Shown piece by piece: positions 1 through 64,000 of a DNA stretch of 64,000 nucleotides. Source of the DNA: Amoebophrya sp. A120. Taxonomy: Eukaryota > Protista > Dinoflagellata. The notes beneath the pieces are model-generated. The model ran no database searches and was not told the DNA's origin. It was given only the letters and a program-made list of their open reading frames with translations. Where the stretch lies: assembly GCA_905178155.1 (NCBI GenBank), contig CAJINV010000007.1, forward strand, positions 3,924,265 through 3,988,264, in the 5' to 3' direction. The number at the start of each line of letters is the position of its first letter. Positions within the stretch are counted from its first letter, which is position 1. The translations under genes and the position numbers were made by a program.

Positions 1-301
1 CGAACAAAATTAATAAGTAAAAACGCGAATTTATTTTTCTGGTCAAGCATCATCACCATCAACAGCATCGTTATTACCAGCCAGGAATATGGCTCGGGCT
101 TCTCAAACGATAACAGTTTTTTACAAGATCGGCTGTAAAAATTCACGTATTTTTAAAGATGTTGTTGATGTTGGGTGCAACAGAAAAACGACCACCATCT
201 TCTTCAAGGAAAGAATAAAGACCGAGGACAAGGCGACCACATAGGTTGTAACTCAATGATGATCTTCTATTAGCTGAGTCAATCTAATAAATGGAAGCTA
301 T

Positions 302-1315
302 CCCGCCCTTGTAGGGAAGGGAGCCCATGTGCTCGGAGCACAAAAGTACTTGGTCTGTCTTTAGGACCCAGCAGATGCCAGGACCGACTGGCAACGCGCT
401 CAGAGTGAGACAATGCATCCGCCTCAGCTACGCGAGGCCTGTGGAGCGTCTGGCCTAGTTTGGTCCGTGGAACGCTCGTCGCAGCCGGTCTAGCTCGCAG
501 CTAGACCATTGCGCGCCACCTTCAGCGTCTAAAAACATTGCCCACGCCACTGCAGCCTCCCCCGTGGCATGTCCGTCGCATCCGATCGCCTGCGTGTGCA
601 GCCCCGGAGCATACGGCAACGGGACGCCAATACAGGGCCACGCAGCGAGCGCGCAAAGATGTGCGAGGCACGAAGGTCCGCGACTGCCATGCGCCTCCCT
701 GCCACCTAGCACCAGAAAGCCATGGGCCCGCGTCCGGAGGATTGGGCTGCGCCCCGGATGTTTCTCACTTAGGCGCGTGGACGCATGCAAGGCCCTCGCA
801 GGGCTGGCGCCTGCGCCTTTCCCGTGCGTCCGCGTCTGCCCTCCGGTTGCTGCCGTAGAGGTTGCCCTGACATCGGGGGCCTGCTCGTAGTAGATCCCCC
901 CCCTCCTCCTCTCTCTGTCTGTGAAGAGCTGGAGTAGTAGCATCCGCTAGAATGCAGGACGCAGGATGCACGATGAACGCGGCACAAGGCTCGTAGCCCG
1001 CCGCCGACATTGCAAGACCGTGGCAAAATCAATCAGCACGACGCTCGTAGCGAAGACGCATTGATGCGGCCATCAGGAGCATGGATATAGAGCCCGCCGG
1101 TGCGCTCTAAGTCGCCCCCCCCAGCAAAGGGAGGCCCAGGCACCTCCAGGATCCTTGTTCACCTCTTGCAACGTTCGCCCACATCACGAACGCAGAGGGT
1201 TCCTTCACACCCTTGCTCGCCCGTACTACGCTGGGTGGATCACTTTCCGGGAGACAGGATCAAATTTAGAGCACCACAAACCTCTCGCAGAGCCGCGTGG
1301 AGCGTGTGTGTATGT
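302..1315 (+). mobile_element. Probable 5'-truncated, decayed non-LTR retroelement insertion
   Basis: GC-rich 1014-bp block flanked by a perfect 15-bp direct repeat ATAAATGGAAGCTAT (287-301 and 1316-1330), ending in a GTGTGTGTATGT tail. Frameshifted C-x-C...H...C, RH.KVRD and GLRPDV-like fragments at about 590-765. Confidence 0.6.
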
Positions 1316-2925
1316 ATAAATGGAAGCTATTCACTTTGTCAATGTGACGTCGAGATCGAGAACCTCCGTAACTGAAGTGAAGGTGGCAAAAAGAAAGCAG
1401 CGCTTCCTTGATTCTATTGCCTGCTCATAGAAAAAGCTCCCGCGGCAGAACCATAGATAGATATGATATATCAATTTCGAGCGATGCCTTTCATCCAAAA
1501 CCAAAACTGTAACAGTTCCATCTCCTCTCACCACCTCTTCCCAGGCCTCTGATATCTCAAACTTGGACTTGCTACGTAAGAAAGATAAAGCAAAAGTAAA
1601 ATAATAAAAGTAATGTTTGAAACCTATTTCCAGAACACCAAGCCATTCACTTACTCAAAGAAAGTTGTGCTTTGACTATTGTAATTGTTTATCAGTATTA
1701 CTTACATTCATCACTCAAATCGAACACACCTATCGGCGAAGGTGGTCGGCCGAGTCAAGATACTATATTCGAAATTGCTTAATCATGGAATAGTCTTTTC
1801 TCGACCTGAGATTTATGGTGTTTTTACCCTACTAGCCATTGATTCTGTTACTTTTTCCGCTCACAGTGCATACAGTGCGGGCGAAGACGCATAGTCGGTC
1901 AAACAAGAAATAGCACTTTATTTATTATTCTGGGTAGTTGAGTTGTTTTTTGCTCTTTCAGTGGCAGCTTTCAAGAATGGCAAGAGCACAAATAGCAACA
2001 AATTCTTGATTTTTGAAAGCCAAACTTTTTTTGCGGGGAGCTTGCTTGTGCCTTTGATGCCGCATAGCAGCTTGTAAGCGTGCTGAAAAGAAGATCCGGG
2101 GATAGTCAAACTCAAAGATTAGCACACAACCGAGAAGACACGGGTATACTTAAGTTTTTTCTCAACAACATTGCACTTACAAAACCTATAGATACATAAG
2201 TAGCTTCCCATCGCTGCTATACCGCGTTGTTTGACACGGGGAGGACAAGCGGGGGGCTAAATAAACCTGTGAGAAGTATTCTAGGTCTAGTCTCAGCTAG
2301 AGCCGTTTCCACCCGTCTGACAGATTTATGGCGCTACGCACTCTCACTTTTTACCACCCCTAGAGGCTCGAAAATTTTTATTTACCTTTGTTTTTGTTTG
2401 TTTTGATGCTTCGCGACGACGACTACACTTTAGTCTTACTTCACTGCGCAGGAAGCTTTAATTCTTATTGTGTCTTACACCGAGTTATGTTTATTTATTA
2501 AAGAAATCTAGTAGCAAGAGACCAAGCGCGCGAGTAGTTTTTATTTCAACCCTTTGATATTGTGCACAACTGAAGGAGTATTCACTTTATCTTTTATGAC
2601 CCGGATCAAAAAGCTATTAAACTTCTACAAGAGGTCCAATACATCAAACCTATGACCCCAGTTTTTTTCATGGCTTCCACCTCCGATTCTTCTCTCTGGA
2701 AGACGGTGGAGCCTTTCTGCACTTGAAGAACCTATCAGCACCACCATCGGCGATCGGCTGGCTTCGTGGATCATCATCTGAGAACTACGCTACTGGCAAC
2801 TTCTGAACTCTATCAACGAGGATCTTCTTGTTTCAAAAGACGTTGGAGCTGCAGACGGCTGCTTACTCCCTCGGACGAGACGAGGCGGGCGCTCTAATAC
2901 AACCTTTAGCTTTACCGCGAAGAAG

Positions 2926-4941
2926 ATGCCGCGGGACTCCCCCCCATTTCCCGCGTTTCCGCGCGAGGTCGAGAGCGGGCTGCACTTGAATGCGGTGCAA
3001 GAGGTTCACGACGGGATTTGGATCACTAACGCGGTCGGGTTGGCGTCGCGGGACTCGATTCTGCGGGTGAAGCCCAACTTGATAATCACGGTGGGGCAGG
3101 AATTCCGGCAGACCGGCCTGCCGCCCAGCATCCGCGACTTTTTCGCAAAAGACCCGTTAACACTAGGCGCTTCCGTATGGAACTGTAGTCAGAATCGAAA
3201 TTGACACAGTTGAAATCCTTTGTGATGCAAAAAATCGATACCGCTGGGACCGTGGGACCCACAAAATGTAGTCGGCGCATGACAAATTTTCCCCATGCTG
3301 CCGGAAGCAAATCCGTCATGCTGTTTAGGGCAAAGGAGCTCCCCTCTGTCATGCTAGGCAGCAGCCCAACAATGGACCCCTAGCAGGATTATAATCTGCC
3401 TCCCTTGCGTCCTCTGCAATAGAGTCACTTTTTGCGTCGCTGTTATATGCATTTGCGTTCGCCTTGCTACAGTGCTCTAGTACTCAAACTTCCCTGCGGC
3501 ATTTTATTTTTCAATATATGCATTTACAGGGATTCTTTCGACCTTGCTGATTTCGATCCTGACACTTCCATATTCCGCCTCCTTGGACGAGCTCGTCCCG
3601 AAGGACATTTTGGAGAAAGACTACCTCGCCTTCGGCCGGTATCCTGAGTAAAACCGATAGAGTGCCCATAGTTGTAGTAGTCCCTGGTGGGATGTTGAAC
3701 TACTTTACTTTGCTACAACATGAGAAATCTACCAACTGTGCGAGTCGTGCATGGCACTAATAAAGTTGGTTGGTCTATCTCGTGGCGATTCCGATTTTCT
3801 TTTAACTTTATTACAGCCGCATGATCAGAGTCAGAGACGATTCAACACATGTTGCTTCATGTTTATCTAAGTTAGAACATGATAACTTCCACAGCACGAT
3901 GAGATAAAAAGAATTCCGCTCATGCGTGGAAGCTGTCTAAGAGAAAGAGACTTGCTCCTGCACACCCCAAATTCGCATGACAAAGCCCTCCTCGTGGGTA
4001 TGTGCTTTTTACTCAGGATAGCCGACCATCGACGAGTGAAAAACTGGGCGACCTCGTACACGGCATCGAGGCGAATCGTATTCAGCACGAGGGGCAGAGC
4101 ACACATATGGAAGTGTCAGATTCGGAGCAAAATTGTAAAATGCGAATATATCAATCTTCTTGAGACGAGAGTAAGAGCCAAACCCGCTCCTCCTGGAGCA
4201 GACTCACAACCACGATCAACCTCGCTTGCCTTCGCTGCAAGGACGACAGACGCTTTCTGCTTCATAGCGTGATGTCCCGCTGTTCGTCCTGCATTTTCAT
4301 TCTGGACTATTTGCACCATAATTTTGCAACTTTCCACCTGACACCTCCATAAAGCAGAACGGGTTGGTACTCGGCAGCATCGACGGAAACAGCTGTGCCT
4401 ACTACAACGCGGGCAAAATTTACGAGGAGGATGAAAATAAAATCTTTTTGGAGCAGTGCGACCTGGAGGAGAAGGACCCCAATGGTCCTCCGGAAGACTG
4501 TGCGGAGGTACTTACCTATTCGACCTCCTGGTTGTGATGTTAAGTTGTACATGAATTTGGTGTACTAGGTTCTTTTGTACTTACACCGTTGTAGGACACC
4601 AGCACACTGATAGAAGTCGTGAAGTATTCAATCCCTTCGCCGTCCGCAAAAAAAAAAAGGTGAAAGCGTTGGAGTGTCTCGACGAGACCGTGCGGATCAT
4701 GGAACAGCGCATGGGCGTATCAAATGTAAAAATGTCTGGGTCTGGAAATTTGTGATGCTAAAATGTGCATGATGAAAACACTTCTGAATGCAGTCCGGTA
4801 TGACAACTTCCGAAAACGCTTTCTCATAGGCAATCCGCATGAGAAACTGCGTTTTTGCATGACAATGATGATGAGGTCGGATCGACGAGGTGCGTCAGGG
4901 GGCGTCACTCACTCATTCATTCATTCAGGGGGTCCGTCTCA

Positions 4942-4972
<31 letters not shown>

Positions 4973-6804
4973 CAAAAGAGGCTGCGACTCTTGTTGGTTT
5001 ATGCAATACAGATTTTCTAGGTATGGAAAGCTAGCATTACAAGTTCCAACCTTCCAGACCCAGACATTTTTACAATCCATAGGGCGATTGCACCGGTTGC
5101 AGGCCGGAGGGAGCGAGCTGTCTCATCGTCTGCGCTTCGGGGTGCAACAAGTCCGTCATGGTTGCGTGTGCGTTCATCGTATCAAATGCAACGGATTCTA
5201 TGTATCGTGTCTTCAGGCACAGAGAACAAATATGTTTGAAATTCATCAAATCACATATACTAGGCACGACTTCGACTTGCAATGCAAGATTTGCATCACA
5301 GTCTATCAACTCCAACTGGTGTACTTAGTTCAGTTCGTTGACTGGCAGCAAACAAGGAAGCGTTCTTGTACCCCTCTACTAGGCGGAATGGAGGTACTTA
5401 CTCTGCAACGCAGAAGATTATGTGCCTGTCAGTTCTTGCACAACCTGGCCGCGTCGTGGTGGTGGTGCATAGATTAACTAATTCTTCTCGCCTCCGTGCA
5501 GGAGGCCTCACTAGATGCATGCCTTTTAGGCAGCCAATCATCATGCCAAGCAACATCATTTCTCCTGCCGCGAAACGAACTTTACTGAAATCACCTGACA
5601 GACACAGACAGATAGTTGCATTGGATAAATGAACCGCTTTCGTCATTTGCCGTTGGTCGAGGCCTTTGAAGCAATCTGGCAGTATAGTGAATCTAATTTT
5701 GATTTTCTTACTCTTTGTGCACATGCATGATTGTTTTTGTTGTACTCGTCCCCGCAATTTTATCTTTGGCAGCTTTATTTCGTCTTCGAGGTCAAATAAC
5801 TCGAACACGAAGTCAAACCACATTTATTTGAAGATAGTAAATCATTTTGGAACGTTTCTTTGTAACACGAAGAAGGAATGAAAATCAGTAAAATTTTTAT
5901 GCATGTGTATCCTATCATCCTCAGAATCCGTCCCGGCGTTTGGTTGACCCCCTACTTGATGCGGCTGTGCAGCATCTACGAAGCGTCCCTGTTTCGCAAT
6001 GTGGTGCGGCGCGGTAAGGGCCTGATGCAGAGTTTGGCGGGCGGTAGCAGAAACAACGAAGCACTGCTGCAACAGATGGCGCACCAATTCCAGGCTGACG
6101 TGCCTTCGGTCGATCTGCAGGAGTACACCGCCATCACGGAGCAACATCGCCACATCCTCGACCCAATTCGCGAACTGGAGAGATCTTTTTTCGTTTCCGT
6201 GTTTGAACGTTTTTCTCAGCCTCCTCCGGGGGAGTCGCGGGTGGTCGGGGTCGAGAACAAGCCCAAGCAGTCCAGTTCTTCTTCCTCCTCCTCGCAGTCG
6301 ACCTCGACTACGAGAGAGGAATCAAAAACCGAAGTGGCCAGGGCGGTCGTGGACCACGACAAAGGCAAAGCTACGGTACAACTTGGACAGCATAACAAAA
6401 TGTTGAAACTGGACGGCGCACATCAAAACGTGAACAAAGAGCCCGTAGTGCTTCTCTCTGACCATGGGATGTTGCCCAAAGGAGGTCAGGATTTCATCTG
6501 TGGGCCAAGAGACACTAGTATCTAATGCAAAAGTATCGCACTCGTACTATATCGTTATTGCAGTCGTGCATGTTGACAGATCTATGGCCTATAGGCAAAT
6601 CAGCGTATATGAGTCTCACTGTCACCATGATTGTGTTGCATTTTATACGTCGTACAACTTGGTGCCACGATACTTTAGCATTCGATAGCTAGCACGACGC
6701 CGGAATCGGTCGTTTCGACCTCTTACCCGACAAGCGGGATACTAGATACCGGCGTTGGAGCTGAAGAAACGTCACCTCCCTCGCAGGGCAACTACAGTCG
6801 CTAA
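2926..6804 (+). CDS. Dual-specificity phosphatase-fold protein, about 9 exons, atypical P-loop
   Basis: Spliced exons give EVHDGIWITN...LDETVRIMEQ...CLIVCASGCNKSVMVACAFIMNRFRHLPLVEAFEAIWQIRPGVWLTPYLMRLCSIYE, matching the DSP layout (HCxxGxxRS...AYLM...RP...QL..YE). Stop TAA at 6802-6804 after the last introner. Confidence 0.75.
3176..3572. mobile_element. Introner, family A (TATGGAAGTGTCAGGATCGAAATC-type TIR)
   Basis: TSD TTCCG (3171-75 / 3573-77), imperfect TIR. Removal gives LGAS-ASLDELVPKD. Confidence 0.85.
3640..4020. mobile_element. Introner (TATCCTGAGTAAAA TIR)
   Basis: Perfect 14-bp TIR, TSD GCCGG/GCCGA. Removal gives FGR-PSTSEKL. Confidence 0.85.
4106..4351. mobile_element. Introner, family A (degenerate)
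   Basis: TATGGAAGTGTCAG ... CTGACACCTCCATA ends. TSD not recognisable. Confidence 0.65.
4718..5081. mobile_element. Introner, family D (TATCAAATGTAAAAATGTCTGGGTCTGGAA TIR)
   Basis: TSD GGGCG (4713-17 / 5082-86). Removal gives RMG-DCTGCRPEG. Contains an (ATG)10 microsatellite at 4942-4971. Confidence 0.9.
5180..5627. mobile_element. Introner (TATCAAATGCAAC / GTTGCATTGGATA ends)
   Basis: 13-bp TIR with 1 mismatch, between AFI and MNRFRH of the DSP domain. TSD eroded. Confidence 0.6.
6519..6687. mobile_element. Introner, family H (TATxxxTGCAAAAGTATCGCACT TIR)
   Basis: TSD ACTAG/GCTAG. TIR related to elements at 13891 and 25537. Confidence 0.75.
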
Positions 6805-9073
6805 AGAATAAAGTCCTCCACGACGAGAATCCATACCTGTCGGAAAATAAAAAGAGTACAACAACACATCACGACGACGAGGAAAACGACCCCGCCGACC
6901 TCGTATTACTTCATTCTTTGAGGCTCAACAGCGACGATGATGAGAAAGAAGCGTAAGTAATCACTTATGATACAGAACAAGTTTTAATACCCTTAGTGAG
7001 TAGACCGCGAGGACTGCTTTTTCACCAATGCAACATATTTTTAGCAAGCTGCTGCTTGGGATCATATAAGTATTCTTGTTTTTGTTTTGTGTGCAGTCTG
7101 ACTCTCTCGGCGAAATAAGAAAAGAGCGCGCTTTCGTACACGTACTAACTCTGTACTGACAACTGAGGTGCTTCCGCAGGGAAGACAAGTTTCGTGTGGA
7201 ACGCAGTCTTGTACAAGTAATCACGGCGCAAAATCTTGCACACATGCAGAGTTCCTCAGAGAGAGAAGTGGTCATGTCTGTGTCCATTCAGTGATGGATG
7301 ATGTGATTTTTATGCAGCTTTTTCTATTCGATCAGGAGCGTCATTCTCATTTCTGCTCTTTTCCGGAAGGGACGCCACGCTGTAATATTGTAACGCGGCG
7401 CGGAAGACGCACGATTTGCGCCGCATACTTTTCATGAAAATAATGAATACTAGTACGTCTTCCGCGGTACAGATAAAATTCCTAAATGCTGTAATAATAC
7501 AAGATGAAGTGGCTCCTACAACAAAAGAAGAAAAGTTTCCAAGTAGATAGAAAGTGATTCGAGGTCTACTAGCTATATGTAAATTTGTTTCGGTTGGTCC
7601 AACCGTTGGATGGTTGAGAAAATGAAAAGAAATATTGCTAGTAGAAGAAGCAGGGTAAATGAAAAAATGTACCAGACAACTCAACTTCAAGTGGTCTCTT
7701 ACTCTGATTGATGTTTCCACCCCGAGGACTTCCCTGCTCGCTGGGTTGATCAAGCTCATTCCCCAACGATATTGTATATGGCGATAAATTGGTTGGCAAA
7801 GGCAAAGTGTATTGGGGGTGGGGCTTGTTGAAGATGGAGATGTTGAAAACTCGTAATAAATGTTTTTTTCATGATTCATCGTGGCTCATCATCTTGCTCT
7901 TCAGCTAGCGCACGCGCTTCGGATCTGACGGATTGTACTTCTAGAGAGTAGCTTTTTTACCAGTATAATATTAAGTTCGTTTTTGTAAAAACACTCGCCA
8001 CTAGAACTCCTCTGACGACCGAAAAAACCTGCAAAATCATCGACAAGAAATGGAAATGCCGCGACCTAGAAATCTTGGACAACATCCTCTATTTTTTGTC
8101 ATACTAGCTGCCATCTACTCGTCGTCGTCCCAAGATGAACTCAAACAAAGATGGGTGTCTAAAAATTTCAGAAAATTTTTTCAATCCCACGACACGTTGT
8201 TCGATTGATATCCACGTACAACTACTGGTAGGGCGACTTTCACCCAAAAAATTAAAGTGCTCGGGGGCATTAGCTTTGACCACTTCTACTTACGCGAATA
8301 CATCATCACTCTCGTTGGCGACTGGACTTTCGACAAGCGAACAAACCCATTACTATGTCATCTTCTGCTTCAACAAAGGAGGCACGTCACAAAGAGTTCT
8401 CTCAAATGTTGTTTTCGAAAATGACCTGAATATTGTAAACGCATGAAAGACTGCTCGCTAGTACAACTTCATGTCCTTGAGCGCGGTGCTGGACTCAGGC
8501 ATGACTTCGTGACATATCAGAGTGTTCAAGTTAAAATGTTTATTTAATGGTCGTTTATAATTTAGATACGGTTTCAATTTCGAAGCATATGGTGCGCTGT
8601 CACTGTCAGTTTTTTCTTTCAATCCCCAAATAAAAGCAAAGTATAAAGCTCCGGCCAACCAGGAGGACGGTGTAAGTTGTATAATGGCAAAATATCATCT
8701 AGAAAAAGACGCATGAAGATGAATCTATCATCTACCTTCCTATCGGGAGTACCAGAAAAACTGGAGCGCGAGAAACCAAATCGAAGTGAAAAAATAAAGC
8801 GACCATGATTGACTTGTTGTTCGCAAGTGATATCACATCAGTTTTCCACTACGAACAGTTCCCCGCTCCAGCGGCAGGCCCTGTGGGGTTGCATGATCTT
8901 CCCACGAAAAAAATATTTATTCCCCCTGATAAATATTTATTCCCCCTATTCTGCAAGAACTCGTCGCCCCGGCCCTTGTAGAAGGAAACAGAACTGCACG
9001 ACCATGATCAGGAGTTGTATGTCCATATATACTAGAACTCGCCAGAATATTAAAGACAAGGCTCCTGAACAAA

Positions 9074-9922
9074 ATGACCGCAGTCACGCTTCACGTTTAT
9101 GATTTGACCGACCAGGCTGCCTTCTGTTGTGGGTTTTTCCACACGGGTGTGGTCGTGAACAATGTGGAATGGAGTTTCGGTTCGGGCGGCGGTATCACCG
9201 GGTCTAGCCCCGGGCTGGACGGGCATTCCGTTCCGGACGGCTGCCGCTTCCGGGAGGCGATCTTACTGGGATACATTGACCGCAACTCGGATATCTCCCG
9301 CGCGCTAGACCGCTTACGCCCCGAGTTCCAGGGCAACAGCTACCATTTGGTGTTCAAGAACTGCAATGACTTTTCGCGACGCTTCTACGCCGAGCTGTTC
9401 CAGCTGTCGGGCAGGGAGGTAACGGGCAAGGAGAACAAGTTTCCGAACTACATCAACCGGCTGGCGTGGTGGGGCCGGCAGTGGCCCATTTGCAAGTGCG
9501 TACCGGGCAACGAGCAGTTTGACCCCGGAAGGAACGGCGGGGCCGCGAACAGTGGCAGCAACGTTCCGCCCACCCGACCACTGATTGCGACGAACGCGTT
9601 TCCCCGACCAGACAGCTGGACCACCGGCGGGGGTCCGATAAGCTCATCTTCGGGGAGACGGCTGGGGGACAGAAGTACCGCTTCCTCCGCACGCAGCACC
9701 TCCGCCAGCACAACGGCCGACGAACAGGAACGGTCGCTCCTGTCGCGCACCAAATCCGCATTGTCTTCCCTCTTCGGACGTGGCCGGGCGTCGGAAGAGG
9801 AAACTCAGCCGACTCTGGGGGGTGGAAATGCAACCGCGACTGGCGGTGGTGGTACCAATGCGCGGGAAGTTCAAGCCAAAGCGGCCGAGGAAAGAAGCCG
9901 ATTAGCGGAGAATCGGGCGTGA
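9074..9922 (+). CDS. PPPDE/DeSI (peptidase C97) deSUMOylating/deubiquitinating isopeptidase, intronless
   Basis: V.LHVYDL, FFHTGVVV..VEWSFG (catalytic His), YHLVFKNCNDFS (catalytic Cys), P.YINRLA. Low-complexity C-terminal tail. Confidence 0.9.
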   Translation: MTAVTLHVYDLTDQAAFCCGFFHTGVVVNNVEWSFGSGGGITGSSPGLDGHSVPDGCRFREAILLGYIDRNSDISRALDRLRPEFQGNSYHLVFKNCNDFSRRFYAELFQLSGREVTGKENKFPNYINRLAWWGRQWPICKCVPGNEQFDPGRNGGAANSGSNVPPTRPLIATNAFPRPDSWTTGGGPISSSSGRRLGDRSTASSARSTSASTTADEQERSLLSRTKSALSSLFGRGRASEEETQPTLGGGNATATGGGGTNAREVQAKAAEERSRLAENRA

Positions 9923-10473
9923 GAAATATATCTTGATGAAGGAGGTTTCAGGTGGCCCGGTTGATAGTGATTTTTGAGCTTGCAAATGAACTACCATAGG
10001 TGAAAGTGACAACTCCTGCATAATTGAGAAAGTGACAACTCCTGCCTCGTCCAGGACCTGGACGCAGATTTGCCTCCAGGTCCTGGACGCAAATCTGCGT
10101 GAAGATATCTGCAGGGAAAATCAACCCTCTCTGTCGTTGTAGACGGAAAAACTTGAGGCGGAGCTTGTTCACTTTTCCTTGTCTCCTGTTCATACGATAC
10201 TGTTTTTTCACAACTGAAAACAGGGGATATTACGATCTGCACAAATACGACACAGTGAAGATATGATACGCCTTAGTCACGTATGTCGCTGCGAATGCGA
10301 TCAAGATATAGCTGAACATCGATGACTTTACGCTTTCTCGTGCTGGTCGGTTGGTCTGTGCTTCTTTTCTGATAACCTTCGCTGATGCGTTTTTCGATGA
10401 ATGATTTTTCTGAGACGAGAACCTACCATCCTACTCGCGCATAAACGTCATCAATGACCACCTTTTATTTAAA

Positions 10474-13441
10474 ATGGCCGCGAGGAGTAAGCTACCTGCA
10501 GCAGAAGAACACGCACGCAAGACCGGTGAAGACAATTATCAAAGTGGTGGCGCTGGCAACATCAACTTCAACATCAAAAATGAGACTACTACAGCATCGT
10601 TTTCTGCAAATACAGCCAAACCCACTAATCTGGCAAAAAAGCACATCGTGTCGTTCGCAGAAGCCTGCAGAATTTTGTCGGACTTTGTGGCTGGCCGACA
10701 GCAGGAACAGCGAAATCAGGAACAGGTTGAACAAGTAGAACACTGCGGGTCTTCAAATAAACAGTCAGGTAGTTCCTCCATTCTTGTGCAAGGACCACGT
10801 CGAGATGAGGAAATTACCGTCGGAGTTTTCGACGAGCCCGGCTACCTCACCTCGCGCGACTCGGGCTTTTGGCGCTTACAGCACAGCAGGGAGAGCATGT
10901 GGCGGATAATATTACAGCAAAGCCAAAGCAAACGCGAATTCTCCTCGGGAGATGGTTTGATTATTTCGGGGTCTGAAGACGTTGACATGGGCGGTATTTT
11001 TGACATTGGTGGAGCTGGCGCAACAACTGCTGCCGCAGGAGGAGCTTTCGGAGGTCTAATGATGCAAGACGTCGAGGAGGCACCAGGGCGGAAAGGTGTT
11101 CCAACAGCAGGAAACAAGCAGCTGCAACAGCAAGCGCGGCTACAGCGGGACGAAGTTGTTCTAGGTCATTCTGATGAAACAAATTCTGCTGTTCAGTGGA
11201 TCTCCGGCGAACCTCCAGATGAGTTTTCTTTACCAACTCGGAGCTACGACCCGTACGCCCCGCTTCTCGGTCCGTGTGCAGTGTATGGGAAAAGGGACTA
11301 CAAGACACGGACAATCGACGTGGACCGGATTTTGCAGCTCGGTGATTTTTTGCCGCTAGTAAAAACGACCTGCAAGAGGAACCGGCGGACTCCTGGTCCT
11401 GCAGCGCGCGTCACTACTGACAAATCCGTTGAACAAGGAGAACCTGGTGCAAGCTCTACTTCCAATATGTTGGTTGCGGAACAACGACCTCCGAGGACGA
11501 GCAAGAGAAGATCTACTTCCTCGTCAACATTCATGAAAAATGGCGCGAAAATTTTTACGCTGCACTCTGGCTTCCTGCAACACGATACCAAGGAGGCGGC
11601 TTTGCTGTTGCTGTTATTGCTGCAGTACTTCCACCAGGAAGGTGGCGATCAACATGAACATCTTGCAAAGGGCGCGGATAATCACGTGGACGCAGAGGCA
11701 GGCGACGAAATTGTATGCGGTCAAGAAGAAGATATAATCGGATTTGGACCGCGAGCTCGGACGGAGGAGAGCAAGAATAGCAAAACGCGGGAAGGAACAC
11801 AGAATTTCGCCTGCCGTTCGAGAAGTCTTCTCATTGTCGGTCCGCTGCCCCATCCCAATCTGATGGCGCTCGTCGACGTGTGGCTGTTGAATGTGAAAAA
11901 TTGCCTTTCTGACAAAGCAGCAACAAACCGAATAGATGTCGAAGTGTCCACAGTAAATTTCCCATACACGACGTACCAATTCTGTTTCTTCTACTGCATG
12001 AAAAAACTTGCCTTCGAACCAAATATCACATGTTGACAAGTAGGACATAACTCTAAGTTAGCGAAATTTTTCGTCATGCTACATTTTGTAGGTGTGTGGA
12101 GAAATTTGTGTTGCATACAAAGCAACTGCTGCTTCTAGTACTGGCGAAAAAGAAGACCACAGGCTGCATTCCGTCATCCGCTGGGTCCTCGACATTGAGC
12201 CCAGCGCGCAGTTGCAGGTTTTGCAGCCGGCGGTTGCAGCGGCGTTCCCTCTCTCCGCAGTTCGGCCGGAGTTTTTCCGTAACGTCGTCGAGTTCTTTTA
12301 TTCCAGCCCTGGGTGGTGGAGAAGTCGAGGTCCTCCTGAGGGGCGACAAGCAGATGTTGGTGTTGCCTCTTCTGGAACGAAAGACCGACCCCGGGAAGAT
12401 GAAATGGATGTCGACGTTACTAGTGAGCATCAGTTTGGGAAGGGACCACGAGGAGGAAGACACACTGACCATAACGAGGACGACGAAGACATTATGAATA
12501 CTGGCAAAAAAAGCTTGACGGCACATCAGATGGAGCAGAGAGGGAAAGGCTCACTACAGCAATTTAAAATTCTGCTGGTGCTCTCAGATGATTCTTCTTC
12601 CCGACCAGGACAGAGCGGAAACGAATCGCAATTAACGCGGGGGTCATGTACGTCTACATTTACCCTCCAGAACCGTGTTGTCGCGCAGGATAGATGCGTC
12701 GCCACGGAAGGACTGCATGCGGTTGCGTTCGTGGAGAGGCAAGTGTGCGGGGATGATTCGTTTTCATCTGCATTTGAAGAAAAGCCACGACTACATCAAG
12801 ACGTCGATATGTTGGAGGACAATTTCGTCCACATGGCGCACTCTGGGCGGTTGTGCGGTTTTTGGCAGGACAAGACCAGTCTTCAACATCGCGCGCATCG
12901 GGACAAAATTCTGCTGGGAAAAGGTTGTTACAAAAATACTGTCGTGAGGACTTCGTCTAATAAAGAAGTAAGCGATCATCATGCTAGTAGTACTGCTTCT
13001 CTGGTGACACCAAGAATTAGTTCCTCATCTACAGTTTTTCATCTGTATGCCTTTGAACTGTGCACCACCTACACTGACAATGAAGACGGCGGACAAAACA
13101 ACCCAGCATCTGAATCCTTTTCACTACAGCGCCATTGCATTGAGTTTGACGCACTGAGAACACTTTTTGATGAACAAGAAAGGCAAGAAAAAGAAGCATC
13201 TTCTGTCATCCGCATCCCACTTTTGTCGAGTCAGTTCGATGACGGGAACCGAAGTTTTGCATTGTGCGGCTGTGAAGAAGGGCCGGAACAACAAACGTCG
13301 CAGTCGTGTTCAGGAGTCGCTTCCAGAACCAAAGAAGACCACATCGAGATTTCGACGTTTTGTAGTGGATCTGATAAATTATATCTTCTTCAATCGAAGT
13401 ACTTCTTATGCCCCGCGGCCTCGTCACAGGTTGGCCAATAA
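10474..13441 (+). CDS. Large hypothetical protein (2 exons)
   Basis: ORFs of 520 and 449 aa join in frame via a 205-nt intron bounded by direct repeat CAAAGCA (11913-19 / 12118-24), giving SDK-ATAASS. No family recognised. Confidence 0.6.
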
Positions 13442-13627
13442 TACTCACGCGGGAGGACCGAGCTGTGTTGCTTTCGCACGCAAACTACTTGGCTCTTGCA
13501 TAGAAAGAAAGTTTTACAGGAAAAGCAAGTAAAAAGAAACTCACGTGGTTACCAACAGACCTGAGAGGAAAAAGCGTAAACATGATCTTCGTCAAAAAGA
13601 ATTGTCTTCACACCAAGTTTTAACATC

Positions 13628-16444
13628 ATGGCTGGTTGTCTTCCTCTCCTGTATTGTTGGCTTTTGGTCGCGCTTTTCTACGTCTTTTTCCTGGCATTTC
13701 TCGCCTACCAGGCCACTTTTTTTGATTCCTTTCATGACATCCTGGGTTCCTGTTCGGAAGCCCACGCGGCGAATCCGGTCGTCACCGCATCCGGAGGAGC
13801 TGGTTTTGACCTGGATAGGTTCTCCGGTGACTGGTACGAGGCGGCGCGGATCGCCAATCCGTTCGAGACCGAGCCAAATTGGCTGGACCGTATGCAATGC
13901 AAAAGCATCGTACTAGTATGAATTGCATATACAAATTTCCTCAGCGTGACAAATGCAGTTTGTAATGCTGTTTTACCTTAGGAAGAAGATTTGTCATGCA
14001 TGTTTGCAATTAGTACGAGTGCGATACTTTTGCACGTGATAGACCGGTATGATCTCCTATTTGTGACTGACAGCGGAAAGGACCACGACACGGAGTTGCA
14101 GCACGACAGCAGCAGCGCGAAGCGAGGGATCGATAGAGAAGGTGGATCATCTCTATTGGCGAACAGCATACAAGATTCGGATCATATCTCGTCGCGGTCC
14201 TCACGACAAAGTCAACGACAAAGAACCTCAACGTGGTCCGAGAAACTTGTAGTGCGGTTGTTTCAGCAACTATTCGACCACGTACCGGGGGGAGTCGTCG
14301 TGGATCGGGTTGCAGCACCAGCTCCAGTAGATCATGAAGAAGATCAGGGGCATCTTGAGCGCGGCTCTCCCGGCGAAAAGCAGGTTTCTAGTCGCGCCAA
14401 AGCACGACCAGCAGCAGCAGAGTCAGAGGCGACGGATGGTGCCGCGCGACGTCTTCATCCAGTAAAACTAAAAGAACTACAACACCTCCGGCCACAACAA
14501 GCAGTAGCAGATGAGCAGGGCCAGATGAGGGCTCTGTTGCAAGAACCTGTAGTAGTTCCTGTTGGTACTACGACAGACACTGACAAATCTTCACGAGCGC
14601 GGAAGGCACCACCACCAGGTGTATCTATTTATTCACTGGACGATGATGAATTCGAGTATCACGTCCACAATCCGACTGTGTTTCACTATTCCCGGTCTCT
14701 CCCGCCACCGGGTTCCTGGCTTGTGAACTGGCTAGACCCGTGCTTGCTACACTTGCCGTTCCAACTTAACATCCCGTTTTGCGACGACGACAGTGTGCTG
14801 CAACCTGCGGCGGAGCGCAGACCAGGAGTTTTGGAGAAGAGCACGGACAGAGAGGACGATGACGAACTTCTCGCACAAGCGATTGAGCAGGCAGATGAAG
14901 TCGATCATGCAGAGAAGAAGTCAAAGTCTACTTCAGCACTACCAGCAGGGGTTGTGGTCGATGTGCCGCGTGAAGGTGGTTACCTCCAAAGAGGACAACT
15001 GGATGACAACCCCGACGGCGAGAAGATACACCCGAGGACTACAGCTGCGACCAGGGTAGAGCCAGGTTCTGGCACAGCTGAAACTGCAGCAGCGGAGGAC
15101 GTAGTATCTTCTTCACGACCACCCGCTGGATCTTCAGGAAAAGGAACTGAGAAAACGGAAAACAAACACAATCATGATCCGCAAGAAACTAAAGAAACTG
15201 AAAGGACACCAAAATTACTATTTTCCTCCGGGGAGAAGGAGAACATCCACATTACAGATAAGATTAAGAAAGGCGTGGACCCCTACCTGCGTCTGCGCAT
15301 TCGTTTGCCCAATAACCTCGTCTGGACCGAGCACGACGCGATTCTCAAATGTGCCCCCGCAGACCCGATTCCCGACCCGGCGACGAACAGCTCCAAGCCG
15401 TCCGGTAAACTCTCCGGGGACTGCGAGGCGCGGTTTTCGTGGTTCCCCATTTTGTTCCGGCACACGGTGACCGCTACGGACTATGAGAGCTACGCAACCC
15501 TGTATAGCTGTTTCAGCTTTGGTGGGATCTTCAAGTACGAGTACGCGTGGGCACTGGTGCGGCATTTACCGCCGAGGATCTTTGTGAAAGACAATAAAGA
15601 AGTTGATTATATAGGTGTTACTGACAAGCATCGGCGGAAAATAAAAGCAGAGCAAACATACGCTGCGATGGTGGCCGAAAATGTTGCGAAAGTGCAGAGC
15701 ATCGTCGGGACCGCTCGACGGTTTATCTTTCCGCGCTTAGTGGAACATCAAGACAGTGGTGCTAGAAAGGAAGTGGAAGTTTCAGGGGACCAGAAAGTAG
15801 AGGAGCATCTGCTTCGAGAAGCAGAGCTGCTCGCGTTGACTCCCACACATCTTCAGCAGAAGGTGGATATTGGAGAAATGCAGCAAGAAACTAGAACTGA
15901 AACATCAAGAACTAATTCGTCGACAACCAGAGCTGGAAGATCAGACGAGCAGAAAGATCTGTTTCAAGATAGGGCAGTACCAACAGACAGTATCCAAGAA
16001 AGCGAGAACAAGGTGAACAAAATTGACAAAGGAGTCAGAGGACAAGAAGCGAAGGTTGAGGCATCTAGTACAGCGTTAGGACCGCAGCCGCGAGTAGAGG
16101 CTACCACAAAAATGCAAACTCCAAAATACTATGTCGAAGATGAAATACAAGAATGCATGCCTCTTACAGGACCGCCGGGAGCAGAAGTGCTGCAGCCGCC
16201 TTCGCTCCGGGTGACAGCTGACGTCGAAGCTGTCTCTCTGTACATCTTCACGGCTCCTTCCACCGGATTTTTCATACAAAATCCGGGCTATTGTTCTTTT
16301 CAAGTAGGAGTGGGTACTACTTTCTCGTTTCCGTTACATCCGGCTGCTAGCTTCTATAATCGGCGCATTAATCTACTCCCGAAATCGTGTACGGCTCCAG
16401 AGGTTGAGCGAGAGAGCACGGAAGATTATGAGGTAAATATATAA
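13628..16444 (+). CDS. Lipocalin (Blc/ApoD-like) with N-terminal hydrophobic segment and a very long internal insertion
   Basis: SCR1 FDLDRFSGDWYEAARIANPFE (about 13805-13870) and SCR2/3 VTATDYESYATLYSC...YEYAWALVR (about 15465-15565), joined across the introner at 13891. Confidence 0.8.
13891..14041. mobile_element. Introner, family H
   Basis: TSD GACCG (13886-90 / 14042-46). Removal gives WLDR-YDLLF. Confidence 0.85.
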
Positions 16445-16939
16445 GTAAATAAAATTGGCATTGCGCACAACCTGTTTGACGACGACGACCGCAGGTAAGC
16501 TGTTGTCGTCTCCGTGGTCCTGTCAATTTTCATGCCCGTTCTTCTTCTTTGTGATCTTCTGTATAGTTCTTGCCTCCTACCAATCTTCTGTGTCGGTTTC
16601 TTGTTCTGTGGTTTGACTACTTCAAGTATGAGGACGACGAGATGGAAACTTTTGTATCTGTGGCGTATTTGACCCCGAGACACCAGAGAGCTACTCCTGA
16701 TAGCTAGATGCTTTATCAAGAGACTTCTTGTTGTTTACTTCTACTTACACTTGACTTTCACTTTTAATTTCCAAGAACTGAAGATGTCGTTGTCATACAT
16801 AGCCGACCTCGTTTATTCCACCGCGTCTCCTGTACGACTTTGCTATTTGGGTTGTTTAATCTTGATTGATATGTGATTATTGTGCCTCATCTTCGGCTCG
16901 TAAGTTTGAAATTTTTTTCCAACAAGAATTTCCAACGAG

Positions 16940-19900
16940 ATGCAAGCCCCACCCATAATGATGCAGCCTCCGCCGATGATGCAACCGCCGGTCATGTCTC
17001 TGTCTCTCCCCGCAAGCATAACCTCTCCGAACGCGATGCCCCAACTGCCACCGGCCAGCACCCCTCCGCCGGTGAATCTGATGCAGATGCAGGCTCCGAA
17101 ACCGTTGCAGGTGCAAATCCAGACGCCAGCCTCTATGGTCTCCGGCGTAAACTCCCTGCTGAACGGGCCGCCTGGCGGAAACATTAGCGGGGCTGCGAGC
17201 GCGGTCGGTGGGGCGTCGTTTCTCAGCGGAGCGCCGCCCGTTCCCAGGAACCATTTCGCGGGAATGGATACGAGGCAAAAGAGGCCGAGCACGCCATCGT
17301 CCGCACTGAACCAGTTTTCCATGGCACCGCCACCGGGGAACAGTACTTCCGCGGGTATGAGCAGCGGTGGTCAGCCAGTGCCGGTAAAAACACGCTGGTA
17401 GTCTTCGATGTAATGCGCGCTGGTGCGCCGCACTTTTTGCTTTCAAATATCAAGACAATCTGCGTGGCAAGGTAGTTGGTCTTGGTGCATGTAGATTCTT
17501 CATCCATGCCAAACCCAAAAATCCCTGTTCACGTGCAATGAAATACACTTAAAAGCTGAAAGAGATCCGATGCGCACTTCGTTCTGCATCTGCACCAGAC
17601 ATCATGAAATCGAAAATAAAGTTGCATGAAACACAAACCAATTACAACAGATAGCAACCGCCGCTGCAACGCAGCAACCCCGGAAGGTTTTGAAGAATCT
17701 AGCCTACCATTTGCGGGACCAAGCGCGGATCATTCAGTTGAACCACCCAGAGTCGCTGGACCAATACAAATCACTCGGGATTCTCTTTGACCTCGTGGAT
17801 CTGTGCGACCAGGCCGCTGCGGTGTCAGACTCGCGTTTCGCAAAAGACGAATTGCTATGCTTTGCACATATTTCGTCCTTATCGCCCTGGGTCTGGTAGG
17901 ATAAAGAACTCGTTATAGTACTGAATTGCGCAACGAGAGTCAGACTCCTGGAATGCTTGACACGTTTTTTCTTGAGCGTTTTCTCAATAAGCGAATGCGT
18001 AAGCGAGAGTATGTATGTGATGCGCATTTTTTGCATGACAAAAATGAACAAAGTGGCGGCCTTGATGTCCTCGGTCATGCATATAGAAATTCAATTTTAT
18101 ATACAGGACATCGTGCGGCACGTGGCTGAATGTGAATTCTTGTTATTCAGGATACGCAATACAAGTTGCACTCCTCTAGACCCAGATTCACGAAGATGAT
18201 GCTTTCATCGGATAACTACAGACGCTTTTCTGGCGCGCAGTCGACCTGTTGAAGCAATGTCCCGTATATGAATTGATTCATTGAAAAGCTGCATTTAACA
18301 AAACATCACCAGGACAACTTGTTCTTCCTTGAAAAAGAAAAAGCGCACTGCTAAGAATGAAGGAACTCAAAGTTTTTGTTGCATCAGATCACCTTTGTTG
18401 CATCAGGTCGCCGGCTAATTGCCTACTTACCAATCGTGCAGAGAGACGTTTAGGTTATCCTTATCCCCACAGGAAAATACAATCCTAATCCAGGTTGACG
18501 GGCTTTCCCCCTTCCGATCCTACGGTCTACGGCTGGAACACACCATCCAGGCCATGTGGGCGGCGTATGCGCAATATGACAGTGCACAACTCGTCCCCCT
18601 CGCCCTCATTTGAAGGGCATAAGGAGCAACACAAGTCCTGGCATGAATGCAGCTTTTGCATGAAAAATTCGCGACCGATTCTAGTGCTGTTTAGGGTTCC
18701 GAAATCTTTCACGCAAGTAGTGGCGCCAAAGGGGAAAGAATGGATTTCTTTGGTATTTTGCATGACAAATGAGAGGGTGGGGGAGTTGTGCACTGTCATA
18801 CGCAAAGGCCGCCGGTCAAGGATGTTCCGGCTGCGTTCGAAGTGCCCGAGATCCGTCTGTTGCCAGTGGGGTCGCAGGTATAGCGGACGAGCAGTGGCTT
18901 GAATTGGATACACACGTTTTTGACGCATAGAAGTAGCCACGTTGTGAACGAAAAAAGGATAATGAAATTTCCATGCGCATGCGTATAATAGGTGAAACAA
19001 AAGAAACACCACGATCACGATCATCACAAATATTTCCAAGGTCGAGTACTACTCGAACACCTACCGAAGATGGATGGAAGCAACTGTGCTACTATGCACG
19101 GAGAATAAAGACGGCTTCATAAGCAGCTTCACTGTTTTTTTTCCGCAGTGCTGGTGGAACCAGCATCATGTCTGCTGTAGTTCGTTGTATGACAGAGATT
19201 AAATAAAGCTGTGTTAGGCATTGCTTCTTCTGACGACCGGGCGTAATTCGAGCATGTTGTGCGTGTGTGTGTGTGTGTCGCTGTCGCCGCTAGAAGATGA
19301 AGACTCGACGAGGCTTCGCAAAAAAATGTCACTAAGGTCATCATGATCTGAAGTCTGCTTCTGACTGCAATCTTGAGGCATCGTTTCTTCTCTCCGATAT
19401 CTTGGCCATCTCCCAGAAGGTGATTATCAGCTCGACATTCAAGCGCATGCGAGGAAGGAGAATGTGCGGGTACTTGTGCAGATTTTTGCTATAAATCGAA
19501 CAACGAGCAGGCTACACCTATCGAATTACTTTGCATTTTTCCACCGATTTGAATCAGTGAAATTTGTTTTCTTCTTCTCGTGCCTGCGTAACAAGAACGG
19601 AGGATGCAAACAAGAAATAACATCGAGGAACGGCTGAAATAAAGCTCCTCCTGCAACGAACACATTATACTTTTCAATTTCACGACGTTTATATATACGC
19701 CTAAACCTCCACCAGGCTGTGATCACCCGTTCTCGCGAGCACGCACAGAGTTCCTCCGACCTGCCCCAGCCTCCACGAACGCAGCAACAAGGTTTGTCGA
19801 ACGACCTTAATGGCGCTGCAGCACTAGTAGCGGCTGCGGGCGGGGTATGAGAGTGCACAAATCCCCCTCCCCCTCATTTTTGTTGCATGAGCAGCAATAA

Positions 19901-20842
19901 AAACCCCAGCGCACATTCATTGAGCCTGCGCATGATAACTTCATGCGCGTCATCGTGTAGTACTGTTTAGGCTTCCTCCAGAATCTGTCATGCAAACGGT
20001 GCCACGAGGCAGCCCAGCGCTTGGAATTGGATATGTAATTTTGCATCAGAAATGAGGCAGATGAGGGGGAGTTGTGCACTGTCACATGGGGAGATCGCTT
20101 CGACGCCGACCGGAGAGCAAGGGGCGACGTACCCCCCGGGGACCATTGTGGAGTATTGGTCCACGATATTCACAAAAAAAAGACCCATCTTCCCCATCCA
20201 AAGCATCACATGCAAAACGCGTTTCAAATCCTTTGTCTGTCATGCAAAAAATGGATGGGGATGGATCATTTTTGGTGGATACACGAGTCTCAACCAATGG
20301 ATTCTCGCCGAGGTTTTGAAGTACAACCTGCACAACAAGACGTACCAGCTGGACTGCAAAAACAACGCGCCGAGGGATCGGATCAGACGTATGCCACCAA
20401 TTTCATCTAGAAACTCATATTATATACGGTTTGCAGACCGCCACGTAACAGTTTCTGATCCTGAGCTTGTAAAAATATTATTTTCACTGCCAGGTCCTTG
20501 TAGTATAATCGAAATCAGCGATTGGCAGCAGTTCACCAGAAATCGTTCTTCTCAACATCAGTAGACCACTGTGTGTTTCACAGTACTTACAACATACAAC
20601 GAACAACCCAGCCCATGCCCGCTCTCCCCGTGACGTCCGCCCGCTCACAGAGCACACCCGGCCGGTCTTACAGAAGTGCAACGACCACGACGGCGCGTCT
20701 TCGCAGGTCAGTAGCGCAGCCGGTGGAGGACCTCTCGCCTCGTCCAAGGAGAATCACTATAGCAACAAGAGCAGATCGCAGTCCAGGGGGGCGAGCAAGG
20801 ACCTGGCGGGAAGCCGGCAGTTCGCGGGATCCCCGCCCATGA
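16940..20842 (+). CDS. Multi-exon protein: Pro/Met-rich N-terminus plus two Tudor/Agenet/SH3-like repeats
   Basis: Two homologous units after splicing: PVGSQVEYYSNTYRRWMEATV...DYQLDIQAHARKENVR and PPGTIVEYWSTSLNQWILAEV...TYQLDCKNNAPRDRIR. Gene ends approximate. Confidence 0.6.
18575..18800. mobile_element. Introner, family B (TATGACAGTGCACAACTC TIR)
   Basis: 18-bp perfect TIR plus CCCTCATTTG/CAAATGAGAGGG subterminal IR. TSD CGCAA. Removal gives AAYAQ-RPPVKD. Confidence 0.92.
19846..20086. mobile_element. Introner, family B
   Basis: TSD CGGGG/TGGGG. Removal gives AAGG-EIAST. Confidence 0.88.
20167..20281. mobile_element. Introner, family C (TATCCACAAAAAA..CCCATC TIR, about 115 bp)
   Basis: TSD CACGA. 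Removal gives EYWST-SLNQW. Confidence 0.88.
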
Positions 20843-21468
20843 GCCTGCAAGAAGCACCGACCCCGGGAACGAAGGAAACCCGGGAAAAAGAATTGAGCGC
20901 CAGTACTGTGTGCGTGTGTGTGGATCATATTTTTGCATTGTTATCGACTTGCTTCAAAACTTCTCTATTTTTTCATGCTAGTACCCAAGTAGAACTCACT
21001 GCAAGTGCAAACGATAGCGAGCACTGCGTATTTTTGAAAATAAAGATAGAGTCGCTATTAACATCGACATGAAAAAAAATCGACTCAAAACAGTGGAGCC
21101 GCCGGAGGATCCAGAAGCGAAACTGGTGGTAAAAACGCATCACGACGTATCCGTCGCAAAGACGTACCCGACCAGTACTTTTCAGGCGGATCTGGGATCT
21201 TCAGTTGTTTTGCCTGTGTCGTGTTTGAGCACTTGTCATGCTTGAAGTTGAACATAAGTAAATGGATGTGTGATGCGGCTGAGCTAGCTGATCTTGACAC
21301 CACTGCCGCTGCGCTCTCAAGTTTGTAATGCATCACTCGCAAAGATAAAGTTGTGCATGTTGTGTTGCTTTGTTTGTGTACCAGCGGAGTTGCTCTTATT
21401 TCGCTCTATTTGAGTCTGGGGTGGGTACGGCTCTAGTACCTGGGATAAGGTATGAAAACCGGGAAGAT

Positions 21469-22303
21469 AGTACAAACCGAAATTGATCCAGAGGGCGGAC
21501 CTATCCACAAAAAAAAAAACATTCCCATCCAATTTGTCATTACAAAATATCATGCGTAAACTCCAGTATTTGTCACGCAAAATAAAATGGATAGGGACGG
21601 TTCTTTTTTTGTGGATAGGACAAACGAAATTCATCTACGACTACTCCGATACGGCTAACGCCTCTGCGAAGCCGGCAATGCGAAGATCTGCTGTGATGCG
21701 GGAGCAGACTGCCGATTTCATCCGTACACCAACACTCAAATTTTGATTTTGGCACTTGGGTTCTTGGAATGAAACAAGAGAAAAACGTATCTTAGGTGTG
21801 GAGTAACTCTATCCCAGCTCTTTCGTTGTTTTCCATGCTCCTGTACTAGAAGGATAGAGCAGAACACGCAAGAACAATGGCTGTAGAACATCGAATTGAA
21901 TTTTATTGTTCAACGGTTCGTGTACGTGTTCGATATTTATATCCCAGGCAACAGCGGCAAGCACCGCGGCCCGCCCCAACTGACCGTGCACGTGATGACA
22001 AACCCTGCGGACCAAGCTGGTGGTAATTACGCGACCAACTTCCCGCCCACAGGTTCCTCGGACCCGGCCGCGCACCAGCATGCCATGAATAGTCGGTACA
22101 TGTCGAAGGTGGACAAGTTAAAGCAGCAATCCGAAGACACCCGAAATTACACCATGAAGAAAGTGGACCAGCTGACTCGCAAGGCACAGCAGCTTGTCGA
22201 GAGATTCGAAAACGACGAAATGAACCTCGATTTGAAACAGTACGACATCCCTAAGTTGTATGCCGAGAAAGCAAAATTGTTTCAGTGTATATGTCGTGCG
22301 TAG
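21469..22303 (+). CDS. Hypothetical protein, partial model (coiled-coil-like exon)
   Basis: VQTEIDPEGG-QTKFIYDYSD across the introner at 21502. Later exon MSKVDKLKQQSEDTRNYTMKKVDQLTRKAQQLVERFE. True ends uncertain. Confidence 0.45.
21502..21617. mobile_element. Introner, family C
   Basis: TATCCACAAAAAAA...TTTTTTTGTGGATA. TSD GGACC/GGACA. Confidence 0.85.
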
Positions 22304-24730
22304 CAGTTATATCAATTTACATGATCAAGCAAGAGGGTTGCACACTCCGACATCGGGCTGGCTGCCCGATGTCGACCAGCTTCCGCTGGTTCTCTGTCCT
22401 CTATCTAGAATCTCCGCCTCGTCCGGGCTTGCCTGGACTCGGCGTTTTTTCAGCTCTTCGGTTCTCGGAGAGTGGATAGTTTACGGAGGAGTGTCTCGAT
22501 GAGAAAGCGAGGCGTACTTGTACGCTTCAGGCCTTCGCTCTGGTTCTGCTTCGCAGTTCCGCCTTGTCGTTTCCGGCATTGCCGATCCTTAGCGTGGATC
22601 ATTGCGATGTACGACAAGGAAAGAGCTCCGGTGGTTCCGTCGCCATTGACCTGCTCAAGCCATGAGCAGGACATAGTAGACGGCGTGCACACTGCCGCGC
22701 GCATGTAGCCCGGCCCAGCCGGGCGCTGGGATATCCTTCTGACCGGGGAGGATGTCTTGGTGGGAAGATGGCCGATGCGCGGCTCTTACAGAGCAAAGAG
22801 TTCGCGTGCTTCGGCTGTTTTCCAGGCTATCTTCTGGTGGTGGTTTGAAGAAGTCGATGACGGCTCGCGGTTCTCGCGAGTCCCACTGCTCGGGGAGTGG
22901 AGAGGTGCAGCCGCTGCGATGCAGTGCCTGCGCCTCTTCACGCCGAAAAAGGCATACGTCCGGCGGCAGCTTAGCCTATGGCTGGCGCCGCTTTATTCGG
23001 CAACGCGCAACGGTCAACAGCGCAGCTGATTACAGCTGTGGCCTGCCGCTCTGTGTGTCGCGGGCGGTTCGTGTTTTTGCGCTTAGCATCGTAAGGCGCA
23101 ATGTTGCACAAGATGTTAAGACGGACGCGGGCCGCTCGCCTGTCATTGATGAAGCCGTGCGAGCAGGGGCGCCGTGTTTCACTTTGACAGGAATTCCTTA
23201 CTGAAGAGCCTCACCGAAGGCCAAGGCTACTGGTATCCTAGGGCGATGCTCGCGAGGTCAGTGACGTTGTCACTGGCCAGGGCCAGAATAACACACTACA
23301 CGCACACACAGCATCAAGCTAACGCTGACAAACACCCACGAAGGGGCACCCCGCGCCCGCATACCCCCCCTCGCCGATGGCAGGGGGGCGCCCGATGGGC
23401 TGACTATTTTCACACGAATTTACTACGCGACTTGTTGTAGTTGCACAGACGCCGGCACAGCCGATGGCTGTGCCGGTGAGATGAAGGCTTCGTTCTCCCC
23501 GCCACACCTCCCAGCACCTGGACGCGCAACTCCACAGGCACAGCCCCGCAGGCGCGGCGGTTATGTTGTTGAGTCGCATGGCTAGGTCGCATGTATTCGT
23601 TGGTGTGCACCACATGCGACGTCGATGATGTCGCCTGCGGGTGCTGGGTTGGGGTTGGGCGTCCACGACATTGCTGCTGCATCTCTTCGGGGTTTGCAAA
23701 TGCCGTGTCGTAGCCATTGCGCCGGCGCTTGGCTCTTTCCACGATGTGGATGTCGCTGAGTCGCTTGTGCTTTGGTATCAGGGGTGCTGACTTGGAAGGA
23801 GAGCTGAGCGCGTTAGCCTATCGGCGTCGTTGCTCCGTCCTTCGCCCCTCGACGTCGGTCCGCCGGCGTTGATTGCCTGTAGGTGATTAGCGCAGTCGAG
23901 GGGTTCAGTGGTTGGTGTGGGGGCGAGGAGCTGTGGTGCAGTTTTAGCAGGTCCTTCTCCTGTGTCGGATTTCTCTGCTGTTCCACGAGCCAGAGAAGTT
24001 TGATTCATCCAGCGTACCTAGGGACGCTTATTTTGCCTTTTTACATCTGGAGCGCCGATCCTGGTGTCTCAGACAGGTCGCAGCGCGATGTGCTGCGTCC
24101 GCTAGATCACGACATACCCGCGGGAACTTCCCGGAACTTAGTCACGATTGGGAGCAAGACCCCGCAGCGCCGCCCGGGTTCCGGGCTCCACCGCGGGGCC
24201 CTACCCCGGCGCGTTTCCCACGTGCTCGCTACCTAGCTACAACACAGCCCCGCGCGCCTGGATCTCTGCACCGACAGAGCCAGGCTGCCCCGTTGAGTCA
24301 CATTTGGGGAAGATGTTCGGCGGGCCATGTCGTGTTCCACGGCTTGGCCCACCTTCACGTCCGGGGCGTGGCTCTGTGGGGTTTGAGAGCTTGGCTTGCG
24401 CGGCTTGCTACTTGTAGCTTGCTGTGCCGGCCGGGTTCTCTTCTTGCTCGCCAGTGTGACCGTCGCAGGGCGTCCCGCGACGAGGACTGCAGCGCGCGTC
24501 AGCACTGCCTTCGATTATCATAGCTTCCGCGCGCTTTCGCTCGTTGGGTGAATTGCGCTGGGAATGTGAATTTATATATATTTGTGATGCAGGACGAGTC
24601 GTGTGAGTAGAGAGTGTGCAGCTACTACGCAGAGGTATTTTTTTTTGGATGAAGGGCCGACTTGTGCTGCAGATCATGGAAAAAATCACCACATTCATTT
24701 CACACTGAAGCATGTTTTTCCTACGACAAG

Positions 24731-27700
24731 ATGAGTACGATCCAGCCGCACGGTGGTAATATTCCGGGCTTTGGGCCTCAGGGCGACATCAACATGCGAG
24801 CCTCATCCAACATGCGGCAGAGCAGTGGTGCTGCAGCGGGGATGAATAGTGTCCGGATGAGCCAGAACCCGTTATCCAGGAAAAAACACCCATCGTCCCC
24901 ATCCTTTTTTTTGCATTCCGACCACTGGATTTTAGGCATGTTTTGCATGACGCATTGGATGTGGATGGGTCTTTTTTGTGGATGCCCGTACATGCAAGAA
25001 TATTTCGAGACACGAACCGAAGAGGGGGACAACTTGGAAGGAGATAAGTACGGGGGTGTCAGGAGCGAAATCGTCAAAGTTGATTATAGTTTGTCATGCA
25101 TAAGTAAGATGCAACGCACAAGCTGCCTCTGCTCTTGCAGAAGATGCAAGGGAGGCAGATTGTAGTGCTGGTAAGGGTCGAGAAGTGGGCTGCTGATTAG
25201 CATGACAGAGTGGAGCCCTTTTGCCCTAAACTAACAGCATGACAGAAGAGACTTGCTTCACAGGCAAAGAAAATTTATTGTCATGCGCCGGCTATAAACT
25301 GTGGCCCCAACAACTGGTGCCGATTTTATGCATATACACATTTTTTCTACTTTGTCGATTTCGATCCTGACACTTCCATAATGACGGGACCGCAGCGGGA
25401 TCGCCACCGCCGGGAGTGGGACAACATCGTGGTGGCGGTGGTGGTGAGGACCGTCACTATCAAAAAATGATGAACAACACTCCGGTGATAACCTCCAGTT
25501 CGTCATCCGCCAGAGCGGGCGCGGGAAACAATCAGGTATGCACTGCAAAAGTAACGTACTAGTATCTATAAATTGCATTACAATAAATTTAAATTCTCGC
25601 AAGAAGAAATTAGAAAAGTGGAATTTGTAAATACTGTTTTACCTTTGGACGATTGTCATGCATATTTGCAATTAGTTCGAGTGCGATACTTTTGCAAAGC
25701 ATATCACGGAAACTACAACAAGCCCAGCAACGTAGTTGCAACCAAGCAGCCGCGCAAGATGAGCGCGTACCCAGACAGCGAGAGCAGTGAGGTATGAGAG
25801 TGCACAACTCGTAGCTCCACCCCTCCCCCTCATTTGTATAGCACGAGCAGCAAGAACAGAAGCAATGCCACAAGTGTAGCTTTTGCATAACAAGTCCGCT
25901 AAATGGAATGTAGCCCTGTTTGGGCGTCCAAAACTTGTCATGCGCAGAGTGCCTCAAGGCAAGCTGCAGTAGATTGAGATTCAAATGAGGGAGTAGAGGG
26001 GGAGTTGTGCACTGTCATATGAGGCCGATGAGAAGTCCTCCTCCTTTATTCCCTGAAAATCAACCATCCCTATCCACTTTTTGCATGAGAAAAGCCGACG
26101 CCGGCTCTACTCCATGTAGAAGTTTTGCATGGCCAATGATTGGATGGGTATGGTAAAGCTTCACCGAATTATATCGTTCCACAGCCGCAGCAACAATAAT
26201 AATTCTCGGACCAACAACAAAGTGAACACCTCTTTTGCCTCGAACTCGACCCGGAACGCGAACTTGTCCCGGATGCTGGACTCAGGGAGGAAGCCGATAT
26301 GGGATTCTCAAACATTGCACTGTTTGCTGTTACATGAATCGTCATGCAAAACTGCCATCAGGAGCATCCAATTGCAATTCCAAACGCTCAAGCTACTGCG
26401 CATGACAAATCTTCGAAGGGCGAAACAGCATTGAATTCTGTGTCGAGTTTGTAATGCGATGGGTGCACCACAAGCAAGTAGATCTCCAACTGTTGCTATT
26501 CTTGCGTCACAAATTCAAACTCATACTCATGTAACAAGTGGCATTATGTAACGCTTGATCTTGAGAACTCCATAACCGAAGCCGGTGAAGTTGGTGAATT
26601 ACGGAGCGTACGCATTGCAATATAAAATACGTTGTATCGTGCTACGTATCTATCTCTAAACTCTTCTATCTATTCCTATGGGTTGTGCCAGAAATCTCAT
26701 GGCAAATACTTTAGTTCAGAAGAAAAAAGCCTTTTTCTCATGTAGACGAAGGGAGCTCCCCTTCCTTCGTGCAAGACCGCAATTCGTAATTATACAACGA
26801 GTGCGATACAACTTTTGCACAGAATAATAGAGCGGACTCGGATTCGGACTCCGACAATATGACCGCGGTGAACTCAGTTTTGAATCGGAGGAAATACCAA
26901 CCCTGGAAACTACGGTCATCGCCATTGTATGACGAGGAGGATCGAGGTATTGAGTTCTAAGTGGTATAGACCACAGATGTTGAAGAACGCTCTTTATTCT
27001 CATTTCTCTTTGTGGATTTGCTGTACTCCTGCCTCACTAGCAATGTTTTTTTTTTTCCTAGTATCGCAATGGCAATCTTCACTCTGACTATGTTGCTGCA
27101 GTTGCAGTTACAACAAGAGGTTTGCTTTTCATCTAGAAGTGCAGGACGACAGCACAGCCTAATATTTTTTTGCTGCAAGATTGGAATGAACAACGAGTAG
27201 AGACACCGCACTTATTCCTCAGGTAGTACCGAGCTCTCCTTTGGTGCAAATAAGCGATCCGGTGGTCGACCGAAGAAGAAGTGTGAGACTGCTTCGGTGC
27301 GGAAACGCACCAGCGATAGCGACGAGATGTTTTCGGATGCCGACGACAGCTTAGCGGTCGGCACGCGGGGCCAAACCGCGTGGGATTTTGTGTCTATCCC
27401 CTCGAAAAACACGGACGCAGGTGAATCATCCTCATCGCCCGACAAGAATAAAGCGCCGAATGAAAACGGGAAGATGATGAAAAACGCAAATAAAGAGAAG
27501 GAGCAACAAGCGATCGACGTTAAGAGCGAAAAGGGCGGTGCGTCGAGCGGTGGTGAAGTTGAGGAGGAAACGAGCCCCGCGCGGCGCGGCAGTACTTCTA
27601 CAACCGCAGGTAATAAACTGCGGACCCAGAATCAGAAAAAGAAGGCCAATTTTGCGACCAGAAACAACAACCGATCCGCGCACGCGTTGGGGGGCGGTCG

Positions 27701-28147
27701 CAAGGCGTTGGATGACAGCGACAGCTCACCGCCAAGCAGAGTCATGAAAAAGACCTCCGCGCCTGCAGCGTATAATAGATACTCGAAGCGCTTTTTGTTT
27801 TTTTTATCTCTGATGCGATACAGCTTCATCTTCTATACAGTTTATTTCTCATCATTTAGGTGCGTGGAGTTGTTGAGCAAGAAATGCGAAGTAGAAGCGA
27901 GTGCAATTATGGAAGATGTCCTTTTAATTCATGCAAATTTCATCACCGCAGCGCCTCTGGCACCTTCGTGAACCGCAAGAAGAACAGTTCGTACAAAAGG
28001 CGTGACTCCTCGGAGCAGGCGTCGCCTGCGAAAGGGCCCGGGCGCCGAGACTCGGACACGAGTGAGCCGGCCAAGTGGACGCCGTGGGGCGGGCATTTTG
28101 GTTTGGGCAGGTTCGGCAGGATTGACGACGAAGATGATGATGAGTAG
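24731..28147 (+). CDS. Low-complexity (Ser/Gly/Asn-rich) multi-exon hypothetical protein
   Basis: Continuous frame MSTIQPHGG...QNP-YMQEY...EGD-NDGTAAG...NNQ-GNYNKP...SSE-ADEK recovered by removing 4 introners. Ends ...IDDEDDDE*. Middle exons not fully resolved. Confidence 0.55.
24873..24984. mobile_element. Introner, family C
   Basis: TSD CCCGT. The 117-nt intron is in frame and stop-free (read through by ORF 24662..25165). Confidence 0.85.
25049..25380. mobile_element. Introner, family A
   Basis: TACGGGGGTGTCAGGAGCGAAATCGTCAAAGT ... ACTTTGTCGATTTCGATCCTGACACTTCCATA. Direct repeat ATAA overlaps the right TIR. Confidence 0.85.
25537..25703. mobile_element. Introner, family H
   Basis: TSD TCAGG/TCACG. 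Body similar to the 13891 element. Confidence 0.85.
25793..26019. mobile_element. Introner, family B
   Basis: TSD TGAGG, which yields a canonical GT...AG intron at 25792-26023. Confidence 0.9.
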
Positions 28148-29597
28148 TAGAGAGGTTTTATTTCTATCAAAAAACCTGCTACTTACTACGCGGACAATGA
28201 TATCAAAATCAATACAGTATTTTATCAAAAGAATAATTGGCGAGGTTGAGGTGGTGCTGCAGGCTGGTACTAGTGGCACTGCATGAAAAAAATTTGATGA
28301 CCACGCTAAGATACTAGATATAGACCACGTTAGTAGGTGACTTCGACTTGTTACCTTCCGTACGAAACAACGGAGTTAGTATACTTTATCGAAACTTCTC
28401 CAAAGCCGTGCCGCACCTTGCATTTTGATTTTATTGATGCACCACGGTATAATTATTGAGAATGTCAGTGCTCTCCTTGCTCGAGGTCGATCGTCAGCCT
28501 GAGAAGGTGAAGGAGCATGGTGCCTACTTTTGCACATTAATTATGCGCAGAATATCTTTGTAGTGAACTTTGAATGCCGCCGCTGTTTGGAATTATACGA
28601 ACTTCGTACGCCCTTTTTTTCAAAAAAGCCAACCGACGCATCAACGCGCACGTTAGTCTAGTACTTGTTGTCAAGCCGCTTTGAATTCAAGGATTTTCTG
28701 GGAAAAAAACACGCACTTGTGGCCTCGGCTCAAGAAAGATAGGCCGAAGATGAAAAACAATAGTTTCACTCTTTTGGTTTTGATGTGCCGAGATTTTCAC
28801 ATCACTGCAAAATGTTCTCGGATGTACAGGATTGAAATGAGATAAAACGGTTGCTGATTGATGCGAAGCCTGCTGGTGCGTCAAGTAAGTTTATTTCCTT
28901 AAAGATAGAGATGAAGTAGAGCTGGACTTTGTGCAAGATTGGTCTAGAAAGAAAGTAGATAGCAGCTTCTATTTGGTACTTCATCATCAGAACTGCGAAA
29001 GAACATGGCGGCCGCTGGGTGTGAGTACAACGGCTGCTCTTGTCCACAACTAGTGCGCGCCCTCCGGCTGCAAGTAAGCACCACAGTCGTCGTCTTCATC
29101 AGCGTGCGTACGTGTTTGCGTTTGCTCGTCATTTTTTTGGGCAAACTTGCTGCTGTGATTTAAGAGTGGGCCCTTTCTTGTTCGACTTGTTATCTCCTGA
29201 GAGTTGAAGTACCATGCTGGGGAGAAGTAGAAGCGTTTGCCGGCCGTGGGTAACACCTGTGGGCGCATTCAATTTTCTTACTTCTACGAGAGAGTTATGT
29301 TATTTTCCTATGTTCCTAACTCACCGAAAAGGCGTTTTATTCTTGTTGAGGTGAGGTGGGAGTGACGATTGGAATGGGTGTGCAAAAGAGACCAATGAGA
29401 AATGCTGCAGCACCAGCGCAAACGCAATTTTTCTGTTGGGCTGCTCCTCTACTGCGATAAAGTAAGTTGTATCACACTGCCAATCAACGTCGCGATTCAT
29501 TTTTCAGTATTTGAGGTCAATCAGGGGAGCGAGCGCCCTCGGCCGTTGTGCCGGATTAGAAAACCAAAATATGCGTACAACTTGTCGACGCTTTTTT

Positions 29598-32500
29598 ATG
29601 ACCTCCGGGCCAGCGACGTCGCTTCTTGGTCTTTCACTGGTTTTGTTTCAAAATGTAGTTTGCAACCTCGTTATCCTCGTTGCCGCCACCAACACCGAGA
29701 AGGTTTTGCAGGCAAAGCAGCTGTTCACAACGAACTTTTTTTGCCAGGAGACCAAGTGCATCAACCCGATTTTTCCGGCTTTCCGCCTTCTCGGCGTCTC
29801 GCAATTGGAGCAGCAGGAAAAGAAAACCCTATGAGAGTACACAACGTTCCCTTGCCCTCCTCCTCATTTTTTTTTTGCATGAACAGCAATGAATACACGT
29901 GGAGCCTGTGCATGGCAAGTTCGTCATGCGCGTAGCATAGTACTGTTTGGGCGTCTGAAACAAACTGTCATGCAAACATTACCACAGATCAGTGCAGCGC
30001 TTGGATTTGGTATTCTGCATGACAAATGAGAGGGAGTGGGACGAGTTTTGCACTCTCATAAACCTGGTCCTGCCTCAACGAACTGGATCTGAACAGTCCC
30101 GGAACGGAACCCGCGGACCAACAGCCTAGCGCGTTGAATCTGCAGAACTTCCGATCCTACGCTAATTTCTGTCAGCACTTGCTCGACTATGATTTTTCCG
30201 TGCCAAACTGGGTGCCGAACGAGTCCACGATCGAGACCACCCTGAAACAAGAGGACGAAAAAATATCAAATGTAAATCGAAGCGGCTGGGTCTGGAAACT
30301 TGTGATGCTAGTCAGGCAGGCGCGGGCAAGTTTTATCCGAGCTGCTAAGGCGGGCTCTTGCGTGCTTCTACAAGAGCAGGTTGTTTATGCGCCCATGATG
30401 CATCACAAGCACAAGGCATGTTAGAGGCATAGGCATTGCAGACAAGCATGTTGACAAATCCCAGTCTCACAAGCTTCCAGATTCAGACGCAGATTATATA
30501 TTTGAAATGTATAAAAGGCGCTAGAAGCCTATTTGTCGCACATCGACGGTCTGGGTTACGAGTTCTTGGAAAATCGCGAGCCCTGGAAATACAAGGAGAC
30601 GGTCCCCTGCTTGTACAAAGTGTACCAAATGTCCTGCTACACGTATTTTCCGAGTATCCACTGCAAATTATGTGTCTCTGTCTGGATTTGGAACTATATC
30701 ACAATCAGAATCAAGATCTGCATCTGCGACGCCCTGAAGAAGTTTGACTTTGTCGATACATTTATTTATTCGGAATCTTGTTTGTCATGCAAATGTGAAC
30801 CGCGCAGCCTTCCACCTTTCGCGTGCTTCTTCCAAAGTTTCTTTGTCTTTGGGCTGCTATTAGTGGTCCTCGTGCTGCAGAGGGCTGCTAGGCGTTCACA
30901 AGTTAACTTCAGAACCTGCCAGATCCAGACAGCAGACATCTTTGCAACCGATGTTGCAGTGTGCACCGCCAAACTCGGCCAGTCACGGCGAGTACATCCG
31001 GCCCTGTCGCGTATGCATTGCAAAAACGTCGCGCTTGACCTCGATGTAAGACTCGAGCGCCAGAAAGATGCATGAAGACAAATTATTTATCTACATCTTT
31101 CGTACTCCTGCTTTACTCACCATAGGATACGAAAACACATTGCCAGTCGAAGAATTTCGAATGCTACGCGTGCTTCATCTTCAATTTCTAGTAGTTCAAT
31201 GCTTTTGCCATGCACATCGCGGGACCTGCGACAACTACCTCCGCGCCTGCGGAGTCAGCTGCTGTGACGAAGGCACAAACTGTGTTTTTGAGCACAAGGA
31301 GCGCGTGCAGTCGCTGGCGAATCCGACGGAATAGGAAATAAGATCCAGGTCGTGTACTATCACGTAGTTGTAAACACGGAATTTTTACAGATTGCAGGCA
31401 GGCAAAACCGGTGGTATTTTGACATCCTATCACGCATGCTATGCGAAAATGGATGGAGGGGATGCAAATAATGATATTGTTCATCGCATGGTGTGCATGA
31501 TTTCTCCTGCGAGTCACCATTACAACGTTGACACGACGACATTCACTTCCTGTGATACGGAATCGAGTATGATTACGGTCAAGGGGTACGTGGACCATCC
31601 AGGCCCGAGTCTGTTTTGCACGGGGAATGCGAGACGGCGGTTTGGACTGTCCCCCGGGACCAGCACGGGTTTCGTCTTCGTGCTTTGCGCTTTACTCTGG
31701 ACGCTGAGCAGCGTCCTCCTCACCTCACCCGGAGGTAGCGTCTTTCTTGCTGTGGAAGGCAAAAAGCTGGAACATCGGAGCAGGTACGTATTTATTGTCT
31801 TCAACGACTACTCGATCTCGAGTCGTGCCATGATCAGGCTCGGTGTTTTTATCTCTATCTAAGTTCAACGATTCAAATGAAAATGTTTGATTATGATATC
31901 TCACATCACCTGCAGTAGATCTGAATGTGAAGAAGTTCGACAGACCGCCGCGTTGAGAGTACATATTAATCAACGTGTCGAGTTATGACTTTTCCTACCA
32001 CCGAAAAAGACAGCGCATGCCAACCGTAGAGGACGCGGTCGCACTATACCAAGACAAGGAACTTGCTCGGATGACATCGGAAGCAGCGGTATCCTGTGTA
32101 AGATGAACCCACCGCGGCCCATGATGATCCCAGTTTACTTATATACTTGAAGTATGTAGATTTGCGTCGACCCAGCTTTGTCATGCGCCACTCCCAAGAC
32201 CCTGTCTACAGCTTATTTTCGGTTCATTGTGTAGCTGATTCAATCTTCCCATCCTGACCGTGGGGTCGTGGGTACTAGGTTTTTCCGCAGGACATTTCCT
32301 TTCCGACGCAGAAGGTGATCCGACACTGAGCCAGATCGGTGGCATCATATCAAATGTAAAAATGTCTGGGTCTGGAAGAATGCAACTTGTCATGCTAAAT
32401 CTGAAGCAAGCAAAAACCTGTGTTGCATGAGTACCAAAAGTCGTCCAGTTTTGACCAAGTCGGGCGGGAGTTTCTCATGCAGAATAAGCATGAGGGAGAT

Positions 32501-34561
32501 CGCACAGAATGTGTCATGCTAGGTCCTGCATTCCAGACCTCAATCATGGGTCATGGAAAAGCTGCATGACAAATCGCCCTCTTTCCAGACCCAGACATTT
32601 TTGCATTTGATACATCACGGGCGGAGACGAAGCGAGTGATGTGGTATGCACGCAGACGAGGGAAGCGCCAACGAACCACACGAAGACAGATTATTTTTTG
32701 AGACACAGCAAATAAAGCAAAACAGTAACAAATAGAATTTTACGGAGGAAGAATTCATTGATGCTTCTGTACAGAAATCTTGAAGGTGCTCGACGTTGCA
32801 GTTCTTACTGTAGCTGCTCGCAAATGACTCGCAGTTTATCACCGTAATATTACGCCCCGGAAGATGTCGAAATCGTAAATCGAAGCGCAGCACAACTTTA
32901 GTAAATTGTCATACGTGGACAGCTGACTGAAAAAAAAAATCATTGTTTCGACGTTGGTCCTCGTGCTTCTTTCTGCTAAAAGTTTGATAGCCCCTCACGA
33001 GCGACTACTCCGGCTCTCACACGCTGGCGAAGTGGCGGACCAAGCCCGACTTCACCCTCGAGCTGCAGGCCGCTAAGGACCCCACAACAAGCGCGCTAGG
33101 GTAAAAGTCGAATCTTTAGCTTGTTGAAGGCAGAGGTTTTTTACTTGTGTTATCTACCGATCTGGGTATTATGTGATTCGTCAGTTCGTTTCCTTGCTTC
33201 AGAAGTTCTTCCGCGACTAGAAATTTTCGTGTCGTGTTTACAAAGTGAGACACTGTTATTTGAACAGGTTATCTTCCTGCAACAACGCAAATATCCCGGA
33301 CGCCTTCAAGTGCGGGAAGCGCGGCGTCTGTGTACCCTTCGACCCGGTGGACGCTTCGCCGCAGGCCTTTATGGTCTGCAAATGCGACCCCGAGTACGCC
33401 GGACTGGAGTGTAAGACGGAAAGGAAATCCCAACTCACCGCTTACTTCCTCTCCGTGTTTTTCGGCATGTTTGGCGTGGACAGATTGTAAAAGTTTGATG
33501 TTTATTCTTATTGTATAATATGCGATTTAATCGTTTTTTTTGAGCGGCTTATAATCGGATTAGTGTCCTAGTATTTATTTCCTTGCTGCTTGCTCGGAAG
33601 ACGCGATTACTCATTAAGTTAGTCGATGGGAAATTGAAAATAACCCACTTCAGTTACATCAACGAGTATCTGATCGGGATCTTCAAGCTCCTCTCTTTCG
33701 GGGGTCTGGGCGTATGAGAGTGCATAACAACTATCCGTCCCTTTAGTCAGCTGGCAACATCCACGAGAACAGAAGGAGCGATTGCAATGATAAATTGAGC
33801 TTTGGCAACGTGACAGATTGAATCTATCATGCTGCAAGCAGTTTCAGCTAGCTTTACGTCATCATCCGGAGCCTGTCACGCAAGGAGTGCTGCCAAGAGC
33901 CAAACCAAAGGGTTGCTGAGAGGGTAATGCGCATGACAAATGAGGGGAGCCGGGAGATGATGGTGATGGCACTTCGGTGTCCGCCTGAGCTACTTTCCCT
34001 GCGTGACAGCCATCTGCGGCCGTTTACAAAGGGGGAGGCAAAGTGTGCCGCACTTCTGTTTAGCATGACAAATGAGGGGAGTGAGTTGTGCACTGTCATA
34101 GGTCGTATGGTGGATCCACGACGTGGTGTGGATCGGCACGGGCAATATCTACGCCGAGTCCTACCGGCTGGCAACAGTTTCGTACTCGTAAATGATATTC
34201 GCAATAATATTGCATGACGCCGCTTCTTAGGACGACATGACTCAGCATGAGCATGACAAATTCGATTTATAATCACAGCAACAAGATGAAGATAATTATG
34301 CAAGAAATGCAATTAGACTTACTACTAACTAGCTACGATTCTTTTGCAATGCATAAGTTCTACCGGCTGGCCAAGTCCACTGCCTCCGACATTGTGCCCG
34401 TCGTTTTGACGCCACTGTTTTTCATCTTTGTCGGGGTTTACTACGGCGTGAAGCACCTAAAGGCCCACACTGTCCGGAAGCGTCAGCTCGAGCGCGAGAT
34501 CCTGAACCAGTACGACATCAACGAACTGACGACCAACAAGCACATGCTCGGCGGGATGTAG
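29598..34561 (+). CDS. Cys-rich extracellular + EGF-like + TM2-domain membrane protein (more than 10 exons)
   Basis: Signal-like N-terminus; CYTYFP...YIRPCRGTCDNYLRACGVSCCDE; EGF-like CGKRGVC...CKCDPEYAGLEC; TM2 motif KSQLTAYFLSVFFGMFGVDRFY...GIFKLLSFGGLGVWWIHDVVWI; final TM, then stop at 34559-61. Confidence 0.8.
29830..30060. mobile_element. Introner, family B
   Basis: TSD AACCC/AACCT. Body similar to the 19846 element. Removal gives EKKT-WSCLNE. Confidence 0.88.
30264..30513. mobile_element. Introner, family D (degenerate)
   Basis: TATCAAATGTAAA..CTGGGTCTGGAA / TTCCAGATTCAGAC..TTTGAAATGTATA. TSD lies in an A-run and is ambiguous. Confidence 0.65.
31012..31216. mobile_element. Introner (TATGCATTGCAAAA TIR)
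   Basis: TSD TCGCG. Removal gives IRPCR-GTCDNY. Confidence 0.85.
32348..32612. mobile_element. Introner, family D
   Basis: 30-bp TIR with 1 mismatch. TSD CATCA (32343-47 / 32613-17). Confidence 0.92.
33713..34100. mobile_element. Introner, family B, with duplicated right subterminal motif
   Basis: TSD GGGCG/GGTCG. Splits the TM2 motif GGLG-VWWI. GCATGACAAATGAGGGGAG occurs twice (about 33930 and 34063). Confidence 0.88.
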
Positions 34562-35321
34562 TACGACTAGGACTACTCGACAAGAATATTTTTAGAGCGG
34601 AACTGGAACTGCAAAGCAAAAGAAACTTTGTTCGCTGCCAGTCTTATATGATTGGGGCCGTTTCGCTGTCGATTTGCTATCTCCCGCCGGTGATTATCAT
34701 GGGGAGATGGCTTTTTTCCTGAAACTGCGTGTAGGAGGAAAGGCAAGAAAGTAAAAAAACCACTTGCACAAGTTTTCTTTTTTCAGTGTTCGAGAGAAGC
34801 AGATGCCTTGAGTAGTACTTACTACAACGATGAAGAGAAAAAAGACGTCGAAGAACTTGCACAGCCTTGAATTTTCTGCTTCTGGACGATGTCGTAGCTT
34901 AAGGTCGTGCAGCTTCCAAATGAGTTACGAACTACTTACACCCACCGTGGAAGATCTTCCGTCTTGGGTGATGGCCTCGAGCTTTTGGGTGAGCCGTGCA
35001 TTGTGAGAAGGGTTTCTCCTCGGAGGACGTCGAGAAGATCGTGGGTACGGCGTACGGGTAAATTACTCTACTACAAGAGGACGGGCCGCACAGTTTATAC
35101 CTAGTAGGAGAGCAACCAGATCATTTGGTGCTGAGTAGAGGAGTTGCTGTTCCTGTGGCGGTGCTTTAGTACTAGCCCCGAGGAAGTGCAGCAATTGCAA
35201 GAATATTGAACTACCACAAGAAGTGAATAAATTTTTATTTTGCGTTCTTGCTCGTAAGCGTAAGAATTTAGCAGCTGTACTAACTTTGACAGAGCTCTCT
35301 GAATTTGAAAAACGAAAAGTC

Positions 35322-38300
35322 ATGGCCGCTCTGTTCAAGCAATGTTTCAGTGCCCAGGATATGGGATGGACTCCACCATTCACTTAAAAAACATTCAAAA
35401 AACTTGGTTTTAAGTAATAAAGATTAGGTTTGTTTTGCGGCGCATTCCTTCGTCCCGGATTCCGCGACGTGAGCTTGATCCTCCACCGTCACCGTTTTGG
35501 AAGCCGTTATATATGCAGGCTAAATAGCTACTTAGCTTTAAATGAAGATCCCAACTTGAGCTAGATAATGAGGGTGAAACGCAATGCAATTCATCAGGTA
35601 TTGTAATTGAAATTCTTATTAAGTGCGGGAGTTCGTCCGCCCATTTGGAGTCGCTTATCACCGCCACGTACTGCTGTTGGGGCCCCTTGAGGGATTTGCT
35701 GGTATAGAGGTCGCGATAGCGTCGTGCGCCGGCACTTTCTTGAAGAGGAGCATCCGACTACTTTTGGTCTTTGACTCATTTTTGTCCACCATAGCATCGA
35801 GAAGTAGCGAAGTCTGATCATCACCATTCAAATGAGGTATTTTGCAGGTCCCGGATGAGGGTATTTTATACCTCATCCGGAACACGGAAACAGTTTGCGG
35901 AGAGGTGAATTCTATACCTCATCAATAGACCTCATCCAAACCAATGATGTGGTATGCTGAATTTCTACAAAAAATCTGCCATACCATGCGGATTAAGAAA
36001 AGCGCAATACTTTTCGCGAGCATTCCCAGAATTCCTCCTCTTCCACCATTTTCCAGGTATTCTGCCGCCGCTTTGTCCCACAAATTGCCACGGGGCCCCA
36101 GCAGTCCAACAGGCGGGTCATCAGGCAGGTCACAGGTTGGGTGCCGTCAAGGAGGTGGTTGCGGTGGTCCTTGCTACTGTCCTTTATTTCGATGTCTTTT
36201 AGAGGGAAAACTAGCTAGCTCAAATTGGGATCTTCGTTTAAAGCTAGGCACTTCATCATCGATAACAAACCCAGCTCACCTCCCGGCGATGTCGCCGAAA
36301 ACACGACGACCCAGACGTCCAAAACTGCATGGATAACTGCCCTATTTTGCTTCAGAGCCAAGTTTTTTGAATGTTTTTGAAGTGAGTGGTGGAGTCCATC
36401 CCATACAGGATTTTACACAGGTGCTGCTGATCGGGCTTGGTGGCGTGGGGAAGAGCACGCTGATGCAGCGCCTATCAAAACGAAAAATCCCCCCTCCCCA
36501 TATCGAAATGGAAATCTGTGATGCAGGATTTGGGTACACAGATCGGATTTGTCTTGCAGTAAGGCATCGCAGCCAGATCCTCGGCCTAGGTAGGGGCGTA
36601 TAGGTCTAGTTGCTTAGCATTGCAAACGGGTGTCCCCTAGGCGCAACAGCATGCCAAATCGCTTCCATAATGGTGCGGAAGCCTCTGCGCTTGTCTTCTT
36701 GCAAGACAGACGTGATTTGTGACCTCAAATCAGCAACGCAAATTTTCGGAAACACACCATTTCGATATGGGGAGGGGGGATTTTTCCTCAGAATAGCGCC
36801 TGAAGGTGCCCCAGTGGAAGTTGGAGCGCATGGCGAGTACCCTGGCAGTACGGAAATGATGTAGTCAGGTGGGAAGTCGACAAATAATGAATAGGAAGCA
36901 CTGCGCTCTATGATCATTGTTATTGTGATGCATGAAATGCCCATACGATAGTAAAAAGTACCTGCTCGAGCAGTAGTTGGGCCCACCATTTGCAAGCATC
37001 GCATGACAAATTTTCCACACGCTGGGAGGCAATTTGCTATGCTGTTTTCAACAATAGGGACTGCGACTGCTCGTAGGATGTTGCTCCGCAGCAGCAACTG
37101 CGCTGATCGTACTGATAATCTACCTCAGGCGGCTCCTCGGTGAGCCTAGCAGTAGTCGGGGTGCTGCTTGTGTAGCAATCCACGCGTGACACAAGATCAA
37201 CATTGATTTCATTTCGACGATTATTTCACCAATGGCGGTCCCATAGGCAGACCTGCGGCAGTACAAAGTATGGGATGGCTATGGAAGAACAGATGAGCTA
37301 GTTTTTTTGTTGGAGCAAGTCTCGTCTCTGTGATGCAGAAACCAATGGGACGGCTATGGAAGAACAGATACAGATGAGCTAGTTTTTTTGTTGGAGCAAG
37401 TCTCGTCTCTGTGATGCAGAAACTGTGTTGTCGTGCCAGACAACCGTGATAGCCTCTTATCTTTTGATCAGGAATTTTCCGCACCACTAGCGGTGCTTGA
37501 CAAGAATTTTTCTCTGTCATGCGTCGATGCAGTTTTGTGATGCTTTTTTTGTTTTTTCTATTTTTAGTTCGCGAGAGTTACTTACACCGACGCAGGAGTG
37601 CTAGCTTTTCCCTTCATAATCGCGCGGGCGAGGCGGAGGAAGACCAGAAAACGGCGGATGCAGCTAAGTGGGGCCGACCGATAGAGTACACGTCGTTTAC
37701 GGGGAGTGCGAAACGCGCCGCGTTGCAAGAGCCGGGCTACAATTATCCTGTGCAAAAACGGATGCAGCGTACCAGTAACCCCACGACTCCAGAGCAGATT
37801 TACTTTTACCTCCATGCGTCTGCATGCTCAGAATGCCTCTCATGCACAGCTCCAGCAACTACATCAGGATCAGGTTCAGGAGCATTTTCTAACGGTATCT
37901 ATATATGGGTGGGATCATTTTGTCATGCTCATGCTCACGAGGCAGCACCAGCATTTTTCGAGTCGTGAGGGAGGATCTCTCGCTAAGAAGTAAAGCGACT
38001 ACCCTGGACAAGGCACTTGCTGATGCGCAAGAGGTAAAACGTGTCGTCTTGACTAGTGCTACTGGGTCGTGGGCAATGCTGCGAGTGCCACGTGTTTACT
38101 CAGGATAACACTTACGAAGTGTTCAATGACTTCGGGCTCTGGGACATACCTTCCATCGTGTCCGACATGCTACCAGTATGACAGTGCACAAGAATCAAGA
38201 ACTATTCCCCTGCATGCTCATGCAGCTCCTCATTTGATTTGGTAGGGCATGTTTAGCAACAGAAACGACGCCATGATAATGGTTTCTGCATGACAGGCCA

Positions 38301-40645
38301 ACACGTAGACTACTGTTCTGTTTGAGCCAGGACAATTCGTGTTACGAATTCTTCCTTTTTTCCCTACCTGAAGTTGTCACTAGAAAGATGGCGCAGTTTT
38401 AGATTCTATCCAGCGCAGCTCGGATTTCTTTGGACTTCTGCACGACCCATGTAGGCGGGACAAGGGCGCCGTGGCGTTGTAGTTCTTTTCTTGTGCAATG
38501 TTATAACAAAATCTGTGGGCGCTTTTCTACCGCGCAGTGAAGTATCACGCAGTCTTCTACGTGATTTCTTCGAGTGACGCGGACAGACTGGAACTGTGTA
38601 AGAAACACATCTTCTCTATCATCCAGAAATGATCTGGGAGGGCATAGTAATTTGTAAATACGTAGAGCGAATCCATGCATGGGCAGACGAAGATCTCTCA
38701 AGGGGCTCGCCCATAGCAGGCTGTCGCTTGAGAGATGCCGCGGCACAGATTAGTACTTTTGTGTATTTATTTTAGCGCCCTGCCAGCTTTTTTCTGACTC
38801 ATATTCTCCCTGCTCTACGAGGAGGAGCTTCGGGAGGCGCCGTATCCTCTGCAAAAGTGTTGTAATCGTTGTACTAATTGCAGCACAGCGTAGCAGAGCA
38901 TGGTCTGGTTTTCATTTTCTAACTTTTTCATCATTACAAATTCCATTCTTTCTTCTGAAAAATTGCAAAAATGCAATTTTTTTCCGATAGTAAGTACGAT
39001 GTTTTTGCAAAAATGCATACGCTGTTAGTAATCCTGATCAACAGTCGCAAGGAGAATCCGTATGATGTTTCTCGGGTATGGATGTGTCAGGATTGAAATC
39101 GACAAAGTTGAAATAAACTCTAATGCATAAAATGGATGAAAGTTGTGGCTCAGTTTGTAAGTGGCGCGTGACAAATTTTGGTAGAACCGAAATCCAGTCT
39201 GTCATGCTGTTTGGGTAAGGAGGGCGCCTTCTGTCATGCTACTTTAGCAGCTCAGTTTCTACCCCTTAACAGGCTTAGTTACAATCTGCCTCACTTGCCT
39301 ACTCTACAAGACAGGCACTTTGATGAGGACTGCATTTTATTACGCAGTGGAAAATCTTCCACTGGCCCCGTTTTTCCACAAATTGACAAAAAAAAAAGTC
39401 AACGCGAGTCCTCCGGTGGTTGCTGATGTTCTGCGTCCGCTTCATTTACTCCGAGAGCTTCTCCTGGCCACACATCGGCGCTCTATGATATGTCGCGCAA
39501 ACTCTGAGCCAGCTAGTGGCGCGCGGCGCCATTTTTGGGGCGCCTTGTCCGAGGGCCCCGAGGCCTTTTCCCGATCGCGCGCGCCCCTTAGCCTCGCACG
39601 GGGCGCGCAAAAAAGGACTTGGCCAGGCCTCGCGTTCTTGGCAGGGCTGGTCGCCGGCGACCCCGGAGACCTCTGCTGGACACTCACGAGAAAATCGCGC
39701 GAATTTGACCCGGTTCGGGACGGCCAAAAACGCAACAAAATCGGCCGACTCAGGTCCTTATTCCAAAACATCCACAAGACGCGAAAAATTTCGCGAGACC
39801 CCTGGGGGAGACTAACCAGGCGAGGGCGCGGCGGCCCCTCTCGGTTGTTCGCTTTCGCCGCCTAAGGCGCCGACCCCTGGCGCGCCGAAGTGCCGCGCGC
39901 CGGCTTGGGGCTTCCCGGATGTGGCAAATTGTTGAGCCCGCCGCGCGTCCCGGGCCGCCCGGAGCGCGCGCCCCCTTAAGCATGTCGCCCGGCGGCACTT
40001 TTGCGCCCCCGAGGCCGCGAGATGGAGATCAGCTTGGAATGCCGGAACCGAATGCCGCCAAGGGAGTTCCCCACTATGCGACACATATTTCAAAAAAAAA
40101 ATTGCACTTTGTGGAAAAGCGGGGCCAGTGGACACTTTTCTCTAACGTATTTATGCATGACAGGCTATATTTCAACTTTGACGCTTTCGTCAAACCTGAC
40201 GCTTCCATATCGGGACGCTTTTTATTACGAGCTCGAGTTGTACAAGCTCCCGCCGAACCGCGTGCAGAAATTCGCTTTCGATTTTTCCGCGATCAAGGGC
40301 CCGCGGGATCCGAACATAACGCAAGTCTTGGACTTCGTGCGAAATAAGGACAAGTATGGACGAGAAAAAAGAAGCGCCATTCCATTCTTGGCATCACACT
40401 TGCTACAATTCACTTGGACTTGGAGCATTCGGATTGTTGTATACTTGCATGAAGGAATTCGAGTTGAAAGTTTTTGTTTTCGTGCATGGGTGCATAAGTA
40501 TGCATTTTTGTTCTTTTGCTATGTGGAAAAAATGCCCAAAAGCAAAACTGATTGCTGCGATGCTCGAGATGTAGTTGTTGCTTTTTTCTTGCATAGCAAA
40601 TACCCAAGTGTCAATACGCTGGTGGCGGACCTAGAAAAAAAATAA
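35322..40645 (+). CDS. Divergent Arf/Arl-like small GTPase (about 10 exons)
   Basis: MAALFKQCFSAQD-FTQVLLIGLGGVGKSTLMQR-LK (G1), FGLWDIPS (G3 position), FYRAVKYHAVFYVI, LYEEELREAPLVILINSRK (G4 position), ...VLDFVRNKDKYPSVNTLVADLEKK*. Confidence 0.7.
35360..36405. mobile_element. Long fold-back introner, family G (1046 bp)
   Basis: 48-bp TIR TATGGGATGGACTCCACCATTCACTTAAAAAACATTCAAAAAACTTGG (2 mismatches), TSD CAGGA, internal 31-bp IR at 35534-35564 / 36215-36245. Confidence 0.93.
36473..36795. mobile_element. Introner, family F, copy 1 (323 bp)
   Basis: TIR core GAAAAATCCCCCCTCCCCATATCGAAA, TSD GCGCC. Near-identical to 47878-48277. Confidence 0.95.
36849..37245. mobile_element. Introner (eroded TIR)
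   Basis: TSD GGCAG, TAC...ATA ends. Removal gives STLA-DLRQYK. Confidence 0.7.
37270..37423 (+). repeat. Tandem duplication (2 x about 75 bp) at an intron 5' end
   Basis: ATGGGAYGGCTATGGAAGAACAGAT...GTCTCGTCTCTGTGATGCAGAAAC starts at 37270 and again at 37345. Confidence 0.9.
38843..39019. mobile_element. Introner (D/H-like ends)
   Basis: TSD CGCCG/CGCTG. TATCCTCTGCAAAA ... TTTTGCAAAAATGCATA. Confidence 0.7.
39077..40209. mobile_element. Introner, family A, host of a nested element
   Basis: TSD TCGGG (39072-76 / 40210-14). Removal gives PYDVSR-DAFYYE. Body homologous to the 57482 element. Confidence 0.92.
39341..40149. mobile_element. Nested TIR element (TACG.. family, 809 bp, GC-rich)
   Basis: About 45-bp imperfect TIR (TCCACTGGCCCCG.TTTTCCACAAA core), TSD TTTAT (39336-40 / 40150-54). 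Confidence 0.9.
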
Positions 40646-43600
40646 TATAGTGTTTGCTTGGAGGGGTTTCACTTTGCTTGCGACAAGCCTAACCTCGTTA
40701 TTGCTTTGTTCTCAACTAATTTTCTTCTTCCATCATGCTTGATGATGAGTCTCCGGCTTCGGGCTCATTCCAAAAAACGGAAATCCATGCCAAAAACGTA
40801 GGCACTCACGAAGATGAGGTGAGCACACTGTAGTGCTGAGCTGCTCCGCGCTAGTGCTAGATGAGGCTTGCTCTTGCGTCACTCGTGATAGTTCATAGTG
40901 CATTCTTGATGCAAAGGTTCTTGTTTCTGGTTTTTGTTTTGTGTTGTCATGATGGACTTTTGGGCTTGTGTTCCGTGTCGGGTGAGTTGTATTGTAAGGC
41001 TCGAAGACTTCAACGCTGACTTGAATTGCAGTGACCTTTTTCTACCACAAGCACGCCGCACTAAGAAAGTATTCAGCTGCACAGCTAAATATACAACAGA
41101 ATGGCTTGATATTTGAAACACGACAACCGCGATTTGAACTGTGCTTTCCTATGTTAAGCGGCCTAATTGCGCTTAATTTTTCAGTATGGCACCGTGTAAC
41201 TGGCTACTTGAAAGAACAAAATAATAGTGTGACGACCAGATATGACTAAGAGGAAGGTGACAAAAACAAAAAATCAGATCGAGATCGTCGAGCAAAATCA
41301 TGTGAAAGAGTGAATCGAAGTAGACTCTTGCATTTGTCTATAGTGGCATCCTGTTTCTTTTTATGACTTCGCCAGCATTAGCATACATAGCATATTATCT
41401 AATGATGGTCGCACCACTCTTCATCAGCGAACTAAGTCTTTGTGTTGTGAAAGATTTGTGAATTAACTTTTCCAAGAGGCGCCGCTGGGTGCTTATTTTA
41501 TTTGCTTTTTTGCGTGATTCAGATTCACCTGTGCTTTAACTTGACAAAATTCTCACGAGTTGTACTGGCTAGAGCTAGGAGTCCTTGGACGGAGGACTAG
41601 GACAGCAAGACGAAGAACGGAACAAGTTGTATTGTTCCTATTCCTTTGTAAAATTGCAGTAGACGAGCCGATCTCGGCTGCTCTTACTATACCTATTGTC
41701 GTGCCCGTGCACCAGTAGAAACATAAGACGAATTACCTATAAAGTTTTGCGATAGTACCACTACCATCAATTGATGCTGGGTCACCAACTAGTTTCTTCT
41801 TTCTAATAGCAATAAATTAAGGCTTCGAGTTCGATCACGACAAGTTGTATTAGTAGGAGAATGTCTATCAGCAGAGCAAAGCGAACAAATATTTTTAAGT
41901 ATCAAAACGAAGCAGTAGTTGCGCAGTGAATTCATCTCCTCCGTAGTTTCTGATTCTGTGCGCAGCAGCATGTTGACAGAGTTCCGAGGAGCATATCACC
42001 TCCCGCACAGCAAGATGATGACGTCCTCACGAGAGAGTTTTTGAAGACCCAGCCGTCTACGACTGTGAGGGGCTACTTGTAAATGTATTTACAAGTGGGA
42101 CACAAGAAGCGGGAGGAAGCTGCGTCAGCACGATAAGCTCCTCGCGTTGGAGGTCAACTTGGACGGCGACGGTCATCCGTCTTTTCGCGGGCCCAGCCAA
42201 GTAAGTAGAACGCAATCACCCGCAACAGGTGGAGCCAGCAACTTCGCCGCACAAGAACTCCTCCTGGCTGGTATTTGGGTGGTGGACATAAAAAAAAACA
42301 GAGCTACAAGGTGCAAAGCCAGAAGATGTTGAACTGAGACAGAATTCGAATTGCGCCGCGTCGTGCACGTACTGCTCATCACTCATCTCGACGAGGAAGA
42401 GCGGGAGCAACTACAGCGGAAAAAAAAATACTTTTGAATTGTAGTCGCAACTTCTACAGCCGTCGTGCTGTCAGGCTTCTAGGTTCGTGAGTTCTTGCGC
42501 TGGGAGACCCAAGTTGGAGGTTGGACCCTCCACCTTCAGCGTCAGTGAAGAACGCCACACGAGGTGGACCTCCTCCGGGAAAATAAAAGAGCTCATCTTG
42601 CACTACACGGCGCCCTCTTTCAGTGCGGCTTGCTTCTGGCCTGTGCTCCTGTGCAAATAAATCTACCGCCAGAGGAGCCGTCGCGGTTGTCATCATCTAC
42701 TTCGCTCAGCACAGCCAAATCGGCGGCATTCGTCCAAGGCCTAGAAAATATTCGCTGCGCTGTTCTCTCGTCGAGGATCCAATCTGCTGCTTGTACCTGC
42801 TGTTGCAGAACACCAGCGTGAACAACATCAAGAAGCCTGAACGGAAGAAGAAGGGAGAGCAACAAACTACATACCGGCATTTGGTTATATAATTTTTCGC
42901 GCGGACATCATAATGCAAAGCATCCACAAGAACAGGCTCGTGCAGCAGCGGCCTTGCGCGTCTTCGTGACTAGTAGTACATACCAGCTCTCGACGTCCTG
43001 ATCTCGTTACCTCCTTCTTACCCCGTTCATCGAGAAGAAGACAGTAGGTCAGGACCAGTAAATTAGTGGCAGCTGCGTTCTTCTTCCGGAGTCCGCAGCA
43101 CAGTCCTCGGCACGCACCTTCTTCACGACCTTGGTTGGTCTTGGCATCTCCGAGAAGCCCGGCCTAGCCTTGTGTCGAACGCGAACCACGAGCAGTACTA
43201 GGCACTACAAAAAAACGGTGAGCTTGCCAAGAGCCATGCCGGCGACGACCCTATCATACTTTTCCAAAAATATTACCAGAGCTACATCACACAGAACAAG
43301 AACCTGCTCTAGCTCTACCTCCACCGCATCGCAGCTCTCGTGCGCAATAGAGCAAACCACGCCTAATTGCGAAAAAGTAGATCCAGCTGTTTTTAGGGGC
43401 CGAAACGTCAATACAGTAGTCACAGCACAACTACCTGTGAAGACGGAAGCAGTAGCAGTGATTTTGAACAAGGCAGCAGCACGAGGACATCACCTTCAGA
43501 GGAGCTACAACCGGCAAGGACAAAACCGGCTAAGGAGGAGGAACCAACTCGCTGTGACTGGAAAAACAACAACCAGCAGGCCGAGAACTACAGGAAGTAG

Positions 43601-44859
43601 AGCTGCTGGAACACTGGGAACAAGAAAAGCTGCAAGAAGCAGAATTTTCCTCTCGTCCACCTCGGTAGGAACTCAAAAGCAAAAGTTCGTTTCAGACAGT
43701 ATCAACAACTGGTTGAGCGAGCAGCTTGTTTGCTACAAGTGGTGGCTGTACAGCAGTTCCTCATCTTGCGACGCTAGTTCTTGTCGTACTCTGAGTTCTT
43801 GTTTTTGTTCTCCACGCCCTGGCGACCGCGACCAGCAGCACACAGCATCCACTACATTGTTGTCCCCCGCAAGAACGACGAAGAGCCATCACCTTGTCCT
43901 CGTCACCCCCTACTCTTCATCATCAGTTTGACAACCACGACTAGTATCGAGCAACCTCTTCCTGAATGTCAATAACAGCCAGCTCTGCGTTGATTTCAGG
44001 AACCAGTGGCGGCAAGATGAACGTGCTCAACGGCATCTTGACCGACTTGTACATGGTCTTTCTCCTCCTCGCCATATGGGAGCTCATCTTCGGCCATGAC
44101 TTGCTCTTCCAGCCCGCGCGGGTCGCACTCGTCGCCATCACTGTGGTATCAAGTAACGTACTGCTTCAAAAGATGCAAAGAGCCTTTGTGGCATCTGATG
44201 GAAATAAACGCTGTGGTAGGGAATTGTGCGTGACATCAAGTCCAGAAGCGTTGATGTAAGTAGCTTCACCTTCATCATGTGCGGCAAATTATGCGTCAGC
44301 TTTGTTTTCCATATCGATATCAGGTACTCCTGTTTGCGATTCCCTATCGCAGCTTGACAAGTAGCTCAACAGAAAACGCCGGCGCTGTGCAGAGTATGTG
44401 TGCGAATTTTTGAGTCATGGGTGGTCATTGTGATTCGGCGTGCAGCTAGATAATTGCAACAGCGTGGTCGTGTGGCATGTTGATAGCCATAGTCTCATTT
44501 CGCCATGAGTAGAGAGGACGAGGCAACAAGAAAGTGAACAAGGAAGACGTCAGAATTCGGTTCAAGTTACGGCCAAAATGTTGAAAATAGAATTGGTCCG
44601 CACGTGTTGATGTACTAGTTGTACCAAAACTAGCATCGGGACACAGAGTTTTTAGCTGCGCGCCGCAAGAACTTTTTGCCCTAATGTCTCAACTTTCAGC
44701 CGCATAGTGTGGAGAAGGCCTTTCCAGCAGCAGACTGCACAGGGGCTTCCCAGGGTAGAAAAGACCACGAAAACCGGCAGCATAAATGGACTCGAGTACT
44801 TACTTCTTACGCAATATATTTTTGAAATTAATATCGCAGTTGAGTTCGTGTTCGCTCTA

Positions 44860-47800
44860 ATGGGTGATCCTCTTCCAGGATTTTATGTTTGCACTTCCTT
44901 TATGATGTATAAAGTGACACTGCAACAAGAGGAACAGAACTACTTATTGTGGGTAGAATTTATATGTAGTCATGGCATAGTAGGTAGAGTAGTACTGGCA
45001 CGACCATATTTTTAGAATGACAAGAAAAAGATAATATGATGAGAAGTAATATCTAATGCTACATACGAACAGGTATGCAAGTAGCGAAATGCAGGGCTGG
45101 CGACCCGCCATGGAAGACGCCGCCTGCGCTGAGGACTTCTCCGGCAGCGGAATTTCCTGCCTGCAAGATTGGGCTTTTTTCGGGGTCTTCGACGGGCATG
45201 GAGGTGTCTACTTACGATATACATATAGGCCTTAAAAAATGCATCTCTCCGACAATGAATTCGCTTCAAAATTTGATTTTGAGCTCAAATCTGTAAAAGA
45301 AAATCTTAGATAAAAAAAAATCACGGACGTCGGAACAAGAAAAATTCGAATGAAAGTATCATCTACTTATTTATCAGGTGCCGCCGTCTCAAGAAGGATA
45401 AGCACGGAGTTGCATGGCCACTTTTGCGACATAGTAAAGAGGAAATATAGCAACGCAAGCAGCAGCATAGAGCCCGAGCAGGTGAAATACGCCCTGGGAG
45501 AAGCGTATTTACGAGTTTTCTTTTTGGTTTTCTGCTCGACCTCTCCCCGTCATTTCATCGTATTTTTGGATAGCAGTGGGTCATGATGATGTAGTTCGAT
45601 TTATAGAATACGTCGAGCATCAATTTATATATGTATTCGAGGTTGGTTAAGTTTAAGTGGCTATCTTTCAGATAAAAAATTTGTGGATGATTTATGACAT
45701 TTACCACCTGAAAACAGATTCGCGATGATGGACTTGGCACTTCGAAGAGAGAGTGTCAACGGCGAATTTTATGGCATCAGAAACGAATATGAGTGGGGGT
45801 GTTGCTATCTCGCGTTTGCTTATCACACAGAAAAAAACTAGCATATCCATGTCATTTTTGTTGTGCAAACAAAATCAATACACAAGGAAAATCTGTGCTG
45901 CAATGCTCACTCCATCATGATCTACTTCATTATTATCATCATTCATGGTGGTTTGCAGAACCGAGCTTGCACACGGCCAGTGAGTTATGCGAGTCGCAGA
46001 CTAAAACAACAGCAGAAAAAAAAAAACGCCCCTTTTTATAATTCCGTCCTGCTTGCATACCTGTGATTTCGTAGGCTCCACCGGCATTGTCGTGGTGTTG
46101 AGCGGGCGCGATCTCGTCTGTGCCAATGTGGGAGATAGTCGAGCACTCCTGGCCCGGGACAACAAGTGTCTCTCCTTGTCTGAAGATCACAAGCCCGAGA
46201 TGCCACAAGTAAGATTGGTGTATGTACTTATTTTGCTGTCGGTTCATTGGAGGGCGCCATGCTACTTCACTAGAATGATGAAGGTATGAACGGGATAAGG
46301 ATAACTCGGACGTGCACCTTGCAACCTAGGGGTTTCCTGTGTGTGTTGGACGACGCTCCAGAAAGTTTGAGTTGAGTATAACGCTGGCACGATCTTCATA
46401 GTCACGACGTCGCATCGCGACGATTCCGTTCAACATACAGCAACTAGTACTTAAGTACTTCGAAATATTACCAGGAGCGCAAACGAATCGAGAAAGCAGG
46501 CGGCAGCGTGGCACAAATAGGACCCTGCTACCGTGTGGACGGCTGGGGCTTGAACCTCTCTCGTGCCTTTGGCGATTTCCACTACAAGGGCAGGCCAGAC
46601 TTGTTATGAGAGAACACAACTTGTTCCCTTCCTCATTTGTCATGCAAAAACCTAAATTCACTATCACTCATCTTCCTCCGTTCTTACCAATTTTTGCATA
46701 GCATGTTCCGCACCAGCAGACCAAAGAAACTAACAGCATCTTAGTCTACTTGCCTGAATTTGTTACGCAAAACAACAAGCTCGGCTCTTGCCGACGCTTG
46801 TGTTACAGCTGTTCGTGCATGATTGCGCAGGGGTGGAGGGGGAGTTGTGCATTTTCATACTCGGAGCCGTGGGAGCAGAAGGTCTCTGCGGAGCCGGAAA
46901 TCCGGATTTTGCCCCTCCATGCTAGTACCGACAACTACCTCGTGCTCGGATGTGTATCCGATCGACATACAAATGCATTTCAAGAAAACCTCAGCTGTTT
47001 TTCCTTCTGTCTGAAAGATGCACCATGAGCAGCTGCTTTGCTAGTACTTTGATATTTTTCATAAAAACTTTTGTTGATGCCGCCAATATAATAAATTGCA
47101 TTGAATCTACTACGTAATTTTTCTTCTGCATATTGACCTTGTCCAATGTTGGGTACGCAGCAAGTCAGATTTTTTTTGTTGACACGACTGGGCTGCGTGT
47201 TGAAATGAAAAGTTTGCTTGCATACCCTGACGGAGTGTTTGAGCTGCTGAAGAACCAGGATGTCATAGATTTCGTACAGAAAGTGATCCTTTTTCCTTTT
47301 TTTTGTATGTCAAAAAATGCGGGCATAGTACCCGGCTAATGTGCAACTTATTTTTCGATTTCATTGATGTGAGTAGATTGCAACATTATGATTATCGTAT
47401 TGTATTTCGGTGCAGGTACATTGATGGCATGTTACTATTTTGGTTCATACAACCAGGTCTGCGAGACAACGCGCGACGGCTCGTCTAGCATCTCACAAGT
47501 GGTTGAATCGCTGCTAGACCAGTGCATTTCGCCGAATTTGCTGGTCACGCAAGGAATATCAACTGCAATTATGTCTGGGTCTCGAAGAATGCAATGGTTT
47601 TCATTTGTGTTTTGCATGGCCCATGATGCCTGTAATGCATGGCCTAGCGTCACAGATTAGATTTCACCCAAGAAGGCTTCCTGATGCCTATTCCGCATGG
47701 CAAATGCCCTCCCCGCGTATTACAAACTTGGCTCCTCTTGTTGGTCATGCGATGCAAATATTTTTAGAATCCAAACACAGCAGCACAAGGTGCAACCTTC

Positions 47801-48488
47801 CAGACCCAGACATACTATTTGCAATGCATACGGAAAGGGCGGCGACAACGTGAGCGCGATCGTGATTCGGCTGGAAGTATCAAAAGAAAAAATCCCCCCT
47901 CCCCATATCGAAATGGAAATCTGTGATGCAGGATTTGGGTACACAAATCGGATTTGTCTTGCAGTAAGGCATCGCAGCCAGATCCTCGGCCTAGGTAGGG
48001 GCGTATAGGTCTAGTTGCTTAGCATTGCAAACGGGTGTCCCCTAGGCGCAACAGCATGCCAAATCGCTTCCATAATGGTGCGGAAGCCTCTCCGCGTGTC
48101 TTCTTGCAAGACAGGCGTGATTTGTGACCTCAAATCAGCAACGGACAGGCGTGTTGGGGGTGAGGGACCCCCAACGAGGCCTGCGGATATCATGGGGAAC
48201 TAAGGCTCAAATCAGCAACGCGAATTTTCGGAAACATACCTTTTCGATATGGGGAGGGGGGATTTTTCCTCTCAATAGGAAGGGGCAATAGGCACTACAG
48301 CGACAGCGACAACAAATACGACGGGCACCTCCGCCGGAGGGGACAAAAGCGACGGAAAAGTCATAAACAGAACAAGCACGACCTCATATCCTACAGAACT
48401 ACCGATACCCATAGAAGTGCCCCAGAGTCTTGTGCTGCGGATTTGCAATTATTTGCATGCCCACAGCCACAGCCCGGTGAACGTATAA
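44860..48488 (+). CDS. Protein phosphatase 2C (PPM family)
   Basis: MQGWRPAMEDA, FFGVFDGHGG, GSTGIVV, CANVGDSRA, LSEDHKP, ERKRIEKAGG, LNLSRAFGDFHYK, VSAEPEI, LVLGC-DGVFE, GGDNVSAIVIRL. Start codon tentative. Confidence 0.93.
46605..46859. mobile_element. Introner, family B
   Basis: TATGAGAGAACACAACT..CCTCATTTGTCATGC / GGAGTTGTGCATTTTCATA. Diverged TSD CTTGT/CTCGG. Confidence 0.85.
47557..47830. mobile_element. Introner, family D/E
   Basis: TSD AGGAA/CGGAA. ATGTCTGGGTCT / AGACCCAGACAT IR. Removal gives VTQG-KGGDN. Confidence 0.88.
47878..48277. mobile_element. Introner, family F, copy 2 (400 bp)
   Basis: TSD GGAAG. Near-identical to 36473-36795 plus a 77-bp insertion. Confidence 0.95.
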
Positions 48489-49723
48489 CCTTAACGACGT
48501 CTTATATGCGGACTTACTTGTTCCTTTTCCACCGGGTCCGGGATTTATTTGACTCCTGTTTGCGTCTGGCGATTAGAACTGCTCTAATTCCTTCAACATG
48601 AGTTGTGCCAGGATCATGTTTAAAAAATTATAGGGCTTGTTTGACTTTTCACCTCAAGAACTCTAGGCTCGACTAATATAGTGGCGAACAATCTTCATGA
48701 TCTTCACAACAGTTTCAGGGTTCGTGCAGCGAAGTTTGCAAAACTGTCAGATTCATCGCGCGTTCTGATCTTGACTTCGGGGTGGGTACGTTTTTGCACA
48801 GGATACCTGATCCGGAGGCGGGGCTAAGGAAGACGACGGCGGTGCGGGGATAACGACCACGGGGGGCGGCGCTGCAGCTCCGCTCGGGTCGTTGGCCGGC
48901 GCGTCAGACGGAGGGGGGCGGAGTAAAGATGCCTGAAACCGAAAGTGCCGGGCTCTACTAGCGCCACATTATAATATGTTGTCCGTCTGCTTTTTACCCT
49001 TTTTTTTCTCAAAGTCAAAGAAAAACATACTTTTTCACGACACCGATGAAAGCGATTCAATTATAGTTGTAGTATCAATCTAGAAAAGTTTTCGCAGTAG
49101 TAGCTAGGTAGTAGACTTTAGATAGCAGAATTTTTTAGAGAAGAAACGCACGGGGATCTCGAAAACATAGGCGCTCGTCGAAAATTGGCGGAACTAATAG
49201 GCCGAACAGGTGCCCCCGTACGAAATTCGTTGTTGACTAGCTGCTACTTGAAAATGTAGCGGCGCACCCGTACCGCTGCAAGTTAGTCAAGGCGGACGAG
49301 CAGACCTCGGGCCTTTAAAACAAACGCACAAGCACATGCCATTCACCTCCTCTTCTATACATTGTATACGACGTTGTACAACTTCTTTCTCAGCCGATTG
49401 CGATAAGAATAGCTCTCTGGAGAAAAGCGGTGAAAAATTCCCTGACTCCAGCCCACCTGTGTGATGAATTGTATCAGTATCAAATGACCGATTTATTACT
49501 TCAGAGCTCTCCTCTTTTCGGAGTCGGATTTTTTTGAACATCGAAGCAGACCTTGATCTTCGCAGATTCGCATCAATATAATTCAAGCAGTTTTCCGCAT
49601 ACCATTGATTAGCCAGAGGCCAGTGCTATCGAATGAGTGACGACATATTCTATTACCGCCCATTGTCCCAACCCGCCATGACCAGGCCCTCCGTTGAAAA
49701 CTAGATGCGCAGGAGCAATAACT

Positions 49724-50740
49724 ATGCAGGAAGTACCAACTAAGCACACCACCGAAGATAGTGTCAATTCAGAACTTCCGCCGCACTTCTCGCAGTACGA
49801 CCCCCCCCGAGAAACTGAAACAAAACTAGCGACCGAAATGAAGACCATGCTTGAGGATATAACTCAAAGTTGTTTTTACAAAATGAAAAAGAAAAAAGTC
49901 TAGGAAAATTAAGTTTGATTGCCGCGCATCATAACCTCAATTCTTCGTCGAACTGTGTGATATAATTAGCGATGTTCAACTCATACATTGCCTGGTCCAC
50001 GCATTTGTTGCAGAACGTCCGTGATCTTCTTCCGGGCTTACTTTACTCGCAGATTGCTGCTCTTAATGAAGCCCGTGCAAATTTCGCAAAGTAAAAAAGG
50101 ATCACGAGGAACATGATATTAGGGATCTAGAAGGATCTGCAACTGCAAGAAGGTACTATATTATATGCGAAAAAGTTGAAGTCCTATCTACCGAGTCGAG
50201 TTGCTCGAGTGCGACCCTCGCGAGGGACTTTTATGGGACGAGCTTCCAACAAGTTGTCTTTGTTCAACACACTGACACGGTTGAATAAAGCCAAACAGCG
50301 ACGCACGGTATAACGGTATTGTTTATTCATAGATCTTCAGAATCCCTTGCTTCTCGTTCCTCGATACTTGTGGCACATAGCCTGCTTAAAAAATGTTGAC
50401 ACGGATCTTCTTAGTAGACGACAGTGTGAGTCAATGTATTTGTATGGTAAAATGAGGACTCGACACACACACACACGCGACACATAATTGAGCTCACCTT
50501 GAAGATAGATGGAGACGAAATTCAGTGTGACTATGATCATGGCATATCTATGCTCTGAGATGCAGATGCGCAGCTTCAAAAAGAAGATCCTCTCCCTCCT
50601 TCTACTCTAAACGCCCCAGGCCTGAGGCAGCGTCCAAGGAAACCAGAATCAGGTCCTTTTCGGCCGAAGATGATCTTTTCTTATTTCTCCGCCAGCGACA
50701 GTGCACTTCACTTCGACAGTGTGCAAGTAACTACAGGGGA
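49724..50740 (+). CDS. Possible small multi-exon hypothetical protein
   Basis: Coding-like exons MQEVPTKHTTEDS...MKTMLEDI, QNVRDLLPGLLYSQIAALNEARANFAK and DADAQLQKEDPLPP. Junctions unresolved. Confidence 0.35.
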
Positions 50741-51008
50741 GCGAAGCAGTGTGTTGACGTAGGAGATATATATTCGTACCCTTTGCTCGTGTTTTGTTTC
50801 TTTCACAAGACAAATTCTATTGGCGATGTTCCATCTACTAAGTCTCCGCATCCGTCGTAAGGACCAGGGGATTTTCAATCCGTGTGGCTGCACAAGAATG
50901 TGAATTTACGCTAGTATGCTATATTGTACTTAGCATATAATCTTTATGAGCATGAGAAAGTAAGTGTTAGGTAGTGTATCACGATAGGCCAATACCGAGG
51001 AAAACAAA

Positions 51009-54000
51009 ATGAGCGGGACGCCAGCTGGTGCTGCATCAGCTTGGGACTTCAACCTGCACTACACACCCAACACGGTCGCCGCGTTCGCGAAAACAGCCTC
51101 CGTATGAAACAGAAGCTCTCAAACGTTGCATTCTTTGATGCTGTTCTCTCATTTACATGATTTGCCATCCTTGCAGAATTGCCAGCAGCGTCGTCGCGTT
51201 CACACGATCAAGCTGCTTCGCGTCGCAAGTTTAATGGCCTGAAGATTTTTTTTATTTTTCAAATTTGTCTATAAGGCAAAACGTGCAAAAATAGTACTTA
51301 GCATCAAACTCCCTCCTTTCATTTCCGCGATTCTTGCATCAATCGGCGGGATTATAGCATCAATGTAGTGACGTCGTTGAGATGTCGAACAACTCCATAG
51401 GCCGAGCGTTTTGGGTATGCCGGGATCGCGATGAACTTCGAAGTGGAAGACCTGGCCGAAATGGAGGAACTTTTGTGCATTTTGAAAGAGAAAAGCCTCG
51501 AAGAAGAGACCAGAGCAACCGCGCCCGCGCCCGCTGGTAGTACGACCAGTAGACCAATGGGAAAAACTACATCGATGCTCTTGTCATCTTCAACATTATC
51601 CTCTTGTAGTACTACGTTGAAAAAGAACAACTACAACATCCACGCGACCACTGGTGGAGCAGGAGCAAAAGCTACCGGGAAGGCGAAGTCGCAGTTTCGC
51701 GCCCGTTTTGTCCAGTTTGTGGAGGAGTGCGATTTGGAGAGCTCGCGCTTCTTGGAGGAACAAAGGAGCCGCGTTTTGATGAAGAGCAGGCACGAAGGTC
51801 AGGATGGTGAACGGCAAAAAGTTGCTCGTCCTCGTGAGATGAAACAACTGCAGGCGACGACGAGTACAGCCAGCTACAACAGATTCGTCGACAAAAAGAG
51901 TGGTAGTAACGATGGATCAAAGATGAAAATAAAAACGCCCCCTGCAGCTCCGCCTGCCGATGTGCTGAAACGCGTCACGCTAGTCCACGATGGGGCGGCA
52001 GTGAATTTCCACCGGAAAACGGACTTGATTCGGGAAATCGCAACCTTGCTGCGGCGCCGAGCGTCCAGTCAGAGAAACGGGAAGAACATAGAGACAGCCA
52101 CTATATCATCCGCGTTTCGTGGTGGCCAGGAACAGGAACAAAGTACACCCCTGGCGGAGCACTTCCCTTCTGATGGTCAGCAACCGGATTCGAATGGACA
52201 AACGAAAGCCGAGTCCTCGACCTCTTTAATTCGGAAGCAAGGTCAGCTGCACCACTCGTCGCGATTGCTACCAGCGACCAAGTATGCTTCGAAAATAAAG
52301 TATAGTACTCGTATAAATATAATTAAATGCGTGTCTTGCAGCAAGACAAATCTCTTTTTTTCCCTTAATGTGCATGACAAATTCAATTTTTCTTCGTTGA
52401 AAAAAATTTTTCTTCATGCAATGCTGTGTACTAGTACCAGTACGCAATTACTTTTTCTATGCATACCAAGCGAGCCAAGAAACAAGAGCTGGAGGTCGTG
52501 CAGGCAGCAAATAGAAGTACTGAAAATAATAAAAGCCCACTGCACGACGACCACCGGGTGGAAAATGGGCGGTCCTTCACCACTAAGCCGTGGCTGCTGC
52601 ACAAAAATTATGCCAACGCGCAGCGCCACCCCTGGTGTGATTTCTTGGTGGCCATCCGTCCCGTATGAAGGTACACAACAACTCCCCCTTCCCCTCATTT
52701 CTCATGCAGATAAAACGCAGCTCCAGCACAGCCACTGCCTCATATCTTCGCTATTACCTGGTATGACAAATTTGGGCAGAACCCAATCCTTACTACAGTC
52801 TGCCCGCATGTTTGTCATGCAAAAGCTACATTTCGATTATTTCTGACCTTGTTTCTATTGCTGTTCTTGCTTTCAAATGAGGGGAAGAGGCAGCTTTGCA
52901 CACTCATATTCCGGGAGCGACCAGGCACTGACGGAGATCGCGAACCTCGGAGGCGGTGGAACGACAAATACGCTAGAAAAAAACTGTGTAAGTGTAGATG
53001 ACACCTGTAAAAATGAACAAGCACACGATACAGCAACGGTATACAGTTGTCACGCTAGCCAGCCGTTATCCTGAAATTACCATCCTGTGTTCATGATATA
53101 CATACTTTTTCAAGTACGAAAATGAACTTGGTAATAAGAGGCTATAATGTCTGTTGTCCTGGAGAAGAAATAATGTGTCATGTTATCACTCCAAGACGCC
53201 TACACTGACACAGTTTTTTTACTGGATAACAAGCGCAATCGGTTCATTATCCTCTTTACCCGGCGGAAGCACGTCCGCAAACGCGCCGCCGTTGTTTGAT
53301 CTGCTAGCCCTTCCCCTGGAGCAGCCGGCAACGAGCGCAACCGGGATCCGCATCTTGCGGCCTCAGGTAACCGCTTTACTCGACCGAAATCCAGCGCTCC
53401 TGTTTGAGGTATCGGAGAAAAAAAGATTGTAGCTGCAACTTTATTTTTGCGAGTGCGAGAAGAAGATGAAGAGCACCACATCGTGCAAACAAAAAAAACT
53501 GGCCATGCGCAGCTAGTACTTTTTGTGAAAACACAAGCGCGGCGAGCCTATTATGCATGTCCAGCATGATTATGCCAAGTGTACTACTGAAACTGTCTTG
53601 CCCCCTCGCCTGCAAGATGAACGCAAATTTACACGAGCAATCTCCTCTTTCTCCTGCATATGAGGTTCCTTTCGCGCACTGCCTGCGCGCCGAGCAGGCC
53701 GATCAGTTTCGACATTTTTTTCAAAATTTGCAGAAGCTGGCCCGGCTCACGCACGGCAAGCACTGCCTTCTCACCTCCGGAGCCCGAGCTCCGGCCGTAT
53801 CCACTGCAAATTAATATATCTGGGTCTGGAAGTAGAATGCAGATGCTATGCGTCGTGCTGTTTCTGTATCTACCACACGAGGGTCTTGTCTTGAATGCAC
53901 GCAGAGCATCAGAGGCAGGCTTTGCGGACGCTTTTCCATGATACCCTCTCCGAGAGACCCCTCTTTTGCATGTGCAGACGAGACCATGAGCATGTAACAC

Positions 54001-54622
54001 AGATTTTTGCCTGTTCCAGATCTTCCAGAATCTGCATCCTTTGTTCGGATCCAGATGACATATTTGCAATGCATAGGCCGAGCAGCGGTCCAAATTTGAC
54101 CTGGTGAATTTGGCGTACGTCTCTGGGGTGCTTCAGGTCCAGCACGCGGTTACCCTACGTAAAAGTATACTCGCTCCAGTAAGTACGTGTACGTAATTCG
54201 AGAAGTTTATTCATTGAGCGACAAGCTTTCATTTTGCAAAACTGAAAATAAATGGACAGCCCGGTGGTCATCATGCAGAGGACTGAGGGGGCCATCTGGA
54301 ACTGTGTACTTAGTATGAAAACGCGTATATTGATTAAGTATAATCTTTGGCATTTTGTTGATTTTTGCAGTTGCAGTGGACACAGATACAAAACATTTCA
54401 ACGAGTGTAGTGATACTTTTGCAGAGGATCGCGGAGCGTCACCTACAGCAGGGCTGCCGAAATTTCGGCTTACTTTCATGTTCGTATGGTGATGCGGCGA
54501 ACTTGAATGGTGGAGGTGGACCAGCAGGAAGGGGCAACAGGACGCACGTCTCAGTTGCCAATCATAGTACTACCTGCGCAAATTTTTATGCACCGGCCCC
54601 GGTAGGGGTCGTGCGATGCTAA
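51009..54622 (+). CDS. RPP30: RNase P/MRP subunit p30 (Rpp30/Rpp1) with low-complexity insertions
   Basis: WDFNL...ERFGYAGIAMN; LKRVTLV; DFLVAIRP-GS; FDLLAL; LFE-VPFAHCL...FFQNLQKLARLTHGKHCLLTSGA..PA-EQRSKFDLVNL. This follows the RPP30 motif order (GY..IA.N, RLT, D..AVRP, FEI.Y, GK..IISSGA, LR...DV.NL). 3' end approximate. Confidence 0.75.
52283..52465. mobile_element. Introner (H-like, eroded)
   Basis: TSD CCAAG, TATGC...GCATA ends. Removal gives ATK-RAKKQE. Confidence 0.8.
52664..52908. mobile_element. Introner, family B
   Basis: TSD TCCCG/TTCCG. CTTCCCCTCATTT / AAATGAGGGGAAG IR. Confidence 0.85.
53410..53660. mobile_element. Introner
   Basis: TSD TGAGG gives canonical GT...AG. TATCGGAGAAA / TTTCTCCTGCATA ends. 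Removal gives LFE-VPF. Confidence 0.8.
53798..54075. mobile_element. Introner, family D/E
   Basis: TSD GGCCG. TGCAAAT..ATCTGGGTCTGGA / TCGGATCCAGAT..ATTTGCA. Confidence 0.88.
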
Positions 54623-55382
54623 AAGTTGCACGCTGTACAACTAGTGCTTAGCTTTTACGATCTGTTCAAACCTGCGTGGTAATACCTACCAGCGACCAGG
54701 AGCGCGGACGTATGTCATGCGCTTGCGCATGCATGCATGAGGTTTTTGTTTCACGCGGTCATTGGCCTTTTTTTGTTCCTACTGAGCAGTGATTCTTGTG
54801 CATGCTGCACACACCCGAAAGAACACGATTGATGTCCGACACGACGCCCCCAATAGCAATAAAGGGGAAAATGAAACGCAAGGCCGCGACCACTCGCAGA
54901 ATGAAACAAGAACTACAAAGAGTGACCCTTGCGACTGTTTTTAGACTCATGATGCTTCGCTCACCTGTTTACCCCAAAAAACCTCGACGCATGTTCAACT
55001 TTTGTCGGAGCAGATGCAGATTGAGCAGATGCAGACACAGACTATTCTTGTTGCATTATGAAGATTATTGTCTGATCAGCTGGTTCTTGTCCTTGTCCTT
55101 GTCGTGTTTAGGTCGCTTCTTGTGATGTTTCGTTCCACCATACCAGGCAGGCAGCTCCTATGAGTTGCTGTCGATTCTTGTCTTTTTCATCTGCTAGTCG
55201 GAGAAAAAGTACTTAGCACTTTTCTCCAGATGACATCTGCATCTGGAGGAAAGTGTTACTCTTTCTTGTTCGTCCGTTTTCATTGGTAGACTTTGTTCAT
55301 ATTCGTTCGCTTATCTTTACTTTGCTACCGGTAGTTTTTCCGAACTGAGAAAGAGAAACCAATGGGAAAAATCGAGTAATCT

Positions 55383-56540
55383 GGTAACCAAATGCGTGCG
55401 CGCGCGCGCGCAGAGCGCGCGCCGGCCCACGAAGCCGGCGCGCGCGCTCTGCGCGCTTGCGATATTGCTTAGCAAACGCAGCGCGAAGGCAGTTGCCGTT
55501 ACCATATAGGGCAACCGCCGGGAGGCGTGAAGGTCAGGGAAATGGCCAGAAATGAAGCGGGAGAAGGGAAAAAAAGCGGACCAGATGGGAAAATGGGCAG
55601 GAGATCAAAAATGTCGCAAAAACGGCAGAAACCAAGCGGGAAGAGGTGAAAAAGAGCATTTTTGCGGTCTGGCCCACTTAGTATCTGAAAAAAAGACGGA
55701 GTATTTTTTGGTTCGGCCGCTTGACAGCTGCGTCGGAGCAGCGGTTCCGCGACCTGTTCGGAAGCCTTGAGCCGCTTCGTAAGTGGAAAAAGTTGGAAAA
55801 AAATGACAAAAAATTGCTTCATAACGTGGGTGGAAGCAATCGGCGGATTTTGTCCAGATCACCCGGGCCACTTAGAAAATGGGAAAAGAAGAAAAATCTT
55901 GCAAAAGCGCAATCCCCCCGCAGGCTTGAAAACTGCCACCCAGGTGGGGGCGGTGAAAATGTCCAGGTCGCCCGGGCCACTTGGAAAATGGGAAAAGAAG
56001 AAAAATCTTGCAAAAGCGCAATCCCCCCGCAGGCTTCAAAACTGCCAGTCAGGTGGGGGCGGTGAAAATGTGCAGGTCGCCCGGGCCACTTAGAAAATGG
56101 GAAAAGAAGAAAAATTTCGCAAAAGCGCAATCCCTCCGCAGGCTTCGAAACTGCCAGGCAGCTGCGGTCGGTGAAAATGTCCGGAGCCCTTTGGCCACCT
56201 AAGAACCAGAAAAAAGAGCGAAAATTGAAAAAAATCGAGAACCCTCGGCAGGCTTACAAACTGGCCGCCAAGGGCGGTCCGGCGGGCGCGCTAGAAAGGA
56301 TGCCCCGCTGCGAGCTAGCAGACCGGACGTCGCATTCAATGCTTATCGCAGGATCCTGCGATAAGCTTTGAATGCGAATCCGGAAGCCTCCGATGGCCCG
56401 GGATAGATGTGGGGTTCTAATTAAAAAGAAAGGGTGGTGGCAGCCGCGCGGCGAAAGCGCGGCCCGCAGGGCCGCGCTTTGGCCGCGCGGCTGGCTAGGC
56501 TCTCGCGCTGGTTAGATTTTCGCGCACGCATTTGGTTACC
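55383..56540. mobile_element. Intergenic non-autonomous TIR element (about 1.16 kb) with internal tandem array and GC hairpins
   Basis: Perfect 20-21-bp TIR GGTAACCAAATGCGTGCGCG. Flanks AATCT/AATAT. Confidence 0.85.
55862..56190 (+). repeat. 109-bp tandem repeat x3, plus degenerate flanking copies
   Basis: CCCGGGCCACTT.GAAAATGGGAAAAGAAGAAAAAT... units start at 55862, 55971 and 56080. Confidence 0.92.
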
Positions 56541-57180
56541 AATATCGCCCTCCGGGCGCGACATTCATACATCATCATAGGCAAGCTTTGTATGAATATT
56601 TATCTTTGTTCAAAAAAGTATCCGAGCAAAAATGCACATCCGTTTGCCTGGGCGGGCTCTTCTACTCTAACGCTCTGACTATTCTCCGCAGCTGCCCGTT
56701 CCGCCATGTTGTTGTAGGTATGTGCTGTGTTTAGCGTAGTTGTTCGGAATTTGATTTGTTTACTCGAGCCTGCCCGTGCAATCGTGAATCCGGTTGCTTT
56801 GGTTGACTCCAATTGTGTTGAGCAGGCCGGTTTCCGCTATAAGATATGTATTTGGTTTTGGAACAGGAGAGGACCGGGAATACTTCTACGAGCATTTGTG
56901 TACTACTAAAACACTAGGCCGGAAGAAATCCTCGAAGAATATAATTATCAATACCATGTCGTGGCTCGTCGTTCCACGACCACCTGGGTCGTTTTATTTG
57001 CACGACCGTCAGCACCCTTCTTGCAGCCGGCGGAGTTGTGCCGTTTTTCGCGGCCAGCCACGATTTGGACTTGCACGCTGTGCTGGTGCCCGAAGATGTT
57101 TTATTTGCTCGTACCAGGTAGAAGTTACGAGGAAAGTACTCGTTGCGCCAGGTTGGTGGTCGTGTTGCATTCGCTTGCTG

Positions 57181-60100
57181 ATGTCGCGCCGCCTTGTTCT
57201 GGAAGCTCTGCCGTTCTTTATTTTCATGGGTGCGCTCATCTTCAACCTCATCTTCGAACAAATTTTGACTTTTGTTCCGATGAAGGATCATAGACGACCT
57301 CCTTTAGAAGAGACACATCAGTCACGACCCACTTCTGCCGTTATTTTTGTTACCGCGTCTATTGCTATTACGGGGGAATTCGTTTCGCCCTTCTACCTCA
57401 CGACGGCGTCCTCAGAGGGCGTCAGCCTACCTTCAGGCAACTTCGCTCATGACCACCCCCTGCAAAGGCCGTACCCGGACCTATGGGTGTGTCCGGATCG
57501 AAATCCACAAAGTTGAAATAGTTTGTCATGCAAACATAAAATGGATACCAGTACTATTTGGAGGCAGGCTCAATTTCAAAGAGGCGCCTGGCAAATTTTC
57601 CGACCACCCGAAATCTAATTTGTCATGCTGTTTGGGCAGAGAAGCTAGCTTTTGCCACGCTGGTTTAGCAGCTCTATCTCAAACTTAAACCCTATTAAAC
57701 AGGCCCACAATCAGCCTCGCTGGCCATCCCTGAAAGACAGGCACATCATGCTTTGTATTTTATGTATGACAAATTATTTCAACTTTGTGGATTTCGGTCC
57801 TGACACTCCCATAGGATCACAGCCCGGATTTGTCTGACCTGACCAAAGCCGAGGACTCCGGCGTCTGCCACAAGAAGGAGGTCGATAGCACCAGCGAGGA
57901 ATGGTGGGAAGTGTCGTTCAAGGATAGCGCGGCGCGGAACATCACAGGTTTTGTCCTCTTCAAGTACCCGCCCGCTACCCCTTCGTCTCCTGAGGGAGCA
58001 CTAATTTACTTGGATGGCGCGACCGACGCCGCCGCTGCTACTGTGCCAGCTCTGCAGAACGACGGCGGGGGAACCTGGGTGGCGATCGGGCAAACCGCAC
58101 ACAGCATCCGCATCACGCGGTCTGCGGGGTCCTTCATCTTCTGTGGGTTCTGGTTGTTCGTGGCTTCGGGTGGATCCTCCTGGCCGCCTCTGGGTCAGGA
58201 ACCCAACCTGCCGGTGGGGACCTCCGGCCGCTATGTGTACCCTGCGTTCCTGACGACCTCTTCCGCAGCGGATTATAGCGCCATGTATTCTCACGAACAT
58301 GCGATCCGCCGGAGCCCCTCCCTGATCTACCCATTTTCTGTGAACGCAGGTCACAAGGTGTGCTCCCAAACATTCTCCCCCAATGATTGGTGGCAAGTGG
58401 CTTTCAGGGACGGGGTTCCGCACAGTCTGTCGGGTTTGGTTATCTTCAGCAAGTCCACAGGTCCTCAGAACACCTACCTAGATATCGGCGGAGTAGAGGT
58501 GTACGTTGACCGAGCGCAGTGGGGCGTGTTGGAATCATTTCCCAGTTTTCGGCTCCCGTTGGCGATCGACCCCCTTGGCACCTGGGTGCCCATCCACCGC
58601 CGCGTGACCACGGTGCGCCTGCATAGAAAGGAGCTGTGGTTGACCTTGTGCGGCCTCTGGCTGTTCGAGGCGGAGAGCCCGTTGGAGGCAGAGTCGGTGT
58701 ATGCAAGCGCTGCGCCCCTGGATCACCCGAACATCCCCGCGGGGACTGCGGGCCGGTTCATTCCTCCCGGGGAGCTCTTGGTCACCGCGTCCAGCGAATG
58801 GGGCACCGATGTACTCCGAAGGGACTTCCCCCTCCGCCGGGCAATGCCCAACGACTGGTATTTCTTCGGGACACTGGGGGGGTCGTTCGACTCTGGCCAG
58901 TGTTTTGCGTCCTTATTGGATACCGGCGCGGACGAGTGGTGGGAGGTAAGTTTCACCGACAACGCCCCCCGCCAGCTTTCTGGTTTTGTGCTGTTCGCTC
59001 GTGACATTGGGATCACATCTGACGCCTCCAGGATCCACAATGCCGATGTTCACCTAAACGGGGACAATTCCCGGGTTGCCTTCACGCTGCCGAGTTCGGT
59101 CTCTGTGACCGGAAGCTGGGTCGCGCTTCCGGTTGGGCTCCCGATTTCCAGCATCCGCATTAAGAAATCTGACGGCTTGGTTTTCTGCGGCTTTTGGATG
59201 TTCGAGAACGCGCCGCCTTCCGCAGCGGACTGGTTCTACAATGGCACCACCCATGCACCGGCCCGGCACTACTTGTCCACCAAAGTTCCCGCCGGGACCG
59301 ACGAGGACCTGTTTTTCATAGACGGGCATACCAAGCTTGGTCGGTACGGTCACTGCGCCGACCAGACATTTTATTGACGGAAAATAAAAGTGGTCGAGTG
59401 GTCACAGACCTCTTGCAACAGCAGAACCAGAAACACACTGCCCTGGTGCATGACAGAGAGAAAATAGACTTGCAAAAGTGTGGACGTGGAGGTTAATAAG
59501 AATAATAGGGGACGAAATGTTAAACATGGATGAAACGAGTCGAGGCTCGCAAGCAATCCCGGGTTGATATCAAAGGCAGCTGTCTGTGTCTGTCTTGCCT
59601 GCTCACTACGGCAAGGAGGTGTAAAAACTGTTCTTACGTAACCAAGTGCAGTTACCACGCTTTTTTTTCCCTATAGTGCGGAGCACCTCTTCCTCCCGCT
59701 ATGCAATACAAATAATTTCCCGTACATCTACGAGATGCATCACAAATTTCTCCAATTTGGACTGTAACACTTGCGATGCCATAAAAAAACTAGGATCGGA
59801 GCCAGTGTTTGTCATGCTGAGACCGCATTTGTTTTACTCTTATGTACGTGTGCGGGAAATTTTAGTTTACTGTGGATACCCCCTGAACGAGGACACCACC
59901 GCCGAGGGATGCGTGGCTGCCAGTAGCCGGGTGGGCGGCGGCCTGGTCGCTGTGTACAAAGATATGGGTCCAGGAGAGTGTTGCTGTATCGGCACGACGC
60001 GAACGGCCTTTTTCAAAGCCAGTGGAAGCGCTAGTTCGAGGGACGTGGATTACGGCTTTGTGGTGGAGGGAACGTCCGCTGGCGAGTGGGATTTGACTTT

Positions 60101-63100
60101 TTACCCGAGTGGCACGTGGATTAGCGCTCCCGCTGGGGTGGTGAGCGCTGGCCTCTTTGGTCCCTGTGCTGGTCGCGTTCTTTCCGACCTGACAGACCAG
60201 GGAGTGAATGAATTGTACCTCGACTCGGACGAAGCCTTCGATGGCAGCGTGGACGCCTGCGCGCTGCGGGCTTTTCAGGTGCACGCCAAGTATTTCACCA
60301 TTGGAAACGAGAACAATGCGGCCTCGGTTTGCTGCGCGGTGTACCTGACAGACGCGACGCACAACGGTACGCTACCACTAACAATCTCCGGGCACCTACG
60401 ACTTTTTCAACTGCACGGCCGGTCGAACTCCACGGCCGCGGATGAGGTTCTACGTGCGCACACCGCCGGGCTGTATCCGCTTGCCGGCCTCGCGCATGTC
60501 AAAGCGACCCAGTATTCGACGTTCGTGGACCCCCTCACTGGGGTGGCGTACCACGCGGATCTCCCGCTGCGGCGCCCCTACGACGACCTTGCGCCGGTCG
60601 ACTACTGGTCCGCGAAACAATTTTGCGCGGTCGGTGCGGCCACGACGGCGGCGGGGAGCGAAGCTGGCTGGTGGGAACTGGAGTTCGTGGACCAAGTGGC
60701 TCGACCGGTTGCGGGGTTCGTCTGGTTTCGCCATTTTACGAACTGGGACACGGGGTATCTATCAAATGCAAATAAAATATAAGCAGTATGCTTGGGTCTG
60801 GAAGAAGACTGCAAGGTTCGTCATGCAGGCTTCGCGCATGTTGGCCCAGATGAAGAACGTGGGGAATTGTACGAGCTGCAGCATCCAAAGTTTTTGAGAT
60901 GGCTCTCGCTCTGCAAACGCTAACGCAATACCTATCCTGAATGAGAAACGCCATCTTGTTCGGGTGCTGGCCAAGAATTGGCGGCTTTTGCTGCTCACGC
61001 AATACAGATTTTTGCGTCCTGATTCGGTTGGTAAGTAGCGCAATCTGTTTTCTATTTCAATACAGATTTTTGCATGACAAACTCCGATACTTGCAGGCCC
61101 AGACAAGTTTGCAATGCATAGCATCTGGACAGTGACGACCCGATGCTGGGTGCCCAGGTTTACGTGGACGGTTTTCGCGTCTTGCACATTGACACCGTGA
61201 ACAGCACCGCGAAGCGCGGGCAGTGGGTCCCCTTTCCCAACGCCCCCCTTCTAGCGAAAAAGTTGCGCATTGTAGCCCGGCGGGACGCCGCAAACCCCTT
61301 GCGGCTCTGCGGATTTCATTTGTATCTCGCGGGGGACGTGTCTGCGGCCGCAAGGGCAGGAGCCGACGTGGCACCGGGCGGGGGGCCCTTTGAAGACGCC
61401 GCGCTTTCTACCCGGTCCTTGATTGAGGGGGGTGTGAACCGCCACTACTGGTTTACCGTTGCCGATTTCACGGTGCAAATGAGGAACCCCTCCGGCTGGG
61501 CTCAGTTCGGCATATACGGTCACTGTAGGAGCGGTTTCTTAGGCAACCTGTATACAGAATCGAACGCGGAGGATGGTGTCACGTTCGAAACCTGCGCGGC
61601 CGCAGCTGCTGCGGTCGATGGGCGTGGAATGATGATGATGAAAACCGACTTATCTTCCTGTGTAAAAACACCCCCACACCATAGTTGTAATGCAAATCTT
61701 CTGCATGCTGAAAATATTCTGCGGAGCCCCATAAGAGGCATTTTCTAGTCGCGTTTCGGAATTTGTCATGGTCCAATGAGCATGACGCGCGAGATCTCTG
61801 ATGCTGCTGAACTAGCTAAACAGGACTACACTATGAGGCCAAACTTGTCATGCGCGACAGCCCATCCGTTCGGTCCTCAGTAGGTAGCCCCACAATTATG
61901 GGGCTCGCCAATATATTTAGACGGTGGGTGACCCAATCGGCAGAGAGCACTGCCACCGATCCACCGATGACGATGATGAGTCCTTCCATCTTGACTATGG
62001 GGTCGGGACGTTTTTCCTCAGGATACGACTCCGCAGCTTTGGCGTCTGCCGGCCTTCCCGCTGATACGACTACTCCGTGTTGCACTGTCTACACCGGTGC
62101 CGCGTTCCGCGGAGTTGCTTTTGGTAGTGGTAGTAGTTGGAAAGTTCACTATAGCCATTTGATTCACATGGACCCTGCCTCGACGGGCGCCTGGGACGTG
62201 ACGCCGATCCCCTACGGCGGATGGATGGATGAAACCGACAATACCCACGACCACTACGGCCCCTGTGCTGTGCTTGGCGCCACGGGCACGCTTTTCACCG
62301 CCACCGGCGGCACGTACGACAACACCGTGGACCCCTGCGCTAAGCTGGCTGCGGAGAAAGGAAAGACGGGCTTCCTCATTGGGAACCACGACGACCCCTC
62401 TTCTCCGTGCTGTACACTGTATGCGGAGACCCAAGGGGACATGCGGTGGGGAGAAGAGGCGATGCCCACTGGAGGGAGTGGGGTCGCTTTTTTCTACCGC
62501 GTGTACAAATTGAACGGCCCGTCGCTGCTTACGGGCGCGAACCGCGTGCCTGCGGGGCTGGTGCCGCTGGCGGAGGCCGACGTCCGCCGGTTGATGGCCA
62601 CGCAGAGCTCGACCTTCACGGACCCTTTTTCCGGCAATATCTGCACCGCGACGAACCCATTGCGCCGCCCGTACAATGACGTTGTGCCGGTAGACTTATT
62701 TTCGTCGAAGCAGTACTGTGCGGTAACTGGGGCAGCTGCGTCCACAAATACGTTAGGGAAAACTGTCCCCACTACCGCGGTTTTCCCCAAAGAGAAAATT
62801 TTTTTTTCGATCCAAGGGCGACCAGAATGAGCCCTGCATAGCCGACCTACTCCGCGAACAGCCGAGACGCGAAGCCAGGTCCTCCCGGTGGGCTGCTTTA
62901 TGGAATGAAAGAAATTAATTAGCTAGTGGCGCGCATTAACTATATTTGCAGATCTTGCATCAATATTTATTTCATTTGAGAAAGGCCTTCACGCTCCGGC
63001 TTCCGGGCCCAGCTTGTCGACCATCCCCTCGGGCAGACCAGCATGGCGACGGTCTCCGGGTCCGATCTCCATGAACCTCGTGTAGAACTGTTACCGCGGA

Positions 63101-64000
63101 CGAGGTAACAGAGCAGCAGTATCTTCTCCAGCAACGTGTCCGCGATCAAGCAGGCCCAGGTGATGCAGTTAAGCTTCGCCGCCGTACCGCAAACCCGGAA
63201 AAAGCCGACATAACTACAAACATGAATGCAAATTAATCTGTCAAAAAATAATGCTTTAGTTTTTGTGCGCCACTAGCACTAGCTAATTAACTTTTTTTAA
63301 CTTGCATATCAACCTCGGGGATTATCCTCCTAGGAGAGCCGCAGGTGGATGCCGTCCGGGCAGGTTGCGAAGCCGGGCATCGTGGGGCTGCGCCAGTGCG
63401 TGAAAATTTTTTCTCTTTGGGGAAAACCGGGGTAGTGGGGACAGTTTTCCCTAACGTAACAAATAAACCATGGTGGCAGGTGGAATTTTCGGACGGCAGA
63501 CCGCGGCTCTTGGCGGGATTCCTCTGGTTCCGCCACTTCACAAACCTTGACGCCGAGTTCTCGGAGACCGCGGACGCCATGAAGAACGCTGCCGTGTACG
63601 TCAACGGCGTCCAGGTTGCCACGGTCACGACGGTGGACGCCGCCGCCACCCGGGGGCAATGGGTCAACTTCGACCCGCCAGTGTATGGTTCGAAAGTGCG
63701 CTTGGTGGCGGGGAGCGGCTCGACTGGCCGCCTCCGCTTTTGCGGGTTTCACTTGTACCTGAGCGCCGACGCCAGCCTTGCTAGCACCGCATCGCTGCAG
63801 CTGAGTGCTGTTTTGTTGTTATTGTTTCTTTTGGGTCTGAGCCAGGATACGGCCACATCAACGACGGACCCAAGGAATGTCAGCGGGTTCCGCGCCCTTC
63901 CACGCAACGTAGCCGCGGTGGACTTTGCCGCGCCGGCCTTCTATGGCCCCTGCCCCAACCAGGTGGAGAATCACCGGCTTCTGCCGACGAAGGAAGCGGA
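57181..64000 (+). CDS. Large secreted/surface protein with at least 5 F5/8C/fucolectin-like (galactose-binding fold) domains and Cys-rich PAN-like modules; runs off the window
   Basis: Hydrophobic N-terminus. Repeated unit (T.SS...PLRRPY...C......WW[EQ]V.F.D...R...GF..F...V[YH][VL][DN]G...G.WV......R.....CG[FL].L) near 57.4, 58.2, 58.8, 60.5 and 62.6 kb. YGPC...C...A....F.IG....CC..Y modules lie between. Fold assignment is by motif resemblance only. Confidence 0.7.
57482..57813. mobile_element. Introner, family A (332 bp, intact)
   Basis: About 50-bp imperfect TIR, TSD GGACC/GGATC. Removal gives RPYPD-HSPDL. Confidence 0.92.
60760..61120. mobile_element. Introner, family D/E
   Basis: TSD GTATC/GCATC. 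Removal gives TGY-LDSDDPMLGAQVYVDG. Confidence 0.85.
62749..63458. mobile_element. Introner, TACG.. family (710 bp)
   Basis: 50-bp TIR TACGTTAGGGAAAACTGTCCCCACTACC.CGGTTTTCCCCAAAGAGAAAA (1 mismatch), TSD ACAAA. Removal gives AASTN-KPWWQVEF. Confidence 0.95.

What the first reader, a model, noticed from the sequence alone, without database searches (positions are those of the whole stretch)
3171..63463. Genes riddled with TIR-transposon introns sharing one rule: 5-bp TSD + TA...TA, mostly without GT-AG
Seen: over 30 insertions from about 8 TIR families, nearly all starting TAT/TAC, ending ATA/GTA and flanked by a 5-bp duplication. They interrupt conserved domains (PP2C, TM2, P-loop region, RPP30, lipocalin, DSP), and deleting the element plus one TSD restores the frame. 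Many (TSDs CGCAA, CACGA, CATCA, GCGCC, ACAAA) give no GT-AG in any register. Established: non-canonical introner introns with inverted and direct repeats have been reported in Amoebophrya genomes, so the phenomenon itself is probably not new, but as far as I know the splicing machinery and mobilising transposase are unresolved. Inference: these introns are removed by a structure- or end-guided mechanism, and a TA-terminated element with a 5-bp TSD does not fit the DNA-transposon superfamilies I know (Transib has a 5-bp TSD but CAC ends).
Basis: partly seen in the sequence, partly recalled or inferred. Interest (0 to 1): 0.9.

Follow-up and report, generated by a model that had tools for sequence, protein, structure and literature searches.

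The report
Transposon introns cut by fixed ruler
Genes of a marine parasite (an Amoebophrya) are packed with small jumping elements already known to act as introns; assembled transcripts show them cut out at one fixed offset from their ends without the usual GT-AG signals, likely by a modified spliceosome that measures distance instead of reading the intron's last letters.

Summary
I count 51 TIR elements (7 multi-copy families, 12 singletons, 24% of the window), with 5-bp TSDs and TAY...RTA ends. The closest named protein relative is from Amoebophrya. The phenomenon is in print (Farhat 2021), and Gozashti 2025 already lists '5-bp TSD, TA/TA termini' for one A120 family. Spliced contigs from one sample remove 23 elements as element+5 nt; a DNA run reads through them. 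One element is instead bypassed through an alternative GT-AG pair. Not found in the texts I could read: all 20 joints fit one register, from 1 nt before the 5' TA to 4 nt after the 3' TA. Four with decayed TSDs fix it exactly, so the TSD is not needed for splicing. In these 20, +2U, +3A and -7A are invariant; +1 and the last four bases are free. Best reading (inferred): a relaxed major spliceosome reads nUA as donor and places the acceptor by distance. A euglenid-like non-spliceosomal route is the main rival. TA..TA ends match IS3EU/GingerRoot (normally 6-bp TSD), so the ends do fit a known superfamily; no transposase was found.

The parts
3176..3572 (+). element, family F4, TSD TTCCG, in DSP-like gene
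   Evidence: frame open after removal; no RNA laid here
3640..4020 (+). element F5, TSD GCCGG/GCCGA
   Evidence: no RNA laid
4106..4351 (+). element F4, TSD ACACA/AAGCA
   Evidence: no RNA laid
4718..5081 (+). element F1, TSD GGGCG
   Evidence: no RNA laid
5180..5627 (+). element F1, TSD decayed (CATCG/AATGA); 3' end less certain
6519..6687 (+). element F2, TSD ACTAG/GCTAG
13891..14041 (+). element F2, TSD GACCG, in lipocalin-like gene
   Evidence: same element present in L001
18575..18800 (+). element F3, TSD CGCAA
19846..20086 (+). element F3, TSD CGGGG/TGGGG
20167..20281 (+). element F6, TSD CACGA
21502..21617 (+). element F6, TSD GGACC/GGACA
24873..24984 (+). element F6, inverted relative to 20167
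25049..25380 (+). element F4, inverted relative to 3176
25537..25703 (+). element F2, TSD TCAGG/TCACG
25793..26019 (+). element F3, TSD TGAGG (gives GT-AG at -1/+4)
29830..30060 (+). element F3; intron CT..CC; register -1 or further left
   Evidence: RNA joint 29823>30060
30264..30513 (+). element F1; intron 30263-30517 AT..AG, register fixed exactly
   Evidence: RNA joint with no slide
30655..30953 (+). element F1; intron 30654-30957 GT..GC, TSD decayed, register exact
31012..31216 (+). element F2, TSD TCGCG
   Evidence: RNA joint
31332..31557 (+). element, singleton, TSD CGGAA
   Evidence: RNA joint
32090..32294 (+). element F5; intron 32089-32298 GT..TC, TSD 5/5 decayed, register exact
32348..32612 (+). 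element F1, TSD CATCA, near-perfect TIR
   Evidence: RNA joint
32645..32989 (+). element, singleton; intron 32644-32993 GT..CC, TSD 5/5 decayed, register exact
33713..34100 (+). element F3 inside TM2 domain
   Evidence: RNA joint
34162..34355 (+). element F2; intron CT..TT
   Evidence: RNA joint
35360..36405 (+). element, singleton, 1046 bp, 48-nt TIR, TSD CAGGA, in small-GTPase-like gene
36473..36795 (+). element F5, TSD GCGCC; 97.7% identical to 47878 over 266 nt
36849..37245 (+). element F4, TSD GGCAG
37280..37618 (+). element, singleton; intron CT..CG
   Evidence: RNA joint
37744..38107 (+). element, singleton; intron TT..AC
   Evidence: RNA joint
38617..38803 (+). element, singleton, TSD TTCTC
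38843..39019 (+). element F2, TSD CGCCG/CGCTG
39077..40209 (+). element F4, TSD TCGGG, carrying a nested element
39341..40149 (.). nested element F7, TAC..GTA, TSD TTTAT, 809 bp
46605..46859 (+). element F3 in PP2C; intron TT..CG, register -2 or -1
   Evidence: RNA joint
46955..47224 (+). element, singleton, in PP2C; TIR decayed
   Evidence: RNA joint
47557..47830 (+). element F1 in PP2C
   Evidence: RNA joint
47878..48277 (+). element F5 in PP2C, TSD GGAAG
   Evidence: RNA joint
48387..48805 (+). element F5 in PP2C gene; intron AT..TG
   Evidence: RNA joint
51103..51399 (+). element, singleton, in RPP30-like gene
   Evidence: contig pieces
52283..52465 (+). element F2; in the one contig seen it is bypassed by GT 52300..AG 52535 (236 nt, in frame)
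   Evidence: piece ends at 52299; model length 2163 equals contig, end-precise model 2211 does not
52664..52908 (+). element F3
52969..53228 (+). element, singleton, TSD ACAAA/ACAAG
   Evidence: contig length and piece start 53229
53410..53660 (+). element, singleton, TSD TGAGG (GT-AG at -1/+4)
   Evidence: contig pieces
53798..54075 (+). element F1, TSD GGCCG
   Evidence: contig length and piece end 53792
54151..54430 (+). element, singleton (F2-like); intron TT..GG
   Evidence: joint inferred from record coordinates
57482..57813 (+). element F4, TSD GGACC/GGATC
   Evidence: no spliced contig over this gene
59700..59878 (+). element, singleton, TSD CCCGC/CCCCC
60760..61120 (+). element F1, TSD GTATC/GCATC
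61651..62025 (+). element F5, TSD CGACT
62749..63458 (+). element F7, TAC..GTA, 56-nt TIR, TSD ACAAA
   Evidence: no spliced contig here
29537..34717 (+). TM2-domain host gene: 10 element introns + 3 GT-AG introns, 601-aa ORF
   Evidence: one 1963-nt contig equals the in-silico model length
45073..49890 (+). PP2C host gene: 5 element introns among ordinary introns
50942..54981 (+). RPP30-like host gene: 7 elements

Best explanation
These are non-autonomous TIR transposons that serve as introns and are cut from the transcript at one fixed register (1 nt before the 5' TA, 4 nt after the 3' TA), likely by a relaxed major spliceosome, and they are likely moved by an integrase-type (IS3EU/GingerRoot-like) transposase encoded elsewhere. 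Shown: removal equals element plus 5 nt, which restores the pre-insertion mRNA; the register is -1/+4; the TSD need not be intact; no AG is needed. Inferred: the element's terminal TA supplies +2U and +3A of a donor that looks like the genome's own GUA donors, with +1 taken from the TSD and free to vary. The paired TIRs bring the two ends together. The acceptor is set by distance from the element's 3' end, possibly from a branch at the invariant A at -7. Because both ends are alike, an insertion in either orientation and at almost any target gives a removable intron.
For: All 20 RNA joints skip element+5 nt and fit register -1; registers -5, -4, -3, -2 and 0 fit only 7, 8, 9, 13 and 13 of 20; chance of one shared register about 3e-6 if each intron chose freely among six. 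Four joints cannot slide and are all -1/+4, two with 5 of 5 TSD bases different. A blind test on the 19 non-GT-AG joints finds TA at intron offset 1 in 19 of 19 (about 3 expected by chance at a given offset) and the pair (1,4) in 15 of 19. In the 20: +2 T 20, +3 A 20, -7 A 20, -6 T 18, -5 A 18; last four bases mixed. All 6 GT-AG introns read from the same contigs begin GTA. G at +1 in 25 of 48 against 31% background, p 0.002. Departures are uneven: +2/+3 never, +4 six times; -5/-6 three times each, -7 never, of 49 (p about 0.03 each), which a purely symmetric stem would not predict. 17 of 20 are predicted to pair their first and last 30 nt (11 or more expected pairs) against 0 of 6 ordinary introns. 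Copies sit in both orientations. The DNA run reads through the elements. Farhat 2021 found U2, U4, U5, U6 and 83 of 89 spliceosomal proteins in A120, U1 undetected, and all 9 commonest A120 non-canonical types have T second. Fixed branch-to-acceptor distances of this size occur in yeasts and excavates. TA..TA ends are the IS3EU/GingerRoot signature.
Against: No lariat, branch or spliceosome data were available. From recalled knowledge, characterised spliceosomes need G at +1 and AG at the end, and the bases around A-7 match the usual branch consensus poorly. The invariant 5' TA in the non-RNA elements is partly built in by my scan, and the counts are small. G at TSD position 5 (25 of 50) is not significantly above C at the mirror position (16 of 50), p 0.10, so the G bias could be a target preference. 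Three of 20 spliced elements lack a predicted end stem. Published A120 family counts show N-T donors in 68-71% but also A-N acceptors in 65-69%, which this rule does not predict; register or strand choices of the annotation could explain it, untested. Element 52283 used an alternative GT-AG. The RNA evidence is contigs from one sample whose RNA status is the tool's guess; raw reads gave 8 and 3 reads and no element joint. No transposase was found, and the TSD is 5 bp, not 6.
Confidence: 0.58

Rival explanations
1. A spliceosome-independent route, as proposed for euglenid nonconventional introns: a nuclease recognises the TIR stem, cuts at staggered fixed positions (1 and 4 nt from the stem base) and a ligase joins the exons, releasing a circle.
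For: Fixed geometry around a stem, any base at +1, no AG; 17 of 20 predicted stems; U1 undetected; euglenid introns have TIRs, TSD-like repeats, a longer 3' overhang and leave as circles (review section).
Against: Invariant +2U/+3A equal to ordinary donors here; uneven conservation of the two arms; three spliced elements without a predicted stem, one with duplex z 0.3.
Confidence: 0.25
2. Spliceosomal, but the register is not really fixed genome-wide; several registers or cryptic canonical sites are used and this window over-represents one.
For: Farhat's legends call splice sites variable relative to the hairpin; published acceptor counts have A at -2 in about 68%; one alternative GT-AG case; only 15 of 46 and 15 of 33 joints were displayed.
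Confidence: 0.1
3. The joints are artefacts: reverse-transcriptase template switching across hairpins between direct repeats, or DNA from which the elements were excised.
For: Hairpin plus short direct repeat is the classic setting for false introns (recalled); the runs are only guessed to be RNA; one sample.
Against: Four joints share no repeat at all; the same contig also drops three GT-AG introns and yields a 601-aa ORF; the DNA run shows no such joints; retention would break PP2C five times.
Confidence: 0.05

Closest known systems
Amoebophrya A120 introner elements (Farhat et al. 2021, PMC7789003; Gozashti et al. 2025, PMC12130899)
   Same: IRs start TAT and carry an A run; 3-5 nt direct repeats; about 240 nt; no GT-AG; many per gene; fam38 listed with 5-bp TSD and TA/TA termini. 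The nearest named protein relative is Amoebophrya AT5.2, 64%.
   Different: Those texts call the borders variable or unknown and give TSD lengths of 2-6 or more by family. Here one TSD length (5) and one register (-1/+4) cover all families, and TSD identity is dispensable. The strain was not established by a call.
IS3EU/GingerRoot DNA transposons (PMC10045372, PMC6839031, PMC12730594)
   Same: TA..TA termini; TAYGG..CCRTA in fungal IS3EU matches family F4 and 35360 (TATGG..CCATA).
   Different: TSD usually 6 bp there, 5 bp here; no transposase seen.
hAT5 (PMC12730594, passage)
   Same: 5-bp TSD.
   Different: Termini not given in the passages read; no hAT transposase seen.
Fritillaria borealis non-canonical introns (PMC13326754, PMC11282704)
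   Same: MITE-derived introns escaping GT-AG, handled by a changed major spliceosome.
   Different: Preferred ends AG-AC/AG-AT and duplicated U2AF; here +2U/+3A are kept and the 3' end has no preferred dinucleotide.
Euglenid nonconventional introns (PMC11282704)
   Same: TIR stem joining the ends, TSD-like repeats, no canonical ends.
   Different: Pairing +4..+6 with -8..-6 and circular products; here +2 pairs with -5, products unknown.
Polarella/Symbiodinium, Micromonas and Aureococcus introners (bioRxiv 2020.10.14.339549, PMC11282704)
   Same: Splice sites built from TSD and element end; Polarella class 12 has a 5-nt TSD and joins the last TSD G to the element's first base.
   Different: They need G[T/C/A] and AG, so only some targets work; here almost any target works.

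Membership tests
Amoebophrya A120-type introners | IR starting TAT, A run near position 11-14 | tested here: met
   TAT 43 of 51; A at intron +13 in 40 of 48; definition
Amoebophrya A120-type introners | 3-5 nt direct repeat at the borders | tested here: met
   5-bp exact in 22 of 51, 1 mismatch in 19
Amoebophrya A120-type introners | removed from mRNA with non-canonical ends | tested here: met
   19 of 20 joints have no GT/GC-AG in any register
Amoebophrya A120-type introners | repeated families | tested here: met
   7 multi-copy families; two copies 97.7% identical
Amoebophrya A120-type introners | host is Amoebophrya | tested here: inconclusive
   nearest named relative Amoebophrya AT5.2 at 64% for one protein; genus likely, strain not shown
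IS3EU/GingerRoot | TA..TA termini | tested here: met
IS3EU/GingerRoot | 6-bp TSD (usual) | tested here: not met
   0 of 51 with an exact 6-bp duplication
IS3EU/GingerRoot | integrase-type DDE transposase in an autonomous partner | not testable with these tools
   no genome held; no transposase family among 74 window ORFs scanned
hAT5 | 5-bp TSD | tested here: met
hAT5 | hAT transposase | not testable with these tools
   no autonomous copy in the window
Ginger1/Ginger2 | TG..CA termini | tested here: not met
   all 51 start TA; definition
U2-type spliceosomal intron | GT/GC..AG ends | tested here: not met
   1 of 20 RNA joints; AG at the end in 3 of 48
U2-type spliceosomal intron | lariat and U2/U6 dependence | not testable with these tools
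   needs experiment
U12-type intron | AT..AC ends and U11/U12 snRNAs | tested here: not met
   AT-AC possible in 1 of 20 and only at register -4; minor snRNAs reported absent
euglenid nonconventional intron | end-to-end stem | tested here: inconclusive
   predicted in 17 of 20
euglenid nonconventional intron | circular, non-lariat product | not testable with these tools
   needs experiment

The most novel reading that the evidence does not exclude
The three-base transposon end TAT/ATA encodes both splice signals: read forward it is the nUA donor, read at the other end its first A is the branch point, and a U1-less spliceosome joins the exon exactly 7 nt on with no AG. An IS3EU-like transposon with a 5-bp stagger thereby makes a perfect intron at any site and in either orientation.
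Probability: 0.3. Interest if true: 0.88.

Novelty: already known. Interest (0 to 1): 0.6.

Why it matters
More than 60% of introns in Amoebophrya A25 and A120 are non-canonical and how they are spliced is stated as open (PMC7789003). A single register turns an apparent chaos of splice motifs into one rule (N-UA ... A-Y-N-NNNN), allows exact re-annotation, and gives sharp tests: a branch at A-7 against circles, and point mutants at +1, +2, +3, -7 and the last four bases. If spliceosomal, it would be a spliceosome that needs neither G+1 nor AG. The IS3EU/GingerRoot resemblance tells where to look for the missing transposase.

Tried and rejected
No whole genome was held, so no genome-wide tally or transposase search. 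Pfam on 18 long ORFs and 56 ORFs from long inserts: no transposase or integrase; only a PPPDE peptidase and two sub-threshold hits. Candidate 42977-44258 (TAC..GTA, exact TSD, 289-aa ORF) rejected: weak TIR, low-complexity ORF, no Pfam. Two TIR patterns in viral contigs: 0 matches each. Rfam on the window: 0. X7 and X8 behaved as low-depth DNA and gave no second-study check; the 9 displayed joints from X5/X7 are links between repeat copies. The gene at 57-64 kb had no spliced contig, which says nothing on its expression. The metagenome scan gave one locus, with no empty site. Earlier scan notes: nothing. Published donor counts were considered as support for the register and set aside, as they fit a mix of -1 and its mirror equally well. 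A seed-based end scan was too noisy to count from and its output was cut. Pairing between +1 and the last intron base: no consistent rule. Transib and U12 readings rejected on ends.
Full report
Observation. The elements are real. Exact 5-bp TSD plus TA..TA ends with a TIR score of 8 or more occur 16 times against 0 in each of 5 shuffles. With family matches and RNA joints the list reaches 51 elements, median 270 bp, covering 24% of the window; 22 have an exact 5-bp TSD, 19 one mismatch, and none an exact 4, 6, 7 or 8 bp duplication. They form 7 multi-copy families and 12 singletons; copies lie in both orientations and two are 97.7% identical. I left out 38177-38334 (end uncertain) and 42977-44258 (judged chance). 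Single exons hit PP2C and TM2 clearly, and RNase P p30, lipocalin, DSPc and a P-loop weakly. The nearest named relative of an intron-free PPPDE gene is from Amoebophrya AT5.2 at 64%, so the genus is likely; the strain was not shown.

Are they spliced? Contigs of runs X1 and X3 (one sample, RNA by the tool's guess) skip both ordinary GT-AG introns and elements. One search displayed 15 of 46 joints: 12 elements and 3 GT-AG introns. One search displayed 15 of 33: 5 elements and 1 GT-AG intron from X1, and 9 repeat-to-repeat links from DNA. The TM2 gene spliced in silico is 1963 nt, the contig's length, with a 601-aa ORF through 13 introns. The DNA run X5 reads unbroken through the elements. One exception: the RPP30-like contig is 2163 nt, which fits only if element 52283-52465 is bypassed by GT 52300..AG 52535, in frame; end-precise removal would give 2211. 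Raw reads were almost empty, so efficiency and retention were not measured.

The rule. Every one of the 20 joints skips the element plus 5 nt, and 19 of 20 allow no GT/GC-AG in any register. Where TSD copies have diverged the cut can be placed. Four joints cannot slide and all begin 1 nt before the 5' TA and end 4 nt after the 3' end (30263 AT..AG, 30654 GT..GC, 32089 GT..TC, 32644 GT..CC); two of these have no TSD base left in common. All 20 fit register -1; the others fit 7 to 13; the chance of one shared register under free choice is about 3e-6. For decayed elements I set the 3' boundary with the joint in view, so I also ran a blind test: TA lies at intron offset 1 in 19 of 19 non-GT-AG joints and the pair (1,4) in 15 of 19, the best of all pairs. 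In this register +2 T, +3 A and -7 A are 20 of 20, -6 T and -5 A 18 of 20, +1 is G9 A5 C3 T3, and the last four bases are mixed. Over 48 elements AG ends only 3 introns, the chance rate.

Mechanism. Shown: removal, register, independence from TSD identity and from AG. Inferred: who cuts. The six ordinary introns read from the same contigs all begin GTA, so the element's TA completes a donor of the local kind. G is enriched at +1 (25 of 48, p 0.002) but not significantly above the mirror position (p 0.10). The two arms decay unevenly (+2/+3 never, +4 six times; -5/-6 three times each, -7 never, of 49), which suits two different signals better than one symmetric stem, but numbers are small and the 5' TA is partly built into my scan. 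End-to-end pairing is predicted for 17 of 20 elements and 0 of 6 ordinary introns; three spliced elements lack it. A120 keeps U2, U4, U5, U6 and 83 of 89 spliceosomal proteins with U1 undetected (PMC7789003). Fixed branch-to-acceptor distances of 2-4 nt between motif and AG are known in Yarrowia, Candida, Trichomonas and Giardia (PMC2483917), which would put a branch A at -6 to -8 by my count. I therefore favour a relaxed major spliceosome with a ruler-set acceptor (0.58) over a euglenid-like nuclease and ligase route (0.25), a non-fixed register (0.10) or an artefact (0.05). Against my reading: no lariat data; recalled knowledge says spliceosomes need G+1 and AG; and published A120 family counts show A-N acceptors as often as N-T donors (65-69% and 68-71%). 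A half-and-half mix of -1 and its mirror would give about 63% for each, so these counts neither confirm nor refute; in this window 12 of 20 joints exclude the mirror.

Mobility. No transposase lies in the window and no genome was held. TA..TA ends are the stated signature of IS3EU/GingerRoot, integrase-type transposons with usually 6-bp TSDs (PMC10045372, PMC6839031); fungal IS3EU end TAYGG..CCRTA (PMC12730594), as do family F4 and 35360. The TSD test fails (5, not 6), so I call them IS3EU-like in their ends, not members. hAT5 has a 5-bp TSD and remains possible. Gozashti 2025 notes integrase-like similarity in A120 fam38 and files it 'Ginger; 5-bp TSD, TA/TA termini'; the term IS3EU does not occur in that table.

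What is known. Farhat 2021 describes these introners, with TAT-starting IRs, and its legends call the splice sites variable and the borders unknown. I did not find the fixed register in five searches on Amoebophrya or dinoflagellate introns. Seen: PMC7789003 abstract, passages, sections 10-12, supplement part 2 and Table S4 rows; PMC12130899 passages, one small supplement sheet and all 58 A120 rows of supplement file 8; PMC11282704 passages and section 6; passages only of bioRxiv 2020.10.14.339549, PMC12730594, PMC10045372, PMC6839031, PMC2483917, PMC13326754, PMC11453091, PMC6004678; PMC12166617 a term search with 0 hits. Not seen: any figure, including Farhat Fig. 3 and S19-S23, which may show the same offset as a mode; bioRxiv supplements; subscription papers such as the journal versions of Roy 2023 and Henriet 2019.

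Verdict. The elements and their TSD/end pattern are already known. The register rule, its independence from the TSD, the +2U/+3A/-7A pattern and the IS3EU link appear to be additions, from 20 joints in one sample. They make an open question directly testable. Interest 0.6.

Noticed in passing
39341-40149 and 62749-63458: The two TAC..GTA copies both end CTAACGTA, which holds a textbook branch motif (recalled) with its A at -9; they lack the A at -7. One is nested inside another element; the other lies in a gene with no spliced contig. The 809-bp copy matches the length and TIR size listed for A120 fam38/fam196, not checked by sequence.
   Followed up: partly
55377-56544: Intergenic element with TA..TA ends, a perfect 21-nt sub-terminal inverted repeat, 109-nt tandem repeats and two internal palindromes; very high summed depth in the DNA run.
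   Followed up: partly
22258-24720: Long intron starting G-TATG with about 2.3 kb of GC-rich, apparently multi-copy sequence; no Pfam hit in its ORFs; its 3' border was not resolved.
   Followed up: partly
34162-34173: The element's first 11-12 nt equal the start of the downstream exon instead of the family consensus, as if overwritten by conversion.
   Followed up: no
whole window: The motif GTCATG/CATGAC occurs 48 times in 15.5 kb of elements and 25 times in 48.5 kb outside, shared across families and in both orientations: a candidate transposase binding site.
   Followed up: partly
L001:1-2911: A 98%-identical metagenome contig joins window 12719-14645 directly to 8665-9678 over 8 shared bases (rearrangement or misassembly) and carries element 13891 unchanged.
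   Followed up: partly
30263-30517: An old element intron whose downstream TSD copy now ends AG; several old ones have G at +1 where the exon copy has not. Possible drift towards GT-AG with age; 6 of 12 position-5 mismatches have G in the intron.
   Followed up: partly
17856-18154, 20904-21095, 26071-26826: Further probable decayed elements, not resolved and not counted.
   Followed up: no
56956-64000: Large GC-rich gene with internally repeated extracellular-looking units, no Pfam hit in three long ORFs; runs off the window.
   Followed up: no

Follow-up and report, generated by a model that had tools for sequence, protein, structure and literature searches.

A repeated internal octamer of Amoebophrya sp. 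A120 introners as a candidate binding site for a shared mobilising protein

An octamer repeated throughout the introners of a 64,000-nt stretch of Amoebophrya sp. A120 DNA (the window) is probably the core of a reiterated double-stranded-DNA binding site, predicted to be read by one mobilising protein that these non-autonomous elements share; the site would be kept while the elements jump and would decay afterwards. The predicted binder is the DNA-binding domain of a transposase. A common transposase-binding site was one of the roles suggested in a first-pass annotation of this DNA, and it fits the arrays in all 13 multi-copy families, the near-absence of the motif elsewhere, the phasing of inward-facing sites, and conservation followed by decay; the role is deduced from these patterns, and the ORFs searched did not yield the protein itself. 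Non-canonical introns have spread through Amoebophrya in their tens of thousands, and one internal site common to the families, a TSD of constant length, and spacing by helical turns would unite many families in one system.

Abundance of the octamer and its confinement to introners

The window contained 44 exact copies of the octamer, TGTCATGC 25 times and GCATGACA 19 times, in agreement with the earlier description of dozens of copies in both orientations; 13 of the 15 coordinates quoted there were exact, and two were off by one (true positions, 3277 and 61072). The octamer was the most over-represented 8-mer in the window, with 2.8 copies expected under an order-2 Markov model and 6.05 under an order-4 model. 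The variants GCATCACA (18 copies) and GCATTACA (8 copies) were likewise enriched, and the 10-mer versions TTTGTCATGC and GCATGACAAA occurred 10 and 13 times, respectively. The octamer was also concentrated within introners: 41 of the 44 copies lay inside the masks of families of TAT...ATA introners with 5-bp TSDs, of the Amoebophrya A120 type (Table 1). The density was 3.45/kb inside family masks versus 0.06/kb outside in the window, and 5.78/kb versus 0.10/kb in the related assembly. Exact copies outside elements (0.06 to 0.10/kb) were close to the chance level of about 0.03/kb, and eroded elements explain part of them. The apparent lack of copies in long exons was borne out: RNA-supported exons (6,648 bp) and long ORFs (9,949 bp), about 16.6 kb together, contained the motif in none of its three variants.

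The elements are repeated, forming 13 multi-copy families (numbered here by our own scheme), and most of the sites at which they leave the RNA are not GT-AG. At least one TGT[ACG]ATGC was present in 365 of 377 elements of these families from the window and an approximately 95%-identical relative, and multi-copy arrays occurred in all 13. Family 0 elements were retrieved by a motif-free TIR word and the remaining families from their flanks; redundancy led to the removal of 7 of 419 elements, and position counts covered elements of up to 500 bp. The family-0 TIR pattern had no match in viral contigs. A CpG-decay sink was rejected as the origin of the motif, given its near-chance frequency outside elements. 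The ApiAP2-type element TGCATGCA, which had 1 copy in the window, was rejected as the identity of the motif.

Table 1. Introners, related matches, and octamer positions in the window
Feature	Position	Strand	Details
Introner, family 6, TSD TTCCG	3176..3572	.	Octamers 3277, 3347
Introner, family 4	3640..4020	.	Octamer 3975, inward, 39 from right end
Introner with family-0 ends, TSD GGGCG	4718..5081	.	Octamer 4857 and 2 variant copies
Introner, family 1, TSD GACCG	13891..14041	.	Octamer 13992
Eroded family-0 introner	17856..18214	.	RNA-supported intron 17855-18218; octamer 18033 and 1 variant
Introner, family 5, TSD CGCAA	18575..18800	.	Octamer 18760, inward, 34 from right end
Introner, family 5	19846..20086	.	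Octamer 19986
Introner, family 7, TSD CACGA	20167..20281	.	Octamer 20238
Eroded family-4 match	21149..21432	.	Octamer 21234
Introner, family 6	25049..25380	.	Octamers 25092, 25200, 25237, 25279
Introner, family 1	25537..25703	.	Octamer 25654
Introner, family 5, TSD TGAGG	25793..26019	.	Octamer 25936
Introner, family 8	26298..26574	.	Octamer 26400
Introner, family 5	29830..30060	.	RNA-supported, 236 nt skipped (element + 5); octamers 29966, 30017
Eroded TAT-type intron 30654-30957	30655..30953	.	RNA-supported; octamer 30783, intact in related strain
Non-canonical family-1 intron, no motif	31011..31220	+	RNA-supported; related strain has intact TGTAATGC opposite 31157
Eroded family-4 intron 32089-32298	32090..32294	.	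RNA-supported; single octamer 32179, mutated in related strain
Introner, family 0, TSD CATCA	32348..32612	.	RNA-supported; octamers 32388, 32564 (inward, 41 and 42 from ends), 32512 (mutated in related strain)
Family-5 introner, internal duplication	33713..34100	.	RNA-supported; octamers 33931, 34063, one of the two deleted in related strain
Eroded family-1 intron	34171..34355	.	RNA-supported; octamer 34251, disrupted in related strain
Eroded family-6 match	36863..37215	.	Octamer 37001
Eroded family-2 match	37408..37594	.	Octamer 37515
Introner, family 4	37744..38107	.	Octamer 37921
Partial family-5 match	38177..38330	.	Octamer 38288
Family-6 introner, TSD TCGGG	39077..40209	.	Octamers 39200, 39232 (32 apart), 40155
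Motif-free TAC...GTA element interrupting the family-6 introner 39077..40209	39341-40149		
Family-5 introner, intron 46604-46863	46605..46859	.	RNA-supported; octamer 46638, inward, 34 from left end
Family-1 introner, TSD CCAAG	52283..52465	.	Octamer 52372
Family-5 introner	52664..52908	.	RNA-supported; octamer 52813
Octamer outside every family mask	54713..54720	+	
Family-6 introner, long TIR with motif as inner end	57482..57813	.	Octamers 57524 (43 from left end), 57621
Octamer outside every family mask	59448..59455	-	
Family-1 introner	59700..59878	.	Octamer 59810
Family-0 introner	60760..61120	.	Octamer 61072, inward, 42 from right end
Family-4 introner, TSD CGACT	61651..62025	.	Octamer 61846

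Kinship of the families and resemblance to known elements

All families ended in TAT[C/G]-N4-G-N-AAAA, a pattern of which the terminal TAT was required by element detection and the rest was not. The terminal inverted repeats followed the form of TAT, seven looser bases, and at least three A, with A at positions 11 to 15 in 0.69 to 0.91 of 838 ends. An exact 5-bp TSD flanked 200 of the 254 elements found by TIR alone, and a 6-bp TSD flanked none; a shifted-TSD control gave 14 versus 419. When termini and motifs were masked, 10 of 12 family consensuses were still linked by internal similarity. The first-pass annotation had called the families otherwise unrelated, a description at odds with their shared termini, 5-bp TSD, and internal homology. 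Beyond about position 15 the TIR sequences differed among families, and the internal site was constant.

Introners described in A120 (PMC7789003, PMC12130899) likewise have TAT-starting inverted repeats, seven looser bases, an A run, direct repeats of 3 to 5 nt, and non-canonical splice sites, and several of the family lengths found here (about 109, 149, 209, 262, 279, 308, and 323) match those given for A120 “TIR DNA / Unknown” introners (106, 149, 209, 256-261, 278, 305, and 319). In the sections of these two papers drawn on here, however, the termini alone are described, with no internal motif, whereas one internal site recurred in 13 of 13 multi-copy families here, together with a uniform 5-bp TSD; and 1,954 separate families are counted, whereas the 13 found here all share the site. 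No description of this motif was found in print. It is possible, and is put forward tentatively, that all A120-type introner families (reportedly some 2,000) form one transposon system. A single integrase-like transposase, IS3EU-related and generating the 5-bp TSD, would read a universal internal site set whole helical turns from the cut end, the TIR would be free to diversify, and the host would splice by measuring from the TAT/ATA termini.

Subterminal repeat arrays are a feature of CACTA and Tn7 elements. Eukaryotic DNA transposons with repeated subterminal transposase sites include piggyBac/piggyBat, Tol2, Ac, and Tag1, among those covered in the relevant part of PMC11707139. The introner sites resemble these arrays in being short and imperfectly palindromic, in occurring in both orientations inside the TIRs, and in being asymmetric between ends (PMC11707139); there are several copies per element, conserved among mobile copies and rare elsewhere. 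Unlike the arrays in that account, those found here fill 110- to 320-bp elements that double as spliced introns, with binding predicted; the TIR beyond about position 15 varies by family around a constant internal site; and the end-to-site distance varies by whole helical turns. IS3EU/GingerRoot elements (PMC10045372, PMC12730594) have TA..TA termini, comparable to the TAT...ATA and TAC...GTA ends found here, and their fungal members end in TAYGG..CCRTA, as do families 6 and 8. Their TSD, in contrast, is usually 6 bp for IS3EU (PMC10045372, PMC12730594), a length absent from the 254 elements above. Three larger TAY...RTA elements with 5-bp TSDs had no motif copy.

Site architecture, conservation, and candidate binders

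The octamer formed the core of a roughly 13-bp pseudo-palindrome, AWY-TGT[C/G/A]ATGC-AAA, in which seven motif positions were fixed (0.86 to 0.96) and one varied among C, G, and A, with T excluded. Inward-facing sites started 33-34, 41-45, 54-56, 64-65, and 75-77 bp from the element end, with none before 27, a ladder whose period was about 10.5 bp (family-weighted periodogram peak); the spacing of same-orientation neighbouring sites peaked at 31-33 bp. The family-level test of inward-site phase gave R=0.56 (n=18, p=0.003; p=0.03 over all periods scanned) and an automated version R=0.63 (n=18, p=0.0003), p-values made optimistic by the kinship of the families and by the non-independence of TIR-mirror pairs. 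The phase was not reproduced in an independent test on sites facing outward (V=0.075, p=0.30). The motif had been described as often lying about 30 to 50 nt inside the ends, which was true of 14 of 38 copies in boundable elements; the remaining 24 were internal, outside 27-56 nt from an element end, and many sites were mid-element.

Opposed copies lay 15-17 nt apart in several families and also at TIR mirror positions, and the variable base was complementary in 6/7 divergent pairs of family 1 and 8/8 of family 2. Both observations would suit hairpins between forward and reverse copies, formed in single-stranded DNA or RNA and serving to compact a transposition intermediate or the intron. Such pairing is nonetheless highly improbable as the explanation. 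Complementarity in family 0 was about at chance (27/69 TIR-mirror pairs against a chance of 0.39, and 14/32), and therefore the sequence, not the pairing, was kept; the consensuses of families 4 and 7 had every exact copy in one orientation; and pairing alone needs no identical seven letters across families.

In all 12 family alignments, conservation was higher in motif columns than in the inner columns outside the motif, a comparison in which defining sites on the consensus biases towards conserved columns. Private substitutions affected 381 of 10,948 motif positions (3.5%) versus 2,657 of 36,678 in the surroundings (7.2%). In strongly diverged copies the motif eroded more slowly than TIR columns (0.126 versus 0.228, in one bin), which could also reflect selection after insertion, and binning by TSD state or TIR divergence leaves selection before and after insertion inseparable. 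At the one orthologous locus compared in the related assembly, 4 of 8 motif sites had changed (95% interval, 16 to 84%) versus 33% of background 8-mers, and a ninth site was deleted in the related strain; in this small sample the sites showed no clear sign of the constraint expected of an intron signal. Terminal TAT[C/G] and [C/G]ATA positions had 0 changes in 64 between strains, which is not significant alone. Tandem paralogues at one locus shared no motif-bearing intron.

Common termini, TSD length, and internal homology, together with decay of the motif after insertion, also agree with a functionless motif that came down from a single ancestral element and gained copies as elements were copied and internally duplicated. 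This explanation is very unlikely and already disfavoured: several exact copies per element are kept although the surroundings can barely be aligned between families any longer, the private substitution rate is half that of the surroundings, and the 10.5-bp ladder exists even though indels between strains are most often 3 nt long (18/37). The first-pass annotation had named common ancestry with neutral decay as grounds for dismissing a role. Shared ancestry and decay after insertion were indeed found, but ancestry alone leaves the conservation in all 12 alignments unexplained.

If the octamer is a binding site for a shared mobilising protein, copies of that protein would load onto the phased sites on one helix face and help bring the two element ends together for cutting at TAT. 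Elements keeping the array would alone go on multiplying, and the site would therefore survive, with the rest of each family drifting and recombining. In an inserted element the termini would suffice for splicing, and the array would decay. A single 110- to 320-bp element would thus hold two codes, an internal array apparently for jumping and termini apparently enough for splicing.

No transposase Pfam family was found in the 29 window ORFs, and no transposase family in 261 of the 412 ORFs of at least 170 aa from related loci (about 0.65 Mb covered in all). Two 1-kb elements with family ends were considered as transposase carriers and rejected, as they appear to contain nested insertions and not a transposase gene. 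Section 16 of Farhat et al. (PMC7789003) reports no transposase in A120 and leaves most introners unassigned to a known family, and the authors argue against general transposase mobilisation; the pertinent part of Gozashti et al. 2025 (PMC12130899) describes one A120 TIR family with an integrase-like ORF. The missing transposase, here and in that section of Farhat et al., and the many mid-element sites would suit a co-opted host DNA-binding or chromatin protein that bends DNA, avoids silencing, or reaches open chromatin, and all signs of double-stranded-DNA recognition fit such a protein equally. A host protein is nevertheless doubtful as the binder: its sites should then also occur in ordinary non-coding DNA, where the octamer is near chance, and the sites keep their phase with respect to the cut end. 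For the mobilising protein, the motif offers a defined DNA bait and a signature for finding autonomous copies.

Transcript evidence and a role in splicing

RNA support refers to introns skipped in contigs of four runs taken as RNA by guess, a guess that the exactness of the skipping supports; a 78-nt joint at 18670-18749 was dropped (one run, a 24-nt side, inside a repeat). Elements left RNA as the element plus 5 nt. Among the joints listed, 9 of 21 RNA-supported TAT-type introns had no motif, 8 of these 9 being non-GT-AG, and the motif was found in 0 of 9 canonical non-TAT[C/G] introns. The claim that the motif persists when TIRs erode accordingly applies to diverged copies and not to the oldest introns.

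The other suggested role was an intron-definition signal, RBFOX-type or branch-point-like. An RNA signal defining the non-canonical intron, perhaps for new insertions only, could substitute for U1 snRNA, which was not detected in Amoebophrya according to the passage concerned in PMC7789003. Absence of the motif from exons and from the nine canonical introns, erosion slower than that of TIRs in diverged copies, and a lean to UGU-N-AUGC on RNA in families 2, 4, and 7 (13:6, 10:6, and 8:1) are in keeping with such a signal. It is quite unlikely all the same, given the skipped TAT-type introns without a copy, including the 8 without GT-AG ends, and the decay of orthologous motif sites beside unchanged termini. 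Distance to the intron 3' end was not fixed, ranging from 31 to >280 nt from the right end. Orientation on RNA was 312 versus 270, with both orientations in 11 of 12 families and one oriented copy in the twelfth, and family 3 leaned the opposite way (7:12). A splicing role for the motif is therefore unlikely.

The RBFOX element is UGCAUG, a strand-specific hexamer bound by an RBFOX-type protein. It was not supported as the identity of the motif, which has no strand specificity and retains G/A variants that abolish GCAUG on the strand concerned. Two strand classifiers (5-mer log-odds and a periodic Markov model) failed checks and were discarded. Element strand was instead taken from a long-ORF rule, by which 36 sequences were called; in all 6 contigs checked, its calls matched the strand of Pfam-bearing ORFs.

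Abundance and distribution of the octamer

The octamer was the most over-represented 8-mer of the window, with 44 occurrences (25 of TGTCATGC and 19 of GCATGACA) where Markov models of order 2 and order 4 predict 2.8 and 6.05, respectively; 13 of the 15 coordinates in the first-pass annotation were exact, and 2 were off by one. The variants GCATCACA (n=18) and GCATTACA (n=8) were likewise enriched, and comparison of single-base neighbours showed change to be tolerated at the fourth position only. The profile drawn from 12 family alignments (46 homologous sites) was A-A-T-(T/C)-T-G-T-[C.52, G.26, A.19, T.02]-A-T-G-C and ran on into an A-rich tail, with conservation of 0.86 to 0.96 at the seven fixed motif positions. 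Adding one base to the palindrome TTTGCATGCAAA gives the common form TTTGTCATGCAAA; judging from the sequence, this may be why the same position can hold the site in one orientation or the other.

In the window, 41 of the 44 copies lay inside masks, the regions matching profiles of introner families (3.45/kb versus 0.06/kb outside). Loci of at least 3 kb from a related assembly contained 616 copies in masks and 42 outside (5.78 versus 0.10/kb); the mask profiles contain the motif themselves, which makes these densities mildly circular. RNA-supported exons (6,648 bp), long ORFs (9,949 bp), and nine canonical introns of the window contained no copies. The earlier claim that it sits 30 to 50 nt inside the ends was borne out for 14 of the 38 bounded window copies (27 to 56 nt from an end), and the others lay in internal arrays. 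Three larger TAY...RTA elements (710 to 1046 bp, TAT...ATA or TAC...GTA) with 5-bp target-site duplications (TSDs) and one other inverted-repeat element in the window contained no motif; the larger ones may represent a separate system related to the introners.

Another short word, (G/A)CTGTTT with purines after it, was fused to the octamer or 15 to 30 nt away from it in the consensuses of families 1, 3, 4, 5, 6, and 8. In the form TGCTGTTT it occurred 61 times inside and 46 times outside masks, making it far less element-specific than the octamer.

Motif-free elements and non-canonical introns in the window
Position	Class	Details
30263-30517	Fixed-register non-canonical intron	RNA-supported
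31011-31220	Motif-free TAT-type intron	
31326 (start)	Motif-free TAT-type intron	
32644-32993	Fixed-register non-canonical intron; motif-free TAT-type	RNA-supported
35360-36405	Larger motif-free element	
39341-40149	Larger motif-free element	Nested within a family-6 introner
44146 (start)	Motif-free TAT-type intron	
44394 (start)	Motif-free TAT-type intron	
45769-46063	Fixed-register non-canonical intron; motif-free TAT-type	RNA-supported
46954-47228	Fixed-register non-canonical intron; motif-free TAT-type	RNA-supported
48386-48809	Fixed-register non-canonical intron; motif-free TAT-type	RNA-supported
52964 (start)	Motif-free TAT-type intron	
55380-56541	Other motif-free element	Different long inverted repeat, ~117-bp internal tandem copies, several hairpins
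62749-63458	Larger motif-free element	

Kinship of the introner families and retention of the motif

Searching the window for TAT...ATA flanked by a 5-bp repeat yielded 28 candidates. A 20-nt word from the terminal inverted repeat (TIR), lacking the motif, served as the query against contigs of one other assembly and brought up 145 loci (590,901 bp once merged), including L034, the orthologue of window 30634-35181 at ~95% identity; family 0 is over-sampled by the design of this retrieval. The related loci and the window together contained 419 elements, compared with 14 in a shifted-TSD control. A total of 412 were non-redundant, and 377 of them fell in 13 multi-copy families, where 365 had at least one TGT[ACG]ATGC (mean, 1.2 to 3.7 per element). 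Among 254 elements detected by TIR only, 200 had a 5-bp TSD and none a 6-bp TSD.

The families had been described as otherwise unrelated, a view contradicted by their common ends, TSD length, and internal similarity. The ends had TAT[C/G]-N4-G-N-AAAA in common, and after masking of 30 bp per end and the motifs, 20 of 66 consensus pairs aligned at z of at least 3, linking 10 of 12 families (families 5 and 10, z 12; 3 and 6, z 7.9; 0 and 2, z 7.4; 4 and 5, z 7.3), a similarity to which leftover degenerate sites may add. Families 3 and 6 had the same internal core with different TIRs, which suggests mosaic evolution.

In all 12 alignments (family 0, 80 copies), conservation was higher in motif columns than in inner columns outside the motif, and private substitutions in families 0 to 8 amounted to 3.5% in the motif versus 7.2% in its surroundings, with 8.1% at the variable position, like background. 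Common ancestry therefore accounts for the origin of the motif and not for its retention, and functionless inheritance is very unlikely.

Site geometry and the candidate binding protein

Sites facing inward relative to the nearest element end started 33-34, 41-45, 54-56, 64-65, and 75-77 bp from that end, and none started at less than 27 bp. The spacing of same-orientation neighbours peaked at 31-33 bp, equal to three helical turns, and a family-weighted periodogram of inward sites peaked at 10.5 bp. Phase tests gave R=0.56 (n=18, p=0.003; p=0.03 for any period of 7-15) with hand-picked family modes and R=0.63 (n=18, p=0.0003) with automatically derived modes, statistics that rest on families that are not independent. 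Taken as an independent set, outward sites did not conform to the phase of the inward ones (n=10, V=0.075, p=0.30); the five outward sites less than 70 bp from an end (centres 37, 40, 46, 49, and 67) were near it.

A protein recognising double-stranded DNA would be expected to give this pattern, in which all letters but one are fixed, both orientations are used, and spacing runs in whole turns. Hairpin pairing between copies would explain why the variable base was complementary in 6 of 7 cases in family 1 and 8 of 8 in family 2, but complementarity was about at chance in family 0 (27/69 and 14/32; chance, 0.39), and such pairing is barely credible. In the best supported of the explanations weighed, which is directly testable but remains an inference, the motif is most likely a reiterated binding site for one mobilising protein, probably the transposase. 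Its array would work like the subterminal repeat arrays of cut-and-paste transposons described in the available text of PMC11707139. Elements keeping the phased array would be copied; the remainder of each would drift, swap ends, and give rise to "families"; the host would excise the insert precisely by means of its termini; and the array would decay after insertion. No transposase family was found in 29 window ORFs or in 261/412 ORFs of the related loci, and there is a small chance that the motif is bound instead by a co-opted host DNA-binding protein.

All sequence features tested identify the elements as A120-type introners, whose architecture in the available text of Farhat et al. (PMC7789003) matches that of the window elements. 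Their TA..TA termini also match IS3EU/GingerRoot, for which the accessible portions of PMC10045372 and PMC12730594 give a usual TSD of 6 bp; the elements were not assigned to that group, given their 5-bp TSD and no transposase by which to place them. The motif strings were absent from the available main and supplementary text of PMC7789003, whose figures (IR logos, Fig. 3, S25) could show the motif, and among the papers listed on Amoebophrya introners, on splicing or transposases in Amoebophrya, on introners with subterminal sites, or for the motif strings themselves (including PMC12130899, PMC11282704, and PMC9860276), none described it by title or in accessible passages. The octamer is a real internal code common to a known class of introners, and apparently an unreported one.

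Splicing of the elements and changes between strains

RNA evidence consisted of contigs from runs presumed to be RNA, with 30 usable introns among the joints listed (14 from 15 joints, one from a piece table, and 15 from a second set). These contigs skipped TAT...ATA inserts exactly, and with an intact TSD the skipped length was the element plus 5 (236 = 231 + 5; 270 = 265 + 5). In ten TAT-type introns with joint ambiguity of at most 2 nt, removal started one base ahead of TAT and ended four bases past ATA or its eroded remnant. The element plus 5 nt was removed whatever the end dinucleotides, in a fixed register of non-canonical introns, and introner termini outlasted the remaining element sequence. 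Between strains, terminal TAT[C/G] and [C/G]ATA positions had 0 changes in 64 versus 3.5% elsewhere, which is suggestive only.

Among 21 TAT-type introns skipped in RNA contigs, 12 had the motif and 9 did not, and 8 of these 9 lacked GT-AG ends; a role of the motif as an RNA signal is quite unlikely. Both orientations occurred on RNA, UGU-N-AUGC 312 times and GCAU-N-ACA 270 times (strand assigned by long ORFs in 36 sequences; such calls matched the strand of Pfam-bearing ORFs in all 6 contigs checked). Both insertion directions were found in 11 of 12 families, with a lean toward UGU-N-AUGC in families 2 (13:6), 4 (10:6), and 7 (8:1) and the opposite lean in family 3 (7:12). In an orthologous gene, 4 of the 8 sites found in either strain were intact in both and 4 had changed, versus 33% of background 8-mers, and a ninth site was deleted in one strain. 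Intron 31011-31220 has a site in the relative and none in the window, where RNA contigs skip it. The one result that continues to speak for a function of the motif in inserted elements is its slower loss, compared with TIR columns, in strongly diverged copies; such a difference is also expected if those copies come from divergent subfamilies.

Strain indels between window 30634-35181 and L034 were exactly 3 nt in 18 of 37 cases and 6 nt in another 4; nearly all of these were intronic or downstream of the coding region, so reading frame is no explanation. Insertions with ~18-bp flanking duplications were observed inside introns (L034 opposite window 33506; related locus L068, 11014-11985), one ending in an A run, and their insertion mechanism is different from that of introners. 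No Pfam family was found in four tested ORFs of a GC-rich stretch at window 22500-24600, which RNA-run contigs matched only with many differences, so that this stretch is probably one member of a dispersed repeat. Raw run X9, taken by guess to be RNA, placed >100 reads on a family-0 end at window 32347-32434 (90-95% identity, one consistent foreign flank per side) and covered almost nothing else in the stretch compared; these reads are from an unspliced family-0 copy at another, well-covered locus.

Follow-up and report, generated by a model that had tools for sequence, protein, structure and literature searches.

Here, we show, using RNA-like contigs aligned to genomic DNA of Amoebophrya sp. 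A120, that introns bearing terminal inverted repeats (TIRs) are removed as the element plus exactly one copy of its target-site duplication (TSD), in a fixed register, with a free first base and free last two bases, and in both orientations of the element. The intron consists of TSD base 5, the element from TA to TA, and TSD bases 1–4 (register 4, for the four left-copy bases that are kept). The DNA that we analysed, hereafter the window, is a stretch of 64,000 nucleotides, and its elements are the known introners of this organism: they belong to the A120 genome, form repeated families, have inverted repeats starting with TAT and direct repeats of 3–5 nt at their borders, and leave as non-GT-AG introns. 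As short elements with TIRs and a TSD of fixed length, they also have the features of MITEs. The same inverted repeats and border repeats were described for A120 introners earlier, together with RNA-supported removal, 65% non-GT-AG introns and a splice position that was reported as variable (Farhat et al, 2021, PMC7789003).

The original prediction started from an intron in a gene for a PP2C phosphatase (43966–48936; 474 aa, 13 introns; this gene and all introns given here with both coordinates and intron ends lie on the + strand). This gene is identified by its contig joints, its translation and Pfam PF00481, and its 13 joints translate exactly to P0010, a 474-aa database protein named Amoebophrya sp. 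A120. The element in question (46605–46859, 255 nt) starts with TATGA, ends with TCATA, and lies between a left TSD copy CTTGT (46600–46604) and a right copy CTCGG (46860–46864). Its 5′ arm (approximately 46605–46637, TATGAGAG..., repeat family D6) provides the TA at intron positions +2 and +3 and takes part in a terminal stem in the predicted RNA fold, and its 3′ arm (approximately 46827–46859, ...TTTTCATA, repeat family D4) ends at intron position −5. The mismatches between the two TSD copies were argued to pin the junction behind base 3 or 4, and translation bears this out: keeping the whole left copy (register 5) gives a stop, keeping the whole right copy gives Ser (registers 0–2, DSEPWEQ), and registers 3 and 4 give DLEPWEQ, which is present in five of six aligned PP2C homologues. 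Two RNA-like contig sets indeed join 46602/3 to 46863/4. The one ambiguous base of this joint leaves registers 3 and 4, as TT..CG (46604–46863) and GT..TC (46603–46862) yield an identical mRNA. Bases 1–3 of the left copy are thus exonic by cDNA and base 4 by the rule; the intron begins with base 5 (position +1), and base 5 of the right copy opens the next exon. The predicted TT..CG intron is likely the correct one, a choice that is decided by the other introns and not by the focal cDNA.

Contigs were aligned to positions 38150–58149 (runs X1 and X2) and 21050–32700 (runs X1–X4), 31.7 of the 64 kb. The four runs stem from one study, their RNA status is guessed, and assembled contigs can hide minor junctions or isoforms. 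We scored 30 of 45 joints and two more from piece ends. Among these 32 unselected joints, canonical introns included, 31 allow an N-TA donor, with TA at +2 and +3, where 4.7 are expected, and TA at −6 and −5 is possible in 22. The directly seen introns comprise 24 of the TIR type and seven plain GT-AG introns, and register 4 is the sole register that fits all 24 TIR introns; checking cDNA joints at mismatched TSDs, as had been proposed, therefore returns a single common register. Register 5 is excluded by seven TIR introns (those starting at 21147, 21501, 25048, 26608, 32089, 46604 and 54150, the last only under one way of drawing its eroded end), and registers 0–3 are excluded by eight (21147, 25536, 26608, 32089, 44394, 45769, 46209 and 48386). 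Support for nine further TIR introns comes only from the frame and from the lengths and piece ends of contigs; with them, the cDNA-supported total is 33.

Three joints have no ambiguity at all: a GT..GT intron at 21147–21451 with TSD copies CGACG/AGGTA (one match in five) and an unused AG 2 nt upstream of its acceptor, a GT..TC intron at 32089–32298 in which the TSD is gone and the 3′ TA has decayed to CA, and a TIR-bearing intron at 26608–26830 that is a full GT..AG intron in exact register 4 with no TSD match left. These joints support the predicted combination of an N-TA donor and an acceptor defined by position, as do other cDNA joints. The CT..AC intron at 21501–21621 (GGACC/GGACA) excludes register 5 and has an equivalent GA..AG reading in register 1, the GT..GA intron at 25048–25384 (ATAAG/ATGAC) fits registers 3 and 4 only, and the AT..TG intron at 48386–48809 (CCTCA/CCTGA) fits registers 4–6 only. 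Registers 4 and 5 alone fit the GT..AC intron at 25536–25707 (TCAGG/TCACG), the GT..GT intron at 44394–44710 (CAGAG/GTGTG, with an unused AG 3 nt upstream) and the TT..TG intron at 45769–46063 (AATTT/CCTGT), which has a GT in neither register. That a TGAGG duplication yields a full GT..AG intron, also predicted, is seen at 25792–26023. Of the 24 directly seen TIR introns, 20 have no GT-AG reading, and in nine of these 20 the contigs leave unused an AG that is situated between −3 and +4 nt relative to the acceptor.

Other introns rest on frame and length. An inferred GT..GC intron at 30654–30957 skips a CAG 2 nt downstream; its 497-nt exon sum equals the contig coordinates, and the AG reading breaks the frame. 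Of two further examples in the original prediction, GGGCG/GGTCG in a TM2 gene (33712–34104, GT..TC in register 4) has a joint placed by sequence and reading frame only, and the TM2 name comes from Pfam, where the part exon scores under the curated cut-off. At TCCCG/TTCCG (52663–52912, GT..CC in register 4) the intron length is consistent with contig coordinates (a 626-nt exon sum, by hand), but the name RPP30 was not confirmed, as 51401–52279 has no Pfam match. The claim that every donor reads N-TA(T/C) does not hold throughout: A or G is found at +4 in 2 of 33 introns, and G-TG donors also occur.

The register is also recovered when TA is ignored. A TA-blind complementarity test peaks at a 5-nt duplication with four left bases kept (T=5, r=4), and TA-blind pairing peaks between +n and −(n+3), with 4.65 of 8 positions versus 1.8–3.65 at other offsets, over 17 low-ambiguity joints. 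These tests are ungapped; a gapped TA-blind TIR locator was too noisy and was set aside, as 15 joints exceeded the null, of which 12 allowed offset 3 but 11 allowed offset 1. A codon-likelihood test on 36 mismatched TSDs favoured no register.

Does the target site have to supply splice signals? In one other assembly (JACKZZ01 contigs), a pattern search gave 146 loci (364 kb after merging), a sample that is biased toward one young family. One locus, L024, is the orthologue of window positions 30634–35181 at about 95% identity, and all seven TIR introns of this orthologous stretch are occupied in both assemblies. A symmetric element detector, which finds 0–1 false elements per shuffled 64 kb, returned 379 elements in loci and window together, of which 373 have scorable flanks, 278 could be oriented and 205, all from the loci, have coding flanks; strand calls are consistent with the remainder of the locus in 109 of 124 cases. 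The median element length is 261 nt, and 168 of the 205 have a perfect 5-bp TSD. The bait family is inserted in both orientations (37 versus 22). The 166 young genic elements, defined by a perfect duplication and located outside L024, use 150 different TSD 5-mers. Base 5 is G in 51 of them (31%), compared with 32.5% G at bases 1–4; AG occupies bases 3–4 in 14, and five read GT..AG. New insertions are therefore unfiltered for G or AG in the target, and the need for a target that supplies G or AG, as in TSD-recruiting introners, does not apply to the young elements. G at base 5 versus its mirror, C at base 1, gives 52 versus 40 of 168 (p = 0.18), and elements with weakly coding flanks have G at base 5 in 10 of 25, which is a poor stand-in for an intergenic control.

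The excess of G at base 5 noted in the original prediction (18 of 31 by hand count) is real in the window, where we find 19 of 33 cDNA-supported TIR introns. It is absent from young insertions and sits in older introns with decayed TSDs, so the excess is not an insertion filter. In these older introns G is found at +1 in 10 of 13 (p = 0.001 versus the young set) and a terminal AG in 4 of 13 (p = 0.03), a comparison between different assemblies and different element-finding methods; within the window alone, G at base 5 is found in 9 of 20 versus 10 of 13 in older introns (p = 0.09). The higher share of G and AG in older introns fits the route to canonical introns that was originally proposed, as a slow canonisation of which 26608–26830 may be an end state. 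The idea that base 5 is better conserved between TSD copies was dropped, as mismatches by position are 10, 11, 6, 7 and 10.

At the element ends, +2T and +3A are found in 33 of 33 TIR introns, a count that is partly circular for ambiguous joints, in contrast to the unselected set of 32. Six of the seven plain GT-AG introns also start with G-TA. On the 3′ side, −7A is present in 32 of 33 TIR introns and −6T and −5A in 30 each, and the 3′ TA has decayed in six of the 33. The TA is lost at the 5′ end in two and at the 3′ end in seven of the strict set of 205 elements of the related assembly; a relaxed, noisier table gives 9 versus 15 deviations, and hand-picked rows give 15 at the 3′ versus 3 at the 5′ end (p = 0.008). 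The asymmetry is thus modest. Clear departures at the 5′ end are G-TG donors, which have G at +1, at 45204 (by cDNA) and at 11944 and in locus L001 (by reading frame); one further exception is A-AA with an uncertain strand. Changes at +4 versus −7 amount to 11 versus 3 by hand (p = 0.06) and 10 versus 7 unfiltered. Between the window and L024, positions +1 to +5 and −8 to −1 show no differences (0 of 91), compared with 59 of 1297 inside the introns (p = 0.03).

Our favoured reading, which we consider probable, is a relaxed U2-type spliceosome that reads an N-U-A donor and a local S-A-U-A cue, with the TIR stem as a helper. The TA of the 5′ TIR would serve as +2U and +3A of the donor, with any base at +1, and the acceptor would be placed by distance, 4 nt past the 3′ TIR, and not by AG. 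The 3′ cue would be a local S-A-T-A motif at −8 to −5, possibly holding the branch A, and the stem may aid recognition in young elements. The same machinery would serve TIR introns and GT-AG introns, which also start with G-TA. With age, drift and selection might then turn +1 into G and −2/−1 into AG, with the junction unmoved. Branch points at a fixed distance are known in Giardia and Trichomonas, and judging from the sequence the A at −7 could be one. A strict requirement for a branch point at −7 was dropped, as −7A is missing in four elements in open frames, three of them in the related assembly and one at 62749–63458. One element with such an end, CGTA with G at −7, lies at positions 1396–1667 of locus L042 within an open frame that, by eye, we take to be a conserved sugar-nucleotide epimerase. 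An Rfam search of the 64-kb window found no snRNA or other RNA.

A farther-reaching form of this proposal is possible, although we lean slightly against it: both terminal guanines would be dispensable, with an N-U-A donor and an acceptor set at a measured distance from an S-A-U-A in the 3′ end of the transposon that resembles a branch site. Any element with TAT ends and a 5-bp duplication would then be a perfect intron, wherever and whichever way round it is inserted. Strain A25 would then have reached the same donor from an independent element set.

Alternatively, the TIR stem itself could be cut, 1 nt ahead of its base and 4 nt behind it, with ligation of the exons outside the standard spliceosome, as has been proposed for nonconventional introns of euglenids. 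This is unlikely in our judgement and nonetheless the most serious competitor. It would account for the fixed +n to −(n+3) geometry, and most TIR introns have 8–24 predicted end-to-end pairs versus 0–2.7 in eight canonical introns. U1 was not detected in A120 (PMC7789003), and euglenid introns pair at a similar fixed offset (PMC11282704). However, the exact end pairs are missing from the prediction in about half of 32 introns, and splicing is exact at 46954–47228 (GT..CT, cDNA joint), where no end-to-end pairing is predicted, and at 26297, where it is weak. The first 20 TIR pairs show no G-U excess over A-C (113 versus 149); pairs 21–28 do (48 versus 23), likely by family bias and with no clear signal. 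Moreover, the focal region folds no better than its shuffles (z −0.62), the 5′ TA is kept better than its 3′ partner, the N-TA start is common to TIR and canonical introns, and the TIR introns grade into GT-AG introns, as at 26608.

It is considerably less probable that there is no single rule, and that each intron takes whichever near-canonical pair is available (GT, GC or GA with AG, or AT with AC), with register 4 merely as the common denominator. A GT donor is possible at the focal site in register 3, and seven of the 24 TIR introns do have a G(T/C/A)..AG reading, either GT-AG (4 of 24) or an equivalent GA-AG or GC-AG (3 of 24). Against this, 17 of the 24 lack any of these readings and seven have no GT donor in any register. 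In addition, unambiguous joints include GT..GT and GT..TC, and a GT..AG pair is available in any register in only 8 of the 166 young elements.

That the TSD copies, as direct repeats, themselves guide cutting and joining would suit the many perfect duplications among the detected elements, and is very improbable, since the introns at 21147, 26608 and 32089, with 0–1 of 5 TSD matches, are still joined in register, which largely refutes it. Finally, we give almost no weight to the joints being library or assembly artefacts or element-free DNA: short repeats beside hairpins are prone to template switching, and the runs are only guessed to be RNA, but some joints have no repeat at all, GT-AG introns are likewise all absent from the contigs, the 13 PP2C joints restore a conserved protein, and the elements are present in the orthologous DNA of L024.

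How do these introns relate to known systems? For the elements that Farhat et al (2021) described in this organism, we find a single register that accommodates every intron, in which the donor is N-TA and the acceptor lies 4 nt beyond the TIR. The top non-canonical motifs in Table S4 of their study are nine of the form NT-NN for A120 and nine of the form TT-NN for A25, and the A25 repeats start with TTA (PMC7789003); these motifs agree with an N-TA donor in both strains. Part of the geometry may already be visible in Figures 3, S19 and S23 of that study. In the TSD-recruiting introners of Aureococcus, Micromonas, Symbiodinium and Polarella class 12 (bioRxiv 10.1101/2020.10.14.339549; PMC9860276), a TIR element likewise leaves together with one TSD, and Polarella class 12 has the same geometry: of its 5-nt TSD, the last base becomes intron +1 and bases 3–4 provide the acceptor. 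These introners need a fitting target (NNAGG or GHNN; NNAGG in Polarella class 12), whereas the TSD of the elements studied here is unconstrained and needs neither G nor AG. The introns of Fritillaria borealis are also transposon-derived, TIR- and TSD-bearing and mostly non-GT-AG, and are removed by a modified U2 spliceosome (PMC13326754, PMC11282704); they keep preferred ends (AG-AC, AG-AT) and U1, whereas the introns studied here keep +2U/+3A and accept almost any base at +1, −2 and −1. Nonconventional introns of euglenids (PMC11282704) share a MITE-like origin and non-canonical ends whose distance from a terminal stem is fixed. They have Y|R junctions and CAG/CTG pairs at +4..6/−8..−6 and are released as circles. 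In A120, by contrast, TAT at +2..4 faces −5..−7 and the donor matches the canonical G-TA of the host; of a euglenid-type terminal stem, the fixed offset is present, together with the partial end pairing and the lack of a G-U excess given above. A literature search largely confined to work outside subscription journals found no paper stating a fixed register, PMC12130899 included.

Several further observations concern individual elements. The GT..AT intron at 22258–24732 (2,475 nt; AGTTG/AGATG; 3′ TA decayed to CA; cDNA joint) has a long inner insertion that matches contigs with many other letters, which suggests a multi-copy sequence inserted within an introner; three ORFs inside it have no Pfam match. 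At 62749–63458, outside the cDNA, a very young 710-nt element of a different family, with 56-nt TIRs of 95% identity starting with TACG, a perfect ACAAA duplication and G at −7, lies inside an open frame. A 714-nt element at 35533–36246, whose 35-nt TIRs start with TAGC, lacks a clear 5-bp duplication; judged by eye, its frame may need the element and 6 nt to be removed, which would be an exception to the rule. Two elements at 36473–36738 and 47878–48143, in different genes, share 98% identity across 266 nt, which suggests recent copying. The GT-AG introns at 44796–45072 and 47274–47456 have CATA 7 nt before their end, and the CAG that they use lies 3 nt past the position given by the rule. 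The family of 32348–32612, an intron that by reading frame may follow a stop codon, shows up in the RNA-like runs with many loose ends and with a summed depth of contigs that is very high, pointing to many transcript copies. Elsewhere, 55399–56493 holds three intergenic 109-nt tandem units with several GC-rich palindromes, and 9080–9919 is a PPPDE (Peptidase_C97) gene that lacks introns and has 39% identity to a relative in Amoebophrya A25.

In conclusion, the elements themselves were already known. Against the literature as far as it was accessible, what appears new is the single register, the N-TA donor that canonical introns share, an acceptor independent of AG and the absence of a target filter. 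How Amoebophrya splices tens of thousands of introns without an apparent signature or a detected U1 has been a puzzle since 2021. One positional rule turns the varied intron ends into a single substrate, predicts lariat ends and the bases to mutate, and corrects intron annotation. It also lets a transposon become an intron without a lucky target sequence, with GT-AG gainable later at an unshifted junction. If true, a code of N-U-A and S-A-U-A would explain the mass invasion of Amoebophrya by introners.
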